Notes under the pieces: generated by a model
What the model was told of the DNA's origin: nothing
Seen by the model: the letters and a program-made list of their open reading frames with translations, nothing else
The model's database searches: none
Made by a program: the position numbers and the translations under genes
Part shown: positions 1-64,000 of the stretch, piece after piece
How the letters are laid out: every line of letters starts with the position of its first letter
How positions within the stretch are numbered: the first letter of the stretch is position 1
Assembly (NCBI GenBank): GCA_043754375.1
Contig: JAYUVA010000164.1
Coordinates: 1,945-65,944 of the forward strand
DNA from: Candidatus Kuenenia sp.
GTDB taxonomy: Bacteria > Planctomycetota > Planctomycetia > Planctomycetales > Planctomycetaceae
Direction: 5' to 3'
Length of the DNA: 64,000 nucleotides

Positions 1-232
1 TCGCCGCTTGGAACTGCGGAACAAGCGCGTCGTCACGCTCGCCGAACAGCGCGAGGCGGAGCGGCGCGATTTTCCGGACCGTTCCGCGCGGCGAATCGTT
101 CCGCGCGGAAACGAAGCCGATCGCAAGCCCAACATTATGGAAAGCGTCGAGGGGCCCGAGCCGTCGGTCGATCAAACGCTGGTCGATTCGGTATACACCG
201 CGCGGAACGTCCAAGTTCTTCGATTTCGTTAG
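1..232 (+). CDS. 3' end of an upstream gene running off the left window edge (partial, unknown product)
   Basis: The frame is open from nt 2 to the stop at 230-232. G+C is as high as in the following genes. No recognisable motif. Confidence 0.3.
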   Translation, partial: RRLELRNKRVVTLAEQREAERRDFPDRSARRIVPRGNEADRKPNIMESVEGPEPSVDQTLVDSVYTARNVQVLRFR

Positions 233-303
233 CGACTCACGGTCGCGAACGACGACGCGGTTGCGGCGATACACCTTAAAACGGCACCCGAGATTCCAAC
301 ACT

Positions 304-3300
304 ATGGCCAACCGTTACATCTTGCTGAATAGCGCCATGCCGCCGTCGAGTGCGGCGGGACTCATCTATCCAGTTTGGAAGATTTCAGGTCCCACCTCGT
401 TCGAGTGGGGCCTGATGACCTCGGCGGCAGGTGACAACCAATACTTGCGAACCACGCTGGAGAAATTGAGGCTGGTCGAGGATGCGAGCAACGGCGCTTG
501 GACGGTTTACACATGGCCGTTCACGCCGGCCTTCGATGGAAGCACGCTGTTGTCGGCGTATCCGAATTTCGGTAGCCCGGCGGATATTACGGGGCTCGAC
601 GCCTGGAAGTTGCCTGCGGGGACGCAGGTCTTCACTCAGTACACATTCGCGGGCACGGAAACGAATACGGACTTCAACTTGCTGAAGTTTCGGCCTACGG
701 CTCCGTCTGCAGTCAGCTTGGGACCGGTCGGCTCGTTGGTCAACGCCTCGTTCGTATGGCATTTCGGGACGGCCTCTCCGGTAATCGCCGCAGATCGAGC
801 GCTCAATTTGCCCGCCGACTTGTTTTTGTTTCGTTACGAGGACGGTTGGGGCGGGCCGCTGAAGCTGAACAACGCCCCGTTTATCGCGGGCGTGACCGAC
901 CGATTAAGCGACAACGCCGGTCGGCGGTCGATCTTGAAGCTGGCCGACGGATCGTATCGGCTGGAACTGAGGTTCGACGCGCCGTTTTCGCCGTCGTACT
1001 TCGGGAACGGCATCTGCCAAATCACCATCGCCGAAGCAAGCATCAATCTCGGATTCGGCGAGGAGGAAGGGAACGCGCTGGCAGTCTACCTGCACGACCC
1101 CGCCGCGCGCGCTTGGTTGAACGTGCGGGTCGATATGTCGCCGATCACGGCGGTCGGCACGAAACTTCCGTCGCTCGTGATCCCCACCGGCCCGCCGGCG
1201 GCGGCGTTTGAGCTGAAATTCGCCCTGGGGGGATGGGACGGTGCTCCTTTGGCGGGCGATTTGACAGGACCGGCGCTGTTGCCATTTCAATTCGACGACC
1301 GGGTCCATAGTCGCGGCGGATTCGAATTCAATCCCGACGTGTTTCGACACGATCCGGCGCATTCGGTCGTTGACCTGGTATCGATTCTCTCCGACGTCGC
1401 GGGTTCCGATCTGGATCTGAGCGACTTGGCGGAGGGCGCGGACGTCGCGATCAAGCTGTCGCAAGCGCCAGTCAATCGCATCCCGATGACGCTGATCGAC
1501 GGCGACCGCAAGGTTCGAATTCCGCTTTTGCTGGCGCTGGACGCCGGGCCGCTGCTGGGACGCCTGTCGGTCGTCTTGTGCCTCGACCTCGACTTGGTTT
1601 CGTTACGGCTCGTCGTACCCGCGACCCCCGATGGAAGGCCCGAGGGAAGAATCGATTCTTTCCTCGCGACGGCTGGCAACACGGACGACATTCAATTGCT
1701 GGACTTAAAGGCGTCCGCTTTCAAGGTACCTTCGCGCGCGATTGACTTCGCGACGTTCGCCACGCGACTCCCCGACGGTTACTTCGACAGCTTGACGCAC
1801 CAATTCGTGTTGCTGCAGCGTACCGACCCCGCTGCGCCCCCCGCGCCTTCGATCGCATTTCCGGGAGATTTGGCCTCGACGGCAGGCACGTTCGACGGTC
1901 GTCTGGAATTGAAACTGCGGACGGTGAACTTCAAGGATTACGCGCCGGACCATCCGCTGGCTCAGGTCGGAATCGGAGGCGGATACGACGGGGTGCTCTT
2001 GGCGGTGGGCAAAGAGGGGGTGACGTTCCACGCGGAATTGAAGACGCAGCAATCAATCGAGCTGATGGAGGCGACGGCGTCGTTGAAAAGCGTGGAATTG
2101 CGGGCGTTACCCAATCTCCCCAACGGCGACGCCAGCGAGATTTTGATGATCGACAGCGGGATCGTGAAAGCGCAGGTCGCCTTCGAGATGGACTTGCCGG
2201 GCTTCGAGAACGCCTCGATCGCCGGGACTTTCGAGCTTCGCCGGACCCGGCGCGACGGCCCGCCGTCCGTCGTGGCCACGTTCGACGTCCGCCCGAACGA
2301 TCCGCCGGTGGTCGGCGAACTCGGTTCGAAGTTCTTTGAAGCCGAACTAACACGAATCGCGCCCGTGCTTTCGTGGGAAGCCGGGAAGTGGAAGGTCTCG
2401 GTGCGGGCCTGGGGCTTCTTCGCGATCGCCGATCGGGTCGATGGTTCGGCGGCAGGGACATTTAAGGACGAAGCTCGGCTCACGTTTGAAGCGTTGGAAC
2501 TCACGAACCTGCACAAGCCTGATGATGTAGAAGTCACTGTGAGCATTTCGCGGCGCGATCCGGCGATCCGGTTTTCGCTGCTGGGAGGAAAGCTTCGCTG
2601 CCGGATGGGGCAGTTGGGAATCGGTTGGCGGTTGGGCACGGGCCGAGTCATGTCGATCGATTGCCGGGACGTGAGCTTCGACGTCGGCTCGGAGGCCTCG
2701 TTGCGCGTCGGCTTCGACACGGGACGGTTGTTGCTGAAATGCGACGCGCACAACAACTTGTCCGCGAGCTTTCCCGAATCGGTTCGGCTGCGTGTCACCG
2801 TCGGGTCGACGTTCTCCTTCACCGGAGAGGCCTCCTACAAACGGCCTGAACCGCGGATTCCCTACGGCGAAATCGGTGCCTCGGGCGAAGTCGAAGTCGG
2901 CGGGATCAACGCCGCAGTAACCTTGAAACTCGCCGTGGTCAAGAAGCAGGGCGGTGCCCTGCAAGCCGCGCTCGTTCTCGGGGGTGGGAAGGTCATCAAC
3001 AAGCAAATCAGCCCTGTGATTTGTGTCTACTCTTTTCTGGCAGGCGCAGCGGTGAACTACCGCTTGCGTGGCATCAGTTCGCATCCGACGGCGACCCAAC
3101 TTGTCGAGAACATCGATCGGCTGGATCCCGAGATACTGGACAACTGGGACTTGGTGGTCGACGACGGCATTTACGGCGCCGTGTTCGGCAAGGCGTTGCT
3201 GACCACGACGGTAACGCAGCCGACCGTTCCGAACGCATACGTTGCGACGTTGCTGGTGAGCGTCGATTCGCAATTGCGATTCCTCGGCGCCGGGCGGATG

Positions 3301-6300
3301 TGGATTTCCTCCAGCATCGATTTCGCGAAAGGGAATTTGGATCGACCGGTGCTCTTGGGGGGCGTCGCGTTCCTGCCTCGCGAACAGGAGTTGTCGCTGC
3401 ACTTGGAGACCCGTCGAAATCCGGCGATTCAGAACAATCCACAACTCGAATTGATGCTGCACGGCGCAAAAGGAACGCTGGACTTCGTCGCCGCCAGGAA
3501 CCTGGCCGACATCCAGGTTCGTGTCAATTTTCGCGAAGACCTGTTCGGCATCAAGATGACGTTCGACGGAGGCCTGCGACTCGCGATATTCGCCGGCGCC
3601 GTACTGGCCAAGGCATGGTTCCAGGCTTCGGCGTCGTTCGAGAAGAGGTTCGAGCGCGGAGCGGCGGGCATTGTTTTCAATGCGAATTTCTCCGCCTCGA
3701 CCGATTATCGGATGCTTCTGCAAGGAAACGGGATCACGGGTTACGCCCACGTCGATCAATCGCTCGACGCACGAGTCGAAGCTTGGATGGAGATCGAGGT
3801 GCTGGTCTGGGTAGAACGCTCAGTCAAGAAACTGCTGGAGTGGGTCACGCAACGAGAACAAGAAGTGCAGATGAGCCGGATTTCGGGTCGGATAAGCGCC
3901 CATCTTCGGTTCAATGGTACGGCGGGATTGTTGTCTGACAGTGGAGAGGCCGGATTCGCCGGTACCGTCAGCATCGGCGGGTCGCTGCGCGGTCACTCGT
4001 TCGGCATCGACGTCGACCTCAACGTGAAAGACGGAGTGGTCACGACGGCTTTGAAGAGGCTGGAAAAGTACGAGCGCCGACTCGATCAGGCCATTGCCGA
4101 CACGTTCGGCCGATTTGCCTTGGGGGGGGCGCCATCGAAAACGAATGCCAATCCTAGTGAGCTGTGGGCAATCCATTCCGAACGGCGGGTTGTCGACGGA
4201 AAAGAAGAGATTCACTTCTTGCCGTTGCCCCAACGCTATGGGAAGTGGTTTTTAGGACCGGTGCTTGCGGTCATCGACGCCGACTCGGAGACACCGCAGT
4301 TCGAAGAGCATGTTACCAAGATCGAATTTTACAGCGGCGGAACCCTCATACACGAGCTATTTCCGTTCTGGATTTGGCCCGTCCACCGCCTCGAACTCGA
4401 AGTCGAAGAACAACGCCGCGCCCAACGGGCCGAGACGGCATTTTTTCCCACGTCCGGCCATCCGTCGGTGACTCCGACACATGATCATATTGTTCGCGAT
4501 CCGAGACTCGAATCGCGGGCGCGTGCCTATTGGCGGGAGGCCGATCGCCTCTCCTATCCCGACTTTGCCGCACCGGCCCGATTCGCTCCTCTCGAAGAAT
4601 TGGCGGCGAACCCCGATCTGCCGGGCTTGAGCAAGATTATCGAGTACGAGCGGAAACGGCTCGCCGCGGCACAGGCGGAACGGGTGCGGGCGGAAGACTT
4701 GGAAGAACCGGAACAACTCGAGCGGGCCAAGGGTGGGCTCGTTTTCGGATTGGACGAGGAATTGAACGGGCGGGCCGATTCGCCGCGATTCGAATCGATT
4801 TCGCTGCCGCCCAATGGAGCGGTGACGCGCGAGCTGGGGCTGATCGCGCGAATTCCAAAGGCCGTCGCGATCAGCATCGACAATGTCCGCGTTCACCGTT
4901 CCGAAGGTCTCCCCGTCGACATCCCGACCGATTCGCCGCAGCCGGCCACCCCGCCTCCGCAGTTCCGCGCGTTGCCTTGGGGACTGGACTTCGTCGAGGC
5001 CGGCGAAGAGCAGCGGGAACTCGGCGTGACGGGGGCCGTCGTGGTGCGGCTCCCGCTGTTTATTCCGGACTATTTCTTGCACCTGGACGGCGACGGCGTC
5101 GGCGTCACGGCCCTGGGAGGCGTCGACATCTTTCGGCGGTTGCCGGGAGAACCGCCGCAGCGGATCGCTCGCGGCGTGCTGCCGGGCGTCACGCGGGTCT
5201 TGTCGGAAGACACCACCGAGATGTATTCGTTTCCGGAGCCGTTCATCTACAGCGACGCATTTCCGGTTCGGGGAGACGCATTCGTCGACGGACGGATTCT
5301 TGAGGGGCGCACGCCGGTGCTGTACAGCTTCGAGGTGCGTGATCTGCGCGGAGATTCGCTGGGTGTCGGCCAATGGAGTCCAGTACGGCTATTTATTCCA
5401 GCCGACTCCACGTTGCCTTCCAACCTCTGCGTCGTCGTCGCGATGGAACAGTTGAATCCGGAACGAACATTGCCCCGGGGGCACGACGCGGCCGACGAGC
5501 GATTGGAAATCACGTTGTGTACGCTCAAAGACGGCGTGGCGAAGCCGCTGCCGTTTTCGGATTCCGAAGTGGAACTCCACGTTGAAGAGAAGCCCACCCT
5601 GTTGTCGGGGTTCTACACGGGGGATGAGTTCCGACCCGGCGAACCACGTCCGAACGGACTTCTGGACGACGTTCGAGGGGATAGTCGTTCGGAATCGCTA
5701 GGCGAGAAATTCCGGTTGTTTTCGCTGCAAGGGGACAGAGGCCGGTTTACGGTCGCTCGGGACGACCTCCACGCCGGATGCCGCTACCGCTTCTTCGTTC
5801 GTCTCGCGACGCGCAATGAAGACATGCCCGTTTTGCCGGCCGAAGTCGGCCTCGTGCCGCATACCGACGATCTGGCGAACCCGGAAAAGGTCGAAGCCGC
5901 TCGACGTTTGGAATGGCCCGCGATTGCCGGAACGCTCGGCTCCCTGCCGAAAAAGAAGTTTTCGGCGGACGCAATCGTGTTTCGCGAGCGAAATTGGGTG
6001 CGAGTGAAATGGGACGCGCGCGAAAGAAGCTACGGCGGGGCCGAATTGATTCTCATCGACCGACACGATCCGAGCCTGATCGTGCGGCAACGAGTCGAGG
6101 TATTCAGCCGCGACGTATTCCTCGAAAGTCAGCAGGATTTTTCGTCGGCTACGGGATGGACAGTCGAGTCGGCTTCGCTCGGCCGACTGCGCACGCCTGG
6201 GCCGCGGACTCCGGTCGTGCCGAAGAATATCGAGGAGTACTACGCGGACTTATTGGTCTTGAAAGAACGGGATTTGATTAAGGATCTCGTGTGGACTAAC

Positions 6301-9054
6301 ACAGACGGCCCCGCCGGCAAGTTGTACGACCACTTAGCTCGCGACGAGCGACACTGGCAAACACTCTATCGTCTCAGCGTGCCGTTTCTGCGGGCTCTCT
6401 CGGCGTTCGGCCGTTCGCCCTTGAACAGTAATGACGCCGGTCTGCGCTCTTTGAACTCCGCTCTACCCGATCTACTGACGGCGATGCTGGTCGGCATTTC
6501 GACAGGGAGTATGCCGTCGCCGAATCCGCCGCCCGCGGCGATCGACTTGCCGGCCGCGCGAGCGGCGTTCGTGCGGGACGTGTTGGCGCAGCTTCAGGCC
6601 TTGTACTTGCGATTGCGGACGGAGCAATTCGCGCGGCTCACGGCGGTCGACGAGAAAACGAGTTTCAACGCGTTTTTCGACGCATTGGCGTTAGCGAAGC
6701 CGGGCGTAGCCTGCCTGAAGCGGCGTTGGAATCTCGCCCGCGAGCTGCTCGTCGAACGGCGCATCGAGCCGCCCGCAACACCCGCCGTCGCGGATCGCGA
6801 GAGCCTTTTGCGCGGAAAGCACTTCCAGCGGCTTCGGGACAACTTTGCCGATCGGCTTAGTTGGTACAAAGACGAGATGCCCGCGACGCCGCTGATCTCC
6901 GACTTCCTGTTCAAGTCGGGACTGTTTGAAGTCGACGGAAAACGTGCGGCGACCGATATGAAGGACTTTTTGATTGCGCTGGCCGACCATCTAACCATCG
7001 GCGCGTACCCCCGCGAAATGGCGAATTCGGTCACGCGGGCATCGGGCATCGCCCAGTATCTCGACAATTGGCAGGTCTCGCTTTCGGATCGCGGCGTGCA
7101 ATTAATCACGCGAGCGCATCACCAGGCGGGAGTCGAGCGGCCGGTCGACGCAACCGCTCGTCTGACCGAAACAGAGTTGGAGTCGTTCCGCCCCGATTAC
7201 TTGTTCGAGGGCGACAACTTTCCGGCCGATCCGGCCGTGGGCGTATTCAACCGACACACGGACGAGCAGGTCGCCAAGGGAGCGGCGACGTGGTTCAACT
7301 TTTGCGAACGGATGGGCTTCGCGACCGACGTCGCCGCCCGGGACGCGTCGGGGAAACCGGTCGACCAAGAAACACTACTGGCCTCTCTTCCCAAGAAAAC
7401 GGCGACCGGGCACCGATTGCTCTTGGGCGCGGGCGTTGCGCTGCACGCGTTGGCGCCCGAACAGGCCCGGATCGGTTACGGGTTCATCCACGTCGCAGTG
7501 GTACCCGAGGAGTTTTTGCAACTGCTTTTGGGGCTCACGGCGCAGGCGTCGATTCCCGCTGCGGGCGATCCCGATCCGGCGTTCGATCGGGTCCGTGAGT
7601 GGCTCGCGTTCCGGAATATCAAGTTGCCGTCGGTTCCGTCCGAAGGACGGCGGATCGTGTACGCCCTGGCGGAGATCGCCGGCCTGGTCGTCCGCGCTCC
7701 CTTCAAGGACGAGACGAATCCGGCCGACAAAACGCCGCTGCTGCGATTGGATCGGCGAACGACCTCACCGCAACCGATTCCGCTGGTCGACGGCGCGACC
7801 GCCTTGGTCGAGATTCCGGATCATTGGGGACACGAAATCGAAGTGTTGGTCGCGCCGCTTTCGCGGTACGAACGATTGCAGGAGCGGCTCGATCGGGATC
7901 GATCGGTGGTGATTCCTTGGGACGATCTCGAAGACTGGGCGCACCGAGTTCGATTCGCGCCGCTGTCACCGTCGGCGGATTCGCAATTGGAGGATGCGTC
8001 GGCGATGACGCCGTTCGTATTCGGCTATCCCCATCGGACGCGGATTCAGTTCATCTACAGGCCCTCGGATTACGGGCGTCGTTCGCTGGTCAATCAAATC
8101 GCCGAAGTCCGCACCGGATTCCGGGGGACCGACCTGCGGTTCACGTTCACGGCTCTCGATCGATCGGACGACCGACGATGGGGAATTGTGCTTAAGTATT
8201 TTGAAAGCTTGTCGGGTGCGGCGATTGCGGTCGGGCGATTGTGGAAGACGCCGTTGGGTGAGGGAAGCCGGCGACTTCCGGTCGCCCTGGGGAGCGAACG
8301 CTTGGTCGTGCTCGAACACCTGACACCGTGCTTTTCGTATCGCCTGATCGTGAGCGATTGCTTCGAGGGGCCGGCGGACCTGAAGCCGCCGACCGCCGAA
8401 GATAACGTCGAATTGACGCGTCGACCGTCGTTACTGGCGTTCCGCCAGCCGAAATTGGAAGCGAGCGCTGCCGTCGGCGGGCAAGATCTGGCGTTCACGT
8501 TGTTCCCCACGTCGCACGCCGACGAATTGACCGACTTGGAAGCGGCGAACACGCCCCCGGATTTGGACATCGCCAGGCCGAGAGCCGAGGGAAACGTCGG
8601 ACCGGCGCCGATGTCCATGCTGCGGCTGCCGGATTTAGCGATGGCTTACCGGATTTACTACCGGCATCCGAACGGTATCGGCTCGGACGTCGAGGGTGAC
8701 GGACCGAGCGTGACGAACTCCGGTCCCCGCGCGGAGAGTTACGTGCTGGCGGCAATCGTCGTTCTGCCTTGGCACCCGGCGTATCGGATGCCATCGAATG
8801 ACGAGCCACGAGTGGTGGTCCGTTCGATGAACGATTTGTTTAAACCAAGCGACGACGGGCACGGCGCAGGCAACTATTCGATTAAATACCAAGGGAACCC
8901 CACCGACCCGACCGCACTGATCTCCTACGTCGTCCAGTTCAAAGCCTTCGTTCCCGACAACGACGGAGAGTTGTTTCGGGAAGAGGCGCGGTTTCGGATG
9001 CAGGCGATTCGCGGCGATGCCGAAGCGGATGTCCTAGTCGATTTCACCAATTAG
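304..9054 (+). CDS. Giant protein 1 (2916 aa), unknown function
   Basis: Uninterrupted 8.75-kb ORF with an ATG start. No obvious N-terminal signal peptide, P-loop or catalytic motif was seen by eye. A G8 homopolymer lies at 4122-4129. Confidence 0.85.
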   Translation: MANRYILLNSAMPPSSAAGLIYPVWKISGPTSFEWGLMTSAAGDNQYLRTTLEKLRLVEDASNGAWTVYTWPFTPAFDGSTLLSAYPNFGSPADITGLDAWKLPAGTQVFTQYTFAGTETNTDFNLLKFRPTAPSAVSLGPVGSLVNASFVWHFGTASPVIAADRALNLPADLFLFRYEDGWGGPLKLNNAPFIAGVTDRLSDNAGRRSILKLADGSYRLELRFDAPFSPSYFGNGICQITIAEASINLGFGEEEGNALAVYLHDPAARAWLNVRVDMSPITAVGTKLPSLVIPTGPPAAAFELKFALGGWDGAPLAGDLTGPALLPFQFDDRVHSRGGFEFNPDVFRHDPAHSVVDLVSILSDVAGSDLDLSDLAEGADVAIKLSQAPVNRIPMTLIDGDRKVRIPLLLALDAGPLLGRLSVVLCLDLDLVSLRLVVPATPDGRPEGRIDSFLATAGNTDDIQLLDLKASAFKVPSRAIDFATFATRLPDGYFDSLTHQFVLLQRTDPAAPPAPSIAFPGDLASTAGTFDGRLELKLRTVNFKDYAPDHPLAQVGIGGGYDGVLLAVGKEGVTFHAELKTQQSIELMEATASLKSVELRALPNLPNGDASEILMIDSGIVKAQVAFEMDLPGFENASIAGTFELRRTRRDGPPSVVATFDVRPNDPPVVGELGSKFFEAELTRIAPVLSWEAGKWKVSVRAWGFFAIADRVDGSAAGTFKDEARLTFEALELTNLHKPDDVEVTVSISRRDPAIRFSLLGGKLRCRMGQLGIGWRLGTGRVMSIDCRDVSFDVGSEASLRVGFDTGRLLLKCDAHNNLSASFPESVRLRVTVGSTFSFTGEASYKRPEPRIPYGEIGASGEVEVGGINAAVTLKLAVVKKQGGALQAALVLGGGKVINKQISPVICVYSFLAGAAVNYRLRGISSHPTATQLVENIDRLDPEILDNWDLVVDDGIYGAVFGKALLTTTVTQPTVPNAYVATLLVSVDSQLRFLGAGRMWISSSIDFAKGNLDRPVLLGGVAFLPREQELSLHLETRRNPAIQNNPQLELMLHGAKGTLDFVAARNLADIQVRVNFREDLFGIKMTFDGGLRLAIFAGAVLAKAWFQASASFEKRFERGAAGIVFNANFSASTDYRMLLQGNGITGYAHVDQSLDARVEAWMEIEVLVWVERSVKKLLEWVTQREQEVQMSRISGRISAHLRFNGTAGLLSDSGEAGFAGTVSIGGSLRGHSFGIDVDLNVKDGVVTTALKRLEKYERRLDQAIADTFGRFALGGAPSKTNANPSELWAIHSERRVVDGKEEIHFLPLPQRYGKWFLGPVLAVIDADSETPQFEEHVTKIEFYSGGTLIHELFPFWIWPVHRLELEVEEQRRAQRAETAFFPTSGHPSVTPTHDHIVRDPRLESRARAYWREADRLSYPDFAAPARFAPLEELAANPDLPGLSKIIEYERKRLAAAQAERVRAEDLEEPEQLERAKGGLVFGLDEELNGRADSPRFESISLPPNGAVTRELGLIARIPKAVAISIDNVRVHRSEGLPVDIPTDSPQPATPPPQFRALPWGLDFVEAGEEQRELGVTGAVVVRLPLFIPDYFLHLDGDGVGVTALGGVDIFRRLPGEPPQRIARGVLPGVTRVLSEDTTEMYSFPEPFIYSDAFPVRGDAFVDGRILEGRTPVLYSFEVRDLRGDSLGVGQWSPVRLFIPADSTLPSNLCVVVAMEQLNPERTLPRGHDAADERLEITLCTLKDGVAKPLPFSDSEVELHVEEKPTLLSGFYTGDEFRPGEPRPNGLLDDVRGDSRSESLGEKFRLFSLQGDRGRFTVARDDLHAGCRYRFFVRLATRNEDMPVLPAEVGLVPHTDDLANPEKVEAARRLEWPAIAGTLGSLPKKKFSADAIVFRERNWVRVKWDARERSYGGAELILIDRHDPSLIVRQRVEVFSRDVFLESQQDFSSATGWTVESASLGRLRTPGPRTPVVPKNIEEYYADLLVLKERDLIKDLVWTNTDGPAGKLYDHLARDERHWQTLYRLSVPFLRALSAFGRSPLNSNDAGLRSLNSALPDLLTAMLVGISTGSMPSPNPPPAAIDLPAARAAFVRDVLAQLQALYLRLRTEQFARLTAVDEKTSFNAFFDALALAKPGVACLKRRWNLARELLVERRIEPPATPAVADRESLLRGKHFQRLRDNFADRLSWYKDEMPATPLISDFLFKSGLFEVDGKRAATDMKDFLIALADHLTIGAYPREMANSVTRASGIAQYLDNWQVSLSDRGVQLITRAHHQAGVERPVDATARLTETELESFRPDYLFEGDNFPADPAVGVFNRHTDEQVAKGAATWFNFCERMGFATDVAARDASGKPVDQETLLASLPKKTATGHRLLLGAGVALHALAPEQARIGYGFIHVAVVPEEFLQLLLGLTAQASIPAAGDPDPAFDRVREWLAFRNIKLPSVPSEGRRIVYALAEIAGLVVRAPFKDETNPADKTPLLRLDRRTTSPQPIPLVDGATALVEIPDHWGHEIEVLVAPLSRYERLQERLDRDRSVVIPWDDLEDWAHRVRFAPLSPSADSQLEDASAMTPFVFGYPHRTRIQFIYRPSDYGRRSLVNQIAEVRTGFRGTDLRFTFTALDRSDDRRWGIVLKYFESLSGAAIAVGRLWKTPLGEGSRRLPVALGSERLVVLEHLTPCFSYRLIVSDCFEGPADLKPPTAEDNVELTRRPSLLAFRQPKLEASAAVGGQDLAFTLFPTSHADELTDLEAANTPPDLDIARPRAEGNVGPAPMSMLRLPDLAMAYRIYYRHPNGIGSDVEGDGPSVTNSGPRAESYVLAAIVVLPWHPAYRMPSNDEPRVVVRSMNDLFKPSDDGHGAGNYSIKYQGNPTDPTALISYVVQFKAFVPDNDGELFREEARFRMQAIRGDAEADVLVDFTN

Positions 9055-9068
9055 AGGATTCCGAACTA

Positions 9069-12000
9069 ATGAGCGACACAATGACAAGTGCGACCGTGTT
9101 CGGTTCCGAAGCGACGCTATCGCCGGTGCCGGAATGGCTGCGGCTGGTGATCCGGAGCGAGTTCGCCCCCTGGTCGCTCAGCTTGTACGTCACTCGTCGC
9201 TGGCTGAGCGCGCCGGAGCAGGAGGGATTGTCCGAGGCGGCGGACGAATTGTTGCGCCGGCGGCGCTTGGGGGAGTGCGCCAGTTCGACGACGGCGGGGC
9301 GGTTCGCCGTCGTGGTGCCATCGACGGCGCTTGCGTTGCGATGTTCGCCGGGACTTTCGGTGCTCACGCTATTCGGGAACGAACTAGCGGCCGACACCGG
9401 ACGTCGGCCTCGGAACTTGTCGGTCAACGGGCTGGTCCGACTGGACGACGCTCGCGACGACGATTTGTATTTGACACTGATCAACGGAGCCGTGCGGATC
9501 GAGAACTTGAGCCGCCGTCCGACGATATTTGACGGCACGGCGGACCCGGCGCTCATTTGGCCGACGCCCGGCGACGCAACGGGAGGGAGTGACGGGAACG
9601 AACCGCTAGACGCCCTGTTGCTCGGATCGACGGACGTTCACGTCGATTTGAGCCGCGATATCGACGAGCGATTGCGATTTCGATATCAGCGGACGCTCGC
9701 CGACGGCCGGCGGCTATGGATGATGGTCGGCTGCCCGTTCCATGCCGAGGTCGTCGCCCCGCAAGTCGAAGCAAAGAACCAAGTCGACAGTATCAAGGCT
9801 CTGTTGAGTAACGTCGCCAACGGTGCCGTTCAATTGGAGGTTTCTGAGAACACAGGAGCGATCGTCTATGCGACGACGTCGTATCGAACATGCACGACGC
9901 TGACGCAGAATGTTGCCGCCGGCGCACTCGAATTGTCGACGCGGCACCGAGTTCGTAAGGGCTCGCGGATCGTACTTGGTCCGGGGACGCGTTTCGAAGA
10001 GAGCGTAGTCGCGGACGACGTATCGCCGGAATTCGGCGAAGCGGACGCATACCGCATCACGCCGTCGGCCCCGCTTCGTCACAAACACCCCCGATGCGAA
10101 CCGGTTCGGACGGAGGGGGAGCGAGAAGTCCGAAGGTTTTTCCAAGTTCAGGCGACAATCGCCTTGGTGAACGCCGACGGTACCCGAACGCATTGGCGTC
10201 CGCGGACGTTTTATCTTCGGGACGACGAAGGAGCAGGCAGCTCGTGGGCGATGGACGGCGGCGATCCGTTCGACGACGACTCGGCCCCGGCTCCGACCGG
10301 CGGCGTCGCCGCGAAACCGTTGGCCCTGAAATGGGACGCGGCGAGATTGTCGTTGCTGAGGTTGCCCGAGTTGCAACTGACCGGGGCCGACAACCGCTCG
10401 GGGGACAACGACTACTTGTGGCAGCCGGCGATTGTCGTGCACGGAGGAACCCCCGAGCCGGCGGCGCTCGTGCGGCTGCGATTCGCGGCGACGGAAGCCC
10501 GAGTGCGCGATACGGCCGACGCCCGATTCGATCGCCCCTTAGGGGTCGAGTGGGAAGACGACGACGGCGGGAAGTGGACGATCGAAGGGAGGCCGCTCGA
10601 CGCGATTCCAGGCCGACCGTCGACGATCGAATTGCGGGTGTTTTTCACCGTCCCGGTGTCGACGCGGGTTTTCAATCGAGCGGTGCTGACGCTTTCGGAT
10701 CCGGAGGTGCTAGTGCGGTCGCCGGCGACGCAGATCTATGCGCCTCCGGCGCCGGAAGCTGCGGGGACGCTGACTACGGACCCTGGTCGTCCGCCGCACT
10801 CGGCCCCCTTCGCATATCCGGCGCTGCGCTTGTGGAGGACGAAAAACTTCGTGGTCGGTTCCCTGCACTTTCGGAATCTGCGGTCGATCGGCAAGCGGCG
10901 TGTTTGGACGACGATAGATCCGGACGTGGAACAGCGACTGCGGTTCGAGGCACACGACGCGGTGAGAATCTACCGACCGCGGGGGACGGCCGTCATTGAC
11001 CTGGCTTCGGTGGCGAGGCCGAACGTGACGGCTTTGAACGTCGAAGCTTCGCCGGTGGCACGCGATCCGTCGCACGGCCTGATCGCCTTCGAGGTGGAGG
11101 CGTTTTGCTTGGCGTCCGACGACGCCGTCGGGCCGACGCTGGAATTGCTGGACCCTCGGTTAGGCCCGCCGGACATCGCACGGGCGACTTTGGCCCTGCA
11201 TCCGTGGGTGGAAGTGGCGGCCGACGGCACATTGTCGGCGGCGCACCGGAACCTGATTCTGGAAATGATGGAGTACGAACTGGCGGGGCGGTTCGGATTT
11301 CACGTCGCCGAGGAGCCGCCCGCCGATTTTCTGACGAACCGGGCAATCGCTGCGGTTCGGGGACGATACACACTCGCTTCGGATTCGCTTGTCGCGGGAA
11401 CGCCCGGAGAGTTGAAAGGCTGGCTGCCCGGAGTCGATCTGAACGACGGTACCAACCCGATCACGCCGACGCTGACGTGGCTCGATGCGGGAACGTCGCC
11501 GCCGGTACTGGATTTGGACGATGGCATCGGAGCCCCAACTCCTTTGAGTATCGAATCGCAACCCGACAGGGACTTCAGCTGGTTGCACCTCCTGCCGGAA
11601 TGGAGAAACCCGGGATCGGCCCGGCCGGAGGTGACTCTCACCGCCCCGTTGATCGACGGCTTGGGACGGGAATTGTATGCGGGACGCAACACGCGCAACG
11701 GAGGGATACCCTGGTTGTTTCCGAATCGTACCGTGCGCCCGGCGCCGGATGACGACCTTTTTCCGGGGGTGCTCGCGGCGGCGGGGAACGGTCGGCTGCT
11801 GGCGGTCGGGACCGCGGCGGGTGCCCACGTATGGCCGCGAAGGGCGGAAGCCGCGCTGATCACGTTGCCGCACGATCGCCCGGTCGTGCAGGTCGCGATC
11901 GCGCCCGACGGCGTCGGGGGGGAACGCCGGGTGATCACAGTCACCGACGACGGGAGCGTGCACGGCTGGGATGTGGCGACGCCCGGAGAGGCCGCCTGGA

Positions 12001-15000
12001 GTGAGGGCCCGTGGGTCGCGCCGGTCGATTCCTCGACGACACGGATCGCCGTCCATTCCGACGGCAGGTTGGTCGTCGGTGGTGCGGATGGAAGCGTGCG
12101 GATCGTGGATGGAGCCACGGGTACCGTCGAAACCGCGATTGTCGGTTTGCCGGTGGTTTTCGCGGCATGGTTCGAAGAAGGTGGGCAACCGCGAGTCTTG
12201 ATCGTCGAATCCGACGGCGGCTCGCAAGCGCGCGCCTATGACGAAGACCTGAACGAAACGTGGCATGTGCCTTTGGCCGCCGTCGACTGTGCGGCCGTTA
12301 CCGCCTCGAACGCAGACGGGAAGTTTCTCTGGACGGTATCCGGCAACAACCTCGTTCGGACGCCGCTCCCCGGCGGTACGGGTGCCGGGGGTTCGGATCC
12401 CGTCGTCGCCGATCTGACGCGGTTGACGGCGACGACTGGCCATCGGCTATCGATCAGGAAGGCGCCCGAGCCCGTGATATTTCTGACGGCCTTGCGGGAA
12501 AACGGCGAATTGCATCAGTTTACTTACTTGCTCGCGTCGAACACCCTCGAAGGAAGTCGGCTCCCCGATTACGGAGCGGGAATCGCCATCCGTGCCGTCG
12601 CGATGCCCGCTTCGGCCCACGGCGCGGTCGGATGGGCGGGGCTGGCCGACGGCCGAATGGTGCAGTGGGACGCGAACACTGGAACGCCGATCTCTAGTAC
12701 GCACACACCGCCGGCACAATTCTTGGACAACGTCGGTGCGGTCCGAGCGACGCAGCCCGCCGTTGTTTCAGACTTGCCCCACGGGCGCTTTCGCGTCGAT
12801 CGCGCCGAGCTGGCGGCCGAAAATGGAGTCGGGAACCCGACGGTGGCGAAGTCCTTCACGGGGGAATTGACGTTGGCGTTGTTCGACGCGCCGATTGCCG
12901 GTGCATCTCCGCGAATCACCGACATTCGACTGAAAACGTTTCAGCCGACGGTCGACGAGAATAAAATCGTGCTGAAGGCCGACTCCGCGTTGCCGGACGC
13001 GGGCTACGTATTTTATTCCAAGGTGCGAGCGGATGCAGGAACCAAGGTTGTCGTCGACGACTGGCCCCGACTGGCGGGCGCGCCTTTCCGCGTTACTCGG
13101 CTGTTGAACTTCGATTGTGTCGACGGCGTTCTGAAAGAATTGACGTTCGAAGCCGTCTTCCCGGCCCCGACCGAGGTGGCGGAGGCGGACGATGCATCGA
13201 CTGAGCCGGCCCTGGTGGCCGACTCGGTGCGACGGAAAAACGTCGCGGTGATCACCATGAAGGTCACCGTCGCCGATCCGGAGTTTCCGATCGTCGCGTT
13301 GAATCAGATCGATGTCGTTTGTCAGACCGAATGGCGGTGGGACTTCCCGCCGCCGGTCAAGACGGGGTTCCCGGCCAAGCAATTCACGGCCGGGTTGCTC
13401 ACCTTGCGCGGAGCGCTCCTTTTCGCCGGCGGACGATTGGCCTTCCGGGCCAAATCAGGGGACGTCGACACGCTGGGAGTCATCGTACCGCTTGAAATGC
13501 CGCTTCCGGATTTATTCGCCGACGGCGACGGAAAGGAATTCGGATACGCCTCCGAGACGTGGGTTCCCGACGTGGAATTCGACTCTCCGGTCGATGCCGT
13601 GTTGATGACGGTGTTCGCAAGCCCGGTCAGCTTGTTTGCGATCGCCGCCGACGGGACCGGCGAGATCGTACAACTTGACTTGTATGCAGAACGCGTTTGC
13701 CGTCGATTCAAACGCCAAGCCGGCGCTGTGACCGACATCGTCAAGGCGGCGGCCGCCCGACCGCGGAAGAGCAATCCGGCCGACTCCCGCGTCGTTCCGC
13801 ACCTCGTCGTGGGCGACGCCAACGGCGGCGTGTGGCGGATCCAAGAGCCGATCGCCTCCACGTCGCCCGGTACGATCGAAATGACATTGGTCGACAGGTT
13901 CGTGGGGATCGCGCCGGCCGTGCGTGCCGTCGGCGTTTCGGCGGTCGATGACGGTCTCCCGGAGAACGTCAAGGTTTTCGCCGCCGAGGACAACATCGTC
14001 CACAGTTACCCAGTCGTCGGCGTTTCGACGTACGTTGCCCGTGAGAAAGTGACCTGCATCGCGACGGCGGTCGATGCGGCACCGGAGCAGCCGGTCGGAT
14101 TTTTGCTGGCGGGCTGTGAAGGGGGAGACCTCTCGATTTTCAAGGAGGGGACGGCCGCGCCGCTCTTCCAGGACAAATTCGGCGACGCGACGATCACCGC
14201 CTTGGCGATCACCGACTTGGCGATTGCCGACGGGATCGCGCGGTTGTTGGTTGGCCACTCAGACGGCTGGGTTCGATATTTCCAGATCATGCACGTCGCG
14301 GGAACATTCTCCAAACTCTTGCTCGGTGAATTCGCGACACTGGCGGGAGTGGCGTCGTTGAGTTTCGCCTCCGTCGACGGCAGGGAGGGATGCATCGCCG
14401 CGGGAGTCAATGGCCGGGTGCGCAGCTTCCGGCTGGACCCGCCGAAGAATCCGCTCGTGTTGCGATTCTCGCATGACTTGCCGCCGATGGCGGGCGCGGT
14501 TCCGACGACGGTCGCTCCGGGCGGCGCCGGGCGGATCGTCTCGATTTCCGCCGACGGCGAGTTTCAGGTCTTCGCCGCCCATCCGCAGATTTCGATCCGG
14601 GCGGACTTGGAACGACCCTCGGATCGGCCCTTAATCCAAGTGAACGCTCGGTTGGATTCGCTGGATTTGGGAGTCCCCGCAGCGAATCCACCGAAGATCG
14701 CCGCCTCGGTGAAGGCCGACGCCCGACTCGACCTCCGATGGACGGGCGACGCTGGATCGTTTCCAGCGTTGCCGGCGTTAGTGGAGAACGGAACCTACGC
14801 GTTTGTCGCCCAGGTTCAAACCGACGATTGGTCGGAAGGAGGAACGCTGCTGGCCCTGCGTTCGGAACCATCGACGGGCATCGGAATGCTCGGCGGATGC
14901 GTTCTGACGGAGAGCGTGGAGTTGCTTCAGCTGAAGGTCAATGGCAAACTGGATCTGGAAGGTTGGGTGCTCAACCTACAGTATAATTACTCGGTGCCGA

Positions 15001-17504
15001 ATCACGCCTCGGGTTTGTTGGAATGGGACTTCGCGAGGTTCTGCGGAGGCGTCTTGAAGGGAAATCGCGACGGCGACAGCGACGAGGTCGAATTGTTGCT
15101 GTCGGACCAGTTAACGACGCTCCGTGTCAGACGAGTGATGCAGAAGCTCCTCATCTCCGGCGTGTTGCATGTGAAGGTCAATCACGACCGCGACGGAGAC
15201 GGAGTCGCCGACGCGATCCGATTCCAGGCGCCGATTGCACTGGCGCCCGACGCGCAGACGCCGATGCAGAGCAATATTTTAGCCGCCCTGAAAGACACCG
15301 TCTTCCTGCCGGAGCCGTTGATCGTCAATCCGACGAATGCGGCGGACGTGATTGTGCCTTTGGACCGATCGTTATTTTGGGGCGGAGCGATTCCGTCGAG
15401 TGCTGCGAGCGACGTACGTCCCTCGGGTCCGGTTTTGTTGCGGCTCGACAACGCGGGTCTAACGCTTTCGACGTTTCCCACAGCGGCGCTGCCTTACGAT
15501 CCGTGCTTGGAGTCGGGCGCACAAGCGCCGGTGCCGCTCCAGCCGGACTGGGTTCCGCGGCTAGTGCATCGGATTGATTTGGGGGGCTTCCTCAACGTTC
15601 GCGTCGCGGCGCTTACGCCGATCGAGCCGGCGGCGGAGCCGGGCGGTGCGTTTCTCGGCGACCCGGACGTCGATATTTGGAACTTGAAACTGCTGGCTTT
15701 CGACGCACAGGCGTCGTTTGCCGGAATCTTGGCTTACGCTGTCGATGCAATCGTTCCCGATAAGTTCGAAACCAACTCGGATTTGGTTCAAACCGAAAAC
15801 GTGTTCGTGCTGCATTCGACCCGATTGCCGCCCGACGCAGAACTCGACGATTGCACCCGGATTCAACGTCGGTTCGTTCCGCTGACCGGCCTGCTCAATA
15901 TTACGGAAACGGTTTCGACGTCCGGACCGGAGTCGCCCCCGCTCTTGACGATCGACGATATTCGGTCGCGGATGTTGAAGAAGGGGGCGACAGGGACGGC
16001 CGTTCACAGAATTGTCCGGCCGGGAGAGCGAGCGGTATTTCGATGGATCGCCTCGCCGTCGGTCGATTCCGCGGTTCTGGTGTCGGATACCAAACGATTG
16101 GTCGCGGACGCGCCACGGCCATTCCAGCCGAGCATCGACTTGCGAAGCCTTCAGCCGGCGACGGCGAGATGCTGGTCGATCGTCAATGACCACCAAATCG
16201 CCGACGCCCGAGGATTGGCGGTGTTCGAGTCGAACGTGGCCGACGACGCCGTCGAGGCGGGATGGAGGCGAAACATCTGCCTGACCTGGCAAGGGGAGGG
16301 AGATGAGTTGGCGACTCGGCGGCCGAGCGTGCGCGTCGTCGAGCGCCCTATCTGGAACGACGACGAGGGGCAACCGGGCTGGCTTCGGCCGCCGATCGTC
16401 GTTGATCGAGATACACATGATCGCCAGTTTCTTCCGCAGTATCTCGAAATTTGGGGGGCGACTGAGAAAGCGGGATCGATGTTCGTACAGTCGGTCGGCG
16501 TGTTGTGGAGCGATCGGAATGCGGACGGCTCCTCCCTGCCGCCAATGAGGCTCACGCCCACGGCGATCGGCTGCAGCCGCGATCCGCAGCAATTCATAGT
16601 GCCGGAGGAAGCGACAATTGAGATCCTCGGTGATCCGAGTTGGAGTCCGAACCCTGTGGGGGTCGGGGGCCGCGACCTGACGGTGAGCTGGAAGGAAACG
16701 CTCTGCGGGCTGCCGCTCAACCCGTTAGAATTGTCGGACAGCCTGACGATCGATTTCGACCTCGGCACGGGAGACTACTCGCTCGAACTCCAGCCTAATA
16801 CCGAGCGTGCGGCTGCCCTCATCAGTCGGGTGCATGAGCGACTGTTCGCGACGACGCCCGAAGCGCCGGACCTGCCGATCGCTGCGGACGGCGTCCGACC
16901 ACGTCCCGATTTGTACTTGGTATCGAAGATCGGGAATTTGGATGATCCTCGTCCCGCGACAAACACGGCCACGCTGCTCGAGCCGAAAGTGACGCTGGAA
17001 TTCATGGACGCCTCACTCAATTCGATTCATAACTTCCGCGACGTTTTCGTATCAATTCCGTCCGTAGGGACACACTTCGCTTGGAAGATGAAGGACGATT
17101 TCGTAAATCGTATCGCGTGGTACGATTCGCCAGATAAGCGGGTGACGGCCATCGCGTTGGTCTTCACGGAACCCAACACTGACGACCCGGAGGTTGATGT
17201 GGTGCGTACCGACGTTCGTCCGGCGCCGGGAACGCCCCTCGCGGCCAAGACCGCCGTGATCTTAACGGTGGAATCGGGCGGAACTCGGATCTTCGAGCGA
17301 ACCTGCCTATTCGGCGACGCGGCAAGCTCGGAAGGAATCGCCGCAGTTGACGCGCGCGACGTGTTCCTGTTCAGCCGGCAGGACCACGAAGAGGTCACGG
17401 TATTCCCTCCGGCGAGCTTGCCGTCTGGTGCCGTGGCAAAGGTGTATTTGGTGAAGACGTTCGGCGACGGAGCCGTGCTATCGACGAACAAGAATATTCC
17501 TTGA
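9069..17504 (+). CDS. Giant protein 2 (2811 aa) with WD40-like beta-propeller repeat clusters, unknown function
   Basis: Uninterrupted 8.4-kb ORF starting 14 nt after giant ORF 1. GAGGA lies about 10 nt upstream of the ATG. Blade-like motifs: VITVTDDGSVHGWDV (11931-11975), LVVGGADGSVRIVD (~12068-12110), LVVGDANGGVWRIQE (13801-13848), LLVGHSDGWVRYFQI (~14243-14287), IAAGVNGRVRSFRL, IVSISADGEFQVFAAH (~14534-14581). Confidence 0.85.
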   Translation: MSDTMTSATVFGSEATLSPVPEWLRLVIRSEFAPWSLSLYVTRRWLSAPEQEGLSEAADELLRRRRLGECASSTTAGRFAVVVPSTALALRCSPGLSVLTLFGNELAADTGRRPRNLSVNGLVRLDDARDDDLYLTLINGAVRIENLSRRPTIFDGTADPALIWPTPGDATGGSDGNEPLDALLLGSTDVHVDLSRDIDERLRFRYQRTLADGRRLWMMVGCPFHAEVVAPQVEAKNQVDSIKALLSNVANGAVQLEVSENTGAIVYATTSYRTCTTLTQNVAAGALELSTRHRVRKGSRIVLGPGTRFEESVVADDVSPEFGEADAYRITPSAPLRHKHPRCEPVRTEGEREVRRFFQVQATIALVNADGTRTHWRPRTFYLRDDEGAGSSWAMDGGDPFDDDSAPAPTGGVAAKPLALKWDAARLSLLRLPELQLTGADNRSGDNDYLWQPAIVVHGGTPEPAALVRLRFAATEARVRDTADARFDRPLGVEWEDDDGGKWTIEGRPLDAIPGRPSTIELRVFFTVPVSTRVFNRAVLTLSDPEVLVRSPATQIYAPPAPEAAGTLTTDPGRPPHSAPFAYPALRLWRTKNFVVGSLHFRNLRSIGKRRVWTTIDPDVEQRLRFEAHDAVRIYRPRGTAVIDLASVARPNVTALNVEASPVARDPSHGLIAFEVEAFCLASDDAVGPTLELLDPRLGPPDIARATLALHPWVEVAADGTLSAAHRNLILEMMEYELAGRFGFHVAEEPPADFLTNRAIAAVRGRYTLASDSLVAGTPGELKGWLPGVDLNDGTNPITPTLTWLDAGTSPPVLDLDDGIGAPTPLSIESQPDRDFSWLHLLPEWRNPGSARPEVTLTAPLIDGLGRELYAGRNTRNGGIPWLFPNRTVRPAPDDDLFPGVLAAAGNGRLLAVGTAAGAHVWPRRAEAALITLPHDRPVVQVAIAPDGVGGERRVITVTDDGSVHGWDVATPGEAAWSEGPWVAPVDSSTTRIAVHSDGRLVVGGADGSVRIVDGATGTVETAIVGLPVVFAAWFEEGGQPRVLIVESDGGSQARAYDEDLNETWHVPLAAVDCAAVTASNADGKFLWTVSGNNLVRTPLPGGTGAGGSDPVVADLTRLTATTGHRLSIRKAPEPVIFLTALRENGELHQFTYLLASNTLEGSRLPDYGAGIAIRAVAMPASAHGAVGWAGLADGRMVQWDANTGTPISSTHTPPAQFLDNVGAVRATQPAVVSDLPHGRFRVDRAELAAENGVGNPTVAKSFTGELTLALFDAPIAGASPRITDIRLKTFQPTVDENKIVLKADSALPDAGYVFYSKVRADAGTKVVVDDWPRLAGAPFRVTRLLNFDCVDGVLKELTFEAVFPAPTEVAEADDASTEPALVADSVRRKNVAVITMKVTVADPEFPIVALNQIDVVCQTEWRWDFPPPVKTGFPAKQFTAGLLTLRGALLFAGGRLAFRAKSGDVDTLGVIVPLEMPLPDLFADGDGKEFGYASETWVPDVEFDSPVDAVLMTVFASPVSLFAIAADGTGEIVQLDLYAERVCRRFKRQAGAVTDIVKAAAARPRKSNPADSRVVPHLVVGDANGGVWRIQEPIASTSPGTIEMTLVDRFVGIAPAVRAVGVSAVDDGLPENVKVFAAEDNIVHSYPVVGVSTYVAREKVTCIATAVDAAPEQPVGFLLAGCEGGDLSIFKEGTAAPLFQDKFGDATITALAITDLAIADGIARLLVGHSDGWVRYFQIMHVAGTFSKLLLGEFATLAGVASLSFASVDGREGCIAAGVNGRVRSFRLDPPKNPLVLRFSHDLPPMAGAVPTTVAPGGAGRIVSISADGEFQVFAAHPQISIRADLERPSDRPLIQVNARLDSLDLGVPAANPPKIAASVKADARLDLRWTGDAGSFPALPALVENGTYAFVAQVQTDDWSEGGTLLALRSEPSTGIGMLGGCVLTESVELLQLKVNGKLDLEGWVLNLQYNYSVPNHASGLLEWDFARFCGGVLKGNRDGDSDEVELLLSDQLTTLRVRRVMQKLLISGVLHVKVNHDRDGDGVADAIRFQAPIALAPDAQTPMQSNILAALKDTVFLPEPLIVNPTNAADVIVPLDRSLFWGGAIPSSAASDVRPSGPVLLRLDNAGLTLSTFPTAALPYDPCLESGAQAPVPLQPDWVPRLVHRIDLGGFLNVRVAALTPIEPAAEPGGAFLGDPDVDIWNLKLLAFDAQASFAGILAYAVDAIVPDKFETNSDLVQTENVFVLHSTRLPPDAELDDCTRIQRRFVPLTGLLNITETVSTSGPESPPLLTIDDIRSRMLKKGATGTAVHRIVRPGERAVFRWIASPSVDSAVLVSDTKRLVADAPRPFQPSIDLRSLQPATARCWSIVNDHQIADARGLAVFESNVADDAVEAGWRRNICLTWQGEGDELATRRPSVRVVERPIWNDDEGQPGWLRPPIVVDRDTHDRQFLPQYLEIWGATEKAGSMFVQSVGVLWSDRNADGSSLPPMRLTPTAIGCSRDPQQFIVPEEATIEILGDPSWSPNPVGVGGRDLTVSWKETLCGLPLNPLELSDSLTIDFDLGTGDYSLELQPNTERAAALISRVHERLFATTPEAPDLPIAADGVRPRPDLYLVSKIGNLDDPRPATNTATLLEPKVTLEFMDASLNSIHNFRDVFVSIPSVGTHFAWKMKDDFVNRIAWYDSPDKRVTAIALVFTEPNTDDPEVDVVRTDVRPAPGTPLAAKTAVILTVESGGTRIFERTCLFGDAASSEGIAAVDARDVFLFSRQDHEEVTVFPPASLPSGAVAKVYLVKTFGDGAVLSTNKNIP

Positions 17505-17583
17505 CAACGAGCGCACCCATTTCGACCTTGAGTTGCAACGAATCCTAATTTCTCGAATGAACACTTACTTTCTAAGGACGACG

Positions 17584-18144
17584 ATGATGATCCGACAGCG
17601 ACGACTACTCGTAACGGTGGCTATACTGGCAACAATGGTGTTTCCGCAATGGCCCGGCAATGCGTCGGCGCGGGATTTGTTCCCGCGGCGCTGCTGTTGC
17701 CCGCAGTACTCGACGACATTGCGACAGGGGGCGTTGACGGTCGACATCACGGGGCCGCAATACAATATCGTGGAAGCTTACTTCAACGACCGCGTCTATC
17801 GGACGGAGTTTGCTCATACGACAAATTTGCACCTCGGGCGCGTCCTATTATCACCTGGAAACGAAGGCGCCTTCGCAGTTCGGTACGGTGCAGGTAATGC
17901 GAATATCCGCTTCATCGCGTGGAAGAACGGAATTGCCGAGATTCGTGAAAGCTCGGCCCGCCCCGTCGCGGTTCTCTTGCCAGGAGACGGGCCGATCATT
18001 GCTGAATGGAAAACGTCGGCCGTACTTCGTTTGAGTCGCTTCAACTGCGGCGTTAATAACGTTTGCATGATACGCTGGCAGGAATCTACCAAAGATTGGC
18101 AGTACGCCGACGACAGCGGCGCATTCCTCAACATTCCGCGGTAG
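17584..18144 (+). CDS. Small secreted protein (about 186 aa), unknown function
   Basis: ATG at 17584 has AAGGA 5 nt upstream. The N-terminus MMIRQRRLLVTVAILATMVFPQWPGNASA looks like a signal peptide with an ASA cleavage site. A CCC cysteine triplet follows shortly after. The track ORF starts earlier, at a TTG. Confidence 0.55.
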   Translation: MMIRQRRLLVTVAILATMVFPQWPGNASARDLFPRRCCCPQYSTTLRQGALTVDITGPQYNIVEAYFNDRVYRTEFAHTTNLHLGRVLLSPGNEGAFAVRYGAGNANIRFIAWKNGIAEIRESSARPVAVLLPGDGPIIAEWKTSAVLRLSRFNCGVNNVCMIRWQESTKDWQYADDSGAFLNIPR

Positions 18145-18298
18145 ACTTGGATGGGATCGCGGTACTGCCGATGACGAGTTTGCACGCTCGACCTCGGTCG
18201 CGCACAATCTCGATATTGTCGCAAACTGCGGAAAGTCAAACCGTTATTCACATAGTCTCAATCGCCTTAAACTAATTCATTTAACTTGCGAGTGTGTT

Positions 18299-18988
18299 AT
18301 GAGCGTATGGACCGACTTCGAATCTCTTACGATCGACGATGCAGATACGCTGAGCGACGAATTCGCGCTCTCGTTCGACAAGGGAATTACCAAATTGGTG
18401 ATCGCCATCATTACCGAGGCGTCCGGCGACAACAGAACGTATCCGTCGTTCGCTTTTCCGTCGGTCGGCCGCCCAATTGCATTCCCATTTTCTGATGAAG
18501 TTCTGGCCTCCGAGCTTTTACTAGACGTTTGTTGGGCCGCCGGCTTGAGCCCTCGAGCCGTGAACCTCTTGGCCGATGGAACCAAAGGCTCGCTTCGGTT
18601 CGTCGTTGATCCGCTTTCGACGTGGGCGACGGCACGCATTTCAGTAGACGCCCTCAAAGATTCAGCGGATCTCAATATCGATCCCCTCAATGTTCTAACG
18701 GGAGGGACGGACAGCGGCGAATTTGTCGGCGAGATGCAACTCGAAGAGATATTGGAAAAATTGGATGTCTTCTCGATCCAAGCGCATCCACTCTCGTTGC
18801 AGCAGTGGGTCAGTTTGCGTCTGCCCAACCCGGTTTGCTTCACGCAGTTCATGGATGCGATCGCCTTCTCATTGTCGGCCCACTGGACTTGGGCGGGGAA
18901 CGCCGTGTACTTGGGCCCGCCAGGCTGCTCGGGTGCTTGTTCTTCGAGCAAGAGCGAGGCCTGCGCGTCTATGGCAAACGGTGGCTGA
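18299..18988 (+). CDS. Hypothetical protein (229 aa)
   Basis: ATG-initiated ORF with an acidic, protein-like composition. The fully overlapping minus-strand ORF 18277-18951 is Ser-rich and looks like a shadow ORF. Confidence 0.45.
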   Translation: MSVWTDFESLTIDDADTLSDEFALSFDKGITKLVIAIITEASGDNRTYPSFAFPSVGRPIAFPFSDEVLASELLLDVCWAAGLSPRAVNLLADGTKGSLRFVVDPLSTWATARISVDALKDSADLNIDPLNVLTGGTDSGEFVGEMQLEEILEKLDVFSIQAHPLSLQQWVSLRLPNPVCFTQFMDAIAFSLSAHWTWAGNAVYLGPPGCSGACSSSKSEACASMANGG

Positions 18989-19227
18989 TCGGATCGAGGG
19001 TAATACGTCGGCCGTCGTCGGCGTGACGCAAAGTTGGCCGACTAAGCCGCGGAGCGATGCCGGGTATGATTTGCTCGATGACGGCCTGGGTTCGGATGTG
19101 CTATCCGGAAAAGCAGGTGTCTAGTGGTTAAACCGTGACAAGAAGCTCCGCGCCTGCATTTGGAATTGCCGAATGAGCATGAAGGACAAAATCACAAGAG
19201 TTTCTGTGTTCCAATAGACAGCGACTC

Positions 19228-20067
19228 TTACATACAACCGATTTCGTACAAAGCACTTTCAATCCTCTGTCTGTAGTCGGGAACGCCTCCGCCGTTATAC
19301 CGAACGGCACCATTGATCAATCGATCTCGAAGGCATTCACCGCACTTGTAGAACCGGTCATCCGTGCCGGGACCGGTGTTTGCACGATGCAATAGCCAGA
19401 CAATCCCCCAGAAATAACTCATAGCGGGATTGAAATTCGGATCATTGTGCCCAGAAGCCGCGTTTGCAAGGCGAGAGAGCCTTACGGCGTCTGGCGCCGT
19501 GGCAGCAACGGCATCAGGAAGCTCGTTCGAGTCATAATTGTCCGCACCTTGGCCACCGACAAATCGTGAGTAAACCCCAGTCTGGCCAGTGAGTTCTCGC
19601 CACCACGAATCTCCTGGGTTGCCGCATTGCATTGGGTCTGTATCACCGTGAACCCCTCCCACGACGGATCCGTGACGTGATTCAACAAATGAAACTGCTC
19701 GTATGATGCACATCCAACGAGTAACTTCAGCGGCATTGAGCGAGCGGTTATTTTGAGACCCACCTGCAAGGGCCATCAAATTTACCCAATAGTTGAATGC
19801 TGCTGTGGCGGTTCCAACTTGCCCTTGCCACAGCACCTCTTCTGTGGTCAAAAATATAGAAAAATGCCCTTTTTCCTTGCGCGGGTCTAGCTGTTTGTGG
19901 CAAGCGACGCCCTTCGACTGATGTTCAGCAGCGTCCAACCTAGAGATCAACTGCTGAAGCAGAATCTTGATCTCCTGAATGTCTTTTCCGAGTGCATAGG
20001 AGTCCATTGGCAGTTTCCGGAGCAGTTCTAAATTAGCCTGAGTTGAGCTTTGTGAATTATTGGACAC
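19228..20067 (-). CDS. Divergent lytic transglycosylase / lysozyme-like (SLT-type) protein
   Basis: The strings VESRHG, DPMQCG and AVRYNGGG resemble the E-S, G-L-M-Q and A-Y-N-x-G motifs of SLT/goose-type lysozyme folds. The start is GTG. Confidence 0.5.
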   Translation of the reverse strand: MSNNSQSSTQANLELLRKLPMDSYALGKDIQEIKILLQQLISRLDAAEHQSKGVACHKQLDPRKEKGHFSIFLTTEEVLWQGQVGTATAAFNYWVNLMALAGGSQNNRSLNAAEVTRWMCIIRAVSFVESRHGSVVGGVHGDTDPMQCGNPGDSWWRELTGQTGVYSRFVGGQGADNYDSNELPDAVAATAPDAVRLSRLANAASGHNDPNFNPAMSYFWGIVWLLHRANTGPGTDDRFYKCGECLRDRLINGAVRYNGGGVPDYRQRIESALYEIGCM

Positions 20068-20230
20068 GGAGCAAGCCGATGCCTGAGCAGGATATCAGCA
20101 AGATTAAATTCTAATCAACATGGGATTGGAACGCAATCGCTTCATGCGACTTCCAACCGTAATCCGTAATGCCTTCGATCACCATCCATGGCGAGAGTTA
20201 GTGCCAAATGTTGTGTTCAGCGGGAATTGA

Positions 20231-21578
20231 TCAGGCGACGGTTTCGGTATGAGTTGTACGGGTTTTGGGAGTTGCAGCATCTTGTTGTTTGACGTGATGT
20301 TCGTTGACTCCGTTGATAAAACGGACTCCTTGAATGAGATCCGGGATATGCTGATGGCCTCGCAGTTTTCTCCAGCCCTTCTCGGCACTCCGAGCCAGCT
20401 TGAAGAGCATCACCAGAGACGCTTTGGCACTCCCGTTATTCTTCGTCTTGCGATGTCGTAAACGGAGTGTCGCGAACGTACTCTCGATTGGATTCTTCGT
20501 TCGGATGTGGCACCAGTTCTCTACCGGGAAGTCCATAATACGTCAGCAGGACATCGCGGTCCTTCTTCAGGCATTCACCGCAGTTGAGTGTTTGGCTTCG
20601 AATGTATTAATGAACAAATCAAAGGCATTGTTCGCTTCTTCTTTCTTTGGTGCATCCCAGATCTGATGCAGTATTCTCTTCGCCTGAGGCTGTACGCTCT
20701 TTGGCAGTTTGTCGAGGACGTTCGCTGTTTTATGCACAGTGCAACGTTGCACGCGCGTTGTCGGGAAGACTTTGCCGAGTGCTTTCCAGAACCCCAGAGC
20801 TCCATCACCAATGGCCAATTGTGGATCGTGCCTCAGCCCGCGAGCCTTTAAGTCCAACAGCACTTCTTTCGATGACAATTCACTCTCGCGAATGCCATCG
20901 ACAACAGCGATCAGCTCCTTTGTTCCATCGGCCGTGGCTCCCATCAGCACAAGCAAACACTGACGATGTTCATCGGACTGACGTCCTTCATTGTCATTGA
21001 ACCGAATGTTGCTGTAGATGCCGTCGGCCCACATGTAGACATACCGCTTGCCGATCAGCGAACGAGTTGACCATTCGACGCACTCTTCTTCCCAGACGGA
21101 CTTCAGTCGCGTGATCGTGCTGGCTGAAAGTCCTTTCGCATCCTTACCGAGCATTGACTGCAGAGCCTCCGGAAAGTCATTCGTGCTAGAAATGGCGATG
21201 CCGTCTGGTGAATTTTGGATATGAAGGTTGACGCACAAATACGCTGCCGCAGTCGTTTGCCACTCCGAGCATGGTACACGAGGACCTGCAAGACGATCGT
21301 GCTGCGGGAAAGTCAGAACCAATGGCATTCGCCAGTTGGTACTGACTTGCCCTCGCGCTGTTTTCGTGGTGGGCTCTGAGTGGTAATTCGCCGCGAGGGC
21401 TCAATAACCACTCAGGCAAGCACTGCCAATGCTGAATGGTTGTACGCGAATGCGTGGTGCGGAATGCTTTGCCGGTGACTGGATTTTGGGAGGCATGGCT
21501 CACATCGAATTTACCCGACGAAATGCGGCCGCTGACTGCAATGAAATCGGCCAGACGGCGGTCAGTCGTACGGGCCAC
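20231..21578 (-). pseudogene. IS256-family (Mutator-type) transposase, decayed by several frameshifts
   Basis: Transposase-like sequence is split over three frames: 21330-21578, 20567-21328 and 20231-20536. Examples are KRYVYMWADGIYSNIRF, LAIGDGALGFWKAL, RCTVHKTANVLDKLPKS and DFPVENWCHIRTKNPIESTFATLRL. Two indels lie about 35 nt apart near 20537-20570. No terminal inverted repeats were located. Confidence 0.8.
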
Positions 21579-21686
21579 CTTGCGACGATTGAAATGTCGT
21601 GGTGAACTCAGATATCAAGCGAGCCGATTCACCTGATTGTTGATTTTGCAATCCGGTTCAGGTTTCACGGCTCACCACTGCGACGA

Positions 21687-21890
21687 ATGGATGACAACAT
21701 GGAGGTGGATTTTGAGATGAGGATGCGCGATGAATTGTTTCGGGGCCGGATCGTCGTCGCGGCTGTCTGTGCGTTTATTCTGGGAGCGATCCTGCTAAAC
21801 ACCCCGGGCGTGGATCAAGGGCAGGCGGTTTCTGCGTTCCTGCTGGCCGGAGGTTTATTGTGTATTAGATTTGCGGCTCGGAGAAAGTAG
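21687..21890 (+). CDS. Possible small membrane protein (67 aa)
   Basis: Two hydrophobic segments, IVVAAVCAFILGAILL and AVSAFLLAGGLLCI. No homology was recognised. Confidence 0.3.
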   Translation: MDDNMEVDFEMRMRDELFRGRIVVAAVCAFILGAILLNTPGVDQGQAVSAFLLAGGLLCIRFAARRK

Positions 21891-22031
21891 CTCGAAATTC
21901 AAGAAAAGAGAGTGCGGTCGGGTGGGAGTTGGGAACCTTGGGCTGTCACCGCAGGAGCTGAACCGTGGGAAGAACCGCTCGGTGAAGAACCTTCAGGAGA
22001 CGGCAGGCGGCGAATCTTGTACGAACGATGC

Positions 22032-22079
22032 GAGCGGCTGAGGGATCGTGATGGAAATCACGAGGATCCTCAGCCGCTC
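22032..22079. repeat. Strong imperfect inverted repeat (hairpin)
   Basis: gagcggctgagg (22032-22043) pairs with cctcagccgctc (22068-22079). An inner stem tcgtgat/atcacga (22046-22052 / 22057-22063) closes a ggaa loop. Confidence 0.6.
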
Positions 22080-22345
22080 TTTGCATCGGTACTTCGACGC
22101 GAGACTCGGATATTCCTCAGCAGGTTGCTTCCCAGCATTGCCTGCCTCCGCTTTTCCGAGCGAGGTTGATCGTGCCACAGGTGGCATCGCTACTCAAGAA
22201 GATTGCGGCTTGAAGGTCACGGAGCGTGCAAGTGGCTGAATTCACGGCATCTTTCGCCAATAGTGGGCTCCACCGGTATCAAGCCCCAAGGCGACGCCAC
22301 GCCGGATGCAGAGGTCGCCGCTTAACTGTTGGCGAAAAGATGCCT

Positions 22346-22421
22346 GGGAAAAGGGGTCAGGAACCAATAGCCAAATGGCCCAACGGGTGCTTCGCACTAT
22401 TGGTTCCTGACCCCTTTTCCC
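22346..22421. repeat. REP-like palindromic element (25-bp perfect arms, 26-nt loop)
   Basis: gggaaaaggggtcaggaaccaatag (22346-22370) is the exact reverse complement of 22397-22421. A second, partial copy lies at 63959-64000. Confidence 0.85.
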
Positions 22422-22604
22422 AAGCAAACATTGTTATGCAACATGCGCCCATCGGCTCGCCATAACACTTTCTGTCGACCGTGATCTGCTCGGTGAATGC
22501 ACGCGGTTTTGGCCGCCGTGTGTTGACCGAGAGAAAGGTGATGCGTGAAAGGATGTTCAATTTCATTTGTCTTTACACATTGACAACAGAAAGCGAGGTG
22601 CCGT

Positions 22605-22904
22605 ATGGCAAATCGTCCGGTTCACGAAATTCGACTCGGTAAAGTGAAAGCTGCAATCTGGAAGAACGAGACGGACGCTGGAATTCGTTACAGCGTCTCC
22701 ATCGTTCGGATCTTCAAGACTGATGAAGGCTGGGATTCCAGTCCAACGTTTGGTCGAGATGAATTGCCGCTGGTAGCCAAAGTGGCCGACATGGTTCACA
22801 CATGGATCTATCAGCAGAACGAGCGTGTTGAAAATGCTCCGGAAGAACCTGAGGCGACTCAGAAGAATTCCGGATCTAAACAACAGAAGGCCAGTGCTCG
22901 CTAA
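22605..22904 (+). CDS. Small protein (99 aa), paralogue of 62794-63117; possible ssDNA-binding-type fold (speculative)
   Basis: A GAGGTG Shine-Dalgarno precedes the ATG. It shares PVH-x-(I/V)R-x-G-x-(V/I)-x-A-(A/S)-IW and a C-terminal helix ending in WI with the 107-aa ORF at 62794. Confidence 0.6.
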   Translation: MANRPVHEIRLGKVKAAIWKNETDAGIRYSVSIVRIFKTDEGWDSSPTFGRDELPLVAKVADMVHTWIYQQNERVENAPEEPEATQKNSGSKQQKASAR

Positions 22905-22922
22905 TTGCACCGGCTGACGATT

Positions 22923-22973
22923 GAGAGGTTCTTCTCTTCGGTAACACGCATCACCGACCTCTCTTCATCCTTT
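22923..22973 (+). other. Post-stop inverted repeat GAGAGGT...ACCTCTC (copy A)
   Basis: gagaggt at 22923-22929 pairs with acctctc at 22967-22973. A homologous arrangement lies at 25901-25938 after the stop of the 25203-25874 gene. Confidence 0.5.
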
Positions 22974-23272
22974 GCACGGCGTTCAAATCGCTGCGAGGCA
23001 ATTGCATACGGGTAGACGACGGATTCCCACCGCTTCCGCTGGCGGGCTTGCGACGGTCATGGCGGACACCGCTACGAACATCGTGCATGCTGATTGACTG
23101 CGAGATCGCCCTGAGTGTGCCGCACCACGTGATTCAACACGCTGCGACTCTGCGCTGATTTCTGAGTCAACCATCTGCACAAAACAACGACCGGATTCAG
23201 CAAGCTCTCCAGTGGAGGCCGGTGGCGTGCAATCCATGGTTTTCCAATTGTTTTTCTGTCTGCGGCATTTCT

Positions 23273-23389
23273 CAGCATAACGCGGCGTCAAGGTCCGACG
23301 CTGGCAATACCAGCGTCTGCTGCTTCGGTGTCTCGTGATTACACGAGCCCCCGAAGACTCCACCTTGACGTTCCGCGTTGCCCATGCTG
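23273..23389 (+). promoter_or_regulatory. Branched hairpin element, copy A, upstream of ardC
   Basis: The outer stem is about 22 bp. 23273-23294 pairs with 23362-23389, with two bulges. Its core is cgtcaaggt/accttgacg. Two inner hairpins: gacgctgg/ccagcgtc (23297-23304 / 23310-23317) and cttcgg-ctcgtg-atta-cacgag-ccgaag (23323-23356). Confidence 0.6.
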
Positions 23390-23466
23390 GGCCGCCGACG
23401 GGCCATGATCAAACCGTTTCACGTCGAGTCAGTCGGCTCGACACAACTTGAGAAAGGGAGAACTGT

Positions 23467-24390
23467 ATGAATCGAGATGAAGCAATGAAGAAGAGCGACG
23501 ACGCTCTCAAAGAACTGGCTGAATCGCTGAAGCAGGGCAAAAGTGATGCTCTACTGAGGTATCTGACCATGCTGAGTCGTTTTCACCGGTATTCGTTCGG
23601 GAACTGCATGTTGATTGCATTGCAGAAGCCCGAAGCGAGTCTGGTGGCTGGATTCCATCGGTGGAAAGAACTGCACCGCTGGGTCAAGAAGGATGAGAAA
23701 GGCATCGCCATTCTGGCACCGATGATCGGTCGCCGGAAGAAGGATGCTGACTCAGGCTCAGGAAAGGAGTCCCAGGGCACTGACGACACCAACGACTCGC
23801 AAGGTCGCGTGGTCCGAGGTTTCCGGGTGGCTTATGTCTTCGATGTCGAACAGACGGAAGGCAAGGAGCTGACGGAGTTCGCATCTCTGAATGGTGATCC
23901 CGGTGAGCACATCGCGAAGCTGGAACAGATCATCATCGGACGTGGCATCGAACTTGAATACGTCGATTCGCTGATGCAGGGAGCCAACGGAGCTTCCTTC
24001 GGAGGCAAGGTTCAGATTCGGTCCTCACTGCCTGCACCGCAGAAGTTCTCAACGCTGGTTCACGAACTGGCTCACGAGCTGCTGCACCGTGGTGATCGAC
24101 GAACGAGCACCACCACAACCGTTCGGGAGACCGAAGCAGAATCAGTCGCGTACGTCGTATGCCGATCGATCGGGCTGGAATGCTCGACCAAGGCATCTGA
24201 CTACATCCAGATCTGGGATGGCGATGAGAAAGTGCTGATGCAGTCGCTCGAACTGATTCGCAACGTAGCAACCAGTATCCTCACGGAGCTGGAAGCGAAA
24301 CCTGACGAACAGCCTGAAGATTCGGCAGCAACCGCTGCGTCCGTGTCAATGTCTCACGATGTTGCACAGGAGGTGGCCCATGTTGCATAG
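23467..24390 (+). CDS. ardC: ArdC-like antirestriction protein (ArdC-N/DUF1738-type N-domain + HExxH metallopeptidase-like C-domain)
   Basis: YSFGNCMLIALQ and GFHRWKELHRWVKKDEKGIAIL match the ArdC N-terminal ssDNA-binding domain pattern. HELAHELLH is an HExxH motif. A GGGAG Shine-Dalgarno is present. Confidence 0.8.
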   Translation: MNRDEAMKKSDDALKELAESLKQGKSDALLRYLTMLSRFHRYSFGNCMLIALQKPEASLVAGFHRWKELHRWVKKDEKGIAILAPMIGRRKKDADSGSGKESQGTDDTNDSQGRVVRGFRVAYVFDVEQTEGKELTEFASLNGDPGEHIAKLEQIIIGRGIELEYVDSLMQGANGASFGGKVQIRSSLPAPQKFSTLVHELAHELLHRGDRRTSTTTTVRETEAESVAYVVCRSIGLECSTKASDYIQIWDGDEKVLMQSLELIRNVATSILTELEAKPDEQPEDSAATAASVSMSHDVAQEVAHVA

Positions 24391-24748
24391 CAAACGCATC
24401 TGGAGTCTGGTCGCAGTGGAATCGCCGGAAATGTTGGCCCAAAAGCTGACGCAGGTCACATGGACTTGCTGTTCGGCGATGGAGTTGCAGGGATATCTGT
24501 TCGCCAACGACTCGACATCACCCGACGGGGCTCAGGAGTACGCAATCCTGAAACCGCACGGGAATGGTCGGGAGCTGGTGCAGATTGAGAGCGTCACGTT
24601 TTCGTGGTGCAAAGAAGATCGTGCTCTGGAACTGATCCACCAGATCTGTGCCGGAGAGTTCGATGCCTTTGCCTTCGAACATGGCCGTGTTGCAAGAAGC
24701 CGTTTTCAAACGACTTCGGAACATGGTTTCTGTGGCTTGTGTCGTTAA
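24380..24748 (+). CDS. Hypothetical protein (122 aa)
   Basis: AGGAGG lies 8 nt upstream of the ATG at 24380. It overlaps the ardC stop by 11 nt. Confidence 0.5.
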   Translation: MLHSKRIWSLVAVESPEMLAQKLTQVTWTCCSAMELQGYLFANDSTSPDGAQEYAILKPHGNGRELVQIESVTFSWCKEDRALELIHQICAGEFDAFAFEHGRVARSRFQTTSEHGFCGLCR

Positions 24749-24777
24749 ACGTCTGTGTCTGCAAAAAGGAGAACTGT

Positions 24778-25206
24778 ATGAATCGAGTGTTTCCGAAACC
24801 GGGTGACCTGATCCAGGTCACGCGAAGTGAATGGTACGCATTGAAGGATGGTGAATGGCTGCGAGTTTGTGAAAAGCCCGGCTGGATGAAGGCTGGCGAG
24901 AAAGTCTACGTGGCTCCTCGTCAGCAGGTTCGCACATTCTGGGGGCCGGACAACGGCCCTCCGGATGGCATCAAGCCGGAACGCATGAGTACTTCAGGGG
25001 GACCGTTCAAATCGGTCCCCATTGAGGAACTCGAAGGGCTCGAACACGGTGGCTCAGGTATCGATGTCTTCTGGTGCTGGGTGGATTATCCACGAGCAGG
25101 CGGAGGAATGGAGAGACCGGTGACCGTCGCAATCTGGCGCTGTCAGTTGTTGGTCGATCAACATCACCGGCTTTGTCAGCAGTTTGTGAATGGAGGTGAA
25201 CGATGA
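24778..25206 (+). CDS. Hypothetical protein (142 aa)
   Basis: An internal ATG carries the same 20-nt initiation region as ardC (ggagaactgtatgaatcgag, 24768-24787). Confidence 0.55.
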   Translation: MNRVFPKPGDLIQVTRSEWYALKDGEWLRVCEKPGWMKAGEKVYVAPRQQVRTFWGPDNGPPDGIKPERMSTSGGPFKSVPIEELEGLEHGGSGIDVFWCWVDYPRAGGGMERPVTVAIWRCQLLVDQHHRLCQQFVNGGER

Positions 25207-25874
25207 CGAGTCCGCCACCTTCACCCAATTCTGATAACGCCTCTGCACGACCTGATTCGCCACAAGTGAATCAGGTCGCTGCATTTGATGCCGATCCCAT
25301 CATTCGCCAGATCATCGATCGTGACTGTCACGTCGGGACGAGCAACCGCGAAGTCGTGCGTCATGTGATTTCGAAACTTCGGCATGGATACCGGACGTTT
25401 CGAGAAATGTCGCTGGCCGATCGACAACAATTGATCGACCAGTGCATTCAGCATCACGCATCGAACTTGAAGATGTATCTGGATGTGATGACTGGCTCTT
25501 CGAGTCCTCGGACGAAAAAAGCCAGCACATCACCTCCGCCCGCTTCACTGACTGGCCCGGATGTTGTCCGTCTGATGCGAAAGCACAGAATGACAATTGC
25601 CGGCCTGGCCTTGCGACTCGGTTTCACTCAGAAACGAGTGCGACAAATTCGCAGTGCGGGCATTCAGGATCCGCATGTGATTCGCGACTGGATGGAAGCG
25701 ATCACAGGCGAAGATCCCGGCCCACTTCCCGAGCGTTATCGAGTGAACGGTATCCGTGAAGAAACCGAATGCTGTTTCTGCGGTTACCCATTGTTCAACG
25801 GCGACGAAGCCTGGGAATACGTGAGTGAGGTTTTTTGTTCCATCAGTTGCTGCCGAAAAAGCAAAGGCTGGTAA
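25203..25874 (+). CDS. Hypothetical protein (223 aa) with C-terminal Cys cluster (zinc-ribbon-like)
   Basis: ATGA start/stop overlap with the upstream ORF. The C-terminus reads CCFCGYPLF...FCSISCC. Confidence 0.6.
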   Translation: MTSPPPSPNSDNASARPDSPQVNQVAAFDADPIIRQIIDRDCHVGTSNREVVRHVISKLRHGYRTFREMSLADRQQLIDQCIQHHASNLKMYLDVMTGSSSPRTKKASTSPPPASLTGPDVVRLMRKHRMTIAGLALRLGFTQKRVRQIRSAGIQDPHVIRDWMEAITGEDPGPLPERYRVNGIREETECCFCGYPLFNGDEAWEYVSEVFCSISCCRKSKGW

Positions 25875-25875
25875 G

Positions 25876-25896
25876 GTGAATCATCTGATGATTCAC
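25876..25896 (+). terminator. Perfect 9-bp hairpin immediately after the stop codon (no U-tract)
   Basis: gtgaatcat (25876-25884), loop ctg, atgattcac (25888-25896). It is followed by the GAGAGGT/ACCTCTC repeat at 25901-25938. Confidence 0.4.
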
Positions 25897-26123
25897 AACT
25901 GAGAGGTTCTTTGACATTGCACGCCACCCGGACCTCTCTCTTTGTCTGACGGCGTTTACTGTTCAACAGTCGCTCCGCTGACTGGAACTCGTTCGCCCCC
26001 CGGTTCTCGAGGGCCAGTGATCCAAATCGCCACCATTCATCCGATCCGGACAATGACACCAATCCGCATGGATCAAAGTGAAAGAAAAATCCCCCGTTGC
26101 CCGTTCGCCTCATCATAGCACAA

Positions 26124-26204
26124 CGTCAAGGTCCGCCGCCCATTTCATTCGCTTCCGCGACCAGCGGCTGCTGCTTCGCGAGTACGCGAAGGCTCCACCT
26201 TGAC
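26124..26204 (+). promoter_or_regulatory. Branched hairpin element, copy B, upstream of radC-like gene
   Basis: The outer stem gtcaaggt/accttgac (26125-26132 / 26197-26204) and inner hairpin cttcgcg-agta-cgcgaag (26174-26191) are present. The blocks cgtcaaggtccg, ccagcgNctgctgcttcg and cgaagNctccaccttgac are shared with copy A. Confidence 0.6.
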
Positions 26205-26302
26205 CTGTCGTGCCGGTCGGACTTCGATGCCGACGGCAGGTATCACACATTGTCATTACATGCTGACGCCGACAGCAGAAGACAACTCATGGAGGAAACA
26301 CG

Positions 26303-26770
26303 ATGAAGACCACAACGAGAAGAAAAAGAGAATCAGTCAGCTACGACGACACGTACATCCGCGAGGTACGGGCGACGTATCACATGACGGAAACGCAGCC
26401 GTTCATTATTCAGGGATCGGAACATGTCGCACAGTTTGTCCGCTCGATTCTCACTGACAACAGCCGAGAACACTTCGTCGCCCTGTACCTGGACGGAGCG
26501 AATCAGGTTGTCAGCTATTCCATTATCTCAATCGGCACGGCAAACATGTCCGTGGTCCATCCACGGGAAGTTTTCCAGCGAGCCATTCTTGCCGGAGCCG
26601 TCTCAATTGTCGTCGCCCACAACCATCCATCAGGAATACTTACCCCGAGTCAAGAGGACATCAAGGTGACGCAACGGCTGAAAGACGCGGGAGAAATTCT
26701 GGCTATCAAGCTGCTGGACCACCTGATTGTCAGTGACGTCGCCCATCGTTCGATCATCAATGAATCATGA
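26303..26770 (+). CDS. radC: RadC-like JAB/MPN-domain protein (short mobile-element type)
   Basis: JAMM-type motif VAHNHPSG (HNHPSG at 26618-26635) followed by PSQEDI. A GGAGG Shine-Dalgarno lies 7 nt upstream. Confidence 0.8.
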   Translation: MKTTTRRKRESVSYDDTYIREVRATYHMTETQPFIIQGSEHVAQFVRSILTDNSREHFVALYLDGANQVVSYSIISIGTANMSVVHPREVFQRAILAGAVSIVVAHNHPSGILTPSQEDIKVTQRLKDAGEILAIKLLDHLIVSDVAHRSIINES

Positions 26771-26825
26771 CGCCTACGACACCGTCGCAAGAATCAATGG
26801 GGGAATTCTGCAACTCGACTCCGGC

Positions 26826-27206
26826 TCAGTATTCATCGGGAAGCATAGCCGTTGTTGCAGCCTGGATCGGTGGCTCAATCGTTCGTGTGCCAGCGTCGTA
26901 GATCATGTTAGTGCGAATCGACGATGGTTGCACTGTCAAATTCTTTTTTGGTCCCTGGTCGTAGACCATTCGAAACTCATTCTTGAACTGCTGGCTCAAT
27001 ATGGCTGCGTTGGAAATGAGTTGCTGTCGCAGCGCATTTCGTTCATCAGCTGACAGTCGAAAAGGCAGAGAGGGTACGGCGTTCATGTAACCGTAATCTC
27101 GGATGATGGCTGCGATGTTCATCCCAACTGCATGACCTCGTTCATCACCAAGGTTCACTTCACACCAGTCGGCCACTTCTTCGTACGACGCATCCAAGTT
27201 GTCCAT
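26826..27206 (-). CDS. Hypothetical protein (126 aa)
   Basis: ATG at 27206 has AGGAG 7 nt upstream. The track ORF extends to a GTG at 27275. Confidence 0.45.
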   Translation of the reverse strand: MDNLDASYEEVADWCEVNLGDERGHAVGMNIAAIIRDYGYMNAVPSLPFRLSADERNALRQQLISNAAILSQQFKNEFRMVYDQGPKKNLTVQPSSIRTNMIYDAGTRTIEPPIQAATTAMLPDEY

Positions 27207-27594
27207 CACTGTGCTCCTGATCTTCGGACACTGCAAACGGTGAACTGCCCAGAGTGGCTCATGACACGCCGACACGTTGAATATGCGGTGGTAAGTCTAC
27301 CGATAGTTGGCCACATCCACAATCTTTCGGATTGTGAAACCGATTTCCGAGGCTGGTACCATGTAGTTTGGATTATTGGAGATCAAGAATCTCCCGGATG
27401 ATTTGCCTCCGGACCCCGATCTACGTTTACGCCCGATGCATCTCAAAGCGCATCATCGGAGATTGGTGGAAGTTTGATGGTGATAGCACGGCGAGGCTTG
27501 TGCTCCCGTAGGGCATTCGCGACATTCGACCGTTTCACGTTTCCGATTATCGAGCAATCGGGGTCCTGCAAGGTGACACAGAGGAGCGTCACAG

Positions 27595-27828
27595 ATGGAG
27601 AAACAAGGTTTACTTGCCGCCGTGCGAGACGAGCTCATCTCACGTGCGCGGCGATATTCCAGATCCGAGGCTCCAATATCCTATTCAAAACTCGCTGACA
27701 GATTGGGTATTCCTACCAATTACAATTTCACAAAGACAGCAATTCGCCCACCGCTTTCGAGTTTTTTTGTCAGATCATTACGATCGTCGCATTTTAGACC
27801 TCTGGCTATTTGCGTTGGTCGGTTATAG
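27595..27828 (+). CDS. Possible small HTH-like protein (77 aa) or gene remnant preceding the PLD/helicase cassette
   Basis: A GAGGAG Shine-Dalgarno lies 8 nt upstream. ISYSKLADRLGIP resembles an HTH recognition region. The C-terminal half is low-complexity. It ends 12 nt before the next start. Confidence 0.3.
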   Translation: MEKQGLLAAVRDELISRARRYSRSEAPISYSKLADRLGIPTNYNFTKTAIRPPLSSFFVRSLRSSHFRPLAICVGRL

Positions 27829-27839
27829 GACAGGCTTGT

Positions 27840-29072
27840 ATGCATTCTGAATTCGGCTGGACCCTTCTATCCCGGGATGCACTTCGTCGAGCCGAGACGC
27901 AACTGCGCGAAGATGTTGAAGGCGTTCGCGACGAAATTGGCTTCCTCGCGCTTCATCAGGGATACGCTGACCGTTTCTTTCCCGGCACTTCAGTCCTTCA
28001 TACCCGTTTGCGATACGTGCTATTCGTTCCATGGTTGTACGAAAAGATTGCTCGTCACCGCACCCGCGAAAAAATATCGGACATTCTGCAGAACGAGGAA
28101 CTGGAACTCACACGCCGGCTGATCAACCTCGGGGCCAAACAGGGGGTTATCGGAATTCGCAGTTATCCAAACCCCACTGCACAACCACCGAGCATGATTT
28201 ACTGGTCTGCGATGGCGGCTTGGCGGATTCTCAAACCGCTCGCCAGCGGCTCGGTTCCTTCACGCCAAACTGTGCACCGTGCAATCGCGAAGAAGCATCT
28301 TGGCCATCGGCCAAGCCACCAGTTACACGACGACGACAGACAGCTACTGGTCGAAGAGGAGCCATTATTTGGGGCAATACCTCCAGCGCCCGAGGAATGG
28401 TTCTCTGCAAATCGAGATCTGGACTTCGCACTTCAGCCCACAGAGAAACGCTTTCTTCGCAGTTGCTTTCTAACCGTGTCTCGCCCCGACAGTAACGGAA
28501 CTCCATCACTCCTGGCTCGCCTTGTGGAGCATCAGGTCACGCTGGCTGATCGTGAAACGCTTTGGTCCGCCAAAGTGAAGTCGGCCGCCGATGATGCCGA
28601 CAGAATCGCCTTGACAAGAGCGAGGCAGGTGGCTGCGATTTCGGCAGTCGGACGTGGTGTGTACGCCGCGATGGTTGAAGTGATGCGAGATGCGTACGAC
28701 GGCGTCCAAACAGAAGACACGCATCGCAGCAATCTGGCAGCGGTTTGTGACACATATTCGAAAGAGGCGTTGGCCCTCAACATTGATGAGATAACAATCG
28801 ACGCACCTACAGTGCCCAGCGGCATTCTGGATGTACTTCGGGCAACGCAGGATTGGCTCATGGGAAATCGCAGGGATGTGATGGTGCTGTACGATGTCTA
28901 CGAACGTGCTGAGTCCAGACGGAAAGACCGACGCGCACGACTGACAAAGAGTATCGTCGGACGCGAAAAACGTGCTGAGTGGACACCAGAGGATTCGGCG
29001 TTAGCGGAACCGCTTCACTATCGTTGGCAACAGGTGCGGCAGCTGCTGATGGATCTGCAGGGGGCTGTATGA
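27840..29072 (+). CDS. Cassette gene A: protein of unknown function (about 410 aa; possibly DUF6361-like, from memory)
   Basis: ORF with no catalytic motif recognised. Its stop overlaps the start of the PLD gene (ATGA at 29069-29072). Confidence 0.7.
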   Translation: MHSEFGWTLLSRDALRRAETQLREDVEGVRDEIGFLALHQGYADRFFPGTSVLHTRLRYVLFVPWLYEKIARHRTREKISDILQNEELELTRRLINLGAKQGVIGIRSYPNPTAQPPSMIYWSAMAAWRILKPLASGSVPSRQTVHRAIAKKHLGHRPSHQLHDDDRQLLVEEEPLFGAIPPAPEEWFSANRDLDFALQPTEKRFLRSCFLTVSRPDSNGTPSLLARLVEHQVTLADRETLWSAKVKSAADDADRIALTRARQVAAISAVGRGVYAAMVEVMRDAYDGVQTEDTHRSNLAAVCDTYSKEALALNIDEITIDAPTVPSGILDVLRATQDWLMGNRRDVMVLYDVYERAESRRKDRRARLTKSIVGREKRAEWTPEDSALAEPLHYRWQQVRQLLMDLQGAV

Positions 29073-30889
29073 GCAATCGTCGATGGGCAAACGTGTCATA
29101 TCTGGACGCAATTCGACCTGAGCCAGCATGGCAGACCGAATACGCGATTCTTGCCAGCTATTCTGCCGACTTGGTGGCGCTGGTTGCTGCGCTGCTCGCA
29201 CTCGCGGGGCTCGACGATGACCGTGGCTCGGGCAGCAAAGTCGATTTTGCGAATGCAATTGATCAACTTGCGGGACGGATTCGACTAATTGTTCAGTCCG
29301 GCCGACTGGTAGCACCTCCCAAGACACCTCGCATCCTGACAATTCTCGATCGCTATGTTCGCAACGTTCGTTTGGACGAATCCACAGCCTCGTGGCATCC
29401 CAAGGCCGCCCTTGCGAAGCACGTCCAGCAGTCGGGAGAGGAAGTTGAGTGGCGATTATGGATTGGTAGTCGGAATTTGACGCGGGACTTGGCGTGGGAC
29501 GTTGGGCTTACATTGATTGGTCGAGTCGACGGCACCGGAACTGAGGTTCTCGGTGTAACAGAATTCGCCGAAGTACTTGCTCAACAGGCAGAGCTTCCCG
29601 GTGTAACGCCGCGTCAGATTCGATCAGAGCTCCGGAGTGTACGATGGACGGTGCCGGCTGGTTGTTCAGTCCATTCGTTGAGACTCTTTCAGCCAGAGGG
29701 ACCGCGTGGACTTCCTCAGGAACCTGATCGAGTTAACCGTCTCATCGTGATGAGCCCGTTTCTGGATGGCGCGGTTGTCGGAACTCTCGGAAAATGGGGC
29801 AGTGTCGATACACAGCGTATCCTAGTTTCCTCTCGAACAGAGCTGGCAAAGCTGGCCGCCCAGTCGGGGAAACCGTTGAATGGATTCAACGAGTTGTTGT
29901 ATCTCGATGCCCCGGTCCCCGATGAGCAGACAGCCGGTAACGTTTCTGATCGTGAGAATGCCACTTCACAGGACGAGGAGCCTGACCCCCGCAGTCTGCA
30001 CGCCAAGGTTATCTTCGCCGAGTCGGGAAAACGCCTGCTTGTCTGGACCGGGAGCGCCAATGCAACCCAGCGCGGCTGGTTGGGTCCAAACTATGAAGTG
30101 GTCGCGGAACTGGAGGTAAGCCCCGAGATCGCCGATGGACTCCAGAATTTTGTCAATGAGATCGCAAAGACTGTGCGTTTGGACGAACTCGGAGATCCAG
30201 ACCAGGGCAATGACGTTGAAGATCGTCTGGAAACCGCACGAAAGCATGTCGCGGCTACGTGGGATGTGCGACAGCAGTTGACAGACCAGGTACCAATCCT
30301 TGTTGGAGAGACGGACCCAAATCCTATCGACATGGATATCGAACTCACCGTCGGATTGCTCAGTGGCAATCTTGTGGTTTGGCCACGGGAAGCAACCCAG
30401 ATCAAACTGCCTCGGATTTCCGCAGCAGATACAACGGAACTTGTGTGGTGCCGGCTGAAGTTGGGAGAGTCCGCCATCGGCTGGCTGCAGAGGGCACCTC
30501 TCGATCCGGCTCCTGACGATGATCGCGATCGCGAGGCCCTTGCTCGCTATCTCGATCCCCGAACCTTTCTGCAATGGATCAGATCTCTACTGATTGGAGA
30601 ATCCGATGGTGAGGGCGGCGGGGATTGGGATGGCGAGAAGAACACGCAAAAGCGACGCGGCAAACCCGAAGCTGCCCCGATCTGGTGGGCGCCGACAATC
30701 GAAGAAGTGCTTCGGTCCTGGAGCCGGGATCCGTCCAGCCTCAAACTGATTGATCGAAAGGTTCGTCATTTCCTTAAGTTGTATCAGGAACAACCAAACT
30801 CGGAGCTTTCTGCAGCCGATCGTGCGGTGGTCGCGGAATTTCATCAAACATGGCAAATACTTCGTCGAGAACTCGTGGAGGGGGCATGA
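29069..30889 (+). CDS. Cassette gene B: phospholipase D-family nuclease with two HKD-like motifs
   Basis: HPKAALAK...IGSRNLT begins at 29396. HAKVIFAE...GSANAT begins at 29999. ATGA overlaps occur at both gene junctions. Confidence 0.85.
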   Translation: MSNRRWANVSYLDAIRPEPAWQTEYAILASYSADLVALVAALLALAGLDDDRGSGSKVDFANAIDQLAGRIRLIVQSGRLVAPPKTPRILTILDRYVRNVRLDESTASWHPKAALAKHVQQSGEEVEWRLWIGSRNLTRDLAWDVGLTLIGRVDGTGTEVLGVTEFAEVLAQQAELPGVTPRQIRSELRSVRWTVPAGCSVHSLRLFQPEGPRGLPQEPDRVNRLIVMSPFLDGAVVGTLGKWGSVDTQRILVSSRTELAKLAAQSGKPLNGFNELLYLDAPVPDEQTAGNVSDRENATSQDEEPDPRSLHAKVIFAESGKRLLVWTGSANATQRGWLGPNYEVVAELEVSPEIADGLQNFVNEIAKTVRLDELGDPDQGNDVEDRLETARKHVAATWDVRQQLTDQVPILVGETDPNPIDMDIELTVGLLSGNLVVWPREATQIKLPRISAADTTELVWCRLKLGESAIGWLQRAPLDPAPDDDRDREALARYLDPRTFLQWIRSLLIGESDGEGGGDWDGEKNTQKRRGKPEAAPIWWAPTIEEVLRSWSRDPSSLKLIDRKVRHFLKLYQEQPNSELSAADRAVVAEFHQTWQILRRELVEGA

Positions 30890-33800
30890 CGGAGCTGAAA
30901 CCATTTCAACGGGCAACCGTCCAGGCTGTTCTCGCTGCGTTCGACCGGCGGCGGCGAATTCGGCGATTTCTGGTGGCGGATGAGGTCGGGTTGGGCAAGA
31001 CTGTCGTCGCGCAGCACGTTATCCGCGAAATGATGGCGAAAGCGGATCAGGCCAAACCGTTCGTTGTGTTTTATATGTGCAGCAATCTGACAATCGCGCG
31101 ACAGAATCGACGCAAACTACTGGAAGTACTGCCTAAAGAAGAACGAGATGCTGCCGATTGTCCGGTCGATCGTCTCTCCCTGCTTCGCGCCTCCGATCCA
31201 CCAGAGCATCCGAATCTGCATCTTTACTCGTTGACGCCCGACACCTCGATTCCGATACGGAAACGACACCGGCGTGATGGGCGGAAGGAAGAGCGAGCCC
31301 TGATTCATGCGCTGGTGCAGCGTCTCTGGCCGCGGCTGTTCGACGAATGGGGAAAGAAAGTGTTTCAGGGAAGTGCGACCGTTCATTGGAAACACAGCAT
31401 CAGGCAGCAGGAATATAAGGCGGAAGACGCCGCACTTCGGTCGGCTTTTCTGAAATCAGTGCGGCAAGAGTTTGAACTCTCGGAAGGACAACACCTACTG
31501 GCCGAACTGCGTTCAAGATTTGGAGTCGGTGAGCTCGACCAACTCGACCTGATCGTTCACCTTCGGAATGCACTCGCGGCAAGTGCCGTCGAAAAAGTCA
31601 GCCCGGACCTGGTGATTTTCGATGAATTTCAGAAGTTCGACGACCTTCTGAAAAAGCAGGAGGACAAAGCCGCAGAACGCGTGATTGGCCGTCTGTTGGG
31701 GCACGGCATGCAGAATCCGCCCGCGCTTCTCTTGCTGTCTGCAACCCCCTATCGCCTTTTCACACGCCGCTGGGAAGAGGAGGCAGGCGCATCCCACCGG
31801 TCCGAATTCTTTGAATTAATCGAGGTGCTTTTCGGAGGTGACGGAAAGGGCAGCGATCTTACGGCTGAGAAGAAGCGAAAAGAGTGTGAAAATGCTTTCG
31901 TGCAACTCGAGACCGAACTTCGAAAAGGATTGCCAGGGTCAAATGAGGCGCAACAGGCCCGCTGTGCCATTGAGATTTTGCTCTGTCCGATCATCGCGCG
32001 GACAGAACGAGCATCCCATAATGATGGCTGGGATGAGTTTCGCACAGAGTCGTTGCAGGCGCCGATTGCGTCAGAAGACTTGTCGATCTTTAAGCATCTG
32101 AACCAGTGTTTCGACGACGCTCATCGACACAGTGCGGTGCCCTACTGGACTTCAATTCCCCTGCCGATGCAGACAATGGGAAATCACTATGTCGCATGGA
32201 AGTCATCAAAGCAGGCTGACGGCAATGGTGTTCCACATCTGAACGCGGAGATGCGAGAAACCTACAAGTCACTACCGTGTTGGCCGCATCCGCGACTTCG
32301 TGCACTCGCTCAACTGGCGCCTGCAGATCAATTGACCGTACCGTGGCTGCCTCCGACAGCGCCTTGGTGGTCTCCGCGAGGCGTTTGGAAGAGTCGGCAG
32401 CAATCACTTCACAAGCTCTTGGTGTTCAGCCGATTCCGCGCCGTTCCCCAGGCGATTGCAGCTGCACTCAGTTACGATCTTGAAGCCCATGCATTATCGA
32501 ACGACGGACTCCCTTACTCAGACGTCTCTCGACGTCGTTTGCTTTCGGCAACGGACAAGAGACATCCGCTGTTGGGATTGTTTCACCCGTCACCGTTTCT
32601 TGTCCAGGCGACCGATCCTCTGGCTGCAAACACTGATGATCTGGGTACTATTCGCCGGAATGTGCGTCGGCAGCTAAAAGATGCAATTCGCCAGCTTGGA
32701 ATCTCGATCCGGGACGAAGGTCCATCATTGCCGACATGGAGGCTGATAGCGCGACTCGAACGGCGCGCCGGCAATTGGGGCTGGATCAGCGAAGCATGGT
32801 GGTGGGTGCATAGCGAAATCGCCACGGGGCAATCCGAAGACTCCGGTCTGGGAAACCTGCTGAAGGACTGGAACGACGAGGCGAGCCAACCTATTGAAGT
32901 CATCAAACCCGCTGCCTTTGAAACTTTGGTTGACTATGCACTTGGTTCACCTGCGGTGGTTATCGGTCGCGCACTCTTGCGTCATTGGCCGCAGGCAGTT
33001 AGCGATACTCGAGACAAGAAAGGGAAACTTGTATTTCGCCACACGTTGGCCGCTTCCTGGATGGGTTTGCGAAATTACCTCGATCAACGCTGGTTTTACC
33101 GCGTGCTGTGCAGCACCAATGAGTCGTACCCGGACGCGATTCTCCGCGCGGTGGTTGATGGCAATCTGGAATCTGTATTGGATGAACATCTCTGGATCAC
33201 ATCCAAGTTACGCAACCTTCAGGATGAGGAACTGGCCATCGAGCTCCGGGATGGCCTGACGATCAAGAGCGGAACATTCTTTTTGCACCCGATCGATGAA
33301 AAGAGAGACGCAACGTTTTCATTACGTTGCCACGTGGCACTCCCATTCATTCAAACCCAGGTCCGGAATATTGAGGAAGGTGAAAAGCCTTTCCGGACGG
33401 ATGAGATGCGCCGGGCGTTCAATACGCCGTTCTGGCCCTACGTTCTCGCCACCACTTCGGTGGGGCAGGAAGGCCTCGATTTCCATGCGTGGTGTGACAC
33501 GCTCGTCCATTGGGATCTTTGCCGAAATCCCGTCGATTTGGAGCAGCGGGAAGGACGTATTCAGCGATTCGGCGGCCTATCGATCCGTCGGGCAATTGCC
33601 GCCCAATTGGCTAAACAGGCGATGGACACCAGGAACAGTACGGAGAGTCCATGGGCACGAATTGAAAAACTGGCAGACCAAAATATGAGCGATGACTCGG
33701 GGCTCGCCCCATGGTGGGTCTGCAAGGATGGCAATGTGAGTCGATATGTCTTCGACGTGCCAACGAGCGAGCAGAAACACTGGTTGCATTGGATGAGGGA

Positions 33801-33939
33801 ACAGCGATTGCTCTATCGCCTGGCTCTTGGGCAACCGAATCAGGAAGATTTGATTGAGATTCTGTCGAGCAAGGCCGGTATGGAACCCGACCAGATGCGC
33901 CAAGCAGTCGTCAATTTGTCACCGTGGTTTCGAAAGTAG
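30886..33939 (+). CDS. Cassette gene C: SNF2-like superfamily-2 helicase
   Basis: Motif I ADEVGLGKT (GLGKT at 30988-31002), motif II VIFDEFQKF, motif III LLLSATPY, C-terminal TSVGQEGLDFH and QREGRIQRFGG. An alternative ATG lies at 30850. Confidence 0.9.
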   Translation: MTELKPFQRATVQAVLAAFDRRRRIRRFLVADEVGLGKTVVAQHVIREMMAKADQAKPFVVFYMCSNLTIARQNRRKLLEVLPKEERDAADCPVDRLSLLRASDPPEHPNLHLYSLTPDTSIPIRKRHRRDGRKEERALIHALVQRLWPRLFDEWGKKVFQGSATVHWKHSIRQQEYKAEDAALRSAFLKSVRQEFELSEGQHLLAELRSRFGVGELDQLDLIVHLRNALAASAVEKVSPDLVIFDEFQKFDDLLKKQEDKAAERVIGRLLGHGMQNPPALLLLSATPYRLFTRRWEEEAGASHRSEFFELIEVLFGGDGKGSDLTAEKKRKECENAFVQLETELRKGLPGSNEAQQARCAIEILLCPIIARTERASHNDGWDEFRTESLQAPIASEDLSIFKHLNQCFDDAHRHSAVPYWTSIPLPMQTMGNHYVAWKSSKQADGNGVPHLNAEMRETYKSLPCWPHPRLRALAQLAPADQLTVPWLPPTAPWWSPRGVWKSRQQSLHKLLVFSRFRAVPQAIAAALSYDLEAHALSNDGLPYSDVSRRRLLSATDKRHPLLGLFHPSPFLVQATDPLAANTDDLGTIRRNVRRQLKDAIRQLGISIRDEGPSLPTWRLIARLERRAGNWGWISEAWWWVHSEIATGQSEDSGLGNLLKDWNDEASQPIEVIKPAAFETLVDYALGSPAVVIGRALLRHWPQAVSDTRDKKGKLVFRHTLAASWMGLRNYLDQRWFYRVLCSTNESYPDAILRAVVDGNLESVLDEHLWITSKLRNLQDEELAIELRDGLTIKSGTFFLHPIDEKRDATFSLRCHVALPFIQTQVRNIEEGEKPFRTDEMRRAFNTPFWPYVLATTSVGQEGLDFHAWCDTLVHWDLCRNPVDLEQREGRIQRFGGLSIRRAIAAQLAKQAMDTRNSTESPWARIEKLADQNMSDDSGLAPWWVCKDGNVSRYVFDVPTSEQKHWLHWMREQRLLYRLALGQPNQEDLIEILSSKAGMEPDQMRQAVVNLSPWFRK

Positions 33940-34012
33940 GAGAGAAACAAAACGCTCCTGCTTCGAAATTCGCGAATGAAGTTCGCAGTGTTGATTCTGC
34001 TGTTTTTTCATG

Positions 34013-34474
34013 TCAAACTTGAAAGGGCTCAAACTCGATTACCGTTGGCATTGTTGGGTCAATTCCGACATTGGCAATAAAGCTGAGAGTCAGCTGACCA
34101 TTTATGCCGACTTCCAGTAAAGCGTGTTTCGAAACAGCTTCGCTATCCTCGCCTCGGCTCAATGAACCCTTGAAACTCCGGGAGGTCTTCCGGTCTGACA
34201 GCAACATCCGATAACAACCTCCCGGAAGCCCAGAAATCTCAAAGTACGCATACTTTTCGTGGATGTAAAATCTGCCCGTCACGCCCGCTATTTTGACAGC
34301 ACGGAAATGGAGTCGTATCCAGTGCTCGTCAACAATTGCATGGACATTCAGACCTAGAAGAGGAATCCTGACCCATCCGAGGATGGTGACAGTGGCGATG
34401 ACTCCCTTGCATATGTCAAACATTCTGTAAACGGAAACAACAACGACTGCTGCGAGTGAAATGAAGTTCTGCAT
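34013..34474 (-). CDS. Hypothetical protein (153 aa), hydrophobic N-terminus
   Basis: ATG with GGAGA 7 nt upstream. The N-terminus FISLAAVVVVSV is hydrophobic. Confidence 0.45.
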   Translation of the reverse strand: MQNFISLAAVVVVSVYRMFDICKGVIATVTILGWVRIPLLGLNVHAIVDEHWIRLHFRAVKIAGVTGRFYIHEKYAYFEISGLPGGCYRMLLSDRKTSRSFKGSLSRGEDSEAVSKHALLEVGINGQLTLSFIANVGIDPTMPTVIEFEPFQV

Positions 34475-34611
34475 TTGCTAGTCTCCAGAATCTGAAAGAA
34501 TGAAACATGTGACGACGAACCGCGTTGCCGCGGCCACACATAAATCTGACAGGTTTACTTGTGTGATCCAGATCCGAAGATGCTGCAATTTTGACAGGAT
34601 CGGTTGACAAA

Positions 34612-35922
34612 ATGGCTTTCAAGCAGGAGATCATGGATCGCATTGCGAAGTTATTGACAGAACAATGTTCGAAAGTACCGCTGTACACGAAGACTGACAG
34701 AAAAGGTCAGGTGAATGTTCGGAAGGCCTGTGACAAACGTCTGTTTGGTCTGCCTTCGTTTGGCACAATCACCGCGATTTGTGAGGGCCGTTCCGCGCGA
34801 GACGGATCGCTGACGCAGTTCGCAAAAATCGTAAAAGTCAGCGAGCAGTACATTTTGGAAGGGGTTGAGGAGGAAAGCCCTTTGTCCAAGTTGAACCAGG
34901 CAATGCAAATACTTCGCACAATAATTCGCGCTAAGAAAGATCCCCCTGATTCAGTGAGAACATCTTCGAAACGATCTTCAAGCCAGATTCAAGTGTCAGA
35001 ACTGACGTTGGCGATGATTGTCGAATCGTTACAGCTGGCAGTCAAAGAGGATGTTCTTGTTTTTTACGAGACGCGTTCGCACGAACTTGAAGCTAAGCTA
35101 TCAAGCTGTTTTGCGGGTGTTGAGTTCGTGGTCACGACGAACGATGAGCCACGATCTGCGTGTCAGCTTGCCGCCATGGGGTTGTTTGAATGGCTAAAGC
35201 GCGCGCATGAGAGTTCAGCCGCAGATGGTGAAATTGGGATAGCCGTGGGCAGTGGTGGAACTGTTCTGCGGTCGTTTCAAATGTTCGCCAGAGAACTGCC
35301 GACTTTGGCTTTGAACAGCCGTGAAAACCTCAGTCGCCTTCATTTCTACCCAATCTCCGCATCAGTCGATACGAGCCACAATTTCGATGACATTCCAAGC
35401 GTATTCATTCAGCAATGTCTTCAGGATAACGGTCTAAAATTCCTGATGGGAAACGTCGCCTCGACGCCACATTTGGGTTACAGAAACAAGGGTTCAAAAT
35501 GGTTGCGTGAACACATTCATTGCGCGATTACATCTGTAGCGCGCTGGAATGATCCTCATAGCATGCTTAAAACTCACATGGGGAAGCTTCCCACGGACAA
35601 GCAACTCTGCAACGTGGTCGGAGAAGTGCAATTCCGCCCGTTTACGACCACACGATTTTCCGAAAAGACGGAGCAGCGGCTGCCGGATGTTCTTATGGAA
35701 TTACCGGAGATGGTCAAATTGCAAACACAGTGTCCATTTTTTATGGTGGCTCCAATGTGTCCGCGATGCTACGACGAAGGTCGCAACGCGACAAAAACAG
35801 AAGCCCTGATGCCATTGTTGAGGAATCCCGGCATGCGGATGTTTAACCGTTTGTTCGTGGACAATAGTACCGCCCGAGAAATCATCCGCGAGGCACACGC
35901 CGCTGCGCGGAAACTGCGATAG
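34612..35922 (+). CDS. Putative regulator: XRE-like HTH N-terminus + SorC/DeoR-type effector-like domain (tentative)
   Basis: SFGTITAICEGRSARDGSLTQFAKIVKVSEQYILEG fits an XRE HTH pattern. IGIAVGSGGTV and CAITSVARW loosely resemble SorC sugar-binding domain blocks. The track ORF begins at TTG 34591. Confidence 0.55.
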   Translation: MAFKQEIMDRIAKLLTEQCSKVPLYTKTDRKGQVNVRKACDKRLFGLPSFGTITAICEGRSARDGSLTQFAKIVKVSEQYILEGVEEESPLSKLNQAMQILRTIIRAKKDPPDSVRTSSKRSSSQIQVSELTLAMIVESLQLAVKEDVLVFYETRSHELEAKLSSCFAGVEFVVTTNDEPRSACQLAAMGLFEWLKRAHESSAADGEIGIAVGSGGTVLRSFQMFARELPTLALNSRENLSRLHFYPISASVDTSHNFDDIPSVFIQQCLQDNGLKFLMGNVASTPHLGYRNKGSKWLREHIHCAITSVARWNDPHSMLKTHMGKLPTDKQLCNVVGEVQFRPFTTTRFSEKTEQRLPDVLMELPEMVKLQTQCPFFMVAPMCPRCYDEGRNATKTEALMPLLRNPGMRMFNRLFVDNSTAREIIREAHAAARKLR

Positions 35923-36148
35923 GCCGGCCGCTCTGGATTTTTCGATGCTTTCGCGGGAAACGCCTTGGCTGCTCGGGTGCGCGAAACATCATATGCCACA
36001 GGACTGACGATACGCCGGTCATCTCCGTGATTCACGGTGTAAGTACAGTCTCGCTAGAATTCCAACCCTGCTCCATGTCGCCAAACGTCCGTCTTTGGTA
36101 AGGTTTGGCAAGCACAGTCGCCTTTGCGTCAGGAAAGGGTTCGCGATC

Positions 36149-36355
36149 GTGAAGCTTGACCAATATTTGCAGATCAACGAAGCCGCTGAATTCCTGGGCG
36201 TGTGTCAGAACACGTTGAGAAACTGGGGACGAACGGGAAAGATTCAGGAATATCGTCATCCAGTGAATAATTACCGGTTGTACAGGCAAGATGATCTTGA
36301 AGCCCTCCTCGATTCGGCTCAAGAGTCGCTCGAGAAATCGCGGAAACCTCGATGA
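36149..36355 (+). CDS. MerR/excisionase-type HTH DNA-binding protein
   Basis: LQINEAAEFLGVCQNTLRNWGRTGKIQEYRHPVNNYRLYRQDDLEALL is a typical MerR-like/HTH_17 pattern. The GTG has AGGAAAGGG upstream. An alternative TTG lies at 36095. Confidence 0.7.
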   Translation: MKLDQYLQINEAAEFLGVCQNTLRNWGRTGKIQEYRHPVNNYRLYRQDDLEALLDSAQESLEKSRKPR

Positions 36356-36389
36356 ACTCGATGAATTGGATTGAACGCAAGGAATTGCA

Positions 36390-36977
36390 GTGACAGAAAC
36401 CGAAACTCCAACGTTGATTCCCCTGTCGATCATCGACGGGTTGCTTACTGCGCAGCTTGCCATCGCCTGGGCGGGCGAAGGTGGAGAAGAGCCACGTCTT
36501 GGATGGTGGAAGACGGACCTCAAAAGTGAGTTCGGTGGCGAGGATTTCTTTCGACGTCTGTTGCCACACACCTGGGAATGGGCTGTTTTGCAGGCAATGC
36601 GGGAAGCTGCGAGAAGACGGGATGCCCAACTTCGCGAACAGGATCACGACGCAGACCGGATCATCTCACTGTATTGCCTCGGATTCGAGATTGACGAACG
36701 TGCTGATGAGCGATTAATGGAATTCAAACGCGCCGGAACTTCGCCGATGGAGGCATTGCCGGGCCTTAAAGATGTGATTTCTGACGAATGGAATGCCCAC
36801 CACTTCGCGGAATGGCTTCAGGGTCACGGATCCGTTGACTCTACCAAAGTACCCGCGGGACGTCGCCTGAAAGGGCAGCAGCCAGCGTCACTGGAGTTGA
36901 CGATCTCACATCTCGTGGCGGGCATGCATCCGTTGTCGGACAGTTATCCTCTGCCGCATTATCGGAGGCCGAATTGA
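36390..36977 (+). CDS. brxE: BrxE-like protein (first gene of type-6 BREX), assigned by position
   Basis: 195-aa ORF with a GTG start, directly upstream of and overlapping brxA. Assigned by position, from my memory of the type-6 BREX gene order, not from a motif. Confidence 0.5.
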   Translation: MTETETPTLIPLSIIDGLLTAQLAIAWAGEGGEEPRLGWWKTDLKSEFGGEDFFRRLLPHTWEWAVLQAMREAARRRDAQLREQDHDADRIISLYCLGFEIDERADERLMEFKRAGTSPMEALPGLKDVISDEWNAHHFAEWLQGHGSVDSTKVPAGRRLKGQQPASLELTISHLVAGMHPLSDSYPLPHYRRPN

Positions 36978-37759
36978 TGGACCGTCCTTCGGAAGCTGTC
37001 GAGTATCACACTCGTCTCCTGCAGTGCTCGATCGAAGTCGAGCATTCCCGCGAGTACTGGCAACACGTTGAACATTCTGCCACCGTCGAAACGGCTCAGA
37101 CCGCGTTTACTGAGTACTGGTTTGGCGCTCGGAGTATGCCGCGAGTGGATCGGCTGTTGACGAATTTTCGTGAGCGATTTGACCAATTCCCACCGTCACT
37201 CTTTGTATTGCATCGCTGGAAAGCGATGGACGCGGTAACGCGACGACTCATCTGTCATTGGCATTTGCAACTGGCAGACCGCCTCTATCGCGAGTTTACG
37301 GGAGTGTATTTGGTCGAACGGGCAGGGAGCGGTCGCACGGACGTAACGCGAGACCTGGTAGTGCGGTGGATTGAACAACTGGTGCCGGAACGGTGGACAC
37401 TCTCCACTCGAATTCAATTCGCGAGAAAGCTGCTCTTCTCGGCAGTCGAATCAGGACTGCTGAAAGGAAGCCGCGATCCGCGTCAGTTCCAAACACCGCG
37501 CGTGAGCGACGACGCGCTGACCTATATCCTTTACCTTTTACGAACCGTTCAGTTTCAGGGAACGCTGACGTCCAACCCGTATTTGCGATCAGTGGGGTTG
37601 AGCGTTGACGATCTCGAACGCCGTCTTCGTGCATTGCCAGCATGTCGGCTTCGCCGTCAGGGAGAACTCTCTGAGTTTACCTGGAATTACGACGGACTCA
37701 TCGAATGGGCCGAAGACAGGATCCTCTGCAACGATCGCATATTAAGGGAGACTGCATGA
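36977..37759 (+). CDS. brxA: BrxA-like protein (DUF1819-type)
   Basis: A GGAGG Shine-Dalgarno is present and the ATG overlaps the brxE stop. It sits immediately upstream of brxB/brxC. Size is somewhat larger than typical. Confidence 0.6.
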   Translation: MDRPSEAVEYHTRLLQCSIEVEHSREYWQHVEHSATVETAQTAFTEYWFGARSMPRVDRLLTNFRERFDQFPPSLFVLHRWKAMDAVTRRLICHWHLQLADRLYREFTGVYLVERAGSGRTDVTRDLVVRWIEQLVPERWTLSTRIQFARKLLFSAVESGLLKGSRDPRQFQTPRVSDDALTYILYLLRTVQFQGTLTSNPYLRSVGLSVDDLERRLRALPACRLRRQGELSEFTWNYDGLIEWAEDRILCNDRILRETA

Positions 37760-38391
37760 CAGCCGATCTGTTTCATCAGTCACCGCTGCAGCAGGCCATC
37801 CATGCACTTCGATCAGACCTGATTCAGGATGACGGGCCTCGCATCAGCACGATGCGCAACTACCGATTTGCGATCGTCCAGTATGAGCCAAAGGATGAAT
37901 TTCGGCTGCGTCGGGAAATCCGAAAGCTGCACTCCGATCTGATCTCCAACGGATGGATGGTGCTTTCCATCAGCTTGCAGAAGTTGTTGCTCGATCGTGT
38001 TCGGGCACAGGGCGAGGAGTTCGTTCAACATTTGATCGAACGCGAAAAGCGGACGGCAAAGAGATCCATTGCGAGAGGACTTCAGGATCTGCAGAGCAGG
38101 CTGGCTCCATTGATCGAAGGTCCCGAAGGCATTGCGGCAGATTGCAGTCGGATTATCTGCGAGTACGCCGATCAAAATCCGGACAAACTTGACCGAACGC
38201 TGGCCGTCATTGGTCGCGCCGGAGCCCTGTATCCATTTTTTCGTTCTTCTGCATTGCTTCGACATCTTGACGGACGAACAAGGAATGTTCCCGTCGTCTT
38301 ACTGTACCCAGGTGAGCGTCGAGGCGAGAAGGGTCTGTCGTTTATGGGTGTTGTGGAACCTGACAGTGATTACCGGCCTCGAATCTATTGA
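37756..38391 (+). CDS. brxB: BrxB-like protein (DUF1788-type)
   Basis: ATGA overlap with brxA. YRFAIVQYEPKDEFRLRREI resembles the conserved N-terminal block of DUF1788 proteins. Confidence 0.7.
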   Translation: MTADLFHQSPLQQAIHALRSDLIQDDGPRISTMRNYRFAIVQYEPKDEFRLRREIRKLHSDLISNGWMVLSISLQKLLLDRVRAQGEEFVQHLIEREKRTAKRSIARGLQDLQSRLAPLIEGPEGIAADCSRIICEYADQNPDKLDRTLAVIGRAGALYPFFRSSALLRHLDGRTRNVPVVLLYPGERRGEKGLSFMGVVEPDSDYRPRIY

Positions 38392-38428
38392 CTGACCTTG
38401 CTGTTAATTTGGTTGTGAAAGCGCTCAG

Positions 38429-41400
38429 ATGAGTCGGAAAGAAGCTTCAGCGGTGGGAGAATCACCATCGGGTTTTTCAATAAATCCTTCAATCATCCGC
38501 GACTTGTTTCGCCAGGATGTGACACGTGATATTCCGCCCGTGGTTTATTTCCATGAACAGAGTCCGGAGAAAGTTCAGGATGAAGTTTCGGAATACATCA
38601 TCACAGGCGGCTGGAACAAAGAGCACCCGAACTACAAACGCGTTCCGGATGGAATTCATGAGCAGTACGTCAGTCTGCTAAAGGCCATCACGAAGGAATT
38701 GGACAAGAACGGGGGACCGTCGCTGCCCACCGCGTGGATTTCCGGCTTCTATGGTTCTGGGAAATCCAGTTTCGCGAAGCTGCTTGGCCTTGCGCTCGAT
38801 GGCGTTGAATTGCCAAACGGGAAGTCACTGGCCGAGACGCTACTTGCGCGTGACATGTCGGATCGAGCCCAGGAATTCCGTGACGCATGGAAGAATCTCC
38901 GACAGAAAATCGCCGAACCATTTGCAGTTGTCTACGACATTGGCGGTTTCGCGAGGGACAATGAGCATATTCACTCAGCTTGCGTGCGCCAGGTACAGCG
39001 ACGACTTGGATACTGCGCTGACCGTTTGGTTGCTGACTTTGAATTGCGGCTTGAACAGTCCGGCGAGTGGCGACGATTTCTTGACGTCGCCCGAGAGATT
39101 GGTCATCCGTGGGAAGAAGAAAAGAATCAGCCGTTTGCGGACGAGGTGTTTTCCGAGATCCTGCACCACTTCGACAAGGACCGCTACATCGAACCGATGA
39201 GCTGGATTGACAGTCGTTCCGGCACTGTGATTGCTGACTCACCCGAAGAAGCTGTTGCTGCGATCCGCGAGATGATGCGATTTCGCAAACCGAACGGGAC
39301 GCTGTTTATCGTCGTGGACGAAGTTTCGCAGTACGTCCTGTCCAACGATCAGCGCGTGGACAAGCTGCGGTCGATGGCATCGGAACTAGGAAGCCAGTTA
39401 AAGGGAAAAGCGTGGCTGTTCGCGCTGGGCCAGCAAAAGATCGATGAAGAAGCGGGGGACGCGTTTCTCGTCTGGGCAAAGGATCGCTTTCCGTTGCAGC
39501 TTCGCGTTCATCTCGCAGCAACAAATATTCGCGATGTGGTGCACCGCAGACTCTTGCAGAAAACCAGAGAGGGTGAAGAAGTTCTTCGGAAGCTGTTCGA
39601 AAAGCACCGACCAGATCTGAAGCTCTTTGCTTTCGGATGCGAAGACGTATCCGCCGACGAATTTGTTGAAGTCTACCCGCTACTTCCAGGCCAGATCGAT
39701 CTTCTGCTCCAGATTACCAGTGCCATGCGGATTCGATCGGCGCGAGCGCAGGGTGATGACCAGGCGATCCGTGGGCTCTTGCAGTTGCTGGGTGAGCTGT
39801 TTCGGGACCAAAATCTTGCAGACTTGCCCGTCGGCACCCTGATTACGCTCGACTCGATCTATGAGATTCAAAAGACCGCCCTCGATTCCGATACCCAGGC
39901 CAGCATGGCCAGGATTCTTAGCGAGACTGCGAACAAAGGTCCCATGCTGCAACGCGCTGCGAAGGCGGTCGCGTTGCTTGAATTGATTCAGGAAACGCGT
40001 CCGACGGAAGCAAGGCTTGTCGCTCAATGCCTGTATGACTCCGTGCACCGTGGTAGTCAGGTCACTGAAGTGACTGACGCACTGGAATTGCTTCGCGGCG
40101 AAAACTTGCTGGCCTACTCGGAAAAGCTTGGTTATCGCATCCAATCCACTGCTGGTGAAGAGTGGGAACGTGACAAGCGAGAAATCCGGGCGTCGCGTGA
40201 AGCCATCAGCGAGATCGTGCGTGATGCAATCAAAATGGTGATGGAGAAACCAGACAAGCCAGCCTACAAGAAACGTCCATTTCCATGGGCGGCGGTGTTT
40301 TCAGACGGCAAGGGGATCACTGACGAAAAGATCCTCAGGCCGAAAGACGAAGCAGTGGTTTATGTCGACCTGCGGTTCATGCCTCAGGATGACCAGGCGG
40401 AATCGACGTGGATTGAACGAAGCAACGAAACCAGTTTGCGGGATCGCATTGTCTGGGTTTGTGGGGACACCACAGAACTGACTGATTCTGCCCGATCACT
40501 CGCAAAAGCACGCGGCATGGTCCGGAAATTTGGCGAACGTCGCAATTCACTCAGTGATCCCAAGAAACTTCTCTTACAGCAAGAGGAAGTCAAAATTGAA
40601 ACACTGGAAAGTGATATTCGAGGCACGGTCGAATCAGCATGGATGTCCGGCACGATTTACTTTCGCGGCAAGTCGTACAAACCAGACGATTTTGGTGCAA
40701 AGTTTTCCGTGGCAATTCTGAAAGCTGCCGAAAGAGTAATGCCGACGCTGTTCGAGCACTTCGACCCCGTCACGCTTCAGCCATCAGAACTGGAACAGCT
40801 CCTGTTGCCCGAGCTGACCGGACCTTCAACGAAATTCCTGAAGGACGAACTGGGAATCCTGGAGCTGGATTCCGGAAAATATCAGCCAACTTGCAGCGGT
40901 GTGATTCCCGTTCGTATTCGCGACTACATTGAATCAGAAGATGGCGTCAGCGGCGCAAGTCTGCTGACAAAATTTGCGGGACCTCCGTATGCCTATCAGC
41001 CTGAAGTGATCAAGGCGTGTGTCCTGGGATTACTCCGGGGAAGCAGGCTTAAAATCGAAGATGAAAGCGGCAATGAAATCACGGCGGTGCGTGACGCCGG
41101 TGTGCGTGAAGTCTTTGACAAGACAACCAGTTTCCGCCGGGCGCAGTTCATACCCGCCGGTGACGACGATATCGGCATTCGCGCACGCGCCAAAATCTGC
41201 AAGTTCTTTGACGAACAGTTGAGCGAACCGCTTGATCGAGAAGACAACGCGATCGCAGATGCCGTACAGAAGCATTTCCAAAACGTAGCAACGCGTCTGC
41301 GTGACGTCGTACGGAGTTTCGATCGACTGCCCGGCAAACGGGAGACGCTAAAGGAACTGGACAGACTGAACGGTGCGTTGGAGACTTGCCTTGCGAAAGT

Positions 41401-42100
41401 GCGACAAACAAAGCCGACGGTTCAGCGAGTTAAGAAACATCTGGACGATCTGATTGATGGTGTGAAGATGCTCAACCGGTTCGGCGCTGAGCTGACCGAA
41501 GAATCACTGGAGCTACTGCGTAAAGCGGAGAGTATCTGCCAGAACGAAGTCGCACAGCTGCGGGATGTCGATGCTCTCACAGGCGTGGAATTGGAAGCAG
41601 CCAAACGTATCTCCGACCAGCTGCAGTCTTCACGTCCGTGGGTTGACGCCGGAGCATTGCAACCGGATATGGACAAGATTCGTGAGGCCTATTCAGCCCA
41701 ACGCAAACGGCTATTGGAATGGCAGGAGCAGCAGGCTGAGCAGTCCCGTGGGCGAATTCGCATGCGGGATGGTTACAGCACGTTGTCAACTGAAAAGTCG
41801 CACAATGTGCTCAGGCCAATCAACGATGCAACCACGGATACAACGGTGGATGCGGTGGCCCCGGTTCTGCGTGATCTGAAGGATCGCTTTACTGTCGATT
41901 TGCAGGAAGCGGAAAAAGTCGCCAACAAGCTCCTTGATGATTATCTCAGTGGTGGCACAAATCCAATCATCGTGCCTGTGGATCTGTCTTTACAAAACCG
42001 AGAACTGAAAACCAAAGAAGATGTCGAAGCGCTGGTGGATGAGATTCGTGAACGTTTGCTGGAGCAGCTTCGCACTGGCCAGCGGATTCGACTGGTCTAA
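38429..42100 (+). CDS. brxC: BrxC/PglY P-loop ATPase (1223 aa)
   Basis: Walker A GFYGSGKSS at 38744-38767. Size and position between brxB and pglX fit. Confidence 0.88.
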   Translation: MSRKEASAVGESPSGFSINPSIIRDLFRQDVTRDIPPVVYFHEQSPEKVQDEVSEYIITGGWNKEHPNYKRVPDGIHEQYVSLLKAITKELDKNGGPSLPTAWISGFYGSGKSSFAKLLGLALDGVELPNGKSLAETLLARDMSDRAQEFRDAWKNLRQKIAEPFAVVYDIGGFARDNEHIHSACVRQVQRRLGYCADRLVADFELRLEQSGEWRRFLDVAREIGHPWEEEKNQPFADEVFSEILHHFDKDRYIEPMSWIDSRSGTVIADSPEEAVAAIREMMRFRKPNGTLFIVVDEVSQYVLSNDQRVDKLRSMASELGSQLKGKAWLFALGQQKIDEEAGDAFLVWAKDRFPLQLRVHLAATNIRDVVHRRLLQKTREGEEVLRKLFEKHRPDLKLFAFGCEDVSADEFVEVYPLLPGQIDLLLQITSAMRIRSARAQGDDQAIRGLLQLLGELFRDQNLADLPVGTLITLDSIYEIQKTALDSDTQASMARILSETANKGPMLQRAAKAVALLELIQETRPTEARLVAQCLYDSVHRGSQVTEVTDALELLRGENLLAYSEKLGYRIQSTAGEEWERDKREIRASREAISEIVRDAIKMVMEKPDKPAYKKRPFPWAAVFSDGKGITDEKILRPKDEAVVYVDLRFMPQDDQAESTWIERSNETSLRDRIVWVCGDTTELTDSARSLAKARGMVRKFGERRNSLSDPKKLLLQQEEVKIETLESDIRGTVESAWMSGTIYFRGKSYKPDDFGAKFSVAILKAAERVMPTLFEHFDPVTLQPSELEQLLLPELTGPSTKFLKDELGILELDSGKYQPTCSGVIPVRIRDYIESEDGVSGASLLTKFAGPPYAYQPEVIKACVLGLLRGSRLKIEDESGNEITAVRDAGVREVFDKTTSFRRAQFIPAGDDDIGIRARAKICKFFDEQLSEPLDREDNAIADAVQKHFQNVATRLRDVVRSFDRLPGKRETLKELDRLNGALETCLAKVRQTKPTVQRVKKHLDDLIDGVKMLNRFGAELTEESLELLRKAESICQNEVAQLRDVDALTGVELEAAKRISDQLQSSRPWVDAGALQPDMDKIREAYSAQRKRLLEWQEQQAEQSRGRIRMRDGYSTLSTEKSHNVLRPINDATTDTTVDAVAPVLRDLKDRFTVDLQEAEKVANKLLDDYLSGGTNPIIVPVDLSLQNRELKTKEDVEALVDEIRERLLEQLRTGQRIRLV

Positions 42101-42112
42101 GGAGTCGATCCG

Positions 42113-45100
42113 ATGACAATGACTTCCGAAGCCAAGGGCAAACTGTCGAAGACCATTCGCGCCTTGCGAGAACGGTTACTTACGAACCTGAGTGAAGCAA
42201 CCGATCGAGAGTACAAACTCAGCATTCGTACGCCAAAACTGGATTCGGCGAAAACGGCCAGGCGAAAGCGACTGGAAGACTGGCTGGCAGAACAGGCCCG
42301 CGCGGAAACCGGCAAGCAAAAACGCACGCGGGACGACTTCCGGCGCGAAGCCGAGCAGCAGGCGGCTTACACCCTGCTGAACAGGCTTGTCATTCTTCGG
42401 GTCATGGAAGCCACTGGACTCCGGAAACCGAAGGTTGTCACCGGCGGCTGGAACAGTCAGGGATACAAGGATTTTCGCGAGCTGGCTCCGGCCCTGGTTC
42501 GTGACGACGAAAGCGAAGGCTACTCGTTTCTGCTGCAACTGATTTTCGAGGATCTGGCTACTGACCTGCCCGGTCTATATGGCTCCGTCGGGGTCGCCGA
42601 CCTGATTCCCGTACCATCAGCAACGATTCGAGCTGTTGTGGAAGCGTTTGACGATTCGGAATTGGAGTCCTGCTGGACCGATGACATGACGCTCGGCTGG
42701 GTCTACCAGTATTGGAATGATCCTCAGCGCGAAGCTCTGGACAAGAAGATCAACGAGGGCGGCAAGATTGAGCCACATGAGATCGCCAGCAAGACCCAGA
42801 TGTTTACCGAGCGGTACATGGTCGACTGGTTGCTGCAGAACAGTCTCGGGCCGATGTGGCTGGCCATGTGCAGGAAGCATGGCTGGACGCCGGAAGTGGA
42901 AGCCGATGGCACGCTGCAACGATTGGAAGATCGGCGGGTCGCCTGGCGAGCGAAACGAGACGCGGGCGAGGTCGAGCTGACCGACCTGATGCCGCTGGAG
43001 ACCAATGCCGAAAAACGCTGGGCCTATTATGTACCGCAGCCCATCCCGGATGATGCGGTGGAGCATGCGCCGGACAGTGTGCGCGATCTGAAGATTCTTG
43101 ATCCCGCTGTCGGCTCTGGTCACTTCCTTGTCGTCGCGTTCGATCTGCTGGTTGCACTCTATAAGGAAGAAGCCCGCCACCGTGCAGCCGCGCCCCTTCT
43201 CCGCGACGGGGGAGAAGGGGCCCAAAGGTCGGATGAAGGAGCAGCAACAGATGACAAATGGTCCGATGTCGCGATCGTCGAACGGATTCTCGAACACAAT
43301 CTGCACGGCATTGACCTGGATTCCAGGGCTGTCCAGATCGCGGCCGCAGCACTGTGGCTGAAGTCGCAGCAAACGTGTCCTGCGGCCCATCCGAGGCAGC
43401 TCAATTTGGTGGCTTCGAATCTTGGCATCGCAAGTCTGCCGGACAATGACCCGGCACTTGTCGAGCTGCGTGCAGCAGTGGAAAATGAGACGGGAATCCC
43501 GGCAAAGCTGACGAATCAGATTGTCGAAGCATTGCGAGGTGCCGACCATCTGGGAAGTCTGCTGAAGGTCGATGCGGCCATCGAGACAGCGATCTCGCAG
43601 TATGAGGAGCAAATCGGGTGGAAGAAGAAAGTTCGCCAGATTGACATGTTTCCGGACGGTACGATGGAATCAAAACCACGACCGATTTCGCGAGATTGGG
43701 CACAGAGCAGCTTGCTGGCAGCCTTAGAGTTGTTCTTAAGTCGACATACCAGCGCTCAGGAACTCGGTCTCCGGCTGAGAGGTGAACAACTCGCGGCCGG
43801 CGTACGGTTCGTTCGCATCGCAAAAGAAGGGACTTACAACCTCGTAGTTGGAAATCCACCGTACCAAGGCACAACAAAATTATCGAACTCTCAATACATC
43901 GAGAACAACTATGTTCGAGGTAAAGCGGACTTATATGCGGCATTCTTAATCAGGTCGCTGGAGCTTACCTGCGCTTCAGGTACTTCGGCGCTTTTAACTA
44001 TGCGGAATTGGATGTTTATACAGCAGTACTACTCTTTGCGAAGCTGGTTACTAAGAGAGTATGATTTTCGAGCTATTGGAGATTTTGCCATTGGTGCTTT
44101 TGACGAAGTCGCCAACGACCTTCTTTCGGTCACAGTGGCTGTATTCCGGAAGTCAACGCCGAGCGGTGTGCCGTGTGCCGCTCAACAGCCTACTCCGCCT
44201 TCTGATCGCTCTTATGACCGTCAGCGCACAATTCGTAAGCGTGCAGCTACACTTGCAGGTGTCGGTAGGATGTGCTTTAGCGTTGGGCAAATGCAACTGC
44301 TGCCGGACAACGCCATTGTGTACTGGTGGAGTGATGATAAGGTTGCAGATTTCACAAAGTACCCTCTACTTGGATCAGAATCGTCTGTGCATCAGGGATT
44401 GGCAACTTCAGACAATTCGCGGCACTTATTTCGGCCTTGGGAGATGCACTGGTCCAGTATTGCCACAGAATCAACTTCCGACTGGGCAAATTACGGATGG
44501 GCACCGCACATCAAGGGGGCTGACGGAAAAGTGTGGTTCGAGCCTTTGGATATCATCATCAGATGGAAGAACTGGGGCCTTCAACTGCGGGCGTTTCACG
44601 AGTATCGCCATGGCAGTCACACTAAACGAATGCCGAATGAAGATACGTACTTGCGGCACCTGGGAGTTGCATTCAGTACCATTGGGAGTGATTTTACCGC
44701 AAGATGTTACAAATACTTCAGTGTTTACGATGCTGCAGGGTGTACGGTCTTCACATCAGATCGTTTTACGACTTGTTGTCTGCTAAACTCTGCTTACGCG
44801 AGAGATATCGTAGGTGGATTGAATCCTAGCATGTCGTTTACAAATGCAGATGTTGAGAGGGTGCCACTGAGGGCAATCGAAGGCACTCATGCTGTATTTC
44901 GAATTCTAGACCACGCGTTCACGATCCACGAGTCTTGCCGTGAACCTTCGGTTGAGTTTAGGCAACCGAGATCATCACCGTGGGGGCATGCTCAGGAATG
45001 GGCGCAATTGGCCGTTGATCGCATCGAGGGTGAACCGCTGCCCGAATATGTCGAACAACTCGACCCCGAGCCGCCGACCGATCATCTCAGCTTCGCCGTC

Positions 45101-46480
45101 GGCGTCGCCCTCGGCCGCTTCGACGCCAACGGCGAAGGGATTGTCGATCCGACTCAAGATGATCTGTCTCAGACATTGCCCCACGGCATCCTGTTCCTCG
45201 ATGGTTCCCTCGGCGACGAGGACCTCCGTGATTCTCTGGGACACGATGCCACTCAGATCGTTCACGACAACTGGACCGAATACGGTTCCCAGATAGACAC
45301 GCGAAGATCGCTTCGCGGCTGGCTCCGGGAGAAATTCTTTAGCGACGTCCACCGGCAGATGTATGAGAATCGCCCGATCCACTGGCCGCTATCGTCAGCA
45401 AAGAAGACGTTCATCGCCTGGTTGACGATCCATCGCTGGACCGACCAGACGCTGAGAGTCCTGCTGGCCGATCATCTTGAACCGGCCCTCAAACGTCTTG
45501 ACGGTGAAATCGCCGACCTGACGGCCGCTCGCGGAACGGGCGACAAGAAGCAGGCTCGCGCCGCGGAACAACGCTTCGATGACGTCAAAGCGTGGCGAGA
45601 CGAACTGGTCGAGTTCATTGCCAATATCCAGCAATGTGCCGAACGCGGCCCGGCTCCTGCTGACCCGAAGAAACCGGAACGCGAAGTCGATGCTCGGTAC
45701 GTACCCGATCTGGATGATGGAGTGATGGTCAACAGCTCCGCCCTCTGGCCGCTGCTCGACCCACAGTGGAAAGATCCCAAGAAGTGGTGGAAAGAACTGG
45801 TCGCCGCCAAAGGCAAGAAAGACTACGACTGGTCCCACCTCGCGATGCGCTACTGGCCGACTCGTGTCGATCAGAAGTGCCAGACTGATCCCTCGCTCGG
45901 CGTCGCACACGGCTGTTTCTGGAAATACCACCCGGCCCGCGCTTGGGCCTGGGAACTTCGACTGCAAGACGAGATCGGTCCCGACTTCCTGATTAAAGAA
46001 GCGGCATACACTCCAGGCATTTACACCCGTCCCGAGAATTCTGAAAACCGAAAACCGAAAACCAAAAACTCCAAGTCCAATAGAGCGGACATCGATCTGC
46101 GATGCGAATTCATCGACTCGGCGCCGGCAGAAGCTCTTGTAGCCGTGGAAAAGGAAGTCCTCCGCCGTCGACGGAAACAAAAACAACCGCAGACCGAACT
46201 TCGGGTTCTGGAATCGGGTCTGTGGACTTCATCCCCTGACGACTGCTGGCAAATGGAAATTCGACTCATCGAGAAGCAGCAAGCTGACTTCCGGTTATTA
46301 TCCCCCGAAGAACCGAATGCCCGTGCGAGATTCGAAGAGTCTCACCCCGACCTCGTTGAATTCCGGCAAGCACTCCTGTTTCGTCTGAACCCGCCAGATT
46401 TGTACGCCGACGAGGAGGAAGAAGAAGGTTTGGCTGTTGCTGAGAGCGAAGACACCGAGTCAGAGGAGTTGGAGGACTGA
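42113..46480 (+). CDS. pglX: PglX N6-adenine DNA methyltransferase (1455 aa)
   Basis: SAM-binding motif I DPAVGSGH at 43100-43123. Catalytic motif IV NPPY at 43853-43864. An AAGGAG Shine-Dalgarno is present. The C-terminal tail is acidic. Confidence 0.92.
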   Translation: MTMTSEAKGKLSKTIRALRERLLTNLSEATDREYKLSIRTPKLDSAKTARRKRLEDWLAEQARAETGKQKRTRDDFRREAEQQAAYTLLNRLVILRVMEATGLRKPKVVTGGWNSQGYKDFRELAPALVRDDESEGYSFLLQLIFEDLATDLPGLYGSVGVADLIPVPSATIRAVVEAFDDSELESCWTDDMTLGWVYQYWNDPQREALDKKINEGGKIEPHEIASKTQMFTERYMVDWLLQNSLGPMWLAMCRKHGWTPEVEADGTLQRLEDRRVAWRAKRDAGEVELTDLMPLETNAEKRWAYYVPQPIPDDAVEHAPDSVRDLKILDPAVGSGHFLVVAFDLLVALYKEEARHRAAAPLLRDGGEGAQRSDEGAATDDKWSDVAIVERILEHNLHGIDLDSRAVQIAAAALWLKSQQTCPAAHPRQLNLVASNLGIASLPDNDPALVELRAAVENETGIPAKLTNQIVEALRGADHLGSLLKVDAAIETAISQYEEQIGWKKKVRQIDMFPDGTMESKPRPISRDWAQSSLLAALELFLSRHTSAQELGLRLRGEQLAAGVRFVRIAKEGTYNLVVGNPPYQGTTKLSNSQYIENNYVRGKADLYAAFLIRSLELTCASGTSALLTMRNWMFIQQYYSLRSWLLREYDFRAIGDFAIGAFDEVANDLLSVTVAVFRKSTPSGVPCAAQQPTPPSDRSYDRQRTIRKRAATLAGVGRMCFSVGQMQLLPDNAIVYWWSDDKVADFTKYPLLGSESSVHQGLATSDNSRHLFRPWEMHWSSIATESTSDWANYGWAPHIKGADGKVWFEPLDIIIRWKNWGLQLRAFHEYRHGSHTKRMPNEDTYLRHLGVAFSTIGSDFTARCYKYFSVYDAAGCTVFTSDRFTTCCLLNSAYARDIVGGLNPSMSFTNADVERVPLRAIEGTHAVFRILDHAFTIHESCREPSVEFRQPRSSPWGHAQEWAQLAVDRIEGEPLPEYVEQLDPEPPTDHLSFAVGVALGRFDANGEGIVDPTQDDLSQTLPHGILFLDGSLGDEDLRDSLGHDATQIVHDNWTEYGSQIDTRRSLRGWLREKFFSDVHRQMYENRPIHWPLSSAKKTFIAWLTIHRWTDQTLRVLLADHLEPALKRLDGEIADLTAARGTGDKKQARAAEQRFDDVKAWRDELVEFIANIQQCAERGPAPADPKKPEREVDARYVPDLDDGVMVNSSALWPLLDPQWKDPKKWWKELVAAKGKKDYDWSHLAMRYWPTRVDQKCQTDPSLGVAHGCFWKYHPARAWAWELRLQDEIGPDFLIKEAAYTPGIYTRPENSENRKPKTKNSKSNRADIDLRCEFIDSAPAEALVAVEKEVLRRRRKQKQPQTELRVLESGLWTSSPDDCWQMEIRLIEKQQADFRLLSPEEPNARARFEESHPDLVEFRQALLFRLNPPDLYADEEEEEGLAVAESEDTESEELED
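46043..46070 (+). repeat. Heptanucleotide tandem repeat (GAAAACC)x3 plus one degenerate copy inside pglX
   Basis: gaaaacc gaaaacc gaaaacc aaaaact, read directly. The unit length is not a multiple of 3. Confidence 0.8.
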
Positions 46481-46553
46481 TTTCAGTATGATGGCGTTGG
46501 CCGCGAGAGTCAGACGTCCGTACTAGTGCGGCATCGGAAAAACGAGAGATCCT

Positions 46554-49190
46554 ATGGCTGAAGAAATCGAAAACATGTTTCCACGGGGAGCTGAATGGGT
46601 TCGTGCGGATTTTCATTTGCACACACTCAAAGAGCCCGGTGCGTCTCGCCAAAAGTTACGTGCTGAGTTTAAGGACAAGGAAAACAGTTTTGTCAAAGCG
46701 TGGATCGATCAATTGGTGAATGCGACGGTTCGCGTTGCTGTCGTCACCAACCACAATCACTTCGACGTGGGAGAATTCAAAGCTCTGCGAAAGGCTGCCA
46801 GAAAAGAGGGAATTCTCGTCCTGCCGGGATTGGAATTGGGAATCAACGGTGGAAAAAACGGCATTCACGCATTGATCGTTTTCTCGCCAGACTGGATTGA
46901 TGACCCAGCGGCAAATGATGGGATTGATCGATTCTTGAAGTCGCAGTTTACGACTTCACCTGATGAAGGTTCACGCACGAATGACGACATTGCCGGATGC
47001 CTTGAGCGGCTGGACAGCTACAACAAAGACTATTTTGTTGTTTTTGCTCACGTTCAGTCAGACAACGGTTTGATCAATGAACTGAATTGGGGCACTCTGA
47101 AGGAAACGATTGAACGGTGTAATGACCGCTGGAATCGCGTGCTCGGCTTGCAGAAGGTGACCAATCCGGAAGTTCTTCAAAAGCATTGGCCTGTAGGACT
47201 GCCAGCATTTGTGGAAGGTTCTGATCCTCGAGACAGTATTACAGAAATCAGTCAGGCCGAGCGTGCGTGTTGGATCAAGATCGGAGATCTCAGTTTCGAG
47301 GCGGTACGGTTTGCTTTGATGGATCACAATCAGCGAGTCCGGCTAACTCCTCCAGAGATGCGGTCCGGTCCCGCACTGCACAGCGTCCGATTTGAAGGCG
47401 GCCTGCTGGACGGCCAGGAGTACGGTCTGTCCGAACAATTGACCACATTGATCGGCTCCCGTGGTAGCGGAAAGTCCAGCGTGATCGAATGTCTGAGATA
47501 CGCTCTGGGGCAAGACCCATCAGATGATGACGCGAAGTATAAGAATGGCCTGGTGAAGGCAATGCTGGCTAACGGTGCAGACGTCATCGTTACAGGCCGC
47601 AATGAACACAATCAACTGGTAGAGATTCGGCGACCTTTGGGCTTTGACCCCAAAGTCTACCTCGAAGGTGCTGAAACACGACTTCGCCCGACGGATGTGT
47701 TGCCGGGGTTGTTGTACTTTGGGCAGAAGGATCTTGGGACTCGTCGTGAATCGTTCGAAGCGGAGTTCTTTTCACAACTCACCGGGGCTCGAACGGCACA
47801 GGATCGCGAGCAGGAGTCAAAGCTTGAACAAAAAGTCATTCAGGCCGTAGCAGACTTTCAGGCTGTCCAGAAGGCAAGAGGACTCGATGACGAATACGCT
47901 CAGGAACAGGAACGTCTAAAGCATCAACTTGCAATTTACGCGGACAAGGGCGTCGAAGAGAGACTTTCATCTCTGACGGTTTTTGATGCAGATCGTCGAT
48001 CCGTCAAAGAACGACTGGATCAACTACATGTATTTTCGCAACAGTTTCGTAGAGAAGACGCCGCGTGGCGCGAGATCATGTCAGACTGGCCGGAACTGAA
48101 GAGTCCGTCGCTGAAAGATGCGTCCGATCGCCTCAAGGCCGCGTTCGATACCCTGCAAGGCCTGAAAGCAAAATTTGACCAAACGGTTGAAGGTTTGAGT
48201 GCACTTTCGAAGGAATTTGAAAGCATTCTCGCGAGCGTCAAGGAAACGGAACGCGGTCTTCAGGAAGGCTTTGCCCAGCTTCAGCGTGAAATCAATGAGC
48301 CGGGTTTGAATCTTGATGAGTACCGAAAGAAAAAGTCGCGTCACAGTCAATTGGTCAAATTGCAAGAGGCCGCCGCAAACAGAATTCAGGCAGAGCAAAC
48401 ATCCCTTTCCAAGGTCCTTTCGGCGGGCGAAGAACTTTATCGCTTCCGCCGGGAGCTGCACCGCAGGGAAGAAGCAGGACTGTTGGCTTATGCAAAGTCG
48501 ATCCCTGACTCGATTAAACTGAGTACCCGATTCGAGGATGATCGTGAGGCATTTGGGCAATTCCTGTCTGATCAACTGAAAGGGCAGGGGTTTCGAGCAA
48601 CCACTCGACAACTTGTCGTGGAGAAGTTCAGGAATGGCCTGGCCATTTTCGAGAAGCGAGATCGTCTTGAAGAAGACCTTGGAGCAAACGCTGACGTGGG
48701 TAAGTTGCGAACGGCGCTCTTCGCAAACCTCCAGGCATTTCTCACATACCGTGTCCCGGATCGTCGCGAGATCACTTTCAATGGCACGCCAGTGGCTCAA
48801 CTTTCACTCGGTCAGCGTGCTACCGCGATTCTATCGCTGCTGACGTCGCTGGATCGGCATCCGATCATGTTGTTGGACCAGCCGGAAGACGACTTAGACA
48901 ACGAAACGATCTTTCGCAACGTTGTCGAGCCGTTGAGAGATCGCAAAAAACGCTGTCAGTTCATCATCGCGACCCACAATGCGAACATTCCTGTTCTGGG
49001 TGATGCCGAACAGATCCACGCATGCCGGGAAATTCAAAAAGGCCAATACGCTCATCAATCCGGCAGCCTTGACTGTCCGGCTACAAGTAAAACCATCGTC
49101 GACATAATGGAAGGTGGTGCCGAAGCATTCCTCCGGCGCCAAAAGGTACTGCAGCAATGGACGAAATCAGTCTCCGACAGGAAATCCTGA
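46554..49190 (+). CDS. PHP-domain + Rad50/SMC-like ABC ATPase fusion (878 aa)
   Basis: N-terminal PHP-type motifs DFHLHT (HLHT at 46614-46625), VVTNHNHF and PGLELG. Walker A GSRGSGKSS at 47454-47480. A long charged, coiled-coil-like middle region. Signature-like LSLGQRA, Walker B IMLLDQPEDDLD (~48866-48899) and H-loop-like IIATHNANI. Confidence 0.85.
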   Translation: MAEEIENMFPRGAEWVRADFHLHTLKEPGASRQKLRAEFKDKENSFVKAWIDQLVNATVRVAVVTNHNHFDVGEFKALRKAARKEGILVLPGLELGINGGKNGIHALIVFSPDWIDDPAANDGIDRFLKSQFTTSPDEGSRTNDDIAGCLERLDSYNKDYFVVFAHVQSDNGLINELNWGTLKETIERCNDRWNRVLGLQKVTNPEVLQKHWPVGLPAFVEGSDPRDSITEISQAERACWIKIGDLSFEAVRFALMDHNQRVRLTPPEMRSGPALHSVRFEGGLLDGQEYGLSEQLTTLIGSRGSGKSSVIECLRYALGQDPSDDDAKYKNGLVKAMLANGADVIVTGRNEHNQLVEIRRPLGFDPKVYLEGAETRLRPTDVLPGLLYFGQKDLGTRRESFEAEFFSQLTGARTAQDREQESKLEQKVIQAVADFQAVQKARGLDDEYAQEQERLKHQLAIYADKGVEERLSSLTVFDADRRSVKERLDQLHVFSQQFRREDAAWREIMSDWPELKSPSLKDASDRLKAAFDTLQGLKAKFDQTVEGLSALSKEFESILASVKETERGLQEGFAQLQREINEPGLNLDEYRKKKSRHSQLVKLQEAAANRIQAEQTSLSKVLSAGEELYRFRRELHRREEAGLLAYAKSIPDSIKLSTRFEDDREAFGQFLSDQLKGQGFRATTRQLVVEKFRNGLAIFEKRDRLEEDLGANADVGKLRTALFANLQAFLTYRVPDRREITFNGTPVAQLSLGQRATAILSLLTSLDRHPIMLLDQPEDDLDNETIFRNVVEPLRDRKKRCQFIIATHNANIPVLGDAEQIHACREIQKGQYAHQSGSLDCPATSKTIVDIMEGGAEAFLRRQKVLQQWTKSVSDRKS

Positions 49191-50335
49191 AGGGTGAAGA
49201 CAATCGCCGACAGTTCAAGCGTGAAGTGACAAATGGATTGGCGATAGCATCTGAGATCGCAGCGTTCTTGAACGCTGCCGGTGGCCAGATTTTCGTTGGA
49301 GTTGAACGAGATGGCGCTATTCGAGGTTTGTCGAACCAGCAAATCGAAGAATTGAACCAACTCATCAGCAACGCCATAACTCAAAGTATCCAGCCTCCAG
49401 TCGGAGTTGAGACAGAGAATGTCTCGACCTCTGATGGGACAGTTCTTGTGATCAGCATTGATGACGGTCCCGACAAACCTTATCAGACTTCCGATGGATA
49501 CTTCTGGGTCAAGCGAGGCTCCGATAAACGGCGTGTCAATTCGAGGACGGAACTGAAACGCATGTTTCAGACGGGACACGATGTCTACGCAGAAACGCGA
49601 CCAGTTCCCGGTGCAACGTTGGCAACGCTCGATGCAGATGCTTATGCACGCTTCTACACGGAAAAATATGGTCGAGCGGTTCCGGAGGACGATGCATTGC
49701 TCGAACGCGAGCTGACGGCCAGTCGACTCATGCATAACGGCCTATTGACGACAGCCGGTGTATTGCTTTTTTGCAGACAACCAGAACGACTCGTGCCGGC
49801 ATTCTGTGTGAAAGCCGTTTGGTATAAAGGAAACGATCGTGCAGGGACAGAGTTCCGTGTCAGCGATCGATTCGATGGAACATTGCGGGAACAGTACGAA
49901 AAGGGGATGGCTTTCCTCAGAAGGTGGAATTCACGAGTCCCCGACGGAGGCTCTTTCAATACGTCTCGGGCAGAGATTCCCGAGTACGTGTTTGAAGAGT
50001 TATTGACGAATGCTTTGGTGCATCGCGACTACTTTATTGATGATTCCGTAAAACTGTTCATTTTTGATGATCGAATCGAGATTCGCAGCCCTGGCCGATT
50101 GCCAAATAGCCTCACTGTGGAGGCCATTCGACATGGCATCCGCCGAGACAGAAATCCTGTTCTGGTCTCATTTGCCTACGACGTCCTGAACTACCGAGGC
50201 CTCGGCAGCGGTATGCTCCGAGTGTTGTCTGTCATTCCCGACCTTGGTATCGAAAACGACGTCGAGGCAGAGGAAGTCACTGTGACGATCTCGCTTGCAG
50301 TTGGACAGGCCCCTGCTCATGGAACGGTCGAATGA
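49157..50335 (+). CDS. AlbA_2 (Schlafen-type) domain protein with C-terminal HATPase-like/wHTH region (often annotated RecG-like or transcriptional regulator)
   Basis: EDNRRQFKREV...IAAFLNAAGGQIFVGVERDGAIRGL fits the AlbA_2 pattern. C-terminal ELLTNALVHRDYF...IEIRSPGRLPN is present. It overlaps the upstream gene by 34 nt and pglZ by ATGA. Confidence 0.78.
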   Translation: MDEISLRQEILKGEDNRRQFKREVTNGLAIASEIAAFLNAAGGQIFVGVERDGAIRGLSNQQIEELNQLISNAITQSIQPPVGVETENVSTSDGTVLVISIDDGPDKPYQTSDGYFWVKRGSDKRRVNSRTELKRMFQTGHDVYAETRPVPGATLATLDADAYARFYTEKYGRAVPEDDALLERELTASRLMHNGLLTTAGVLLFCRQPERLVPAFCVKAVWYKGNDRAGTEFRVSDRFDGTLREQYEKGMAFLRRWNSRVPDGGSFNTSRAEIPEYVFEELLTNALVHRDYFIDDSVKLFIFDDRIEIRSPGRLPNSLTVEAIRHGIRRDRNPVLVSFAYDVLNYRGLGSGMLRVLSVIPDLGIENDVEAEEVTVTISLAVGQAPAHGTVE

Positions 50336-53280
50336 GCGTATCCTCGGTCACTGGATCGCTGGGTCCCGTTTCGAAAGTGCTCGAAGCCGATCTTCAGGAT
50401 TGGCTTTCGAAGCATAGCCTCATCATCTGGCTTGATGCCGACGATCTCTACAGCGATTTCGTGGGCCAGCTCATTGAACTACGAAAGACAGAACAGCTCA
50501 AATACGACGTCTACACTTTCCGTGGAAGCCATCTGGAGCTGATGCTTGAGTTGGAAAACGTGACGGGCGGCATCGACACCACTCGAGCCGTGATTCATCT
50601 GCCGGGTTTCAACGAAGAGACCGTCAAGTCGACTCCCTTGTTCGAGCTTTATCGCGCCGGCAAGCGTTATCGTAAAGCGCTCGACACACTTGTCCGAGAA
50701 GCAGCGGGTGGGAAAGTCCGGCCGGATCAAATTGAAGAGTTCCTGCAGCGTGGCAATCTCAACCTGTCTGCCGCCGATCTTTGGCTGGGAGATCTGTTGT
50801 CGACAGGCTCGGAAGGGTTGGCGAGCCAGCTACGCCATGTGTCGCTGAACGAACTCGTCGATGATTTGCTCCTGAATCGCTCGCTGGCCAGGCGAATTTC
50901 CGCAGTCGATTTTCGGGTGCAACCCGATGGTCCTGAGCCTGCGATGGATGCGGGAGATCAGGTTGCCATCCGGGATCGGATCGTGTCTCTCACGGGGATG
51001 CCTGAATCCTGGTTCGACGAAAGTTTGCGGAGTTCATTTTCGAGTGGGCACGAACAAACATCCGTCGAAGCGGTGGCCTATGCGATCTGTAGTTGGGCGG
51101 CCTGCGTGAGCTATGTACACGATTTGCTGGTGCCGCCCAAATCGCCGTTCCTGCGGCCAGTCCCGAAATTGCCTGATCAAGTCAAGAACGCCTGTCATGA
51201 CCTCGTATTGCACTTGCAGAACGGTAACGACCGGCAGCGTTCGTTCTATCGTCAAACGGCACAGGAGACGGAGTCCCGGCTGACAGACGATGTTGGCAAG
51301 ATCGCAGCAGAGGATCTGGGACGATTCGACACGTTCCAGTTTGAAGAGGAAACGATCCTGAAGGCGTCGCTGTTGGCGTTACAAGAAGGACGCTGGAAGG
51401 CGGCTCAGGACTGGGCAGCACGGCGTTCAGATCCGAACTCATTCTGGTTACGGGATGATGCACTCAGACGAAATGTCTGGCAGCTTGTTACTGATGCGGC
51501 CCGATTGGGAATGGCAATCATTGCTGCAGGCCCCGTATTGAAATCGACAGATAGTCTGCACGCAGCCGTTGAAGAATATACCAGAGTTGGGGCAGAGGTT
51601 GACCAGGCCCATCGCCATCTCGAGCAAGACCGTCAAAAGCTGCTGCGTTCGCAGATGCCAGATTTTGAGTCGCTGCGATCATGTCTCGATCGGATGCAGA
51701 CCGTCTGGCGCGAATGGGCCAACAAGTGGTCTCGTGCGTTCAATGCGGTTTGCATGGCACATGGCTTTCTGCCTGACACGTCGTCACAGCAGCGGACGCT
51801 GTTCGACGAAGAAGTCAAACCACTGATATCGGAGTACGGGACAACGGCCTATTTCGTTGTGGATGCTCTGCGATATGAAATGGGATGCGAGTTGCTTGAT
51901 GCCGTGAAGGATTCAGTTCAAACCAATGTGAAACTGGCATGGCGGCTTTCGGAGCTGCCCAGCGTCACAGAAGTTGGTATGAATGTACTGGCTCCCGTTG
52001 CAAAGGGCTCGCGTCTGCAGCCGGAATTGTCGAATGGAAAGATACTGGGTTTCTCAACAGGCGAGTTTCGTGTGTCTGATCCGAAATCCCGTCAACGTGC
52101 GATGCATGACCGAATCGGTGGGGACACATGTCCCTGGCTCGACCTGAGCGAAGTGCTCAGGAGAGATACTAAGAGTCTGACGCGAACGATAGCCCGCTCC
52201 AAACTTATCATCGTGCATAGCCGCGAGATCGACAACGCCGGTGAAGAAGGATTCGGCCCCGCGGTTTTTGAAGGCGTCATGAAGGACCTGCGATCAGCGT
52301 GGCATCTGCTTCGAGAAGCTGGCGTACGAAACTTCGTGTTTACGGCCGATCACGGTTTCCTGTTGGTGGACGAGGATTCTCATACGGCTCAAACTCATGG
52401 CCGCAAAGTTGATCCCAAACGGCGGTATGTCATTTCCGACCATGCCGCCAACCACAATGGCGAAGTCCGGGTGCCTATGCGGGATCTCGGATATGACTGC
52501 GAAGATGCGCAGCTGATGTTTCCTGATTCTGTTGCGGTCTTCGATACAGGGAAAAAGCGAAAAGGATTTGCACATGGCGGGAACAGCTTTCAGGAACGAG
52601 TGATTCCCGTCCTGACAGTGTCGCACCGAGTGCAGGCAGGCGGAAGCGCGACCGCCTACGATGTATCGGCAACCAGGAAAGAAGCGGTCGCTGGGATGCA
52701 ATGCATTGCCGCCAAAGTGTCATTTACACAACGGAGCCTGGATTTCGGCAGCAGTTTTGAGATTGATTTGGCGCTGCGAGTGCCCGATGTGGCAGGCGTG
52801 CTTGCTGAATTATGCGAAATTCGCGGCGGAGCACGGCTGTCGTCCGGCACCGTCATCGCGACTGTCGGAGAGGAATTTGAACTCTTCTTTCGTCTCTCCG
52901 GAAACACGGGTTCGCGAGTTCAAGTTGAACTCTATCACCCCAGCAAGGAGGCAAACGTCGAGTCGTGTATTCTTAAAGAGCGATTTGACGTTTCCTGGTC
53001 GACAATAACTCCAGTAATACCGGGCAACAGCAGCACGGTTGCAATTACTGAAACCTGGCTGAACGATTTGCCGGAGGGACCGGTAAGACGTGTCTTCCAG
53101 CATTTGTCGCAGCACGGCGCGATCACCGAAACGGAAGTCACGAATATGCTGGGTGGCGCCCGGGAGCAGCGAAAGTTCGCCCGCAACTTTGAGAAGTACG
53201 CAGCAAGTGCACCATTCATCGCCCGAATTGATGTTGGAGCAGGAGAGAAACGATATGTTCGGGAGGGCAAAATATCATGA
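50332..53280 (+). CDS. pglZ: PglZ alkaline-phosphatase-fold protein (982 aa)
   Basis: AYFVVDALRYEMG and FTADHGF are PglZ/alkaline-phosphatase-type motifs. ATGA overlaps occur on both sides. Confidence 0.88.
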   Translation: MSVSSVTGSLGPVSKVLEADLQDWLSKHSLIIWLDADDLYSDFVGQLIELRKTEQLKYDVYTFRGSHLELMLELENVTGGIDTTRAVIHLPGFNEETVKSTPLFELYRAGKRYRKALDTLVREAAGGKVRPDQIEEFLQRGNLNLSAADLWLGDLLSTGSEGLASQLRHVSLNELVDDLLLNRSLARRISAVDFRVQPDGPEPAMDAGDQVAIRDRIVSLTGMPESWFDESLRSSFSSGHEQTSVEAVAYAICSWAACVSYVHDLLVPPKSPFLRPVPKLPDQVKNACHDLVLHLQNGNDRQRSFYRQTAQETESRLTDDVGKIAAEDLGRFDTFQFEEETILKASLLALQEGRWKAAQDWAARRSDPNSFWLRDDALRRNVWQLVTDAARLGMAIIAAGPVLKSTDSLHAAVEEYTRVGAEVDQAHRHLEQDRQKLLRSQMPDFESLRSCLDRMQTVWREWANKWSRAFNAVCMAHGFLPDTSSQQRTLFDEEVKPLISEYGTTAYFVVDALRYEMGCELLDAVKDSVQTNVKLAWRLSELPSVTEVGMNVLAPVAKGSRLQPELSNGKILGFSTGEFRVSDPKSRQRAMHDRIGGDTCPWLDLSEVLRRDTKSLTRTIARSKLIIVHSREIDNAGEEGFGPAVFEGVMKDLRSAWHLLREAGVRNFVFTADHGFLLVDEDSHTAQTHGRKVDPKRRYVISDHAANHNGEVRVPMRDLGYDCEDAQLMFPDSVAVFDTGKKRKGFAHGGNSFQERVIPVLTVSHRVQAGGSATAYDVSATRKEAVAGMQCIAAKVSFTQRSLDFGSSFEIDLALRVPDVAGVLAELCEIRGGARLSSGTVIATVGEEFELFFRLSGNTGSRVQVELYHPSKEANVESCILKERFDVSWSTITPVIPGNSSTVAITETWLNDLPEGPVRRVFQHLSQHGAITETEVTNMLGGAREQRKFARNFEKYAASAPFIARIDVGAGEKRYVREGKIS

Positions 53281-54599
53281 CCACAATCACCGCACGCGAT
53301 GTTGAACATGTTTTTGAATCATTGCGCAAGGGACTCGTCCCGGAACGTGCGATCGACACCTTTGCAGTCGGCATCGAGAAGCAGCGCGGAGAACTTCACC
53401 GACAGCTCGATCTCGTTGCAAACAGTGAAGGATCAATCAAGTTTCTCCGCGGTGGCTATGGCTGCGGAAAGACGTTTATGGCTCGACTGGCACTTCTCGA
53501 TGCGCAGGCACGTGGCTTCGCCACCAGTTTTGTGGTTGTGTCAGACAATGATCTGCATTTCCACCGATTCGATGATGTCTACCGAAAGGTCATGACGGAG
53601 CTTGGCACAGCATCCTGTCCGCGGGGTGCTCTTGGCGATATCCTCGATCGATGGATTGGGTCTGTCGAAGAAGCGTTGGTCAACGCTGGTGTTGATGATA
53701 GCGCTGATGACTTCGACGAGAAGGTTCGGAAGCGACTGAACGAAGATTTGGTGTCGTTGACAGGAGGCAAAGCTCCGGAAGACTTTATCCGCGTCATTCA
53801 GACGATTTTTGATCTGAAGCAGGATGGGAATGTGGCTGAAGCGGGAGCATTGATTTCCTGGCTGTGTGGCAGCGGCAATGTGGCGGCATCGGCGAAAAAG
53901 GCAGCTAAGATCAAAGGAGACATCGGTAGCCGGGATGCGTTGCACTACCTGCGAGGTGTGCTGGAGATTGTGAAGGCCGCTGGCTACAAGGGCCTTGTCA
54001 TCGTCATTGATGAAGCGGAGACCATTCTTCGTATGCGAAAGGATTCACGCCATAAGTCGCTGAACGGCATCCGGCAAATCGCCGACGCCGCGAGTTCTTA
54101 TCCTGGACTCTTGTGGCTGATTACCGGCACTGCAGAATTCTTCGACACACGTCAGGGCGTCGCGGGTCTTGCGCCGCTTCATGACCGAATCCGTTTCATT
54201 TCAAGTGGCGACTTCGCGAGCATGCGGCAGGCACAGTTGGAGCTAAAGCCATTTGGGGCAGAACGCCTGAAGGCCGTTGCTCTTCGGCTCAGAGAGCTAC
54301 ATCCGGCGCGGGACCGGTCACGACTTGAATCCGCGATTAGTCATGAGTTCATTCAGCGACTTGTGGACGAAGTCACGACCGGGTTCAAAGGTGATGTTGG
54401 TGTTGTCCCACGACAATTCCTCCGCGAGTTTGTCACCCAGATGGATTTGGTGGATGAAAACGAGGACTATCGACCGTCTGAGCAATATGGCTTCAAGCCT
54501 ACTGACTTGAGCCCCGAGGAACAGACCGCGTTATCGGGACCTCGGTCACGTTCTGATTCGGAGGTTGAGGAACTCGTCCCAATGGAGGATGCGTGGTGA
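53277..54599 (+). CDS. brxD: BrxD ATP-binding protein (440 aa)
   Basis: Walker A GGYGCGKTF (53451-53471) and Walker B VIVIDEAE. Its position between pglZ and the Lhr-like helicase fits. Confidence 0.8.
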   Translation: MTTITARDVEHVFESLRKGLVPERAIDTFAVGIEKQRGELHRQLDLVANSEGSIKFLRGGYGCGKTFMARLALLDAQARGFATSFVVVSDNDLHFHRFDDVYRKVMTELGTASCPRGALGDILDRWIGSVEEALVNAGVDDSADDFDEKVRKRLNEDLVSLTGGKAPEDFIRVIQTIFDLKQDGNVAEAGALISWLCGSGNVAASAKKAAKIKGDIGSRDALHYLRGVLEIVKAAGYKGLVIVIDEAETILRMRKDSRHKSLNGIRQIADAASSYPGLLWLITGTAEFFDTRQGVAGLAPLHDRIRFISSGDFASMRQAQLELKPFGAERLKAVALRLRELHPARDRSRLESAISHEFIQRLVDEVTTGFKGDVGVVPRQFLREFVTQMDLVDENEDYRPSEQYGFKPTDLSPEEQTALSGPRSRSDSEVEELVPMEDAW

Positions 54600-56707
54600 G
54601 CGTCTTTGCCAAACTGGCCCCACGGCTTCAGCAGGCCATCGTTGCCCGCCTTGGCTGGTCCAGTTTGCGACCGGTTCAGGAACAGGCCGGTGAGGCTTTA
54701 TTAAGCGGAAAGAACGCTGTCATTCTCGCTCCAACCGCAGGTGGCAAGACAGAAGCGTCGATGTTTCCGACGCTCTCAAATCTTGTTGAACATCAGCCGG
54801 TGGGTGTTGGTGCGATTTACGTCGCGCCGATCAAGGCCTTGCTGAATAATCAGGAGGATCGCCTCGGCCTCTACACGGAGATGGTAGGACTGCGTCGATT
54901 CGTGTGGCACGGCGACACGACCACCAACGCTCGCAAGCAGTTTCTGGCTGAGCCCGCCGAACTGTTGATGACGACGCCCGAATCACTGGAAGTCATGCTG
55001 GTTTCCACACGTGTCGATGAGCGAGCGTTGTTCAGTGATTTGCGAATGATCGTGATAGACGAAGTGCATGCCATCGCCGGCACGGACCGCGGTGCTCACC
55101 TGATGAGTGTTATCGAGCGAATCCGACGGCTGTCTCGTCACGATCTCCAGCGAGCTGGGTTAAGTGCGACTGTCGGCAATCCAGAAGCAATTCTCGAATG
55201 GCTCCGTGGAACGTCGGAACGGGAAGGAGTCGTGGTCGATCCTCCGAAGAAACCGGCTCGACGGCAACTGCTGATTATGCACGAGCCTGATCAGACACAA
55301 ATTGCAATTGCAGCCGCGCAAGTAGCTCGCGGTTACAAAAGCCTGTTTTTTTGTCAGTCGCGGGCCACAACCGAGGCTGTCGCGGAAACGATGCGACGAG
55401 CCGGAACTAAGGTCTTTGTGCATCATAGTGCTGTATCGAAAGAGGAACGCCTGCTCGCGGAGCAGGAATTCCATCACGGATCTGACGCATGCATCGTCTG
55501 CACTTCGACACTTGAACTGGGGATTGACGTCGGTGATCTCGACAAAGTTCTGCAGGCAAATGCCCCCGAAACAGTTGGGTCGTTCCTGCAGCGGATGGGG
55601 CGAACGGGCCGTCGTGAAGGCCAGACGGCAAACACGACATTTTTCTGTGAGAGTGTCGACACAGTCCTTCAGTCAATCGCATTGATTGAATTGGCGAAAG
55701 CAGGATGGGTGGAAGATGTTGGGGTTAAACAGCGTTGTTGGCCAGTGCTGATTCACCAATTGCTGGCGATGTCTCTGGCCAGCAATGGCATCCCAACCGA
55801 GGACGCCTGGTCGCACCTCTCAGCTGTTCCGGATTTTCGGGGGATCGCGCGCGATGAGTTTGATCGGTTGATTGACTGGATGATCGCTGACAATTCATTG
55901 ATTCTGGCAGGCGGTCGCCTGATCCTGGGGCCCCAGGCAGAACGACGATATGGTCGGCGAAACTTCATGGAGTTGTATGCCGTTTTTTCCAGTCCCCAGT
56001 CGTACTCGGTTGAGACGGCTAACAAGCAAGTCATCGGAACCCTGAATCAGGATTTCGTGGATGGACTCGTTGATGGAGTCAGTTGTTTTCTGCTCGGTGG
56101 TCGTGCATGGGCCGTATTTCACGTCGTTCACAAAGATAGATCAGTCATCGTGGAACCAGCCCCTCGAGGACGGCAGCCAACGTGGGGCGGGTTCCTTCCC
56201 CAGTTTCTCGGCTTCCACCTGTGCCAGAAGATCCTCGATATCCTCACCGTTAACGAACAATATCCCTATCTGAGTCAACCGGCTGCCAGCCTGGTTGACC
56301 AGGAACGTCAAACCTTAGCACCGCTCGTTTCACCAAAAGTCGGCGGTATTGCCAGCAATGGAAACGATGTCACATGGCGCACATTCGCTGGCGGGATGAT
56401 TAACTCAACCCTCCGTTATGCACTGAGTTCACTGGAACCCGGCTGGACGATCACCCCCGACAACTTCTCAATTCGAGTCCGCGACGAGGGCCTGACAGTA
56501 CCACATTTCAATTCGGTCGTAAGGCAGCTGAGATCCCCCGACTTTTGGCAGGACGAATCAGTGTGGCAACAAGTCAGAACATCGCTTCCTGGCTACCGCC
56601 TGAGCAAGTTTCAACCACTCATGCCGCAATGGGTCGAGCAGGAAGTGCTGTTTGATTATCTGCTCGACAGACCAGGCACCGCGGCATGGGTGAAGGATAT
56701 GCCATGA
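54593..56707 (+). CDS. brxHI: BrxHI Lhr-like DEAD/DEAH helicase (704 aa)
   Basis: Motif I APTAGGKTEA (54728-54751), motif II VIDEVHA, motif III SATVGN, motif VI QRMGRTGRR. The GTG start overlaps the brxD stop. Confidence 0.88.
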   Translation: MVSVFAKLAPRLQQAIVARLGWSSLRPVQEQAGEALLSGKNAVILAPTAGGKTEASMFPTLSNLVEHQPVGVGAIYVAPIKALLNNQEDRLGLYTEMVGLRRFVWHGDTTTNARKQFLAEPAELLMTTPESLEVMLVSTRVDERALFSDLRMIVIDEVHAIAGTDRGAHLMSVIERIRRLSRHDLQRAGLSATVGNPEAILEWLRGTSEREGVVVDPPKKPARRQLLIMHEPDQTQIAIAAAQVARGYKSLFFCQSRATTEAVAETMRRAGTKVFVHHSAVSKEERLLAEQEFHHGSDACIVCTSTLELGIDVGDLDKVLQANAPETVGSFLQRMGRTGRREGQTANTTFFCESVDTVLQSIALIELAKAGWVEDVGVKQRCWPVLIHQLLAMSLASNGIPTEDAWSHLSAVPDFRGIARDEFDRLIDWMIADNSLILAGGRLILGPQAERRYGRRNFMELYAVFSSPQSYSVETANKQVIGTLNQDFVDGLVDGVSCFLLGGRAWAVFHVVHKDRSVIVEPAPRGRQPTWGGFLPQFLGFHLCQKILDILTVNEQYPYLSQPAASLVDQERQTLAPLVSPKVGGIASNGNDVTWRTFAGGMINSTLRYALSSLEPGWTITPDNFSIRVRDEGLTVPHFNSVVRQLRSPDFWQDESVWQQVRTSLPGYRLSKFQPLMPQWVEQEVLFDYLLDRPGTAAWVKDMP

Positions 56708-56771
56708 AGGACTTCTCCTGGAAGTACGAAGAGCGAGCAGATCGAGATTCATTGACCAGTAGGCATTCGTG

Positions 56772-59700
56772 ATGGCATTCGAAAGAGGCGGTTACGCCGA
56801 CAAACTTGGCAATCGTTTTGAACTCAGATGGGTTGTGAAGCAGTACCTTCACGTTCTCTCCGGTGAGCTGGTTTCTGTCTATCATGAGCCAGTTGGCACA
56901 GATGAAGAAGGCGTAGACGTCTGGATTGAAACCGATGATGGCATTCGCGAAGCTCAACAATGCAAAGGAGAACTGGCCGCGAAGGCTGCATGGTCAATGG
57001 CGGACATGAATGGAAAGGGAATCCTCTCGCGTCTCAAGAATCAGCTGGAGCGAGTTGCCGCACACCGTTTCTCACTGATCTCCGCAACGCCAGCTCCCAT
57101 GCTTCGTGATCTGTCTCGATGTGCACGGGATTCGACTGGTGATCCTGTGTCGTTTTATCGAGACCAAATTGAGAAGCGATCTCAAGATCATCGTGAGGCA
57201 TTCGCGGACTTCTGCAAGTACTTGCAGCTGGATCCGAGCAACCCCGCTGAGTTGGCAGCAGCCTTCGATCTGTTGAGTCGTTCAGATTTCCATCAATTCT
57301 CGGATGATCACGAAACACGCCGCGACATGAGGACTTTCGCGAACCTCCTCGTGGATGGTGAGGCTGAAAACGTACTGGCGACATTGGCCGAATTTGCCAA
57401 CGAGAATTTTCGCAAGACTATCCACGCGGACGAATTGTTCAACCACCTACAGTCCAGAGGCTTTCGTACAAAAGATTTGACTCGAGACGATCGACTTTTC
57501 CCGAGTATCGATGAGTTGCACCGCCAATTTGATGCGTCAATGCGTCGATATCTTGCAGGCAGTCGTCTGATTCCGCGTGAAGAGACAAAAATGCTTCTCA
57601 GGTGGCTGGATAATCCTGAGAGCGACCGCCTTTGTCTGTTACATGGTCGTGCCGGTGCCGGAAAAAGTGGAACACTGTTGGAACTGGTTGAAGAGCTTGT
57701 ACGTCGTGGCATTCCGTATCTTCCGCTAAGACTCGACCGCCAAACGCCACAAGGAAATCTGCGTCTCTACGGAGATTCTCTTGGACTGCCGGAGTCGCCC
57801 GTTGCCTGTCTGCGAGCATTGGCTGGCGGTCGACCAGCAGTGCTGATTCTCGACCAGCTTGATGCCTTACGTTGGACGAGTAGCCATGATGCATCCGCAT
57901 TGTCAATTTGCGAGGAGCTGGTGCGACAGGCGATGGCAACTCGCAATGTTCGAGTCCTGGTCACTTCTCGCTCGTTTGATATTGAACACGACCCACAGTT
58001 GAAGGCGTGGCGCAAGAGTCAACGCATGACGAGTGTGGTTGTGAGCCAGTTGTCCGAGCCAGTTGTCCAGGAATTTGTCATAGCTTGCGGCCAGGACTTT
58101 GCTCGAATGACTGCACGAGAGCGAGGCCTTTTGCGCTCGATCCAAAACCTGACCATGTGGTCAGAAATTATCATCAAATCCGATCTGCCACGATTCGGAA
58201 CGGCGATTGAATTGACGAAACAGTTCTGGCAGAGTCGGCGAAAAGAATTGGAAGAGCGTGGTGTGCCAGGGCCAGACGTGCAGGGTGTGCTCGACACGCT
58301 CTCGGGATTCATGGATCGCCACGGACAATTATTTGCGCCGGAACGGCTCATAGAGAAGTGGCCCCGGGCCTCCTCTGCGTTCCAGTCTCTAAACGTGATC
58401 TTGATTGAGGCAGGACGGGTTTCATTCTGCCATCAGGCATATTTTGACTATTTGGTGGCGGTCACGTTGCTGTCGACGATCGACTCCGGTTCCGGGAGTG
58501 TATTGACCTGGCTTGGTGAACGGACGAGGCAATCATTATTTCGCCGTGAGCAACTGCGCCTTGTGCTGGCATTCATGCGTGACGAAACCCCGAGTCGTTT
58601 CTTGAAAACGCTTAATGATCTGGTTGCTGACGATCGCGTTCGATTTCATTTGAAGCATTTGGCCTTGCAGGTGCTGGGGCAGATCAACGAACCTTGCTCC
58701 GCCGAGATTGACTTTGCAATTTCTTTGCTCAGCGATGTCAAGTGGCGGCCTCACATTCTGTGGCAACTCGTCCACGCCGATCGCACTTGGTTCATTTCCC
58801 TGAACGAGCGTGGGCTATGGAGGGAGTGGCTTTCATCGCCGAACGACGATCTTGTCAACGCTGCACTGTGGGCCATTCATTTCGCGAATTCGACATGTGG
58901 TGACCAGGTTGCCGGTTTACTTAAGCCTTACGTTAATGTGACTGATGAATGGTCGCGTCGCTGTCTCGAGTATTTGCCGCATGACCCGGCAGTGGAATCT
59001 GATGAATTGTTCAACATTCGCCTTGAACTGGCGAGGCACGGACATTGTCATGAGTGGTTTAATTGGGCCGCCTGTGCATCACGTCGGCCCCGGGGATTTC
59101 TCGAACTCTTGGTGGTCCACATAGAAATAGCACGGAAGAGACTTTGGTCTGATTCTCTCGACGAAAAGAGATCGACGAAGTTCCTGGAATCGATGCGCCG
59201 CAGCAGAGAAGAAAAATGCGATGACATCCTGGCAGTTGGAGTTAACGATTCGGAAGCTGTATGGGAAGTTCTGTTTCCTGTTATAGAACAATTTGCCTTG
59301 ACCATACGACAGCTGAAACTCAAAAGTCGTAAGGAACGTTTGAGGAATTCCGGGACATCGAATTACCGTAGATTTCCATCGTTCCCATCCGTACTCATCA
59401 CGCTGTTGGTGACGGCCGGCCGTGCGCTCTTCAAAAAAGGTCCGGATGATTTCTTCCGTCGATTGGAAAGGATGGAGCATAAAGGGTCGCGAATCATTGA
59501 CCGTATTATTCTACTCTCGTTTCTGCATGGCCCGGCGACACACGCCGACCCTGTGCTTTTCTGGTTGATGAAGAGTAAATCACGCTTTCGGCTGGGAACT
59601 CGACGATCACGTTCCCAATGGGAGCCCGCGAGACGCTTAATTCTTCAATTTGCTGGATCTTGTTCCGATGATGTGTGCAAGCAACTTGAAGACTTAATCC

Positions 59701-61427
59701 TGTCGCATCACGATCCGGACGAATGGGAAAGCATCCGCTGGAAAGCTGAACAGTCGAAATCCGAATGGTATCGCACAATTACCAAAGTCGGACAGACTCA
59801 ATTTCATCTCCTTTCTGCACTTCCTGACTTGCGAAAGTCGGAGACTGCAAAGGGGCTTGAAGGTGTATTGCAACGTAAGTTCGCTGGCCAATCTCAGTAT
59901 TTGTGGCCACAAGAACGCGGTGTCAAAGTGGGCTGCCTTGGGTCATCGATTCCCCGAGACCGCCTTTCGAAAATTAGTGACAAGGCCTGGCTAAAGATTA
60001 TTACGCACGACCCGCCAAAAAGGCGGGCCTTTGCTCGCGAATGGCCGGACGGCGGCTTCAGAGAGTCCAGTGCTGAAATGTTTGCTCGCGATCTCGAAAC
60101 CGTCACTCACCGCGATCCGTGTCGCTTTGCTCGATTAGCGATGCAAATCCCCCCGACTGCCAATCCAGTATTCCTGAGGCACATCTTCTCAGGGATACAA
60201 CACAACTCTCCGCCGAACGACATGTCAGAGGACGAGAAGAAAGCATGGAATCCTGCCACTGCAGAACAGGTTGAGAATGTCATCCGACACTCAGGCGGGG
60301 ATTCGATAAGAGCATCTCATGCAATCACATACTGTCGCCTGATCTCGCTGAGAGCAAATGCGAACTGGTCTATAGAAGCAGCCCAGCATGTCGTCGATAT
60401 TGCGACCACTCACCCTCAGCCAAGAGTTGGAGAATCAATTGTCTCGACGGGTAAGAGAGACTCTGTGGAGATGCTTGAGGCAGATGCAATCAATGTAGCC
60501 CGAGGTGTCGCAGCCGATACTGTGAAGCGGCTACTGTGGAGTCAACCGGACCGGTTGAATTCTCTTGAATCAGCAATTGATTGCCTCGTCACGGATTTCC
60601 ATCCCGCCGTCCGTGTTGCTGCCACTGGAGTCTGCCTTGCAGTTTTGAATATTGATAAAGACAAAGCCGTGTCGTGGTATTTAAATGCTTGCACTCAAAA
60701 TGATGATCGCGTGCTGGCCTGCCGCGAATCGAGGCGATTCCTTGCCTATGCTGCCTGGACGCACTTGACAAGTGTCACCCCCATCTTGAGAAGGATGGTT
60801 AAGTCGGAGTTACCTGAAGTACAGAAGTGGGGAGCAGTACACGCGACCGCCATTCGGTTTATTCACAATTGCCTACACGATGAGTTTGAACAGTGCCTTT
60901 CTGGAACAAACTCCCAACGTACCGGTGTTTCCTGCGCTGTTTGTGATTTAATCGGCAATGAAGAAATGGTCGAGCGCTGTATCCCAGTTTTCATTCGTCT
61001 TTGTTCGGACGCCTGTCCGGACGTGCGCCGCGAATGTAATCGGATGTTTCATATGCATGATTTGCCGGAAACAGCGGATGGGAACGCATTCTTAAAATCA
61101 TATGTCTCAACCAAAGCATTCCACGACGACCCGACACCGCTGCTTCACGCATTGGAGCATCATACTGGACCATTCCTGCCATTGGGCGAAGTCGTACTTG
61201 CCGTCTGTGACCGTTTCGCTGGCCCACTTGCTGATTCGTCACGTGACATGTCAACGTCGGTCGCTGGCGATGCAATGCACGTGGCTCCGTTGTTGCTGCG
61301 CCTCTACGAACAAGCCCAGGGATCCGGGCGGGACGACGTGCAGGACAGATGCCTTGACGCATGGGACCGACTACTTGAGAGTCGCGTGGGAGATGTGGCA
61401 AAAATGATGGAGACTATCGGTCAGTGA
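56772..61427 (+). CDS. Nuclease-STAND NTPase-long C-terminal region protein (Avs/bacterial NLR-like, about 1551 aa)
   Basis: N-terminal PD-(D/E)xK-like block GVDVWIETDDGIREAQQCK (56916-56966), preceded by GNRFELRWVVKQYL (Cap4/DUF4297-like). Walker A GRAGAGKSGT (57645-57674) and Walker B VLILDQLDAL. About 1000 aa of leucine-rich C-terminus that looks alpha-helical and repeat-like. Confidence 0.78.
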   Translation: MAFERGGYADKLGNRFELRWVVKQYLHVLSGELVSVYHEPVGTDEEGVDVWIETDDGIREAQQCKGELAAKAAWSMADMNGKGILSRLKNQLERVAAHRFSLISATPAPMLRDLSRCARDSTGDPVSFYRDQIEKRSQDHREAFADFCKYLQLDPSNPAELAAAFDLLSRSDFHQFSDDHETRRDMRTFANLLVDGEAENVLATLAEFANENFRKTIHADELFNHLQSRGFRTKDLTRDDRLFPSIDELHRQFDASMRRYLAGSRLIPREETKMLLRWLDNPESDRLCLLHGRAGAGKSGTLLELVEELVRRGIPYLPLRLDRQTPQGNLRLYGDSLGLPESPVACLRALAGGRPAVLILDQLDALRWTSSHDASALSICEELVRQAMATRNVRVLVTSRSFDIEHDPQLKAWRKSQRMTSVVVSQLSEPVVQEFVIACGQDFARMTARERGLLRSIQNLTMWSEIIIKSDLPRFGTAIELTKQFWQSRRKELEERGVPGPDVQGVLDTLSGFMDRHGQLFAPERLIEKWPRASSAFQSLNVILIEAGRVSFCHQAYFDYLVAVTLLSTIDSGSGSVLTWLGERTRQSLFRREQLRLVLAFMRDETPSRFLKTLNDLVADDRVRFHLKHLALQVLGQINEPCSAEIDFAISLLSDVKWRPHILWQLVHADRTWFISLNERGLWREWLSSPNDDLVNAALWAIHFANSTCGDQVAGLLKPYVNVTDEWSRRCLEYLPHDPAVESDELFNIRLELARHGHCHEWFNWAACASRRPRGFLELLVVHIEIARKRLWSDSLDEKRSTKFLESMRRSREEKCDDILAVGVNDSEAVWEVLFPVIEQFALTIRQLKLKSRKERLRNSGTSNYRRFPSFPSVLITLLVTAGRALFKKGPDDFFRRLERMEHKGSRIIDRIILLSFLHGPATHADPVLFWLMKSKSRFRLGTRRSRSQWEPARRLILQFAGSCSDDVCKQLEDLILSHHDPDEWESIRWKAEQSKSEWYRTITKVGQTQFHLLSALPDLRKSETAKGLEGVLQRKFAGQSQYLWPQERGVKVGCLGSSIPRDRLSKISDKAWLKIITHDPPKRRAFAREWPDGGFRESSAEMFARDLETVTHRDPCRFARLAMQIPPTANPVFLRHIFSGIQHNSPPNDMSEDEKKAWNPATAEQVENVIRHSGGDSIRASHAITYCRLISLRANANWSIEAAQHVVDIATTHPQPRVGESIVSTGKRDSVEMLEADAINVARGVAADTVKRLLWSQPDRLNSLESAIDCLVTDFHPAVRVAATGVCLAVLNIDKDKAVSWYLNACTQNDDRVLACRESRRFLAYAAWTHLTSVTPILRRMVKSELPEVQKWGAVHATAIRFIHNCLHDEFEQCLSGTNSQRTGVSCAVCDLIGNEEMVERCIPVFIRLCSDACPDVRRECNRMFHMHDLPETADGNAFLKSYVSTKAFHDDPTPLLHALEHHTGPFLPLGEVVLAVCDRFAGPLADSSRDMSTSVAGDAMHVAPLLLRLYEQAQGSGRDDVQDRCLDAWDRLLESRVGDVAKMMETIGQ

Positions 61428-61567
61428 GACTTGCCATCGACTGTTGGAAAATGAAGTGTGACGGGCATATCCCAGTGCAATCCATTTTCAGCACGTAGGT
61501 GTCGATCAGAATCCTTTGGAATGTTCAACGACGGAATTCCGGCCGGATTTGACTCCGATACAGCAAT

Positions 61568-61600
61568 GAGCCTGAAGAATTACGAAGATTCTTCAGGCTC
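61568..61600. terminator. 13-bp perfect hairpin between convergent genes (no clear U-tract)
   Basis: gagcctgaagaat (61568-61580), loop tacgaag, attcttcaggctc (61588-61600). Confidence 0.4.
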
Positions 61601-61634
61601 AGGCTAAGTCGTTTTGGCAGCCGTCCGGGGACGT

Positions 61635-61754
61635 TCAGTCCTGCTTCGCGGCATCCTTAGTTACGACGTTCTTGGGCTGCTGGCCGGTGCGGCCTTTCGG
61701 TGGTTTGGTGGCTGGAATGTGTTTGACTGGGGTTTTGTGGCCGCCGTTGGTCAT
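61635..61754 (-). CDS. Possible 39-aa Lys/Pro-rich basic peptide (not in the ORF track)
   Basis: Hand translation gives MTNGGHKTPVKHIPATKPPKGRTGQQPKNVVTKDAAKQD. AGGAG lies 9 nt upstream of the ATG. It is divergent from the XRE gene. Confidence 0.3.
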   Translation of the reverse strand: MTNGGHKTPVKHIPATKPPKGRTGQQPKNVVTKDAAKQD

Positions 61755-61882
61755 GGGAGGGGACTCCTGAAACGAAGGTGAACTCAGAATGTTCCATCGT
61801 CCGGCGGACGTCGCTCGGATAATCTACTTTGGAATATTCTGATTTGGAATCTACCATCCGTTTCGAAAGGATCAAGATCAAA

Positions 61883-62173
61883 ATGGAAAAATCTGTTTAC
61901 ACGGACGATTATTCAATTGTCGTGGCGTTGCTGCGGGAGACTCGGACGGCGGCCGGGGTGACTCAGGTGCAGCTGGCGAAGATGCTGGGGCAGAGTCAGT
62001 CGTTTGTCAGCAAATACGAAAACGGCGACAGTCGGCTGGATATCCTGCAACTCCGAACGGTGTGCGAGACTCTCGGATTGTCACTCGCGGATTTTGTGGC
62101 TCGGCTGGAGGAGCGGCTGAAGCCTGCGGGGGCTCAGAAGTCGCGGGCCAGGAGTTCTTCGACTCGCCGATAG
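61883..62173 (+). CDS. XRE-family HTH transcriptional regulator
   Basis: VTQVQLAKMLGQSQSFVSKYENGDSRLDILQL is a classic XRE HTH. The ATG is at 61883. The track ORF starts at TTG 61829. Confidence 0.75.
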   Translation: MEKSVYTDDYSIVVALLRETRTAAGVTQVQLAKMLGQSQSFVSKYENGDSRLDILQLRTVCETLGLSLADFVARLEERLKPAGAQKSRARSSSTRR

Positions 62174-62871
62174 TATTTTTGCAACGTATCACGCGAACCC
62201 AGATACAGCAGGGCGTCGATCGCCAGCAACAGGAAGAGCTCACGGACACGAAAGCCTCGATCCAGCCAGCGGAGCAGGGCGGAGATGCTGACGGCCAGCA
62301 GGCTGTTGGCATGAAACTGGTAGTAGCGATAATGAATTTCAATCAGCCGGTCGTAGGCGGTGACTCGGTCTTTGAGTTTGCGAAAATCCCATCGCGGTGG
62401 CCGAACACCTGTCCGGTGATGCAGCGTGTCAATCAGCAACCACCGAAGAGTGCTGACGAGCTGTCCGACTCCGACCGATGCCATCGTGATGTACAGAAAC
62501 CCGCCGACCGACGGGACATCGGTCGCTGCATGTCCCAGCCAGCCAGTGATCATGGCAGAATGCGGCTGCAGTCCCCACAACAGGATAAACCCCGGCAGGA
62601 CAAAGGCGATCAGCAGGCCGAAGTTCTGGGTGGTGACGTCGTTCACGGGAACGAAGCTACGGCAAACGGAATCCCTGCGCAAGGCACTAATCCACCCGCT
62701 GTCGCCGAATGCGGTACTCCTAAAACGCTGTTTGCTTAGCGTTGCGAATTGTGGCAAGCTCGGGATGTTCAACTTTATTGACAGGAGGTAGTTATGTCCG
62801 AGCAAGCAACAGAAACCGAAACGAAAAACCGACGAAAAGACACTGACAGTGAGACCACGGACCCAGTTCAT
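62134..62871 (-). CDS. Integral membrane protein, unknown function (5' end uncertain)
   Basis: Hydrophobic segments include NFGLLIAFVLPGFILLWGL, VGGFLYITMASVGVGQLV and ELFLLLAIDALLYLG. The longest ORF overlaps the divergent gene at 62794, so the real start is probably downstream of 62871. Confidence 0.5.
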   Translation of the reverse strand: MNWVRGLTVSVFSSVFRFGFCCLLGHNYLLSIKLNIPSLPQFATLSKQRFRSTAFGDSGWISALRRDSVCRSFVPVNDVTTQNFGLLIAFVLPGFILLWGLQPHSAMITGWLGHAATDVPSVGGFLYITMASVGVGQLVSTLRWLLIDTLHHRTGVRPPRWDFRKLKDRVTAYDRLIEIHYRYYQFHANSLLAVSISALLRWLDRGFRVRELFLLLAIDALLYLGSRDTLQKYYRRVEELLARDF

Positions 62872-63117
62872 GTGGTTCGCAAGGGAGCGATTGCCGCGTC
62901 TATTTGGCGCAGGCAGTCTCCCAGCGGGTTCGCCTACTTTGATTTTTCAGTGAGCCGGTCCTGGAAGTCGATGAGTTCCGAAAAGATGGGCTACAGCCGC
63001 AACTTCTTTGAAACGAATCTGGAGGATCTTGTCGAGGTCATCACGAGGGCGTCAGACTGGATTATCGAGAAAAAGGCTCTCGAACCGCCCGGCAGACCGG
63101 AGCGCCTTGCAGCGTAA
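62794..63117 (+). CDS. Small protein (107 aa), paralogue of 22605-22904
   Basis: A strong AGGAGG Shine-Dalgarno is present. PVHVVRKGAIAASIW...DWI aligns by eye with PVHEIRLGKVKAAIW...TWI. Confidence 0.6.
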   Translation: MSEQATETETKNRRKDTDSETTDPVHVVRKGAIAASIWRRQSPSGFAYFDFSVSRSWKSMSSEKMGYSRNFFETNLEDLVEVITRASDWIIEKKALEPPGRPERLAA

Positions 63118-63131
63118 TACACTCGCCCGCG

Positions 63132-63154
63132 GCCCGCCTTGTGCGGGCTTTTTT
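63132..63154 (+). terminator. Rho-independent terminator
   Basis: gcccgc (63132-63137), loop cttgt, gcgggc (63143-63148), then T6 (63149-63154). It lies 15 nt after the stop of the 62794-63117 gene. Confidence 0.7.
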
Positions 63155-63248
63155 GTGTCCCGCGAAATGGAGGCTGGAGCCTCCGGGGCAGTGCGTCCCA
63201 TGGCTGGAGCCAAGGGACGAGGACAGAAACGGAGCGACCGGTCTACGG

Positions 63249-63938
63249 TTACGCGGCCAGTCTTTCAGGCGGCCGTTCAAACGGCTTCACGATATTCCTG
63301 CGATACCGGATGCAGTCGGTTGGAAGTTTCTCATACCCCATCGATGCCCGTTTGGCGTTTACCAGCCGCAGCACTTGCAGCAACTGCTTTCGGATGGGAG
63401 CGTAAGGTTCGAACGGCTGGTTCCAGAATTCCCAGCGGAGTTTCTCGGCACTTCGGTGAGTCGCCAGGTCCAGTAAGTGGGCTGAGAGATTCCGGAGGGA
63501 CTCTCGACCGATGGTCACTCGAACTCGGTAACGTCCATCTGGGGTTGCTTCGGAGTCTTCATCCATCTTCCGGACAAATCCGCCACGCTTGACGCTTATG
63601 GAGTATCCCTGAAACTGGATCGGGTACTTGCGGATATCCCTCAGGCTGGCCGCCTCAGCGGCGAAGAACGGGTGCTGGCCATGAGTCGCGAGGATTACAA
63701 AGAACCGCTCAAATCGAACGTAATGCAGGTTAGCGAGCCCCTGCTGTTTCCGCCGTGCTCGCTGCTGCCGAGACAGCTCAATTCCGTACCGGTCCAGAAT
63801 CTTCCGGTCAATGGCCTGTGGGTCTTTACCGGCAGGGACCCGGCCAGTCACATAGAACCAGTATCCATGAGGCAGGTAGTTGCTGGCGACAATCTGCACG
63901 AATCCTGCAACACTGGTGGCCTCGCAACGGTACGTCAT
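63249..63938 (-). CDS. Hypothetical protein (229 aa)
   Basis: ATG-initiated ORF with a basic, protein-like composition. No motif recognised. Confidence 0.55.
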   Translation of the reverse strand: MTYRCEATSVAGFVQIVASNYLPHGYWFYVTGRVPAGKDPQAIDRKILDRYGIELSRQQRARRKQQGLANLHYVRFERFFVILATHGQHPFFAAEAASLRDIRKYPIQFQGYSISVKRGGFVRKMDEDSEATPDGRYRVRVTIGRESLRNLSAHLLDLATHRSAEKLRWEFWNQPFEPYAPIRKQLLQVLRLVNAKRASMGYEKLPTDCIRYRRNIVKPFERPPERLAA

Positions 63939-63958
63939 ACATCTCCAGTTTGGGCTCA

Positions 63959-64000
63959 GAAAAGGGGTCAGGAACCAATAGTGCGCAGCACCCTTCGGGC
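63959..64000. repeat. Second copy of the REP-like palindromic element (truncated by window end)
   Basis: gaaaaggggtcaggaaccaatag followed by tgcgcagcacccttcgggc. This matches the reverse complement of the 22346-22421 element, with 3 mismatches in the 19 visible loop nucleotides. Confidence 0.8.

What the first reader, a model, noticed from the sequence alone, without database searches (positions are those of the whole stretch)
304..17504. Tandem pair of giant orphan genes (2916 aa + 2811 aa) in a G+C-rich block
Two uninterrupted ORFs, 14 nt apart, occupy 17.2 kb. By eye, neither has a signal peptide, P-loop, HKD, HExxH or other catalytic signature. The second has two clusters of WD40-like blade motifs (about 11.9-12.7 kb and 13.8-14.6 kb). 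Sampled lines are 55-75% G+C, against 38-65% for lines sampled in the rest of the window. The high-G+C block ends at the stop of the second gene.

Directly downstream lie a small secreted protein, an unknown protein and an SLT/lysozyme-like protein. This is a co-transcribed pair of very large proteins of unknown function, beside a mobile defence island. It could be a surface or injection-type apparatus, a toxin-delivery pair, or a very large sensor/effector system. I cannot tell which.
Basis: partly seen in the sequence, partly recalled or inferred. Interest (0 to 1): 0.62.

Follow-up and report, generated by a model that had tools for sequence, protein, structure and literature searches.

The report
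Planctomycete giant gene pair with toxin neighbours
Two real genes for ~2,900-residue proteins are not orphans: they are the fixed core of an undescribed, patchily distributed gene module of Planctomycetota, which in other genomes sits beside changing sets of toxin-like enzymes, so it is a candidate new toxin-delivery or conflict system.

Summary
ORF1 (304-9054, 2916 aa) and ORF2 (9069-17504, 2811 aa) are intact and 14 nt apart, in a block of 62% G+C against 54% elsewhere. Neither has a signal peptide, TM segment, Walker A, HKD or HExxH motif.

"Orphan" is wrong. An exhaustive HMMER search with ORF1 residues 1-1200 found 92 representative proteins of 2,400-4,700 aa, and those aligned are homologous along the whole length. 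All seven that carry an organism name are unnamed proteins of Planctomycetota. In every locus I could read, the ORF1 homologue is directly followed by an ORF2 homologue. Often they overlap by 4 nt.

The unit is larger than the finding. The gene cut by the window start matches an HExxH zincin that precedes the pair in two other loci. ORF3 (secreted) and ORF4 travel with the pair in the closer relatives.

Elsewhere the same upstream position holds a papain-like protease, a Tle1-like lipase, a protein-glutamine deamidase, an EEP enzyme, a polysaccharide deacetylase and DLH esterases. The seven in locus L014 lack signal peptides.

A confident AlphaFold model (pLDDT 82) shows the ORF1 core as a ~39-strand amphipathic beta meander. 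Its only fold likeness is weak, to giant beta-barrels.

Best reading (about 0.4): a new delivery or encapsulation scaffold for separately encoded toxins. The function is not shown.

The parts
2..232 (+). 3' end of an upstream gene cut by the window start. It is the C-terminal tail of a zincin-like (HExxH...P-N-I-M-E) protein; the HExxH motif itself lies outside the window.
   Evidence: The translation matches the C-terminal tail of L009_333, whose motif is AHELGHYWGLIDEY (36% identity over 56 aa, E 2e-7). It aligns with L013_375, whose motif is AHEFGHHLGLQDEY. Both of those genes lie directly upstream of ORF1 homologues. Its GC3 of 0.71 matches the giant genes.
304..9054 (+). ORF1, 2916 aa: a member of an undescribed family of giant proteins of Planctomycetota
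   Evidence: ORF and translation. Pfam, NCBIfam, PADLOC, PHROGs and PDB give no match. HMMER found 92 representative homologues, 65 of them at E<=1e-30. Full-length alignments are A8 and A9, with the start Met conserved.
1999..4026 (+). Conserved core of ORF1 (aa ~566-1241): a large antiparallel beta meander of 39 strands in the DSSP readout, each up to 23 residues long
   Evidence: AlphaFold2 with a 38-sequence alignment gave mean pLDDT 82.3, mostly above 90 in aa ~880-1160. The strands are amphipathic: Kyte-Doolittle 2.38 against -0.86, and 6% against 32% charged residues on the two faces. The best Foldseek matches are giant beta-barrels (LptD, SlpA, FimD/PapC), but only at TM <= 0.21.
9055..9068 (+). 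14-nt spacer; a GAGGA Shine-Dalgarno-like site overlaps the ORF1 stop, suggesting translational coupling
   Evidence: Sequence read. In homologous loci the two genes overlap by 4 nt (L009, L011, L014) or 14 nt (L012), or lie 11-12 nt apart (L013, JGI 3300047160).
9069..17504 (+). ORF2, 2811 aa: the constant partner of ORF1 and a member of a second undescribed giant family
   Evidence: ORF and translation. Homologues: P0003 at 51% identity; the L009 partner at 24% over 1,518 alignment columns, E 4e-52; six-sequence full-length alignment A13. No PDB or Pfam family beyond weak propeller hits.
11751..12698 (+). Probable beta-propeller 1 of ORF2 (aa ~895-1210)
   Evidence: Sub-threshold Pfam hits: PQQ_2 1.6e-4, Beta-prop_EML_2 1.7e-4, WD40 5.7e-3. 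The L009 ORF2 homologue gives weak propeller hits at its own aa 990-1098; correspondence of the two regions was not checked. Repeated 'DG-x-h-x-x-W/F' blade-like motifs are read directly. The structure model of this region failed (pLDDT 27).
13566..14588 (+). Possible beta-propeller 2 of ORF2 (aa ~1500-1840)
   Evidence: There is only a weak Pfam hit (Beta-prop_BBS7, E 0.2, aa 1677-1741), plus blade-like motifs read in the sequence. Inconclusive.
17584..18144 (+). ORF3, 186 aa: a small secreted protein with a signal peptide followed by a Cys cluster; it accompanies the pair in the closer relatives
   Evidence: Homologues lie directly after ORF2 homologues in L001 (51% identity, E 5e-53), L002 and L003. 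Genes of matching size and position follow in JGI 3300047160 (193 aa, no DNA available) and in the Logan contig that is this window's own sequence (186 aa). No Pfam family. A weak PDB-profile hit to ribosome-inactivating proteins (E 0.06) is treated as chance.
18299..18988 (+). ORF4, 229 aa: a conserved accessory protein of unknown function with a C-terminal Cys-rich tail (LGPPGC-x2-C...C)
   Evidence: A profile search gave six proteins. All lie beside giant-gene homologues where the contigs are long enough. A distant homologue lies upstream of the pair in L009 (27% identity, E 3e-18). Orientation differs between loci. No Pfam or PDB match.

Best explanation
What it is. ORF1 and ORF2 are the invariant, translationally coupled core of an undescribed accessory gene module of Planctomycetota.

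Likely role. I think the pair most likely builds a large protein scaffold, either a shell or a pore, that handles separately encoded small toxin or effector enzymes in conflicts between organisms. Functionally this would resemble ABC (Tc) toxin complexes or the payload islands of injection systems, but the pair is unrelated to them in sequence and fold.

This window. The candidate payload here would be the zincin-type metalloprotease whose 3' end is at 2-232. ORF3 (secreted) and ORF4 would be lineage-specific accessory proteins, possibly for protection, chaperoning or adaptation.

Shown:
- The genes are real and under purifying selection.
- Two full-length conserved giant families are always adjacent.
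- They occur patchily in Planctomycetota, in differing and often mobile or defence-type surroundings.
- Arrays of toxin-family hydrolases directly upstream recur but vary, and the seven in L014 lack signal peptides.
- The ORF1 core is a ~39-strand amphipathic beta meander, followed by helical hairpins and beta-sandwich domains.

Inferred, not shown:
- That the neighbouring enzymes are cargo.
- That ORF1's continuous apolar sheet face closes into, or packs as, a shell or pore wall.
- That the ORF2 propellers bind a target or act as a gate.
- The export route and the target organism.
For: Constant pairing. The pair is adjacent in the window, JGI 3300047160, L009/L010, L011, L012, L013 and L014, down to 21-26% ORF1 identity in aligned members. 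The junction is a 4-nt or 14-nt overlap or an 11-14-nt gap.

Variable enzyme arrays.
- L014: seven co-oriented genes directly upstream. They include Peptidase_C1 (4.8e-16), Exo_endo_phos (5.5e-7), T6SS_Tle1-like_cat (2.4e-49), Gln_deamidase_2 (4.9e-31) and Polysacc_deac_1 (2e-9). None has a signal-peptide-like N-terminus.
- L013: Peptidase_C1 (6.8e-36), DUF4062, DLH (9.7e-16) and an HExxH protein upstream.
- L009: an HExxH protein upstream.
- Window: the tail of the same HExxH family.
- JGI 3300047160: DLH nearby.
- Peptidase_C1 recurs in two loci, DLH in two and the zincin in three.

No other delivery machine. No T6SS, eCIS or Tc genes lie within about 10 kb in any of these loci (same calls).

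Structure. The model has pLDDT 82. It shows long amphipathic strands with one face only 6% charged. The best fold likeness is to the largest known beta-barrels.

Distribution. Nearly all 90% clusters are singletons, and the only organism names are Planctomycetota. Neighbours include transposases, ArdC, BREX, nucleases and ParB-like genes.
Against: - There is no experimental evidence of any kind, and no RNA data.
- No secretion signal or export machinery was identified for the giants.
- The putative cargo proteins share no detectable common targeting region.
- L012 shows no recognisable enzyme neighbours on its short contig. In L011 the only one nearby is an alpha/beta hydrolase with a signal-like N-terminus, which sits beside an ECF sigma factor gene.
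- The Foldseek matches are only local, with TM <= 0.21 (rank 5: TMt 0.21) and rmsd 24-31 A. I could not inspect coordinates, so a closed barrel or shell is not demonstrated.
- Only ten loci were examined, several of them truncated. The enrichment of toxin-type neighbours was not tested statistically.
- The C-termini of both giants are conserved, not polymorphic, unlike classical polymorphic toxins.
Confidence: 0.4

Rival explanations
1. It is an anti-phage or anti-mobile-element defence system. The giant pair would act as a sensor or scaffold, using beta-propellers as ligand sensors. The adjacent hydrolases (zincin, papain-like protease, lipase, EEP nuclease/phosphatase, DUF4062 protein) would be abortive-infection effectors.
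For: In the window the pair lies next to BREX-type genes, a PLD+helicase pair, a STAND NTPase and ArdC. In L002 it lies next to a YhcG PD-(D/E)xK nuclease and a 1,887-aa SNF2-like helicase. In L011 it lies next to DUF2357/PDDEXK_7 and ParB-like genes. In L013 it lies next to a DUF4062 protein and a transposase. The distribution is patchy with singleton clusters. Some ORF1 homologues carry extra WD40 propellers in the variable N-terminal part.
Against: There is no NTPase, nuclease, TIR, SIR2 or other usual defence domain in either giant, and no PADLOC hit. Secreted or lipoprotein partners (ORF3, L009_167, L009_287) point to the envelope rather than to cytoplasmic sensing. An array of five different toxin-type enzymes (L014) is unusual for a defence operon and typical of offensive effector islands. 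Six kilobase-scale... rather, about 17 kb of coding sequence is a very high cost for a defence gene pair.
Confidence: 0.2
2. It is an accessory cell-envelope or surface structure, such as a giant pore, anchor or coat. The neighbouring hydrolases (polysaccharide deacetylase, esterases, proteases) would remodel the wall or process the giants during assembly, and would not be toxins.
For: The ORF1 core is a huge amphipathic beta meander whose nearest fold likeness is to outer-membrane barrels and to the SlpA S-layer/outer-membrane protein. Secreted protein or lipoprotein partners are present. According to Kohn et al. 2016, citing Reva and Tummler 2008, more than 90% of bacterial giant genes encode surface proteins or PKS/NRPS, and Planctomycetes are rich in giant genes (PMC5177795).
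Against: There is no signal peptide on either giant, although ORF3 in the same operon has a canonical one. There are no adhesin-type repeats or Ig/cadherin/lamin-tail domains. The protein-glutamine deamidase, Tle1-like lipase and EEP enzymes are not wall-assembly enzymes. TM-scores to barrels are <= 0.21.
Confidence: 0.2
3. The pair has an intracellular structural or unknown cell-biological role, and its neighbours are coincidental passengers of variable genome regions.
For: Both proteins look cytoplasmic by sequence. Some loci (L012, L011) show no toxin-like neighbours. Only a handful of loci could be inspected.
Against: The same enzyme families (zincin, Peptidase_C1, DLH) recur directly upstream and co-oriented in independent, highly diverged loci. 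The patchy distribution argues against a basic cellular role.
Confidence: 0.15
4. The long ORFs are not real genes; they arise by chance in G+C-rich DNA or from misassembly.
For: High-G+C DNA yields long spurious ORFs, and many 100-470-aa ORFs overlap the region on other frames.
Against: Uninterrupted frames of 8.7 and 8.4 kb are present. There are homologues at 20-56% identity over the full length. A natural variant shows third-position bias in its differences. Depth is an even 10-12x in two runs. The AlphaFold model built from the family alignment is confident.
Confidence: 0.01

Closest known systems
ABC (Tc) toxin complexes (TcA + TcB-TcC) of Photorhabdus, Yersinia and Serratia
   Same: Both use very large proteins without Sec signals, encoded side by side on variable or mobile DNA. 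Both have a beta-rich wall and beta-propeller elements. Both are associated with enzymes that act as toxins. In Tc toxins the scaffold is constant and the toxic enzyme is variable. These Tc properties are from established knowledge, not tested here.
   Different: There is no sequence or fold relationship. VRP1, TcA_TcB_BD, SpvB, TcdB_mid and RHS hits are all absent, and so is the YD motif. No Tc structure appears among the top 50 Foldseek PDB matches. Here the candidate toxins are separate small genes, not a C-terminal extension of a TcC-like protein, and the C-termini of the giants are conserved.
Effector or payload islands of contractile injection systems (T6SS vgrG islands, eCIS/PVC payload genes)
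   Same: A row of small, signal-less enzymes of toxin families lies next to conserved structural genes. These include a T6SS Tle1-like lipase domain, a deamidase, proteases and a nuclease/phosphatase-fold enzyme. The set differs between genomes.
   Different: No sheath, tube, baseplate, VgrG, PAAR or ATPase genes lie within about 10 kb in any locus. The conserved part is just two giant proteins of new families.
Giant single-chain outer-membrane beta-barrels (LptD, FimD/PapC ushers, Deinococcus SlpA)
   Same: These are the best structural matches to the ORF1 core: a long up-and-down antiparallel beta meander with amphipathic strands.
   Different: The likeness is only local, with TM <= 0.21 and rmsd 24-31 A. 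ORF1 has no signal peptide and is 3-4 times longer. There is no sequence similarity.
Giant genes of Planctomycetes (surface proteins with Ig-like, lamin-tail or cadherin domains; PKS/NRPS)
   Same: The host phylum and the size class (>5 kb) are the same. Such genes are reported to sit in regions of unique gene content and genomic islands (PMC5177795).
   Different: None of the adhesin or PKS/NRPS domains is present, and there are no repeats or signal peptides. This is a fixed two-gene pair with its own accessory genes.

Membership tests
Tc / ABC toxin complex | TcA-type domains (VRP1, neuraminidase-like, TcA_TcB_BD), or TcB/TcC-type SpvB, TcdB_toxin_mid and RHS repeats with an RHS core | tested here: not met
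   Pfam scans of ORF1, ORF2 and 11 further ORF1 homologues found none of these. There is no YD-repeat motif. No Tc structure appears among the top 50 Foldseek matches.
Rhs/YD or other polymorphic toxins | A repeat-built shell or stalk, plus a variable C-terminal toxin domain with an adjacent immunity gene | tested here: not met
   There are no repeats. The C-terminal regions of both families are conserved across loci. No toxin domain is fused in 12 members.
Contractile injection systems (T6SS, eCIS) | Sheath, tube, baseplate, spike and ATPase genes in the locus | tested here: not met
   None is found among the called genes and Pfam hits within about 10 kb in the window, JGI 3300047160, L009, L011, L012, L013 and L014. 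ORF1 and ORF2 have no PHROGs hit.
Known anti-phage defence systems (PADLOC set, including BREX next door) | A match to a defence-system protein model | tested here: not met
   PADLOC gave 0 families for ORF1-ORF5. The BREX-type genes at 38-57 kb are a separate unit that is not found next to the homologous pairs.
WD40 / PQQ-type beta-propeller (domains within ORF2) | Six to eight blade repeats recognised by a propeller model at or above the family threshold, or a confident propeller structure | tested here: inconclusive
   All Pfam propeller hits are below the gathering scores. The L009 ORF2 homologue gives weak propeller hits at its own aa 990-1098, and the L013 homologue a faint precomputed one. 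The AlphaFold model of aa 1-1200 failed, with pLDDT 27.
Outer-membrane beta-barrel proteins (LptD, usher, SlpA type) | A cleavable signal peptide and a closed transmembrane barrel that superposes globally | tested here: not met
   There is no signal peptide. TM-scores are <= 0.21 and rmsd is 24-31 A.
Zincin metallopeptidase (the upstream gene at 2-232) | An HExxH zinc-binding motif plus a downstream third ligand | tested here: inconclusive
   The window holds only the C-terminal tail. Its homologues L009_333 and L013_375 carry AHELGH/AHEFGH...DEY and a conserved P-x-[IM]-M-E motif. Pfam gives only weak hits: Peptidase_M6 at 5.9e-4 and M78 at 0.01.
SLT / lytic transglycosylase (ORF5, 19228-20067 minus strand) | A match to an SLT or lysozyme-like model containing the catalytic Glu-Ser motif | tested here: not met
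   Pfam finds 0 families even at E <= 10, and there is no PDB sequence match. Only an 'ES...MQ' string is seen by eye. The gene is not conserved beside homologous pairs.
Planctomycete giant surface proteins / adhesins | A signal peptide plus tandem Ig-like, cadherin, lamin-tail or similar repeats | tested here: not met
   There are no such Pfam domains, no repeats and no signal peptide.

The most novel reading that the evidence does not exclude
The ORF1/ORF2 pair would be a new class of protein-toxin delivery machine, specific to Planctomycetota. Two ~3,000-residue proteins, unrelated in sequence and fold to Tc toxins, Rhs, T6SS or eCIS, would assemble into a giant beta-walled shell or pore. 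This would load separately encoded enzymes (zincin, papain-like protease, Tle1-like lipase, protein deamidase and others) and deliver them into competing bacteria or eukaryotic grazers.
Probability: 0.3. Interest if true: 0.85.

Novelty: categorically new. Interest (0 to 1): 0.72.

Why it matters
Planctomycetota are rich in giant genes of unknown role. No dedicated protein-toxin delivery machine specific to the phylum turned up in my four literature searches.

This work turns an apparent pair of orphans into a defined two-family module. It has about 90 representatives, a confident model of its core fold, a set of accessory genes, and a recurrent link to toxin-type enzymes.

If the delivery reading is right, it adds a new architecture to the short list of bacterial toxin-translocation devices, with possible uses as a protein-delivery chassis. 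If it is instead a defence or envelope system, it is still a large, conserved and structurally unusual piece of planctomycete biology.

The module occurs in Isosphaeraceae bacterium EP7 and Planctomycetales bacterium 10988. Both have single-contig genomes of 6.6-7.0 Mb and strain-style names, so I take them to be cultured. The question should therefore be directly testable.

Tried and rejected
Searches that found nothing for the giants:
- Pfam, NCBIfam, PADLOC and PHROGs, apart from weak propeller hits.
- PDB sequence searches, with single sequences and with family profiles.
- Scans of genome, metagenome and viral contig collections with back-translated peptides. The patterns were too specific.
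- megablast of window 1-20000 against plasmids, and tblastn of the ORF1 core against plasmids and phages.
- tRNA and Rfam scans of the window.
- A search for RNA sequencing runs.
- Four literature searches found no description of this module.

Searches that misled or failed:
- The word-index homology search found no ORF1 relative and only one ORF2 relative. That was a limit of the search, not true orphan status, as the exhaustive HMMER search showed.
- The AlphaFold run on ORF2 aa 1-1200 with a two-sequence alignment failed, with pLDDT 27.
- Foldseek against BFVD gave no meaningful match.

Ideas considered and dropped:
- ORF1 and ORF2 as paralogues: no similarity.
- The G+C step as an island border: the module continues past it, and the giant gene is also G+C-richer than its neighbours in L001.
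- An invertible element around ORF4: only short, chance-level inverted repeats.
- ORF3 as a ribosome-inactivating protein: E 0.06 over a partial region only.
- ORF5 or L011_191 as a lysozyme: no model support.
- An HExxH domain fused to longer ORF1 homologues: none found.
- A shared N-terminal targeting region among the small enzymes: none at BLAST level.
- A repeating beta-groove lipid-transfer fold: the strand and helix periodicity of the model does not fit five-strand repeats (my reading), and there is no TM anchor.


Full report
**Observation**

The window holds two uninterrupted ORFs at exactly the stated places: 304..9054 (2916 aa) and 9069..17504 (2811 aa), both on the + strand. They are 14 nt apart, and a GAGGA site overlaps the ORF1 stop codon.

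G+C is 0.621 for 1-17504 and 0.537 for the rest of the window. GC3 is 0.74-0.75 in the two genes.

Neither protein has a hydrophobic N-terminus, a convincing TM segment, or Walker A, HKD, HExxH or YD motifs. There are no internal repeats and no detectable similarity between the two.

The DNA is real. It lies at an even 10-12x depth in two sediment metagenome runs. A freshwater-sediment run holds fragments 88-98% identical, and 20 of 38 listed differences in ORF1 fall on codon position 3.

**Known families**

Pfam, NCBIfam, PADLOC, PHROGs and PDB sequence searches give nothing for ORF1. For ORF2 they give only sub-threshold beta-propeller hits, at aa 901-1020 and aa 1677-1741. An ORF2 homologue in L009 gives weak propeller hits of its own at aa 990-1098, and the L013 homologue a faint one.

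**Not orphans**

The word-index search suggested orphan status: no ORF1 relative, and one ORF2 relative at 51% identity. This turned out to be a sensitivity limit of that search.

An exhaustive HMMER search with ORF1 aa 1-1200 found 92 representative proteins, 65 of them at E<=1e-30. Most are 2,400-4,700 aa long.

Alignments of 12 and of 25 members show conservation along the entire length. This includes the start Met, a dense core at aa ~560-1260, and C-terminal motifs such as RPHH, NLLERxGFAxD and SRYEPL.

Pfam scans of 12 members show only extra WD40 propellers, inserted in a few long members.

All seven relatives that carry an organism name are unnamed ('hypothetical') proteins of Planctomycetota. 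They are:
- a Planctomycetaceae MAG
- an Isosphaeraceae MAG
- Isosphaeraceae bacterium EP7
- a Pirellulales MAG
- Planctomycetales bacterium 10988

The last three protein records are WZP00300.1, MDA7978296.1 and QGJ68658.1. Two further relatives lie on 7.8- and 8.8-Mb contigs. Nearly all clusters at 90% identity are singletons.

**The pair is constant**

In every locus I could read, the ORF1 homologue is directly followed, on the same strand, by an ORF2 homologue.

| Locus | ORF1 homologue (aa) | ORF2 homologue (aa) | Junction |
|---|---|---|---|
| JGI 3300047160 | 2940 | 2790 | 12-nt gap |
| L009/L010 | 3031 | 2544 | 4-nt overlap |
| L011 | 4532 | >3303 | 4-nt overlap |
| L012 | 2931 | 2410 | 14-nt overlap |
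| L013 | 3125 | 3546 | 11-nt gap |
| L014 | 4505 | 3991 | 4-nt overlap |

The L009 partner is 24% identical to ORF2 across 1,518 alignment columns (E 4e-52). L013 comes from a complete 7.8-Mb genome. Six ORF2-family sequences align over their full length.

**The unit is larger than the finding**

ORF3 (17584-18144) is a small secreted protein with a Cys cluster. ORF4 (18299-18988) has a Cys-rich C-terminal tail. Both follow the ORF2 homologue in L001, L002 and L003. In JGI 3300047160 an ORF4 homologue (P0008) and a 193-aa gene of ORF3 size and position do the same, but no DNA was available there.

ORF4 lies on the opposite strand in three of these loci. In the more distant L009 it lies upstream of the pair.

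The 3' gene fragment at 2-232 matches the C-terminal tail of a 333-aa protein that directly precedes the ORF1 homologue in L009. That protein carries AHELGHYWGLIDEY. A 375-aa protein in the same position in L013 carries AHEFGHHLGLQDEY. So a zincin-type gene precedes the pair in this window too, although its catalytic motif lies outside the window.

The G+C step at the ORF2 stop is not a unit border. In L001 the giant gene is also richer in G+C than its conserved small neighbours, and in L002 it is richer than its ORF3/ORF4 homologues though not than the neighbouring helicase.

The 'SLT-like' ORF5 has no model support and is not conserved with the module.

**Neighbours elsewhere**

The surroundings differ from locus to locus, and many are of mobile or defence type.
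- Window: a Mutator-family transposase fragment, ArdC, a PLD+helicase pair, BREX-type genes and a STAND NTPase.
- L002: a YhcG nuclease and a giant SNF2-like helicase.
- L011: DUF2357/PDDEXK_7, ParB-like genes and DUF3102.
- L013: an ISL3 transposase and a DUF4062 protein.
- L009: the module lies between two AcrB-type pump genes.

The most telling locus is L014. Directly upstream of the pair and co-oriented with it lie seven small genes. Five belong to known enzyme families: a papain-like protease (Peptidase_C1, 4.8e-16), an EEP-fold enzyme (5.5e-7), a T6SS Tle1-like lipase domain (2.4e-49), a protein-glutamine deamidase domain (4.9e-31) and a polysaccharide deacetylase (2e-9). None has a signal-peptide-like N-terminus.

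L013 has Peptidase_C1 (6.8e-36), DLH (9.7e-16) and the zincin in the same upstream position. DLH also occurs beside the JGI 3300047160 module.

So the two giants are constant, and the adjacent small hydrolases of toxin or effector families vary.

**Structure**

A two-sequence alignment of ORF2 gave an unusable model, with pLDDT 27.

With a 38-sequence family alignment, ORF1 aa 520-1719 was modelled at mean pLDDT 82.3. The model shows three parts:
- aa ~566-1241 form an antiparallel beta meander of 39 strands, some 20-23 residues long.
- A 26-residue helix and helical hairpins follow, at aa ~1243-1487.
- Beta-sandwich-like domains come next, at aa ~1500-1690.

The strands are strongly amphipathic. 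One face has mean Kyte-Doolittle 2.38 and 6% charged residues. The other has -0.86 and 32%.

Foldseek against the PDB ranks the largest known single-chain beta-barrels first: LptD, Deinococcus SlpA and the FimD/PapC ushers, with porins and ApoB100 further down. However, TM-scores are <= 0.21 and rmsd is 24-31 A. BFVD gives nothing meaningful.

I read this as a new large beta-wall architecture with a continuous apolar face. I could not inspect coordinates, so whether it closes into a barrel or shell is not shown.

**Interpretation**

Together these features fit a conflict system in which the giants form a scaffold for separately encoded toxins:
- a constant, translationally coupled giant pair;
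- variable adjacent toxin-type enzymes, without export signals where checked;
- a large beta wall and probable propellers;
- a patchy distribution in variable regions;
- no T6SS, eCIS or Tc genes nearby.

This works like Tc toxins or injection-system payload islands. Membership in those families is excluded by the tests run.

I give this reading about 0.4. The rivals are a defence system (0.2), an accessory envelope structure with remodelling enzymes (0.2), and an unrelated role with coincidental neighbours (0.15).

The weaknesses are these. There are no experimental or expression data. No export route is known. No shared targeting signal was found in the putative cargo. Only ten loci were inspected, and the neighbour association was not tested statistically.

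**Novelty**

Neither giant family, nor ORF3 or ORF4, matches any Pfam, NCBIfam, PADLOC or PHROGs model, any PDB sequence, or (for the ORF1 core) any fold in the libraries available. Every source name found is 'hypothetical protein'. Four literature searches found no description.

I therefore rate the module as categorically new in kind, with its function still open. Carriers with strain-style names and complete genomes exist, so the question should be testable.

Noticed in passing
window 36390-56707: A BREX-type defence locus. It has a BrxC-like gene (DUF6079, 38429-42100), a PglX methyltransferase (42113-46480), PglZ (50332-53280), a BrxD ATPase (53277-54599) and an Lhr-type helicase (54593-56707). 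An SMC/AAA_21 ATPase (46554-49190) and a Schlafen AlbA_2 protein (49157-50335) are inserted between PglX and PglZ.
   Followed up: partly
window 28979-33939: A PLD-like nuclease-domain protein (636 aa) overlaps a 1029-aa ResIII/DEAD helicase. This looks like a separate two-gene defence-type unit.
   Followed up: no
window 56769-61427: A 1552-aa STAND-type NTPase (NACHT/AAA_16 hits at aa ~270-440) with a long C-terminal region that matches nothing.
   Followed up: no
window 20231-21328 (minus strand): A Mutator-family (IS256-like) transposase is split into two ORFs of 253 and 101 aa, covering only part of the Pfam model. It is probably a decayed insertion sequence, lying between the giant-gene module and the ArdC/BREX region.
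   Followed up: partly
window 23467-24390: An ArdC-like anti-restriction protein (ArdcN plus a weak M78/IrrE peptidase hit). This is typical of conjugative elements and suggests the region right of ~20 kb is or was a mobile element.
   Followed up: no
window 18299-18988; L001 8493-9185; L002 8556-9242; JGI 3300047160: The ORF4 homologue is on the same strand as the giants in the window and in L003. It is on the opposite strand in L001, L002 and JGI 3300047160, and lies upstream of the pair in L009. Only short, chance-level inverted repeats flank it in the window.
   Followed up: partly
L009 3-3815 and 24079-26426: The whole module, about 20 kb, lies between two AcrB-type RND pump genes. It looks like an insertion between adjacent pump genes, which would be direct evidence of mobility.
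   Followed up: no
window 17584-18144 (alignment A5): The ORF3 family profile gives a weak hit (E 0.06-0.3) to plant ribosome-inactivating proteins, over the region that holds their active site. This is probably chance, but it is the only hint for ORF3.
   Followed up: partly
window 304-17504; L001 71-7834; L002 10475-13144: The giant genes are richer in G+C, especially GC3, than their own conserved small partner genes in three loci. So the composition difference travels with the genes and does not mark a recent transfer border.
   Followed up: partly
window 19228-20067 (minus strand); L011 8794-9369: Each of these two unrelated small proteins next to giant pairs carries a Glu-Ser/Gly ... G-x-x-Q string that resembles lytic transglycosylase motifs. 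Neither matches any Pfam or PDB model.
   Followed up: partly
L002 2377-8040: A 1,887-aa (possibly 2,131-aa) SNF2-like helicase with WH_1, DUF8437 and Helicase_dom hits lies next to a YhcG/DUF1016 PD-(D/E)xK nuclease. This is another large defence-type gene beside the module.
   Followed up: no

Follow-up and report, generated by a model that had tools for sequence, protein, structure and literature searches.

The two genes lying between pglX and pglZ in a type-6 BREX operon of Candidatus Kuenenia sp. belong to the TrlF and TrlG families. Together they are probably a cassette inserted in BREX that acts as a second-layer defence module of the abortive-infection type and is not a part of BREX itself. 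The window, that is, the whole stretch of DNA analysed, comprises 64,000 nucleotides of contig JAYUVA010000164.1, and all positions refer to it (Table 1).

The initial annotation had reported two ORFs, of 878 and 392 aa, at this place, and their coordinates were confirmed; both start with ATG. The stop codon of pglX (46480) is followed by a spacer in which we found neither a sigma-70-like promoter or terminator-like site nor a trlR gene. TrlR-like small HTH genes are present upstream of trlF in only about nine surveyed loci. The overlap between the two genes and the ATGA shared with pglZ (ORF 50332–53280) were also as described, and both bear out the suggested wiring of the pair into the BREX operon. 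In 58 of 61 other loci, the trlF stop and the trlG start overlap by 4–28 nt.

Table 1. Features of the trlFG cassette and of the BREX operon around it (positions in the window).
Feature	Coordinates	Strand	Evidence
Upstream half of type-6 BREX: brxE, brxA, brxB, brxC, pglX	36390..46480	+	PADLOC BrxE 1e-88, BrxA 1e-119, BrxB 6e-107, BrxC E=0, PglX E=0
pglX-trlF spacer, 73 nt	46481..46553	+	no trlR, promoter-like or terminator-like site found
trlF, 878-aa PHP phosphoesterase (predicted) and SMC/Rad50-like ABC ATPase with coiled-coil insert	46554..49190	+	NCBIfam NF045780, AF2, Foldseek
Predicted PHP-type phosphoesterase domain of TrlF, ~aa 14-262	46593..47339	+	motifs, invariant ligands, RNase AM/TrpH alignment
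N-terminal half of ABC head, Walker A GSRGSGKSS, Q-loop FGQKD	47374..47783	+	invariant residues, AF2 secondary structure
Antiparallel coiled-coil insert, ~aa 415-647	47797..48494	+	AF2 helices
C-terminal half of ABC head, signature LSLGQRA, Walker B LLDQPEDD, H-loop ATHN	48514..49163	+	invariant residues, Pfam
trlF/trlG overlap, 34 nt (translational coupling)	49157..49190	+	ORF coordinates
trlG, 392-aa Schlafen/AlbA_2, GHKL ATPase and C-terminal wHTH ("Schlatpase")	49157..50335	+	Pfam, AF2, Foldseek
Variant Schlafen active-site motif E14-x4-Q19-F-K21	49196..49219	+	HMM alignment to SLFN14, orthologue conservation
ATGA junction, trlG stop / pglZ start	50332..50335	+	ORF coordinates
Downstream half of type-6 BREX: pglZ, brxD, brxHI	50332..56707	+	PADLOC PglZ E=0, BrxD 1e-174, BrxHI 5e-272

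The surrounding BREX operon is complete (brxE, brxA, brxB, brxC, pglX, pglZ, brxD and brxHI; all PADLOC models at E ≤ 1e-88). These matches, together with the NCBI name of PglZ homologues, "BREX-6 system phosphatase PglZ", agree with the type originally assigned. In three type-6 BREX loci, from Planctopirus, Streptomyces and Geomonas, trlFG is absent and pglX overlaps pglZ by 4 nt. This suggests that trlFG has been inserted here at the coupled pglX/pglZ junction, and is therefore likely to be transcribed with BREX. The arrangement is retained in relatives with 95% and 67% TrlF identity.

The survey of other genomes shows that the pairing is not peculiar to this locus. In 63 of 80 species-level loci, drawn from many phyla, the gene next after trlF encodes TrlG, and reverse look-ups starting from TrlG found TrlF upstream, so the AlbA_2 gene, whose conservation as a neighbour had been proposed as a check, does adjoin trlF in most loci. 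The pair occurs alone among housekeeping genes, in type-6 BREX and in a distant second BREX type (locus L027), within type III Mod-[pair]-Res and type I hsdR/S/M operons, within a Hma-like DUF499-DUF1156-[pair]-PLD/SNF2 arrangement, and, in one context, immediately after a type ISP enzyme. Methylation-based defence genes lie near trlFG in 18 of the 34 loci with full flanks, a raw count uncorrected for the rate near random genes; about half of the well-flanked loci have no recognisable defence neighbour. Moreover, 773 plasmid records carry trlFG, of which 534 are conjugative, and the pair is common on conjugative enterobacterial plasmids. In particular, IncC plasmid pNDM102337 has the gene order tnsABCD-HTH-hsdR-trlF-trlG-hsdS-AAA-hsdM. 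Within E. coli, 38 of 5426 genomes carry one allele (at least 98.7% identity); in V. cholerae, trlFG is present in 12 of 1218 genomes (PMC7554251). A recombination tract lies within trlF. Hence, trlFG is a widespread mobile gene pair that has repeatedly inserted into restriction-type defence operons.

It could be argued that trlFG belongs integrally to type-6 BREX, as an effector or regulator missed so far, given its position inside the operon, the ATGA coupling to pglZ, and the retention of the arrangement in relatives and in the distant BREX type. We find this hardly credible, as there are type-6 BREX loci without the pair, the pair lives outside BREX in the contexts listed above, and neither protein matches any PADLOC BREX model. 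The initial annotation had offered two possibilities, an embedded accessory defence module and a novel BREX-associated effector/regulator pair; the trlFG-free loci and the varied contexts speak for the former, with defence as the probable role, and contradict the latter.

TrlF matches the NCBIfam model NF045780 ("TrlF family AAA-like ATPase") at 460.7 bits over residues 11–865, the curated cut-off being 350 bits. Pfam matches are SMC_N, AAA_21, AAA_23 and AAA_15, and the best Foldseek matches of the AF2 model (pLDDT 86.5) are the heads of SMC, MukB, JetC, Rad50, RecN, RecF and LmuB. Residues G301, R303, G304, G306, K307, S308 and Q391 are invariant in the N-terminal half of the ABC head, as are S751–R755, D775–E784 and H808 in the C-terminal half, where AAA_21 and SMC_N cover residues 745–812. 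The halves are separated by long predicted helices (415–464, 468–509, 518–580, 587–607 and 610–647), and the sequence shows no CxxC hook. The least secure element of the domain reading is the PHP assignment, as it rests on motifs and distant profile matches, and Pfam PHP gave no match even at E ≤ 10. Still, TrlF aligns with Ppl-family profiles, and its N-terminal domain profile matches, motif by motif (DFHLHT, VTNHN, PGLEL and GIHA; hhalign E 0.0014), that of the true PHP enzyme RNase AM/TrpH of E. coli; the PHP protein TM0559 gives a weak PDB match as well. All of 59 homologues, with identities as low as 42%, share the putative ligands D19, H21, H23, H67, E94, H105, H166 and D224. These are therefore not degenerate, which had been named as a possible objection. 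The six motifs listed at the outset (DFHLHT, TNHNHF, GLELG, GSRGSGKSS, LSLGQRA and LLDQPEDD) are all present in the translation, and the motifs, profiles and invariant residues support the original reading of a PHP domain joined to an SMC/Rad50-like split ABC ATPase.

In TrlG, Pfam finds SLFN_AlbA_2 at residues 14–128 (E 1e-22) and HATPase_c_4 at residues 297–365 (E 9e-13), consistent with the AlbA_2, HATPase-like and wHTH parts recognised earlier. Foldseek matches of the AF2 model (pLDDT 84.6) comprise DIP2311, SLFN5/11/12/13/14, the SAMD9 tRNase domain and histidine-kinase CA domains. TrlG also has a conserved GHKL N-box and conserved G-boxes, and a PADLOC pAgo model matches its residues 29–316. 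In the HMM alignment, E14 falls on E211 of SLFN14, while Q19 falls on the Glu five residues downstream, that is, on the second acidic position. E14, Q19 and K21 are found in 62, 61 and 62, respectively, of 62 TrlF-linked TrlG orthologues. Among eight other Schlatpase paralogues from the same loci, four have E-x4-E-x-K and none has the Gln form; the remaining ones gave no usable N-terminal match. Judging from these alignments, an almost invariant E-x4-Q-x-K replaces the Schlafen nuclease motif E-x4-(E/D)-x-K in TrlG; we found no description of it in the accessible literature. In a Schlafen-Argonaute, tRNA cleavage is lost upon the D32A substitution in the presumed SLFN active site, and we infer that D32 is equivalent to Q19. 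As the second acidic residue is missing, TrlG may not be a nuclease.

The names of both proteins date from 2020 and refer to a temperature-restriction phenotype of Photorhabdus (Hapeshi et al., 2020, PMC7554251). In P. laumondii, the "temperature restriction locus" (TRL), trlR-trlF-trlG, is transcribed upon heat induction and arrests growth at 36°C; deletion of the complete operon is tolerated. All mapped suppressors of the arrest fell in trlG, and trlF, though twice as large, yielded none (PMC7554251). Mutations affected, among others, TrlG residues S16 and A36 (PMC7554251), located within or next to the Schlafen motif and the "SAFAN" box, indicating that this site matters. The window pair resembles TRL in that its TrlF passes the NCBIfam TrlF model, the gene order is identical with the genes overlapping, and the TrlG domains nearly coincide (14–128 and 298–365 in Photorhabdus, 14–128 and 297–365 here). 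It differs in lacking trlR, in being expressed inside the BREX operon rather than from its own heat-inducible promoter, and in the identity of ∼34% to enterobacterial TrlF; the published phenotype, too, is growth arrest at 36°C and not phage defence. The view that no named system has these parts is thus not supported, given TRL and the curated TrlF model. A match to a named system had been considered fatal to the module proposed; the match exists, but the name denotes a locus and its phenotype, not a validated defence system.

The variant motif raises the possibility that TrlF is the whole weapon, its PHP domain degrading phage DNA ends under ABC control, while TrlG is a catalytically dead Schlafen confined to sensing or binding nucleic acid, or to regulating TrlF or transcription by way of its GHKL and wHTH domains. 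This would fit the near-invariant Q19, a position at which Glu is retained by four other Schlatpases from these loci, and the invariance of the PHP and ABC motifs. Moreover, about 20% of TrlF family members have neither TrlG nor a substitute partner, so TrlF can evidently work alone, like the single-gene system Ppl. We nevertheless regard this as unlikely, since the Photorhabdus arrest is lost without TrlG, no suppressor fell in the larger target trlF, which would be surprising were TrlF to carry out the arrest, and the S16 and A36 mutations point to the Schlafen site.

For the cassette as a second-layer module, we infer the defence role, the division into sensor and effector, the trigger and the substrate as follows. 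The horizontally mobile cassette would be self-contained, here without the occasional regulator TrlR. TrlF would use ATP to sense foreign or damaged DNA, or the disabling of host restriction, and might also be a DNA-end nuclease via its PHP domain. TrlG would be made in a fixed ratio with TrlF and restrained by it and, once released or assembled by ATP-driven oligomerisation, would arrest growth; it is assigned this part because the mapped Photorhabdus suppressors are confined to trlG. Its output would probably be cleavage or binding of nucleic acid (tRNA/RNA).

The sole functional paper on TRL never mentions phage (PMC7554251). Since temperature restriction with heat-induced transcription is the only recorded phenotype, structural matches include Rad50, RecN and RecF, and about half of the loci lie among housekeeping genes, trlFG might not be immunity at all. 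It would then be a stress/temperature growth-control or DNA-repair module, in which a PHP nuclease and a Rad50-like ATPase would parallel SbcCD/Mre11-Rad50 and be joined by a DNA-binding regulator, hitch-hiking in mobile DNA. The patchy presence within E. coli and V. cholerae, carriage on conjugative plasmids and a Tn7-like element, repeated placement inside R-M, BREX and Hma operons, and the anti-phage role of Ppl, the nearest named relative, make this quite improbable.

Ppl (NCBIfam NF042955, PADLOC PDLC02208), described as a PHP 3'-5' exonuclease, is an anti-phage protein encoded by a single gene (Gao et al., 2020), with NTP depletion and 3'-OH ends as reported triggers. Like TrlF, it combines PHP and NTPase in one polypeptide of ∼880 aa, and the TrlF family aligns with its profile end to end, the window protein in two stretches. 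However, at 138.6 bits the window TrlF stays below the cut-off of 1000, which makes TrlF a sister family, distantly related over its full length, and not Ppl, and Ppl acts alone, while TrlF is usually paired with TrlG. The initial annotation knew of no named system combining a PHP nuclease with a Schlafen-type partner; this sister is a named PHP and NTPase protein, and Schlafen-HK-wHTH genes in BREX loci have been catalogued in at least 1017 taxa as "backup effectors" (PMC12839542); that paper makes no mention of a PHP/TrlF partner for them. TrlFG shares with BREX-embedded PARIS (AriA/AriB), another such backup effector, the location of an ABC ATPase and effector pair inside a BREX operon. Unlike PARIS, it gives weak, partial AriA matches and has no Toprim AriB (PADLOC), and its ATPase is SMC/Rad50-like and carries a PHP domain. 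ATP drives the assembly of Schlafen-GHKL modules, which are tRNase effectors (bioRxiv 10.64898/2026.05.29.728809; PMC13056530). TrlG has the same AlbA_2 Schlafen and GHKL ATPase (and HTH) parts as such prokaryotic effectors ("Schlatpase", SLFN-pAgo, pSlfn-HisKinase-HTH), but they have the (E/D) form of the motif, and a sensor fused as a domain, whereas the putative sensor of TrlG is the separate TrlF.

Lamassu LmuB, Wadjet JetC and Mre11-Rad50/SbcCD share with TrlF the head and coiled-coil ABC fold (Foldseek E 1e-12 to 1e-7) and the presence of a nuclease partner or domain. The predicted nuclease of TrlF is, however, the fused PHP domain rather than Mre11/SbcD, JetD or LmuA, and its coiled coil is short (∼230 aa in total), without a zinc hook or hinge; PADLOC LmuB profiles match TrlF weakly, over the Walker A region. 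The anticodon nucleases PrrC and RloC reside within type I/III R-M loci, and in both an ABC-type ATPase is coupled to a latent RNA-cleaving effector; the coiled coil of RloC is Rad50-like. They resemble TrlFG in sitting, within R-M operons, between the genes for modification and restriction, but the effector folds differ, and PrrC and RloC are single polypeptides where TrlFG is two.

The two genes between pglX and pglZ are almost certainly a trlF-trlG cassette. The first protein scores 460.7 bits against the NCBIfam model NF045780 ("TrlF family AAA-like ATPase", cut-off 350), and is thus a family member; its residues 11-865 align with model positions 1-942 of 944, that is, over the full length. 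A gene carrying AlbA_2 and HATPase_c_4 domains lies immediately 3' of it on the same strand. The initial annotation knew of no named system of this kind, but the pair is the trlF-trlG of Photorhabdus (PMC7554251), and the window contains a routine instance, a new example of a known, named and mechanistically uncharacterised cassette. Both ORFs were confirmed as originally described, and every quoted motif was found in the translations. The genes overlap by 34 nt, and an ATGA at the end of trlG serves as the start of the next ORF, pglZ.

Features of the trlF-trlG locus and of the rest of the window (nucleotide positions in the window unless marked aa)
Feature	Position	Strand	Remarks
trlF	46554-49190	+	ORF, 878 aa
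TrlF N-terminal alpha/beta domain	aa ~14-262		AlphaFold model
TrlF split ABC head	aa 274-410 and 654-870		AlphaFold model
TrlF antiparallel coiled coil between head halves	aa 415-647		~230 residues; AlphaFold model
trlG	49157-50335	+	ORF, 392 aa
pglZ	50332-53280
2811-aa ORF	9069-17504	+	high-GC part
Mutator-family transposase	20567-21328	-	low-GC part
ArdC-N-like + M78-peptidase-like gene	23467-24390		low-GC part
ZacA (DUF6361)	27810-29072	+	PADLOC E 9e-86
ZacB (PLD)	28979-30889	+	PADLOC E 7e-121
ZacC (helicase)	30850-33939	+	PADLOC E 5e-266
443-aa ORF	34591-35922	+	between Azaca and brxE
1552-aa ORF	56769-61427	+	directly after brxHI; weak P-loop NTPase matches (NPHP3_N, AAA_16)

The spacer between pglX and trlF is 73 nt long. 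Neither this spacer nor the trlG/pglZ junction contains a terminator-like site or, in a sigma-70 scan that may not suit this organism, a promoter-like one; these signal-free junctions are weak but consistent evidence that trlFG may be co-transcribed with BREX. The 73 nt hold no trlR, the small transcription-factor gene found upstream in Photorhabdus. As TrlR-like helix-turn-helix (HTH) ORFs precede trlF in only ~9 of the surveyed loci, trlR is an optional part of the cassette.

The initial annotation described the first protein as a PHP phosphoesterase fused to an ABC ATPase. The ATPase half of this claim is borne out by Pfam (SMC_N, AAA_21, AAA_23, and AAA_15) and by structure comparison. The AlphaFold model (pLDDT 86.5) has four parts, and its Foldseek matches are the heads of SMC, MukB, JetC, Rad50, RecN, RecF, and LmuB; only SMC-type heads and no Ppl structure were returned. 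The Walker A, Q-loop, signature, Walker B, D-loop, and H-loop are all invariant in 59 homologues. The modelled ATPase fits an SMC/Rad50-type ABC protein split by a coiled coil, of either the OLD or the SMC family.

The PHP half is supported by motifs, but not by the Pfam PHP model (PF02811), which does not match residues 1-283 even at E≤10. A profile of the N-terminal domain yields a marginal PDB match to the PHP protein TM0559 (E 0.29), and hhalign aligns it to E. coli RNase AM/TrpH with E 0.0014 and a probability of only 17.6%, pairing DFHLHT with DLHSHT, VTNHN with ITDHD, PGVEL with PGVEI, and GIHA with EIHI. Given the missing Pfam match and the marginal PDB one, the PHP assignment depends on the motifs, homology to Ppl, and the RNase AM alignment, and is a putative one, the least secure of the TrlF assignments. 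The canonical PHP metal-ligand set comprises nine residues. The HxH, (D/N)H, E, H, H, and D motifs are present in the PHP order, and the final His was not identified in TrlF. Degeneracy of the metal site, which would have spoken against the original reading, does not apply, because the eight putative ligands (D19, H21, H23, H67, E94, H105, H166, and D224) are invariant across the 59 homologues.

The second protein had been described as AlbA_2-like with a HATPase-like C-terminal part, and Pfam agrees on both domains (SLFN_AlbA_2 at 14-128, E 1e-22; HATPase_c_4 at 297-365, E 9e-13). With its AlphaFold model (pLDDT 84.6), Foldseek matches the uncharacterised DIP2311 over the full length, mammalian SLFN5/11/12/13/14 and the SAMD9 tRNase domain for the N-terminal domain, and histidine-kinase-type GHKL ATP-binding (CA) domains for the C-terminal half. 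The SAFAN-like box of the AlbA_2 fold is present, with A36 and N39 invariant. On its profiles and predicted fold, TrlG is a Schlatpase, a supradomain of Schlafen and GHKL domains usually followed by an HTH and recently recorded for 60,692 prokaryotic proteins; in a separate survey, pSlfn-HisKinase-HTH proteins made up 19.2% of bacterial Schlafens, and in a Schlafen-Argonaute the active tRNase is assembled by ATP binding to the GHKL domain (bioRxiv 10.64898/2026.05.29.728809; PMC13056530). The ATP-binding boxes of the GHKL domain (PF13749) are conserved behind the Schlafen domain, E281, N285, H289, R290, P312, G313, G348, and G352 being kept in all 62 TrlG sequences, and ATP binding is predicted.

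The Schlafen site itself deviates from the catalytic motif E-x4-(E/D)-x-K (bioRxiv 10.64898/2026.05.29.728809; PMC13056530): TrlG has E14-x4-Q19-F-K21. In an HMM alignment to SLFN14, E14 corresponds to E211, and Q19 to the Glu five positions further on, which is the second acidic one of the motif. Q19 is found in 61 of the 62 TrlF-linked TrlG orthologues, which are 35-100% identical, whereas none of the eight Schlatpase paralogues in the same loci has the Gln form: four have E-x4-E-x-K (e.g., ESKNVEFK), and the remaining four yielded no usable N-terminal match. These counts suggest that the Gln marks the TrlG clade. No mention of E-x4-Q-x-K was found in the literature searched, and the Gln-for-acid change bears on how bacterial Schlafens work. 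The window copy also differs at residues 50-52 (window 49304-49312), reading GVERDG against the family consensus GV-x-DDG: position 51, Asp in 48/62 orthologues, is Arg, with an Asp at 52 instead. If this stretch provides a third acidic ligand as in SLFN, the window TrlG would be even further from the canonical site.

The cassette is widespread. A word-indexed search produced 1393 TrlF relatives at E≤1e-10, and an exhaustive one (E≤1e-30) placed the wider PHP-ABC family in ~500 clusters at 50% identity. We surveyed 80 loci from many phyla, with each species represented once. TrlG is immediately 3' of TrlF in 63 of them, making the AlbA_2 gene a conserved neighbour, as the initial annotation proposed to check; the trlF stop and trlG start overlap by 4-28 nt in 58/61 loci, and look-ups started from TrlG find TrlF upstream. 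In ~20% of the loci TrlF is solo, with no conserved alternative gene downstream. These proteins still score above the TrlF cut-off and do not belong to Spaf_1101 or Ppl.

The host operons are varied. The pair is found between the Mod and Res genes of type III systems in at least six loci, and flanked by Mod or Res on just one side in eight more; it is surrounded by type I hsdR/hsdS/hsdM genes in some loci, follows a type ISP enzyme directly, takes part in a Hma-like arrangement (DUF499-DUF3780-DUF1156 methylase-pair-PLD/SNF2 helicase), and elsewhere stands alone among housekeeping genes. In 18 of the 34 loci whose flanks are long enough on either side, restriction-modification (R-M), BREX, or Hma genes are within ~6-7 kb, mostly directly adjacent on the same strand, and a Pfam census of the nearest neighbours agrees with this neighbourhood. 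The suggestion of a novel BREX-associated pair does not hold in view of the stand-alone, type I, type III, and Hma-like contexts, while that of an embedded accessory module is supported.

The pair was present in 773 plasmid records, 534 of them conjugative, and the TrlF family in several hundred plasmid records of Klebsiella and Escherichia; among the plasmids listed from these genera, TrlF is ~34% identical to the window protein over the full length, with the same hsdR/TrlF/TrlG annotation. The IncC plasmid pNDM102337 (NC_019045.2, 5764-16811) carries HTH-hsdR-trlF-trlG-hsdS-AAA ATPase-hsdM directly downstream of tnsA/B/C/D-like genes, the hsdR-trlFG-hsdM set being the apparent cargo of a Tn7-like element. 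Among 5426 complete E. coli genomes, 38 carry this allele (identity ≥98.7%). A phage origin was rejected, with two full-length matches among 50,697 phage records. At L096/L097 (7377-10019), TrlF is broken into two ORFs (600 and 261 aa), with a complete TrlG downstream and a type ISP R-M enzyme and an Mrr-like gene alongside; possible causes are decay of this copy and a frameshift in the assembly.

In the window, PADLOC identifies a complete type-6 BREX in the order brxE, brxA, brxB, brxC, pglX, pglZ, brxD, and brxHI, with brxE to pglX upstream of the pair and the rest downstream; PglZ homologues are named "BREX-6 system phosphatase PglZ" at NCBI. The pair had been placed outside the type-6 core, and rightly so: no PADLOC BREX model matches TrlF or TrlG, and it is absent from the type-6 loci of Planctopirus limnophila DSM 3776 (PglZ 71% identical to that of the window), Streptomyces cavernae, and Geomonas paludis, in each of which pglX and pglZ overlap by 4 nt. 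The cassette sits exactly at this junction, with trlG restoring the ATGA overlap with pglZ, and has thus been inserted into BREX. The same placement occurs in type-6 relatives at 95% and 67% TrlF identity and, between PglX and PglZ of a different BREX type, in a distant locus (L027). Compared with L001, a related BREX locus, nucleotide identity is 62-82% across pglX, trlG, and pglZ and 65% in the trlG Schlafen domain, against 90-98% over the coiled coil and C-terminal head of trlF (window 47450-49100). On this alignment, the tract looks like recent recombination inside the cassette or unusually strong constraint.

Among named defence families, Ppl is the closest. The window TrlF scores 138.6 bits against the Ppl model (NF042955, cut-off 1000), and is thus a homologue but not a member; the PADLOC Ppl profile matches it in two stretches (E 3e-32), while several other TrlF family members align to this profile end to end. 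Based on this combination of sub-threshold and end-to-end matches, TrlF and Ppl are sister families. Both have the PHP + NTPase plan, but Ppl is a single-gene system, whereas TrlF has a conserved partner. The Spaf_1101 family model is also matched, far below its cut-off. PARIS was rejected: it requires an OLD-type AriA and a Toprim AriB, PADLOC found no Toprim protein, and the AriA profiles cover only ~70 C-terminal residues or match weakly (E 5e-9 to 9e-6). Like PARIS, Lamassu, Gabija, and Septu were ruled out, with only short Walker-region matches in PADLOC. For partial PADLOC matches to mad3 and PDC-M49A, the literature search gave nothing useful.

The sole phenotype on record for TrlFG comes from the Photorhabdus laumondii "temperature restriction locus" trlR-trlF-trlG, in which trlF is annotated as histidinol phosphatase and TrlG has essentially the domain coordinates of the window protein (AlbA_2 14-128, HATPase_c_4 298-365) (Hapeshi et al., 2020, PMC7554251). 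All mapped suppressors of the growth block at 36 °C are in trlG, with at least 12 distinct changes, of which S16N and A36V lie in the region of the Schlafen motif and several others in the GHKL half of the protein; the twice-larger trlF has none, and deletion of the whole operon has the same effect as the suppressors (PMC7554251). These genetics fit a scheme in which TrlG executes the arrest and TrlF either restrains it or is not needed. Phage are never mentioned in that paper, which was the only relevant one found under the names TrlF and TrlG. No paper found combines Schlafen, PHP, and phage defence. Krishnan et al. 2020, whose subject is reportedly ABC ATPases in conflict systems, may describe the pairing.

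It is reasonably likely that the pair is an accessory, self-contained module, probably defensive, while any specific mechanism is tentative at best. Ppl is a PHP exonuclease whose activity nucleotides and DNA ends control, and PrrC and RloC sit inside type I/III R-M loci. PARIS has been found inside BREX (PMC12839542). Guided by these precedents and by the ATP-assembled Schlafen-GHKL effectors, we propose a sensor-plus-effector abortive module. TrlF would restrain TrlG and would respond to DNA ends or structures, or to a neighbouring methylation-based system that has been disabled. TrlG, freed or assembled, would then arrest growth; in Photorhabdus, heat could inactivate TrlF or induce the operon. 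A serious rival reverses these roles, with the PHP domain as the weapon and TrlG as a sensor or regulator: the Gln at the second acidic position and the existence of solo TrlF both count against TrlG as a nuclease effector, whereas the confinement of the Photorhabdus suppressors to trlG fits TrlG as the executor. The boldest form of the sensor-plus-effector proposal, which we consider rather doubtful, is that TrlFG constitutes an anti-phage system in its own right, a guard coupled to methylation-based immunity (BREX, type I/III/ISP R-M, and Hma), in which a Ppl-like PHP-SMC ATPase would sense phage DNA or sabotage of the host system and control the Schlafen-GHKL protein, E-x4-Q-x-K marking either a new kind of Schlafen chemistry or a pseudo-nuclease that now works as a sensor.

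Schlafen-HK-wHTH genes, linked to BREX in at least 1017 taxa, have been read as backup suicidal effectors in a paper that does not mention PHP, TrlF, or Ppl (PMC12839542). Thus, the general phenomenon is known, and that paper does not describe the TrlF partner, which looks obligate. As the cassette is placed at the junction of the modification and restriction genes in at least four kinds of operon, it lends itself well to testing the idea that methylation-based systems carry "backup" suicide modules, which would fire once the first layer has been disabled. Schlafen-GHKL genes of the TrlG clade may need their TrlF partner in defence tests. The TrlF-TrlG linkage, the preference for such junctions in several system types, and the clade-wide E-x4-Q-x-K are general rather than specific to this window.

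The GC content drops from ~0.61-0.66 to ~0.49-0.57 at ~18 kb and remains low to the window end (~18000 to at least 64000). Both the BREX operon and a complete Azaca system upstream of it (27810-33939) are in this part, probably a defence island gained by horizontal transfer. The window contains no tRNA genes at all. A similar DUF4357 + DUF6361/PLD/helicase set follows a TrlFG-bearing BREX in one surveyed locus (L007) and a Hma-like system in another (L009), and therefore the same modules travel together in unrelated loci. The 443-aa ORF has no Pfam or PADLOC match. The 1552-aa ORF partially matches the PADLOC candidate PDC-M54A (E 7e-16) and may be a further defence gene.
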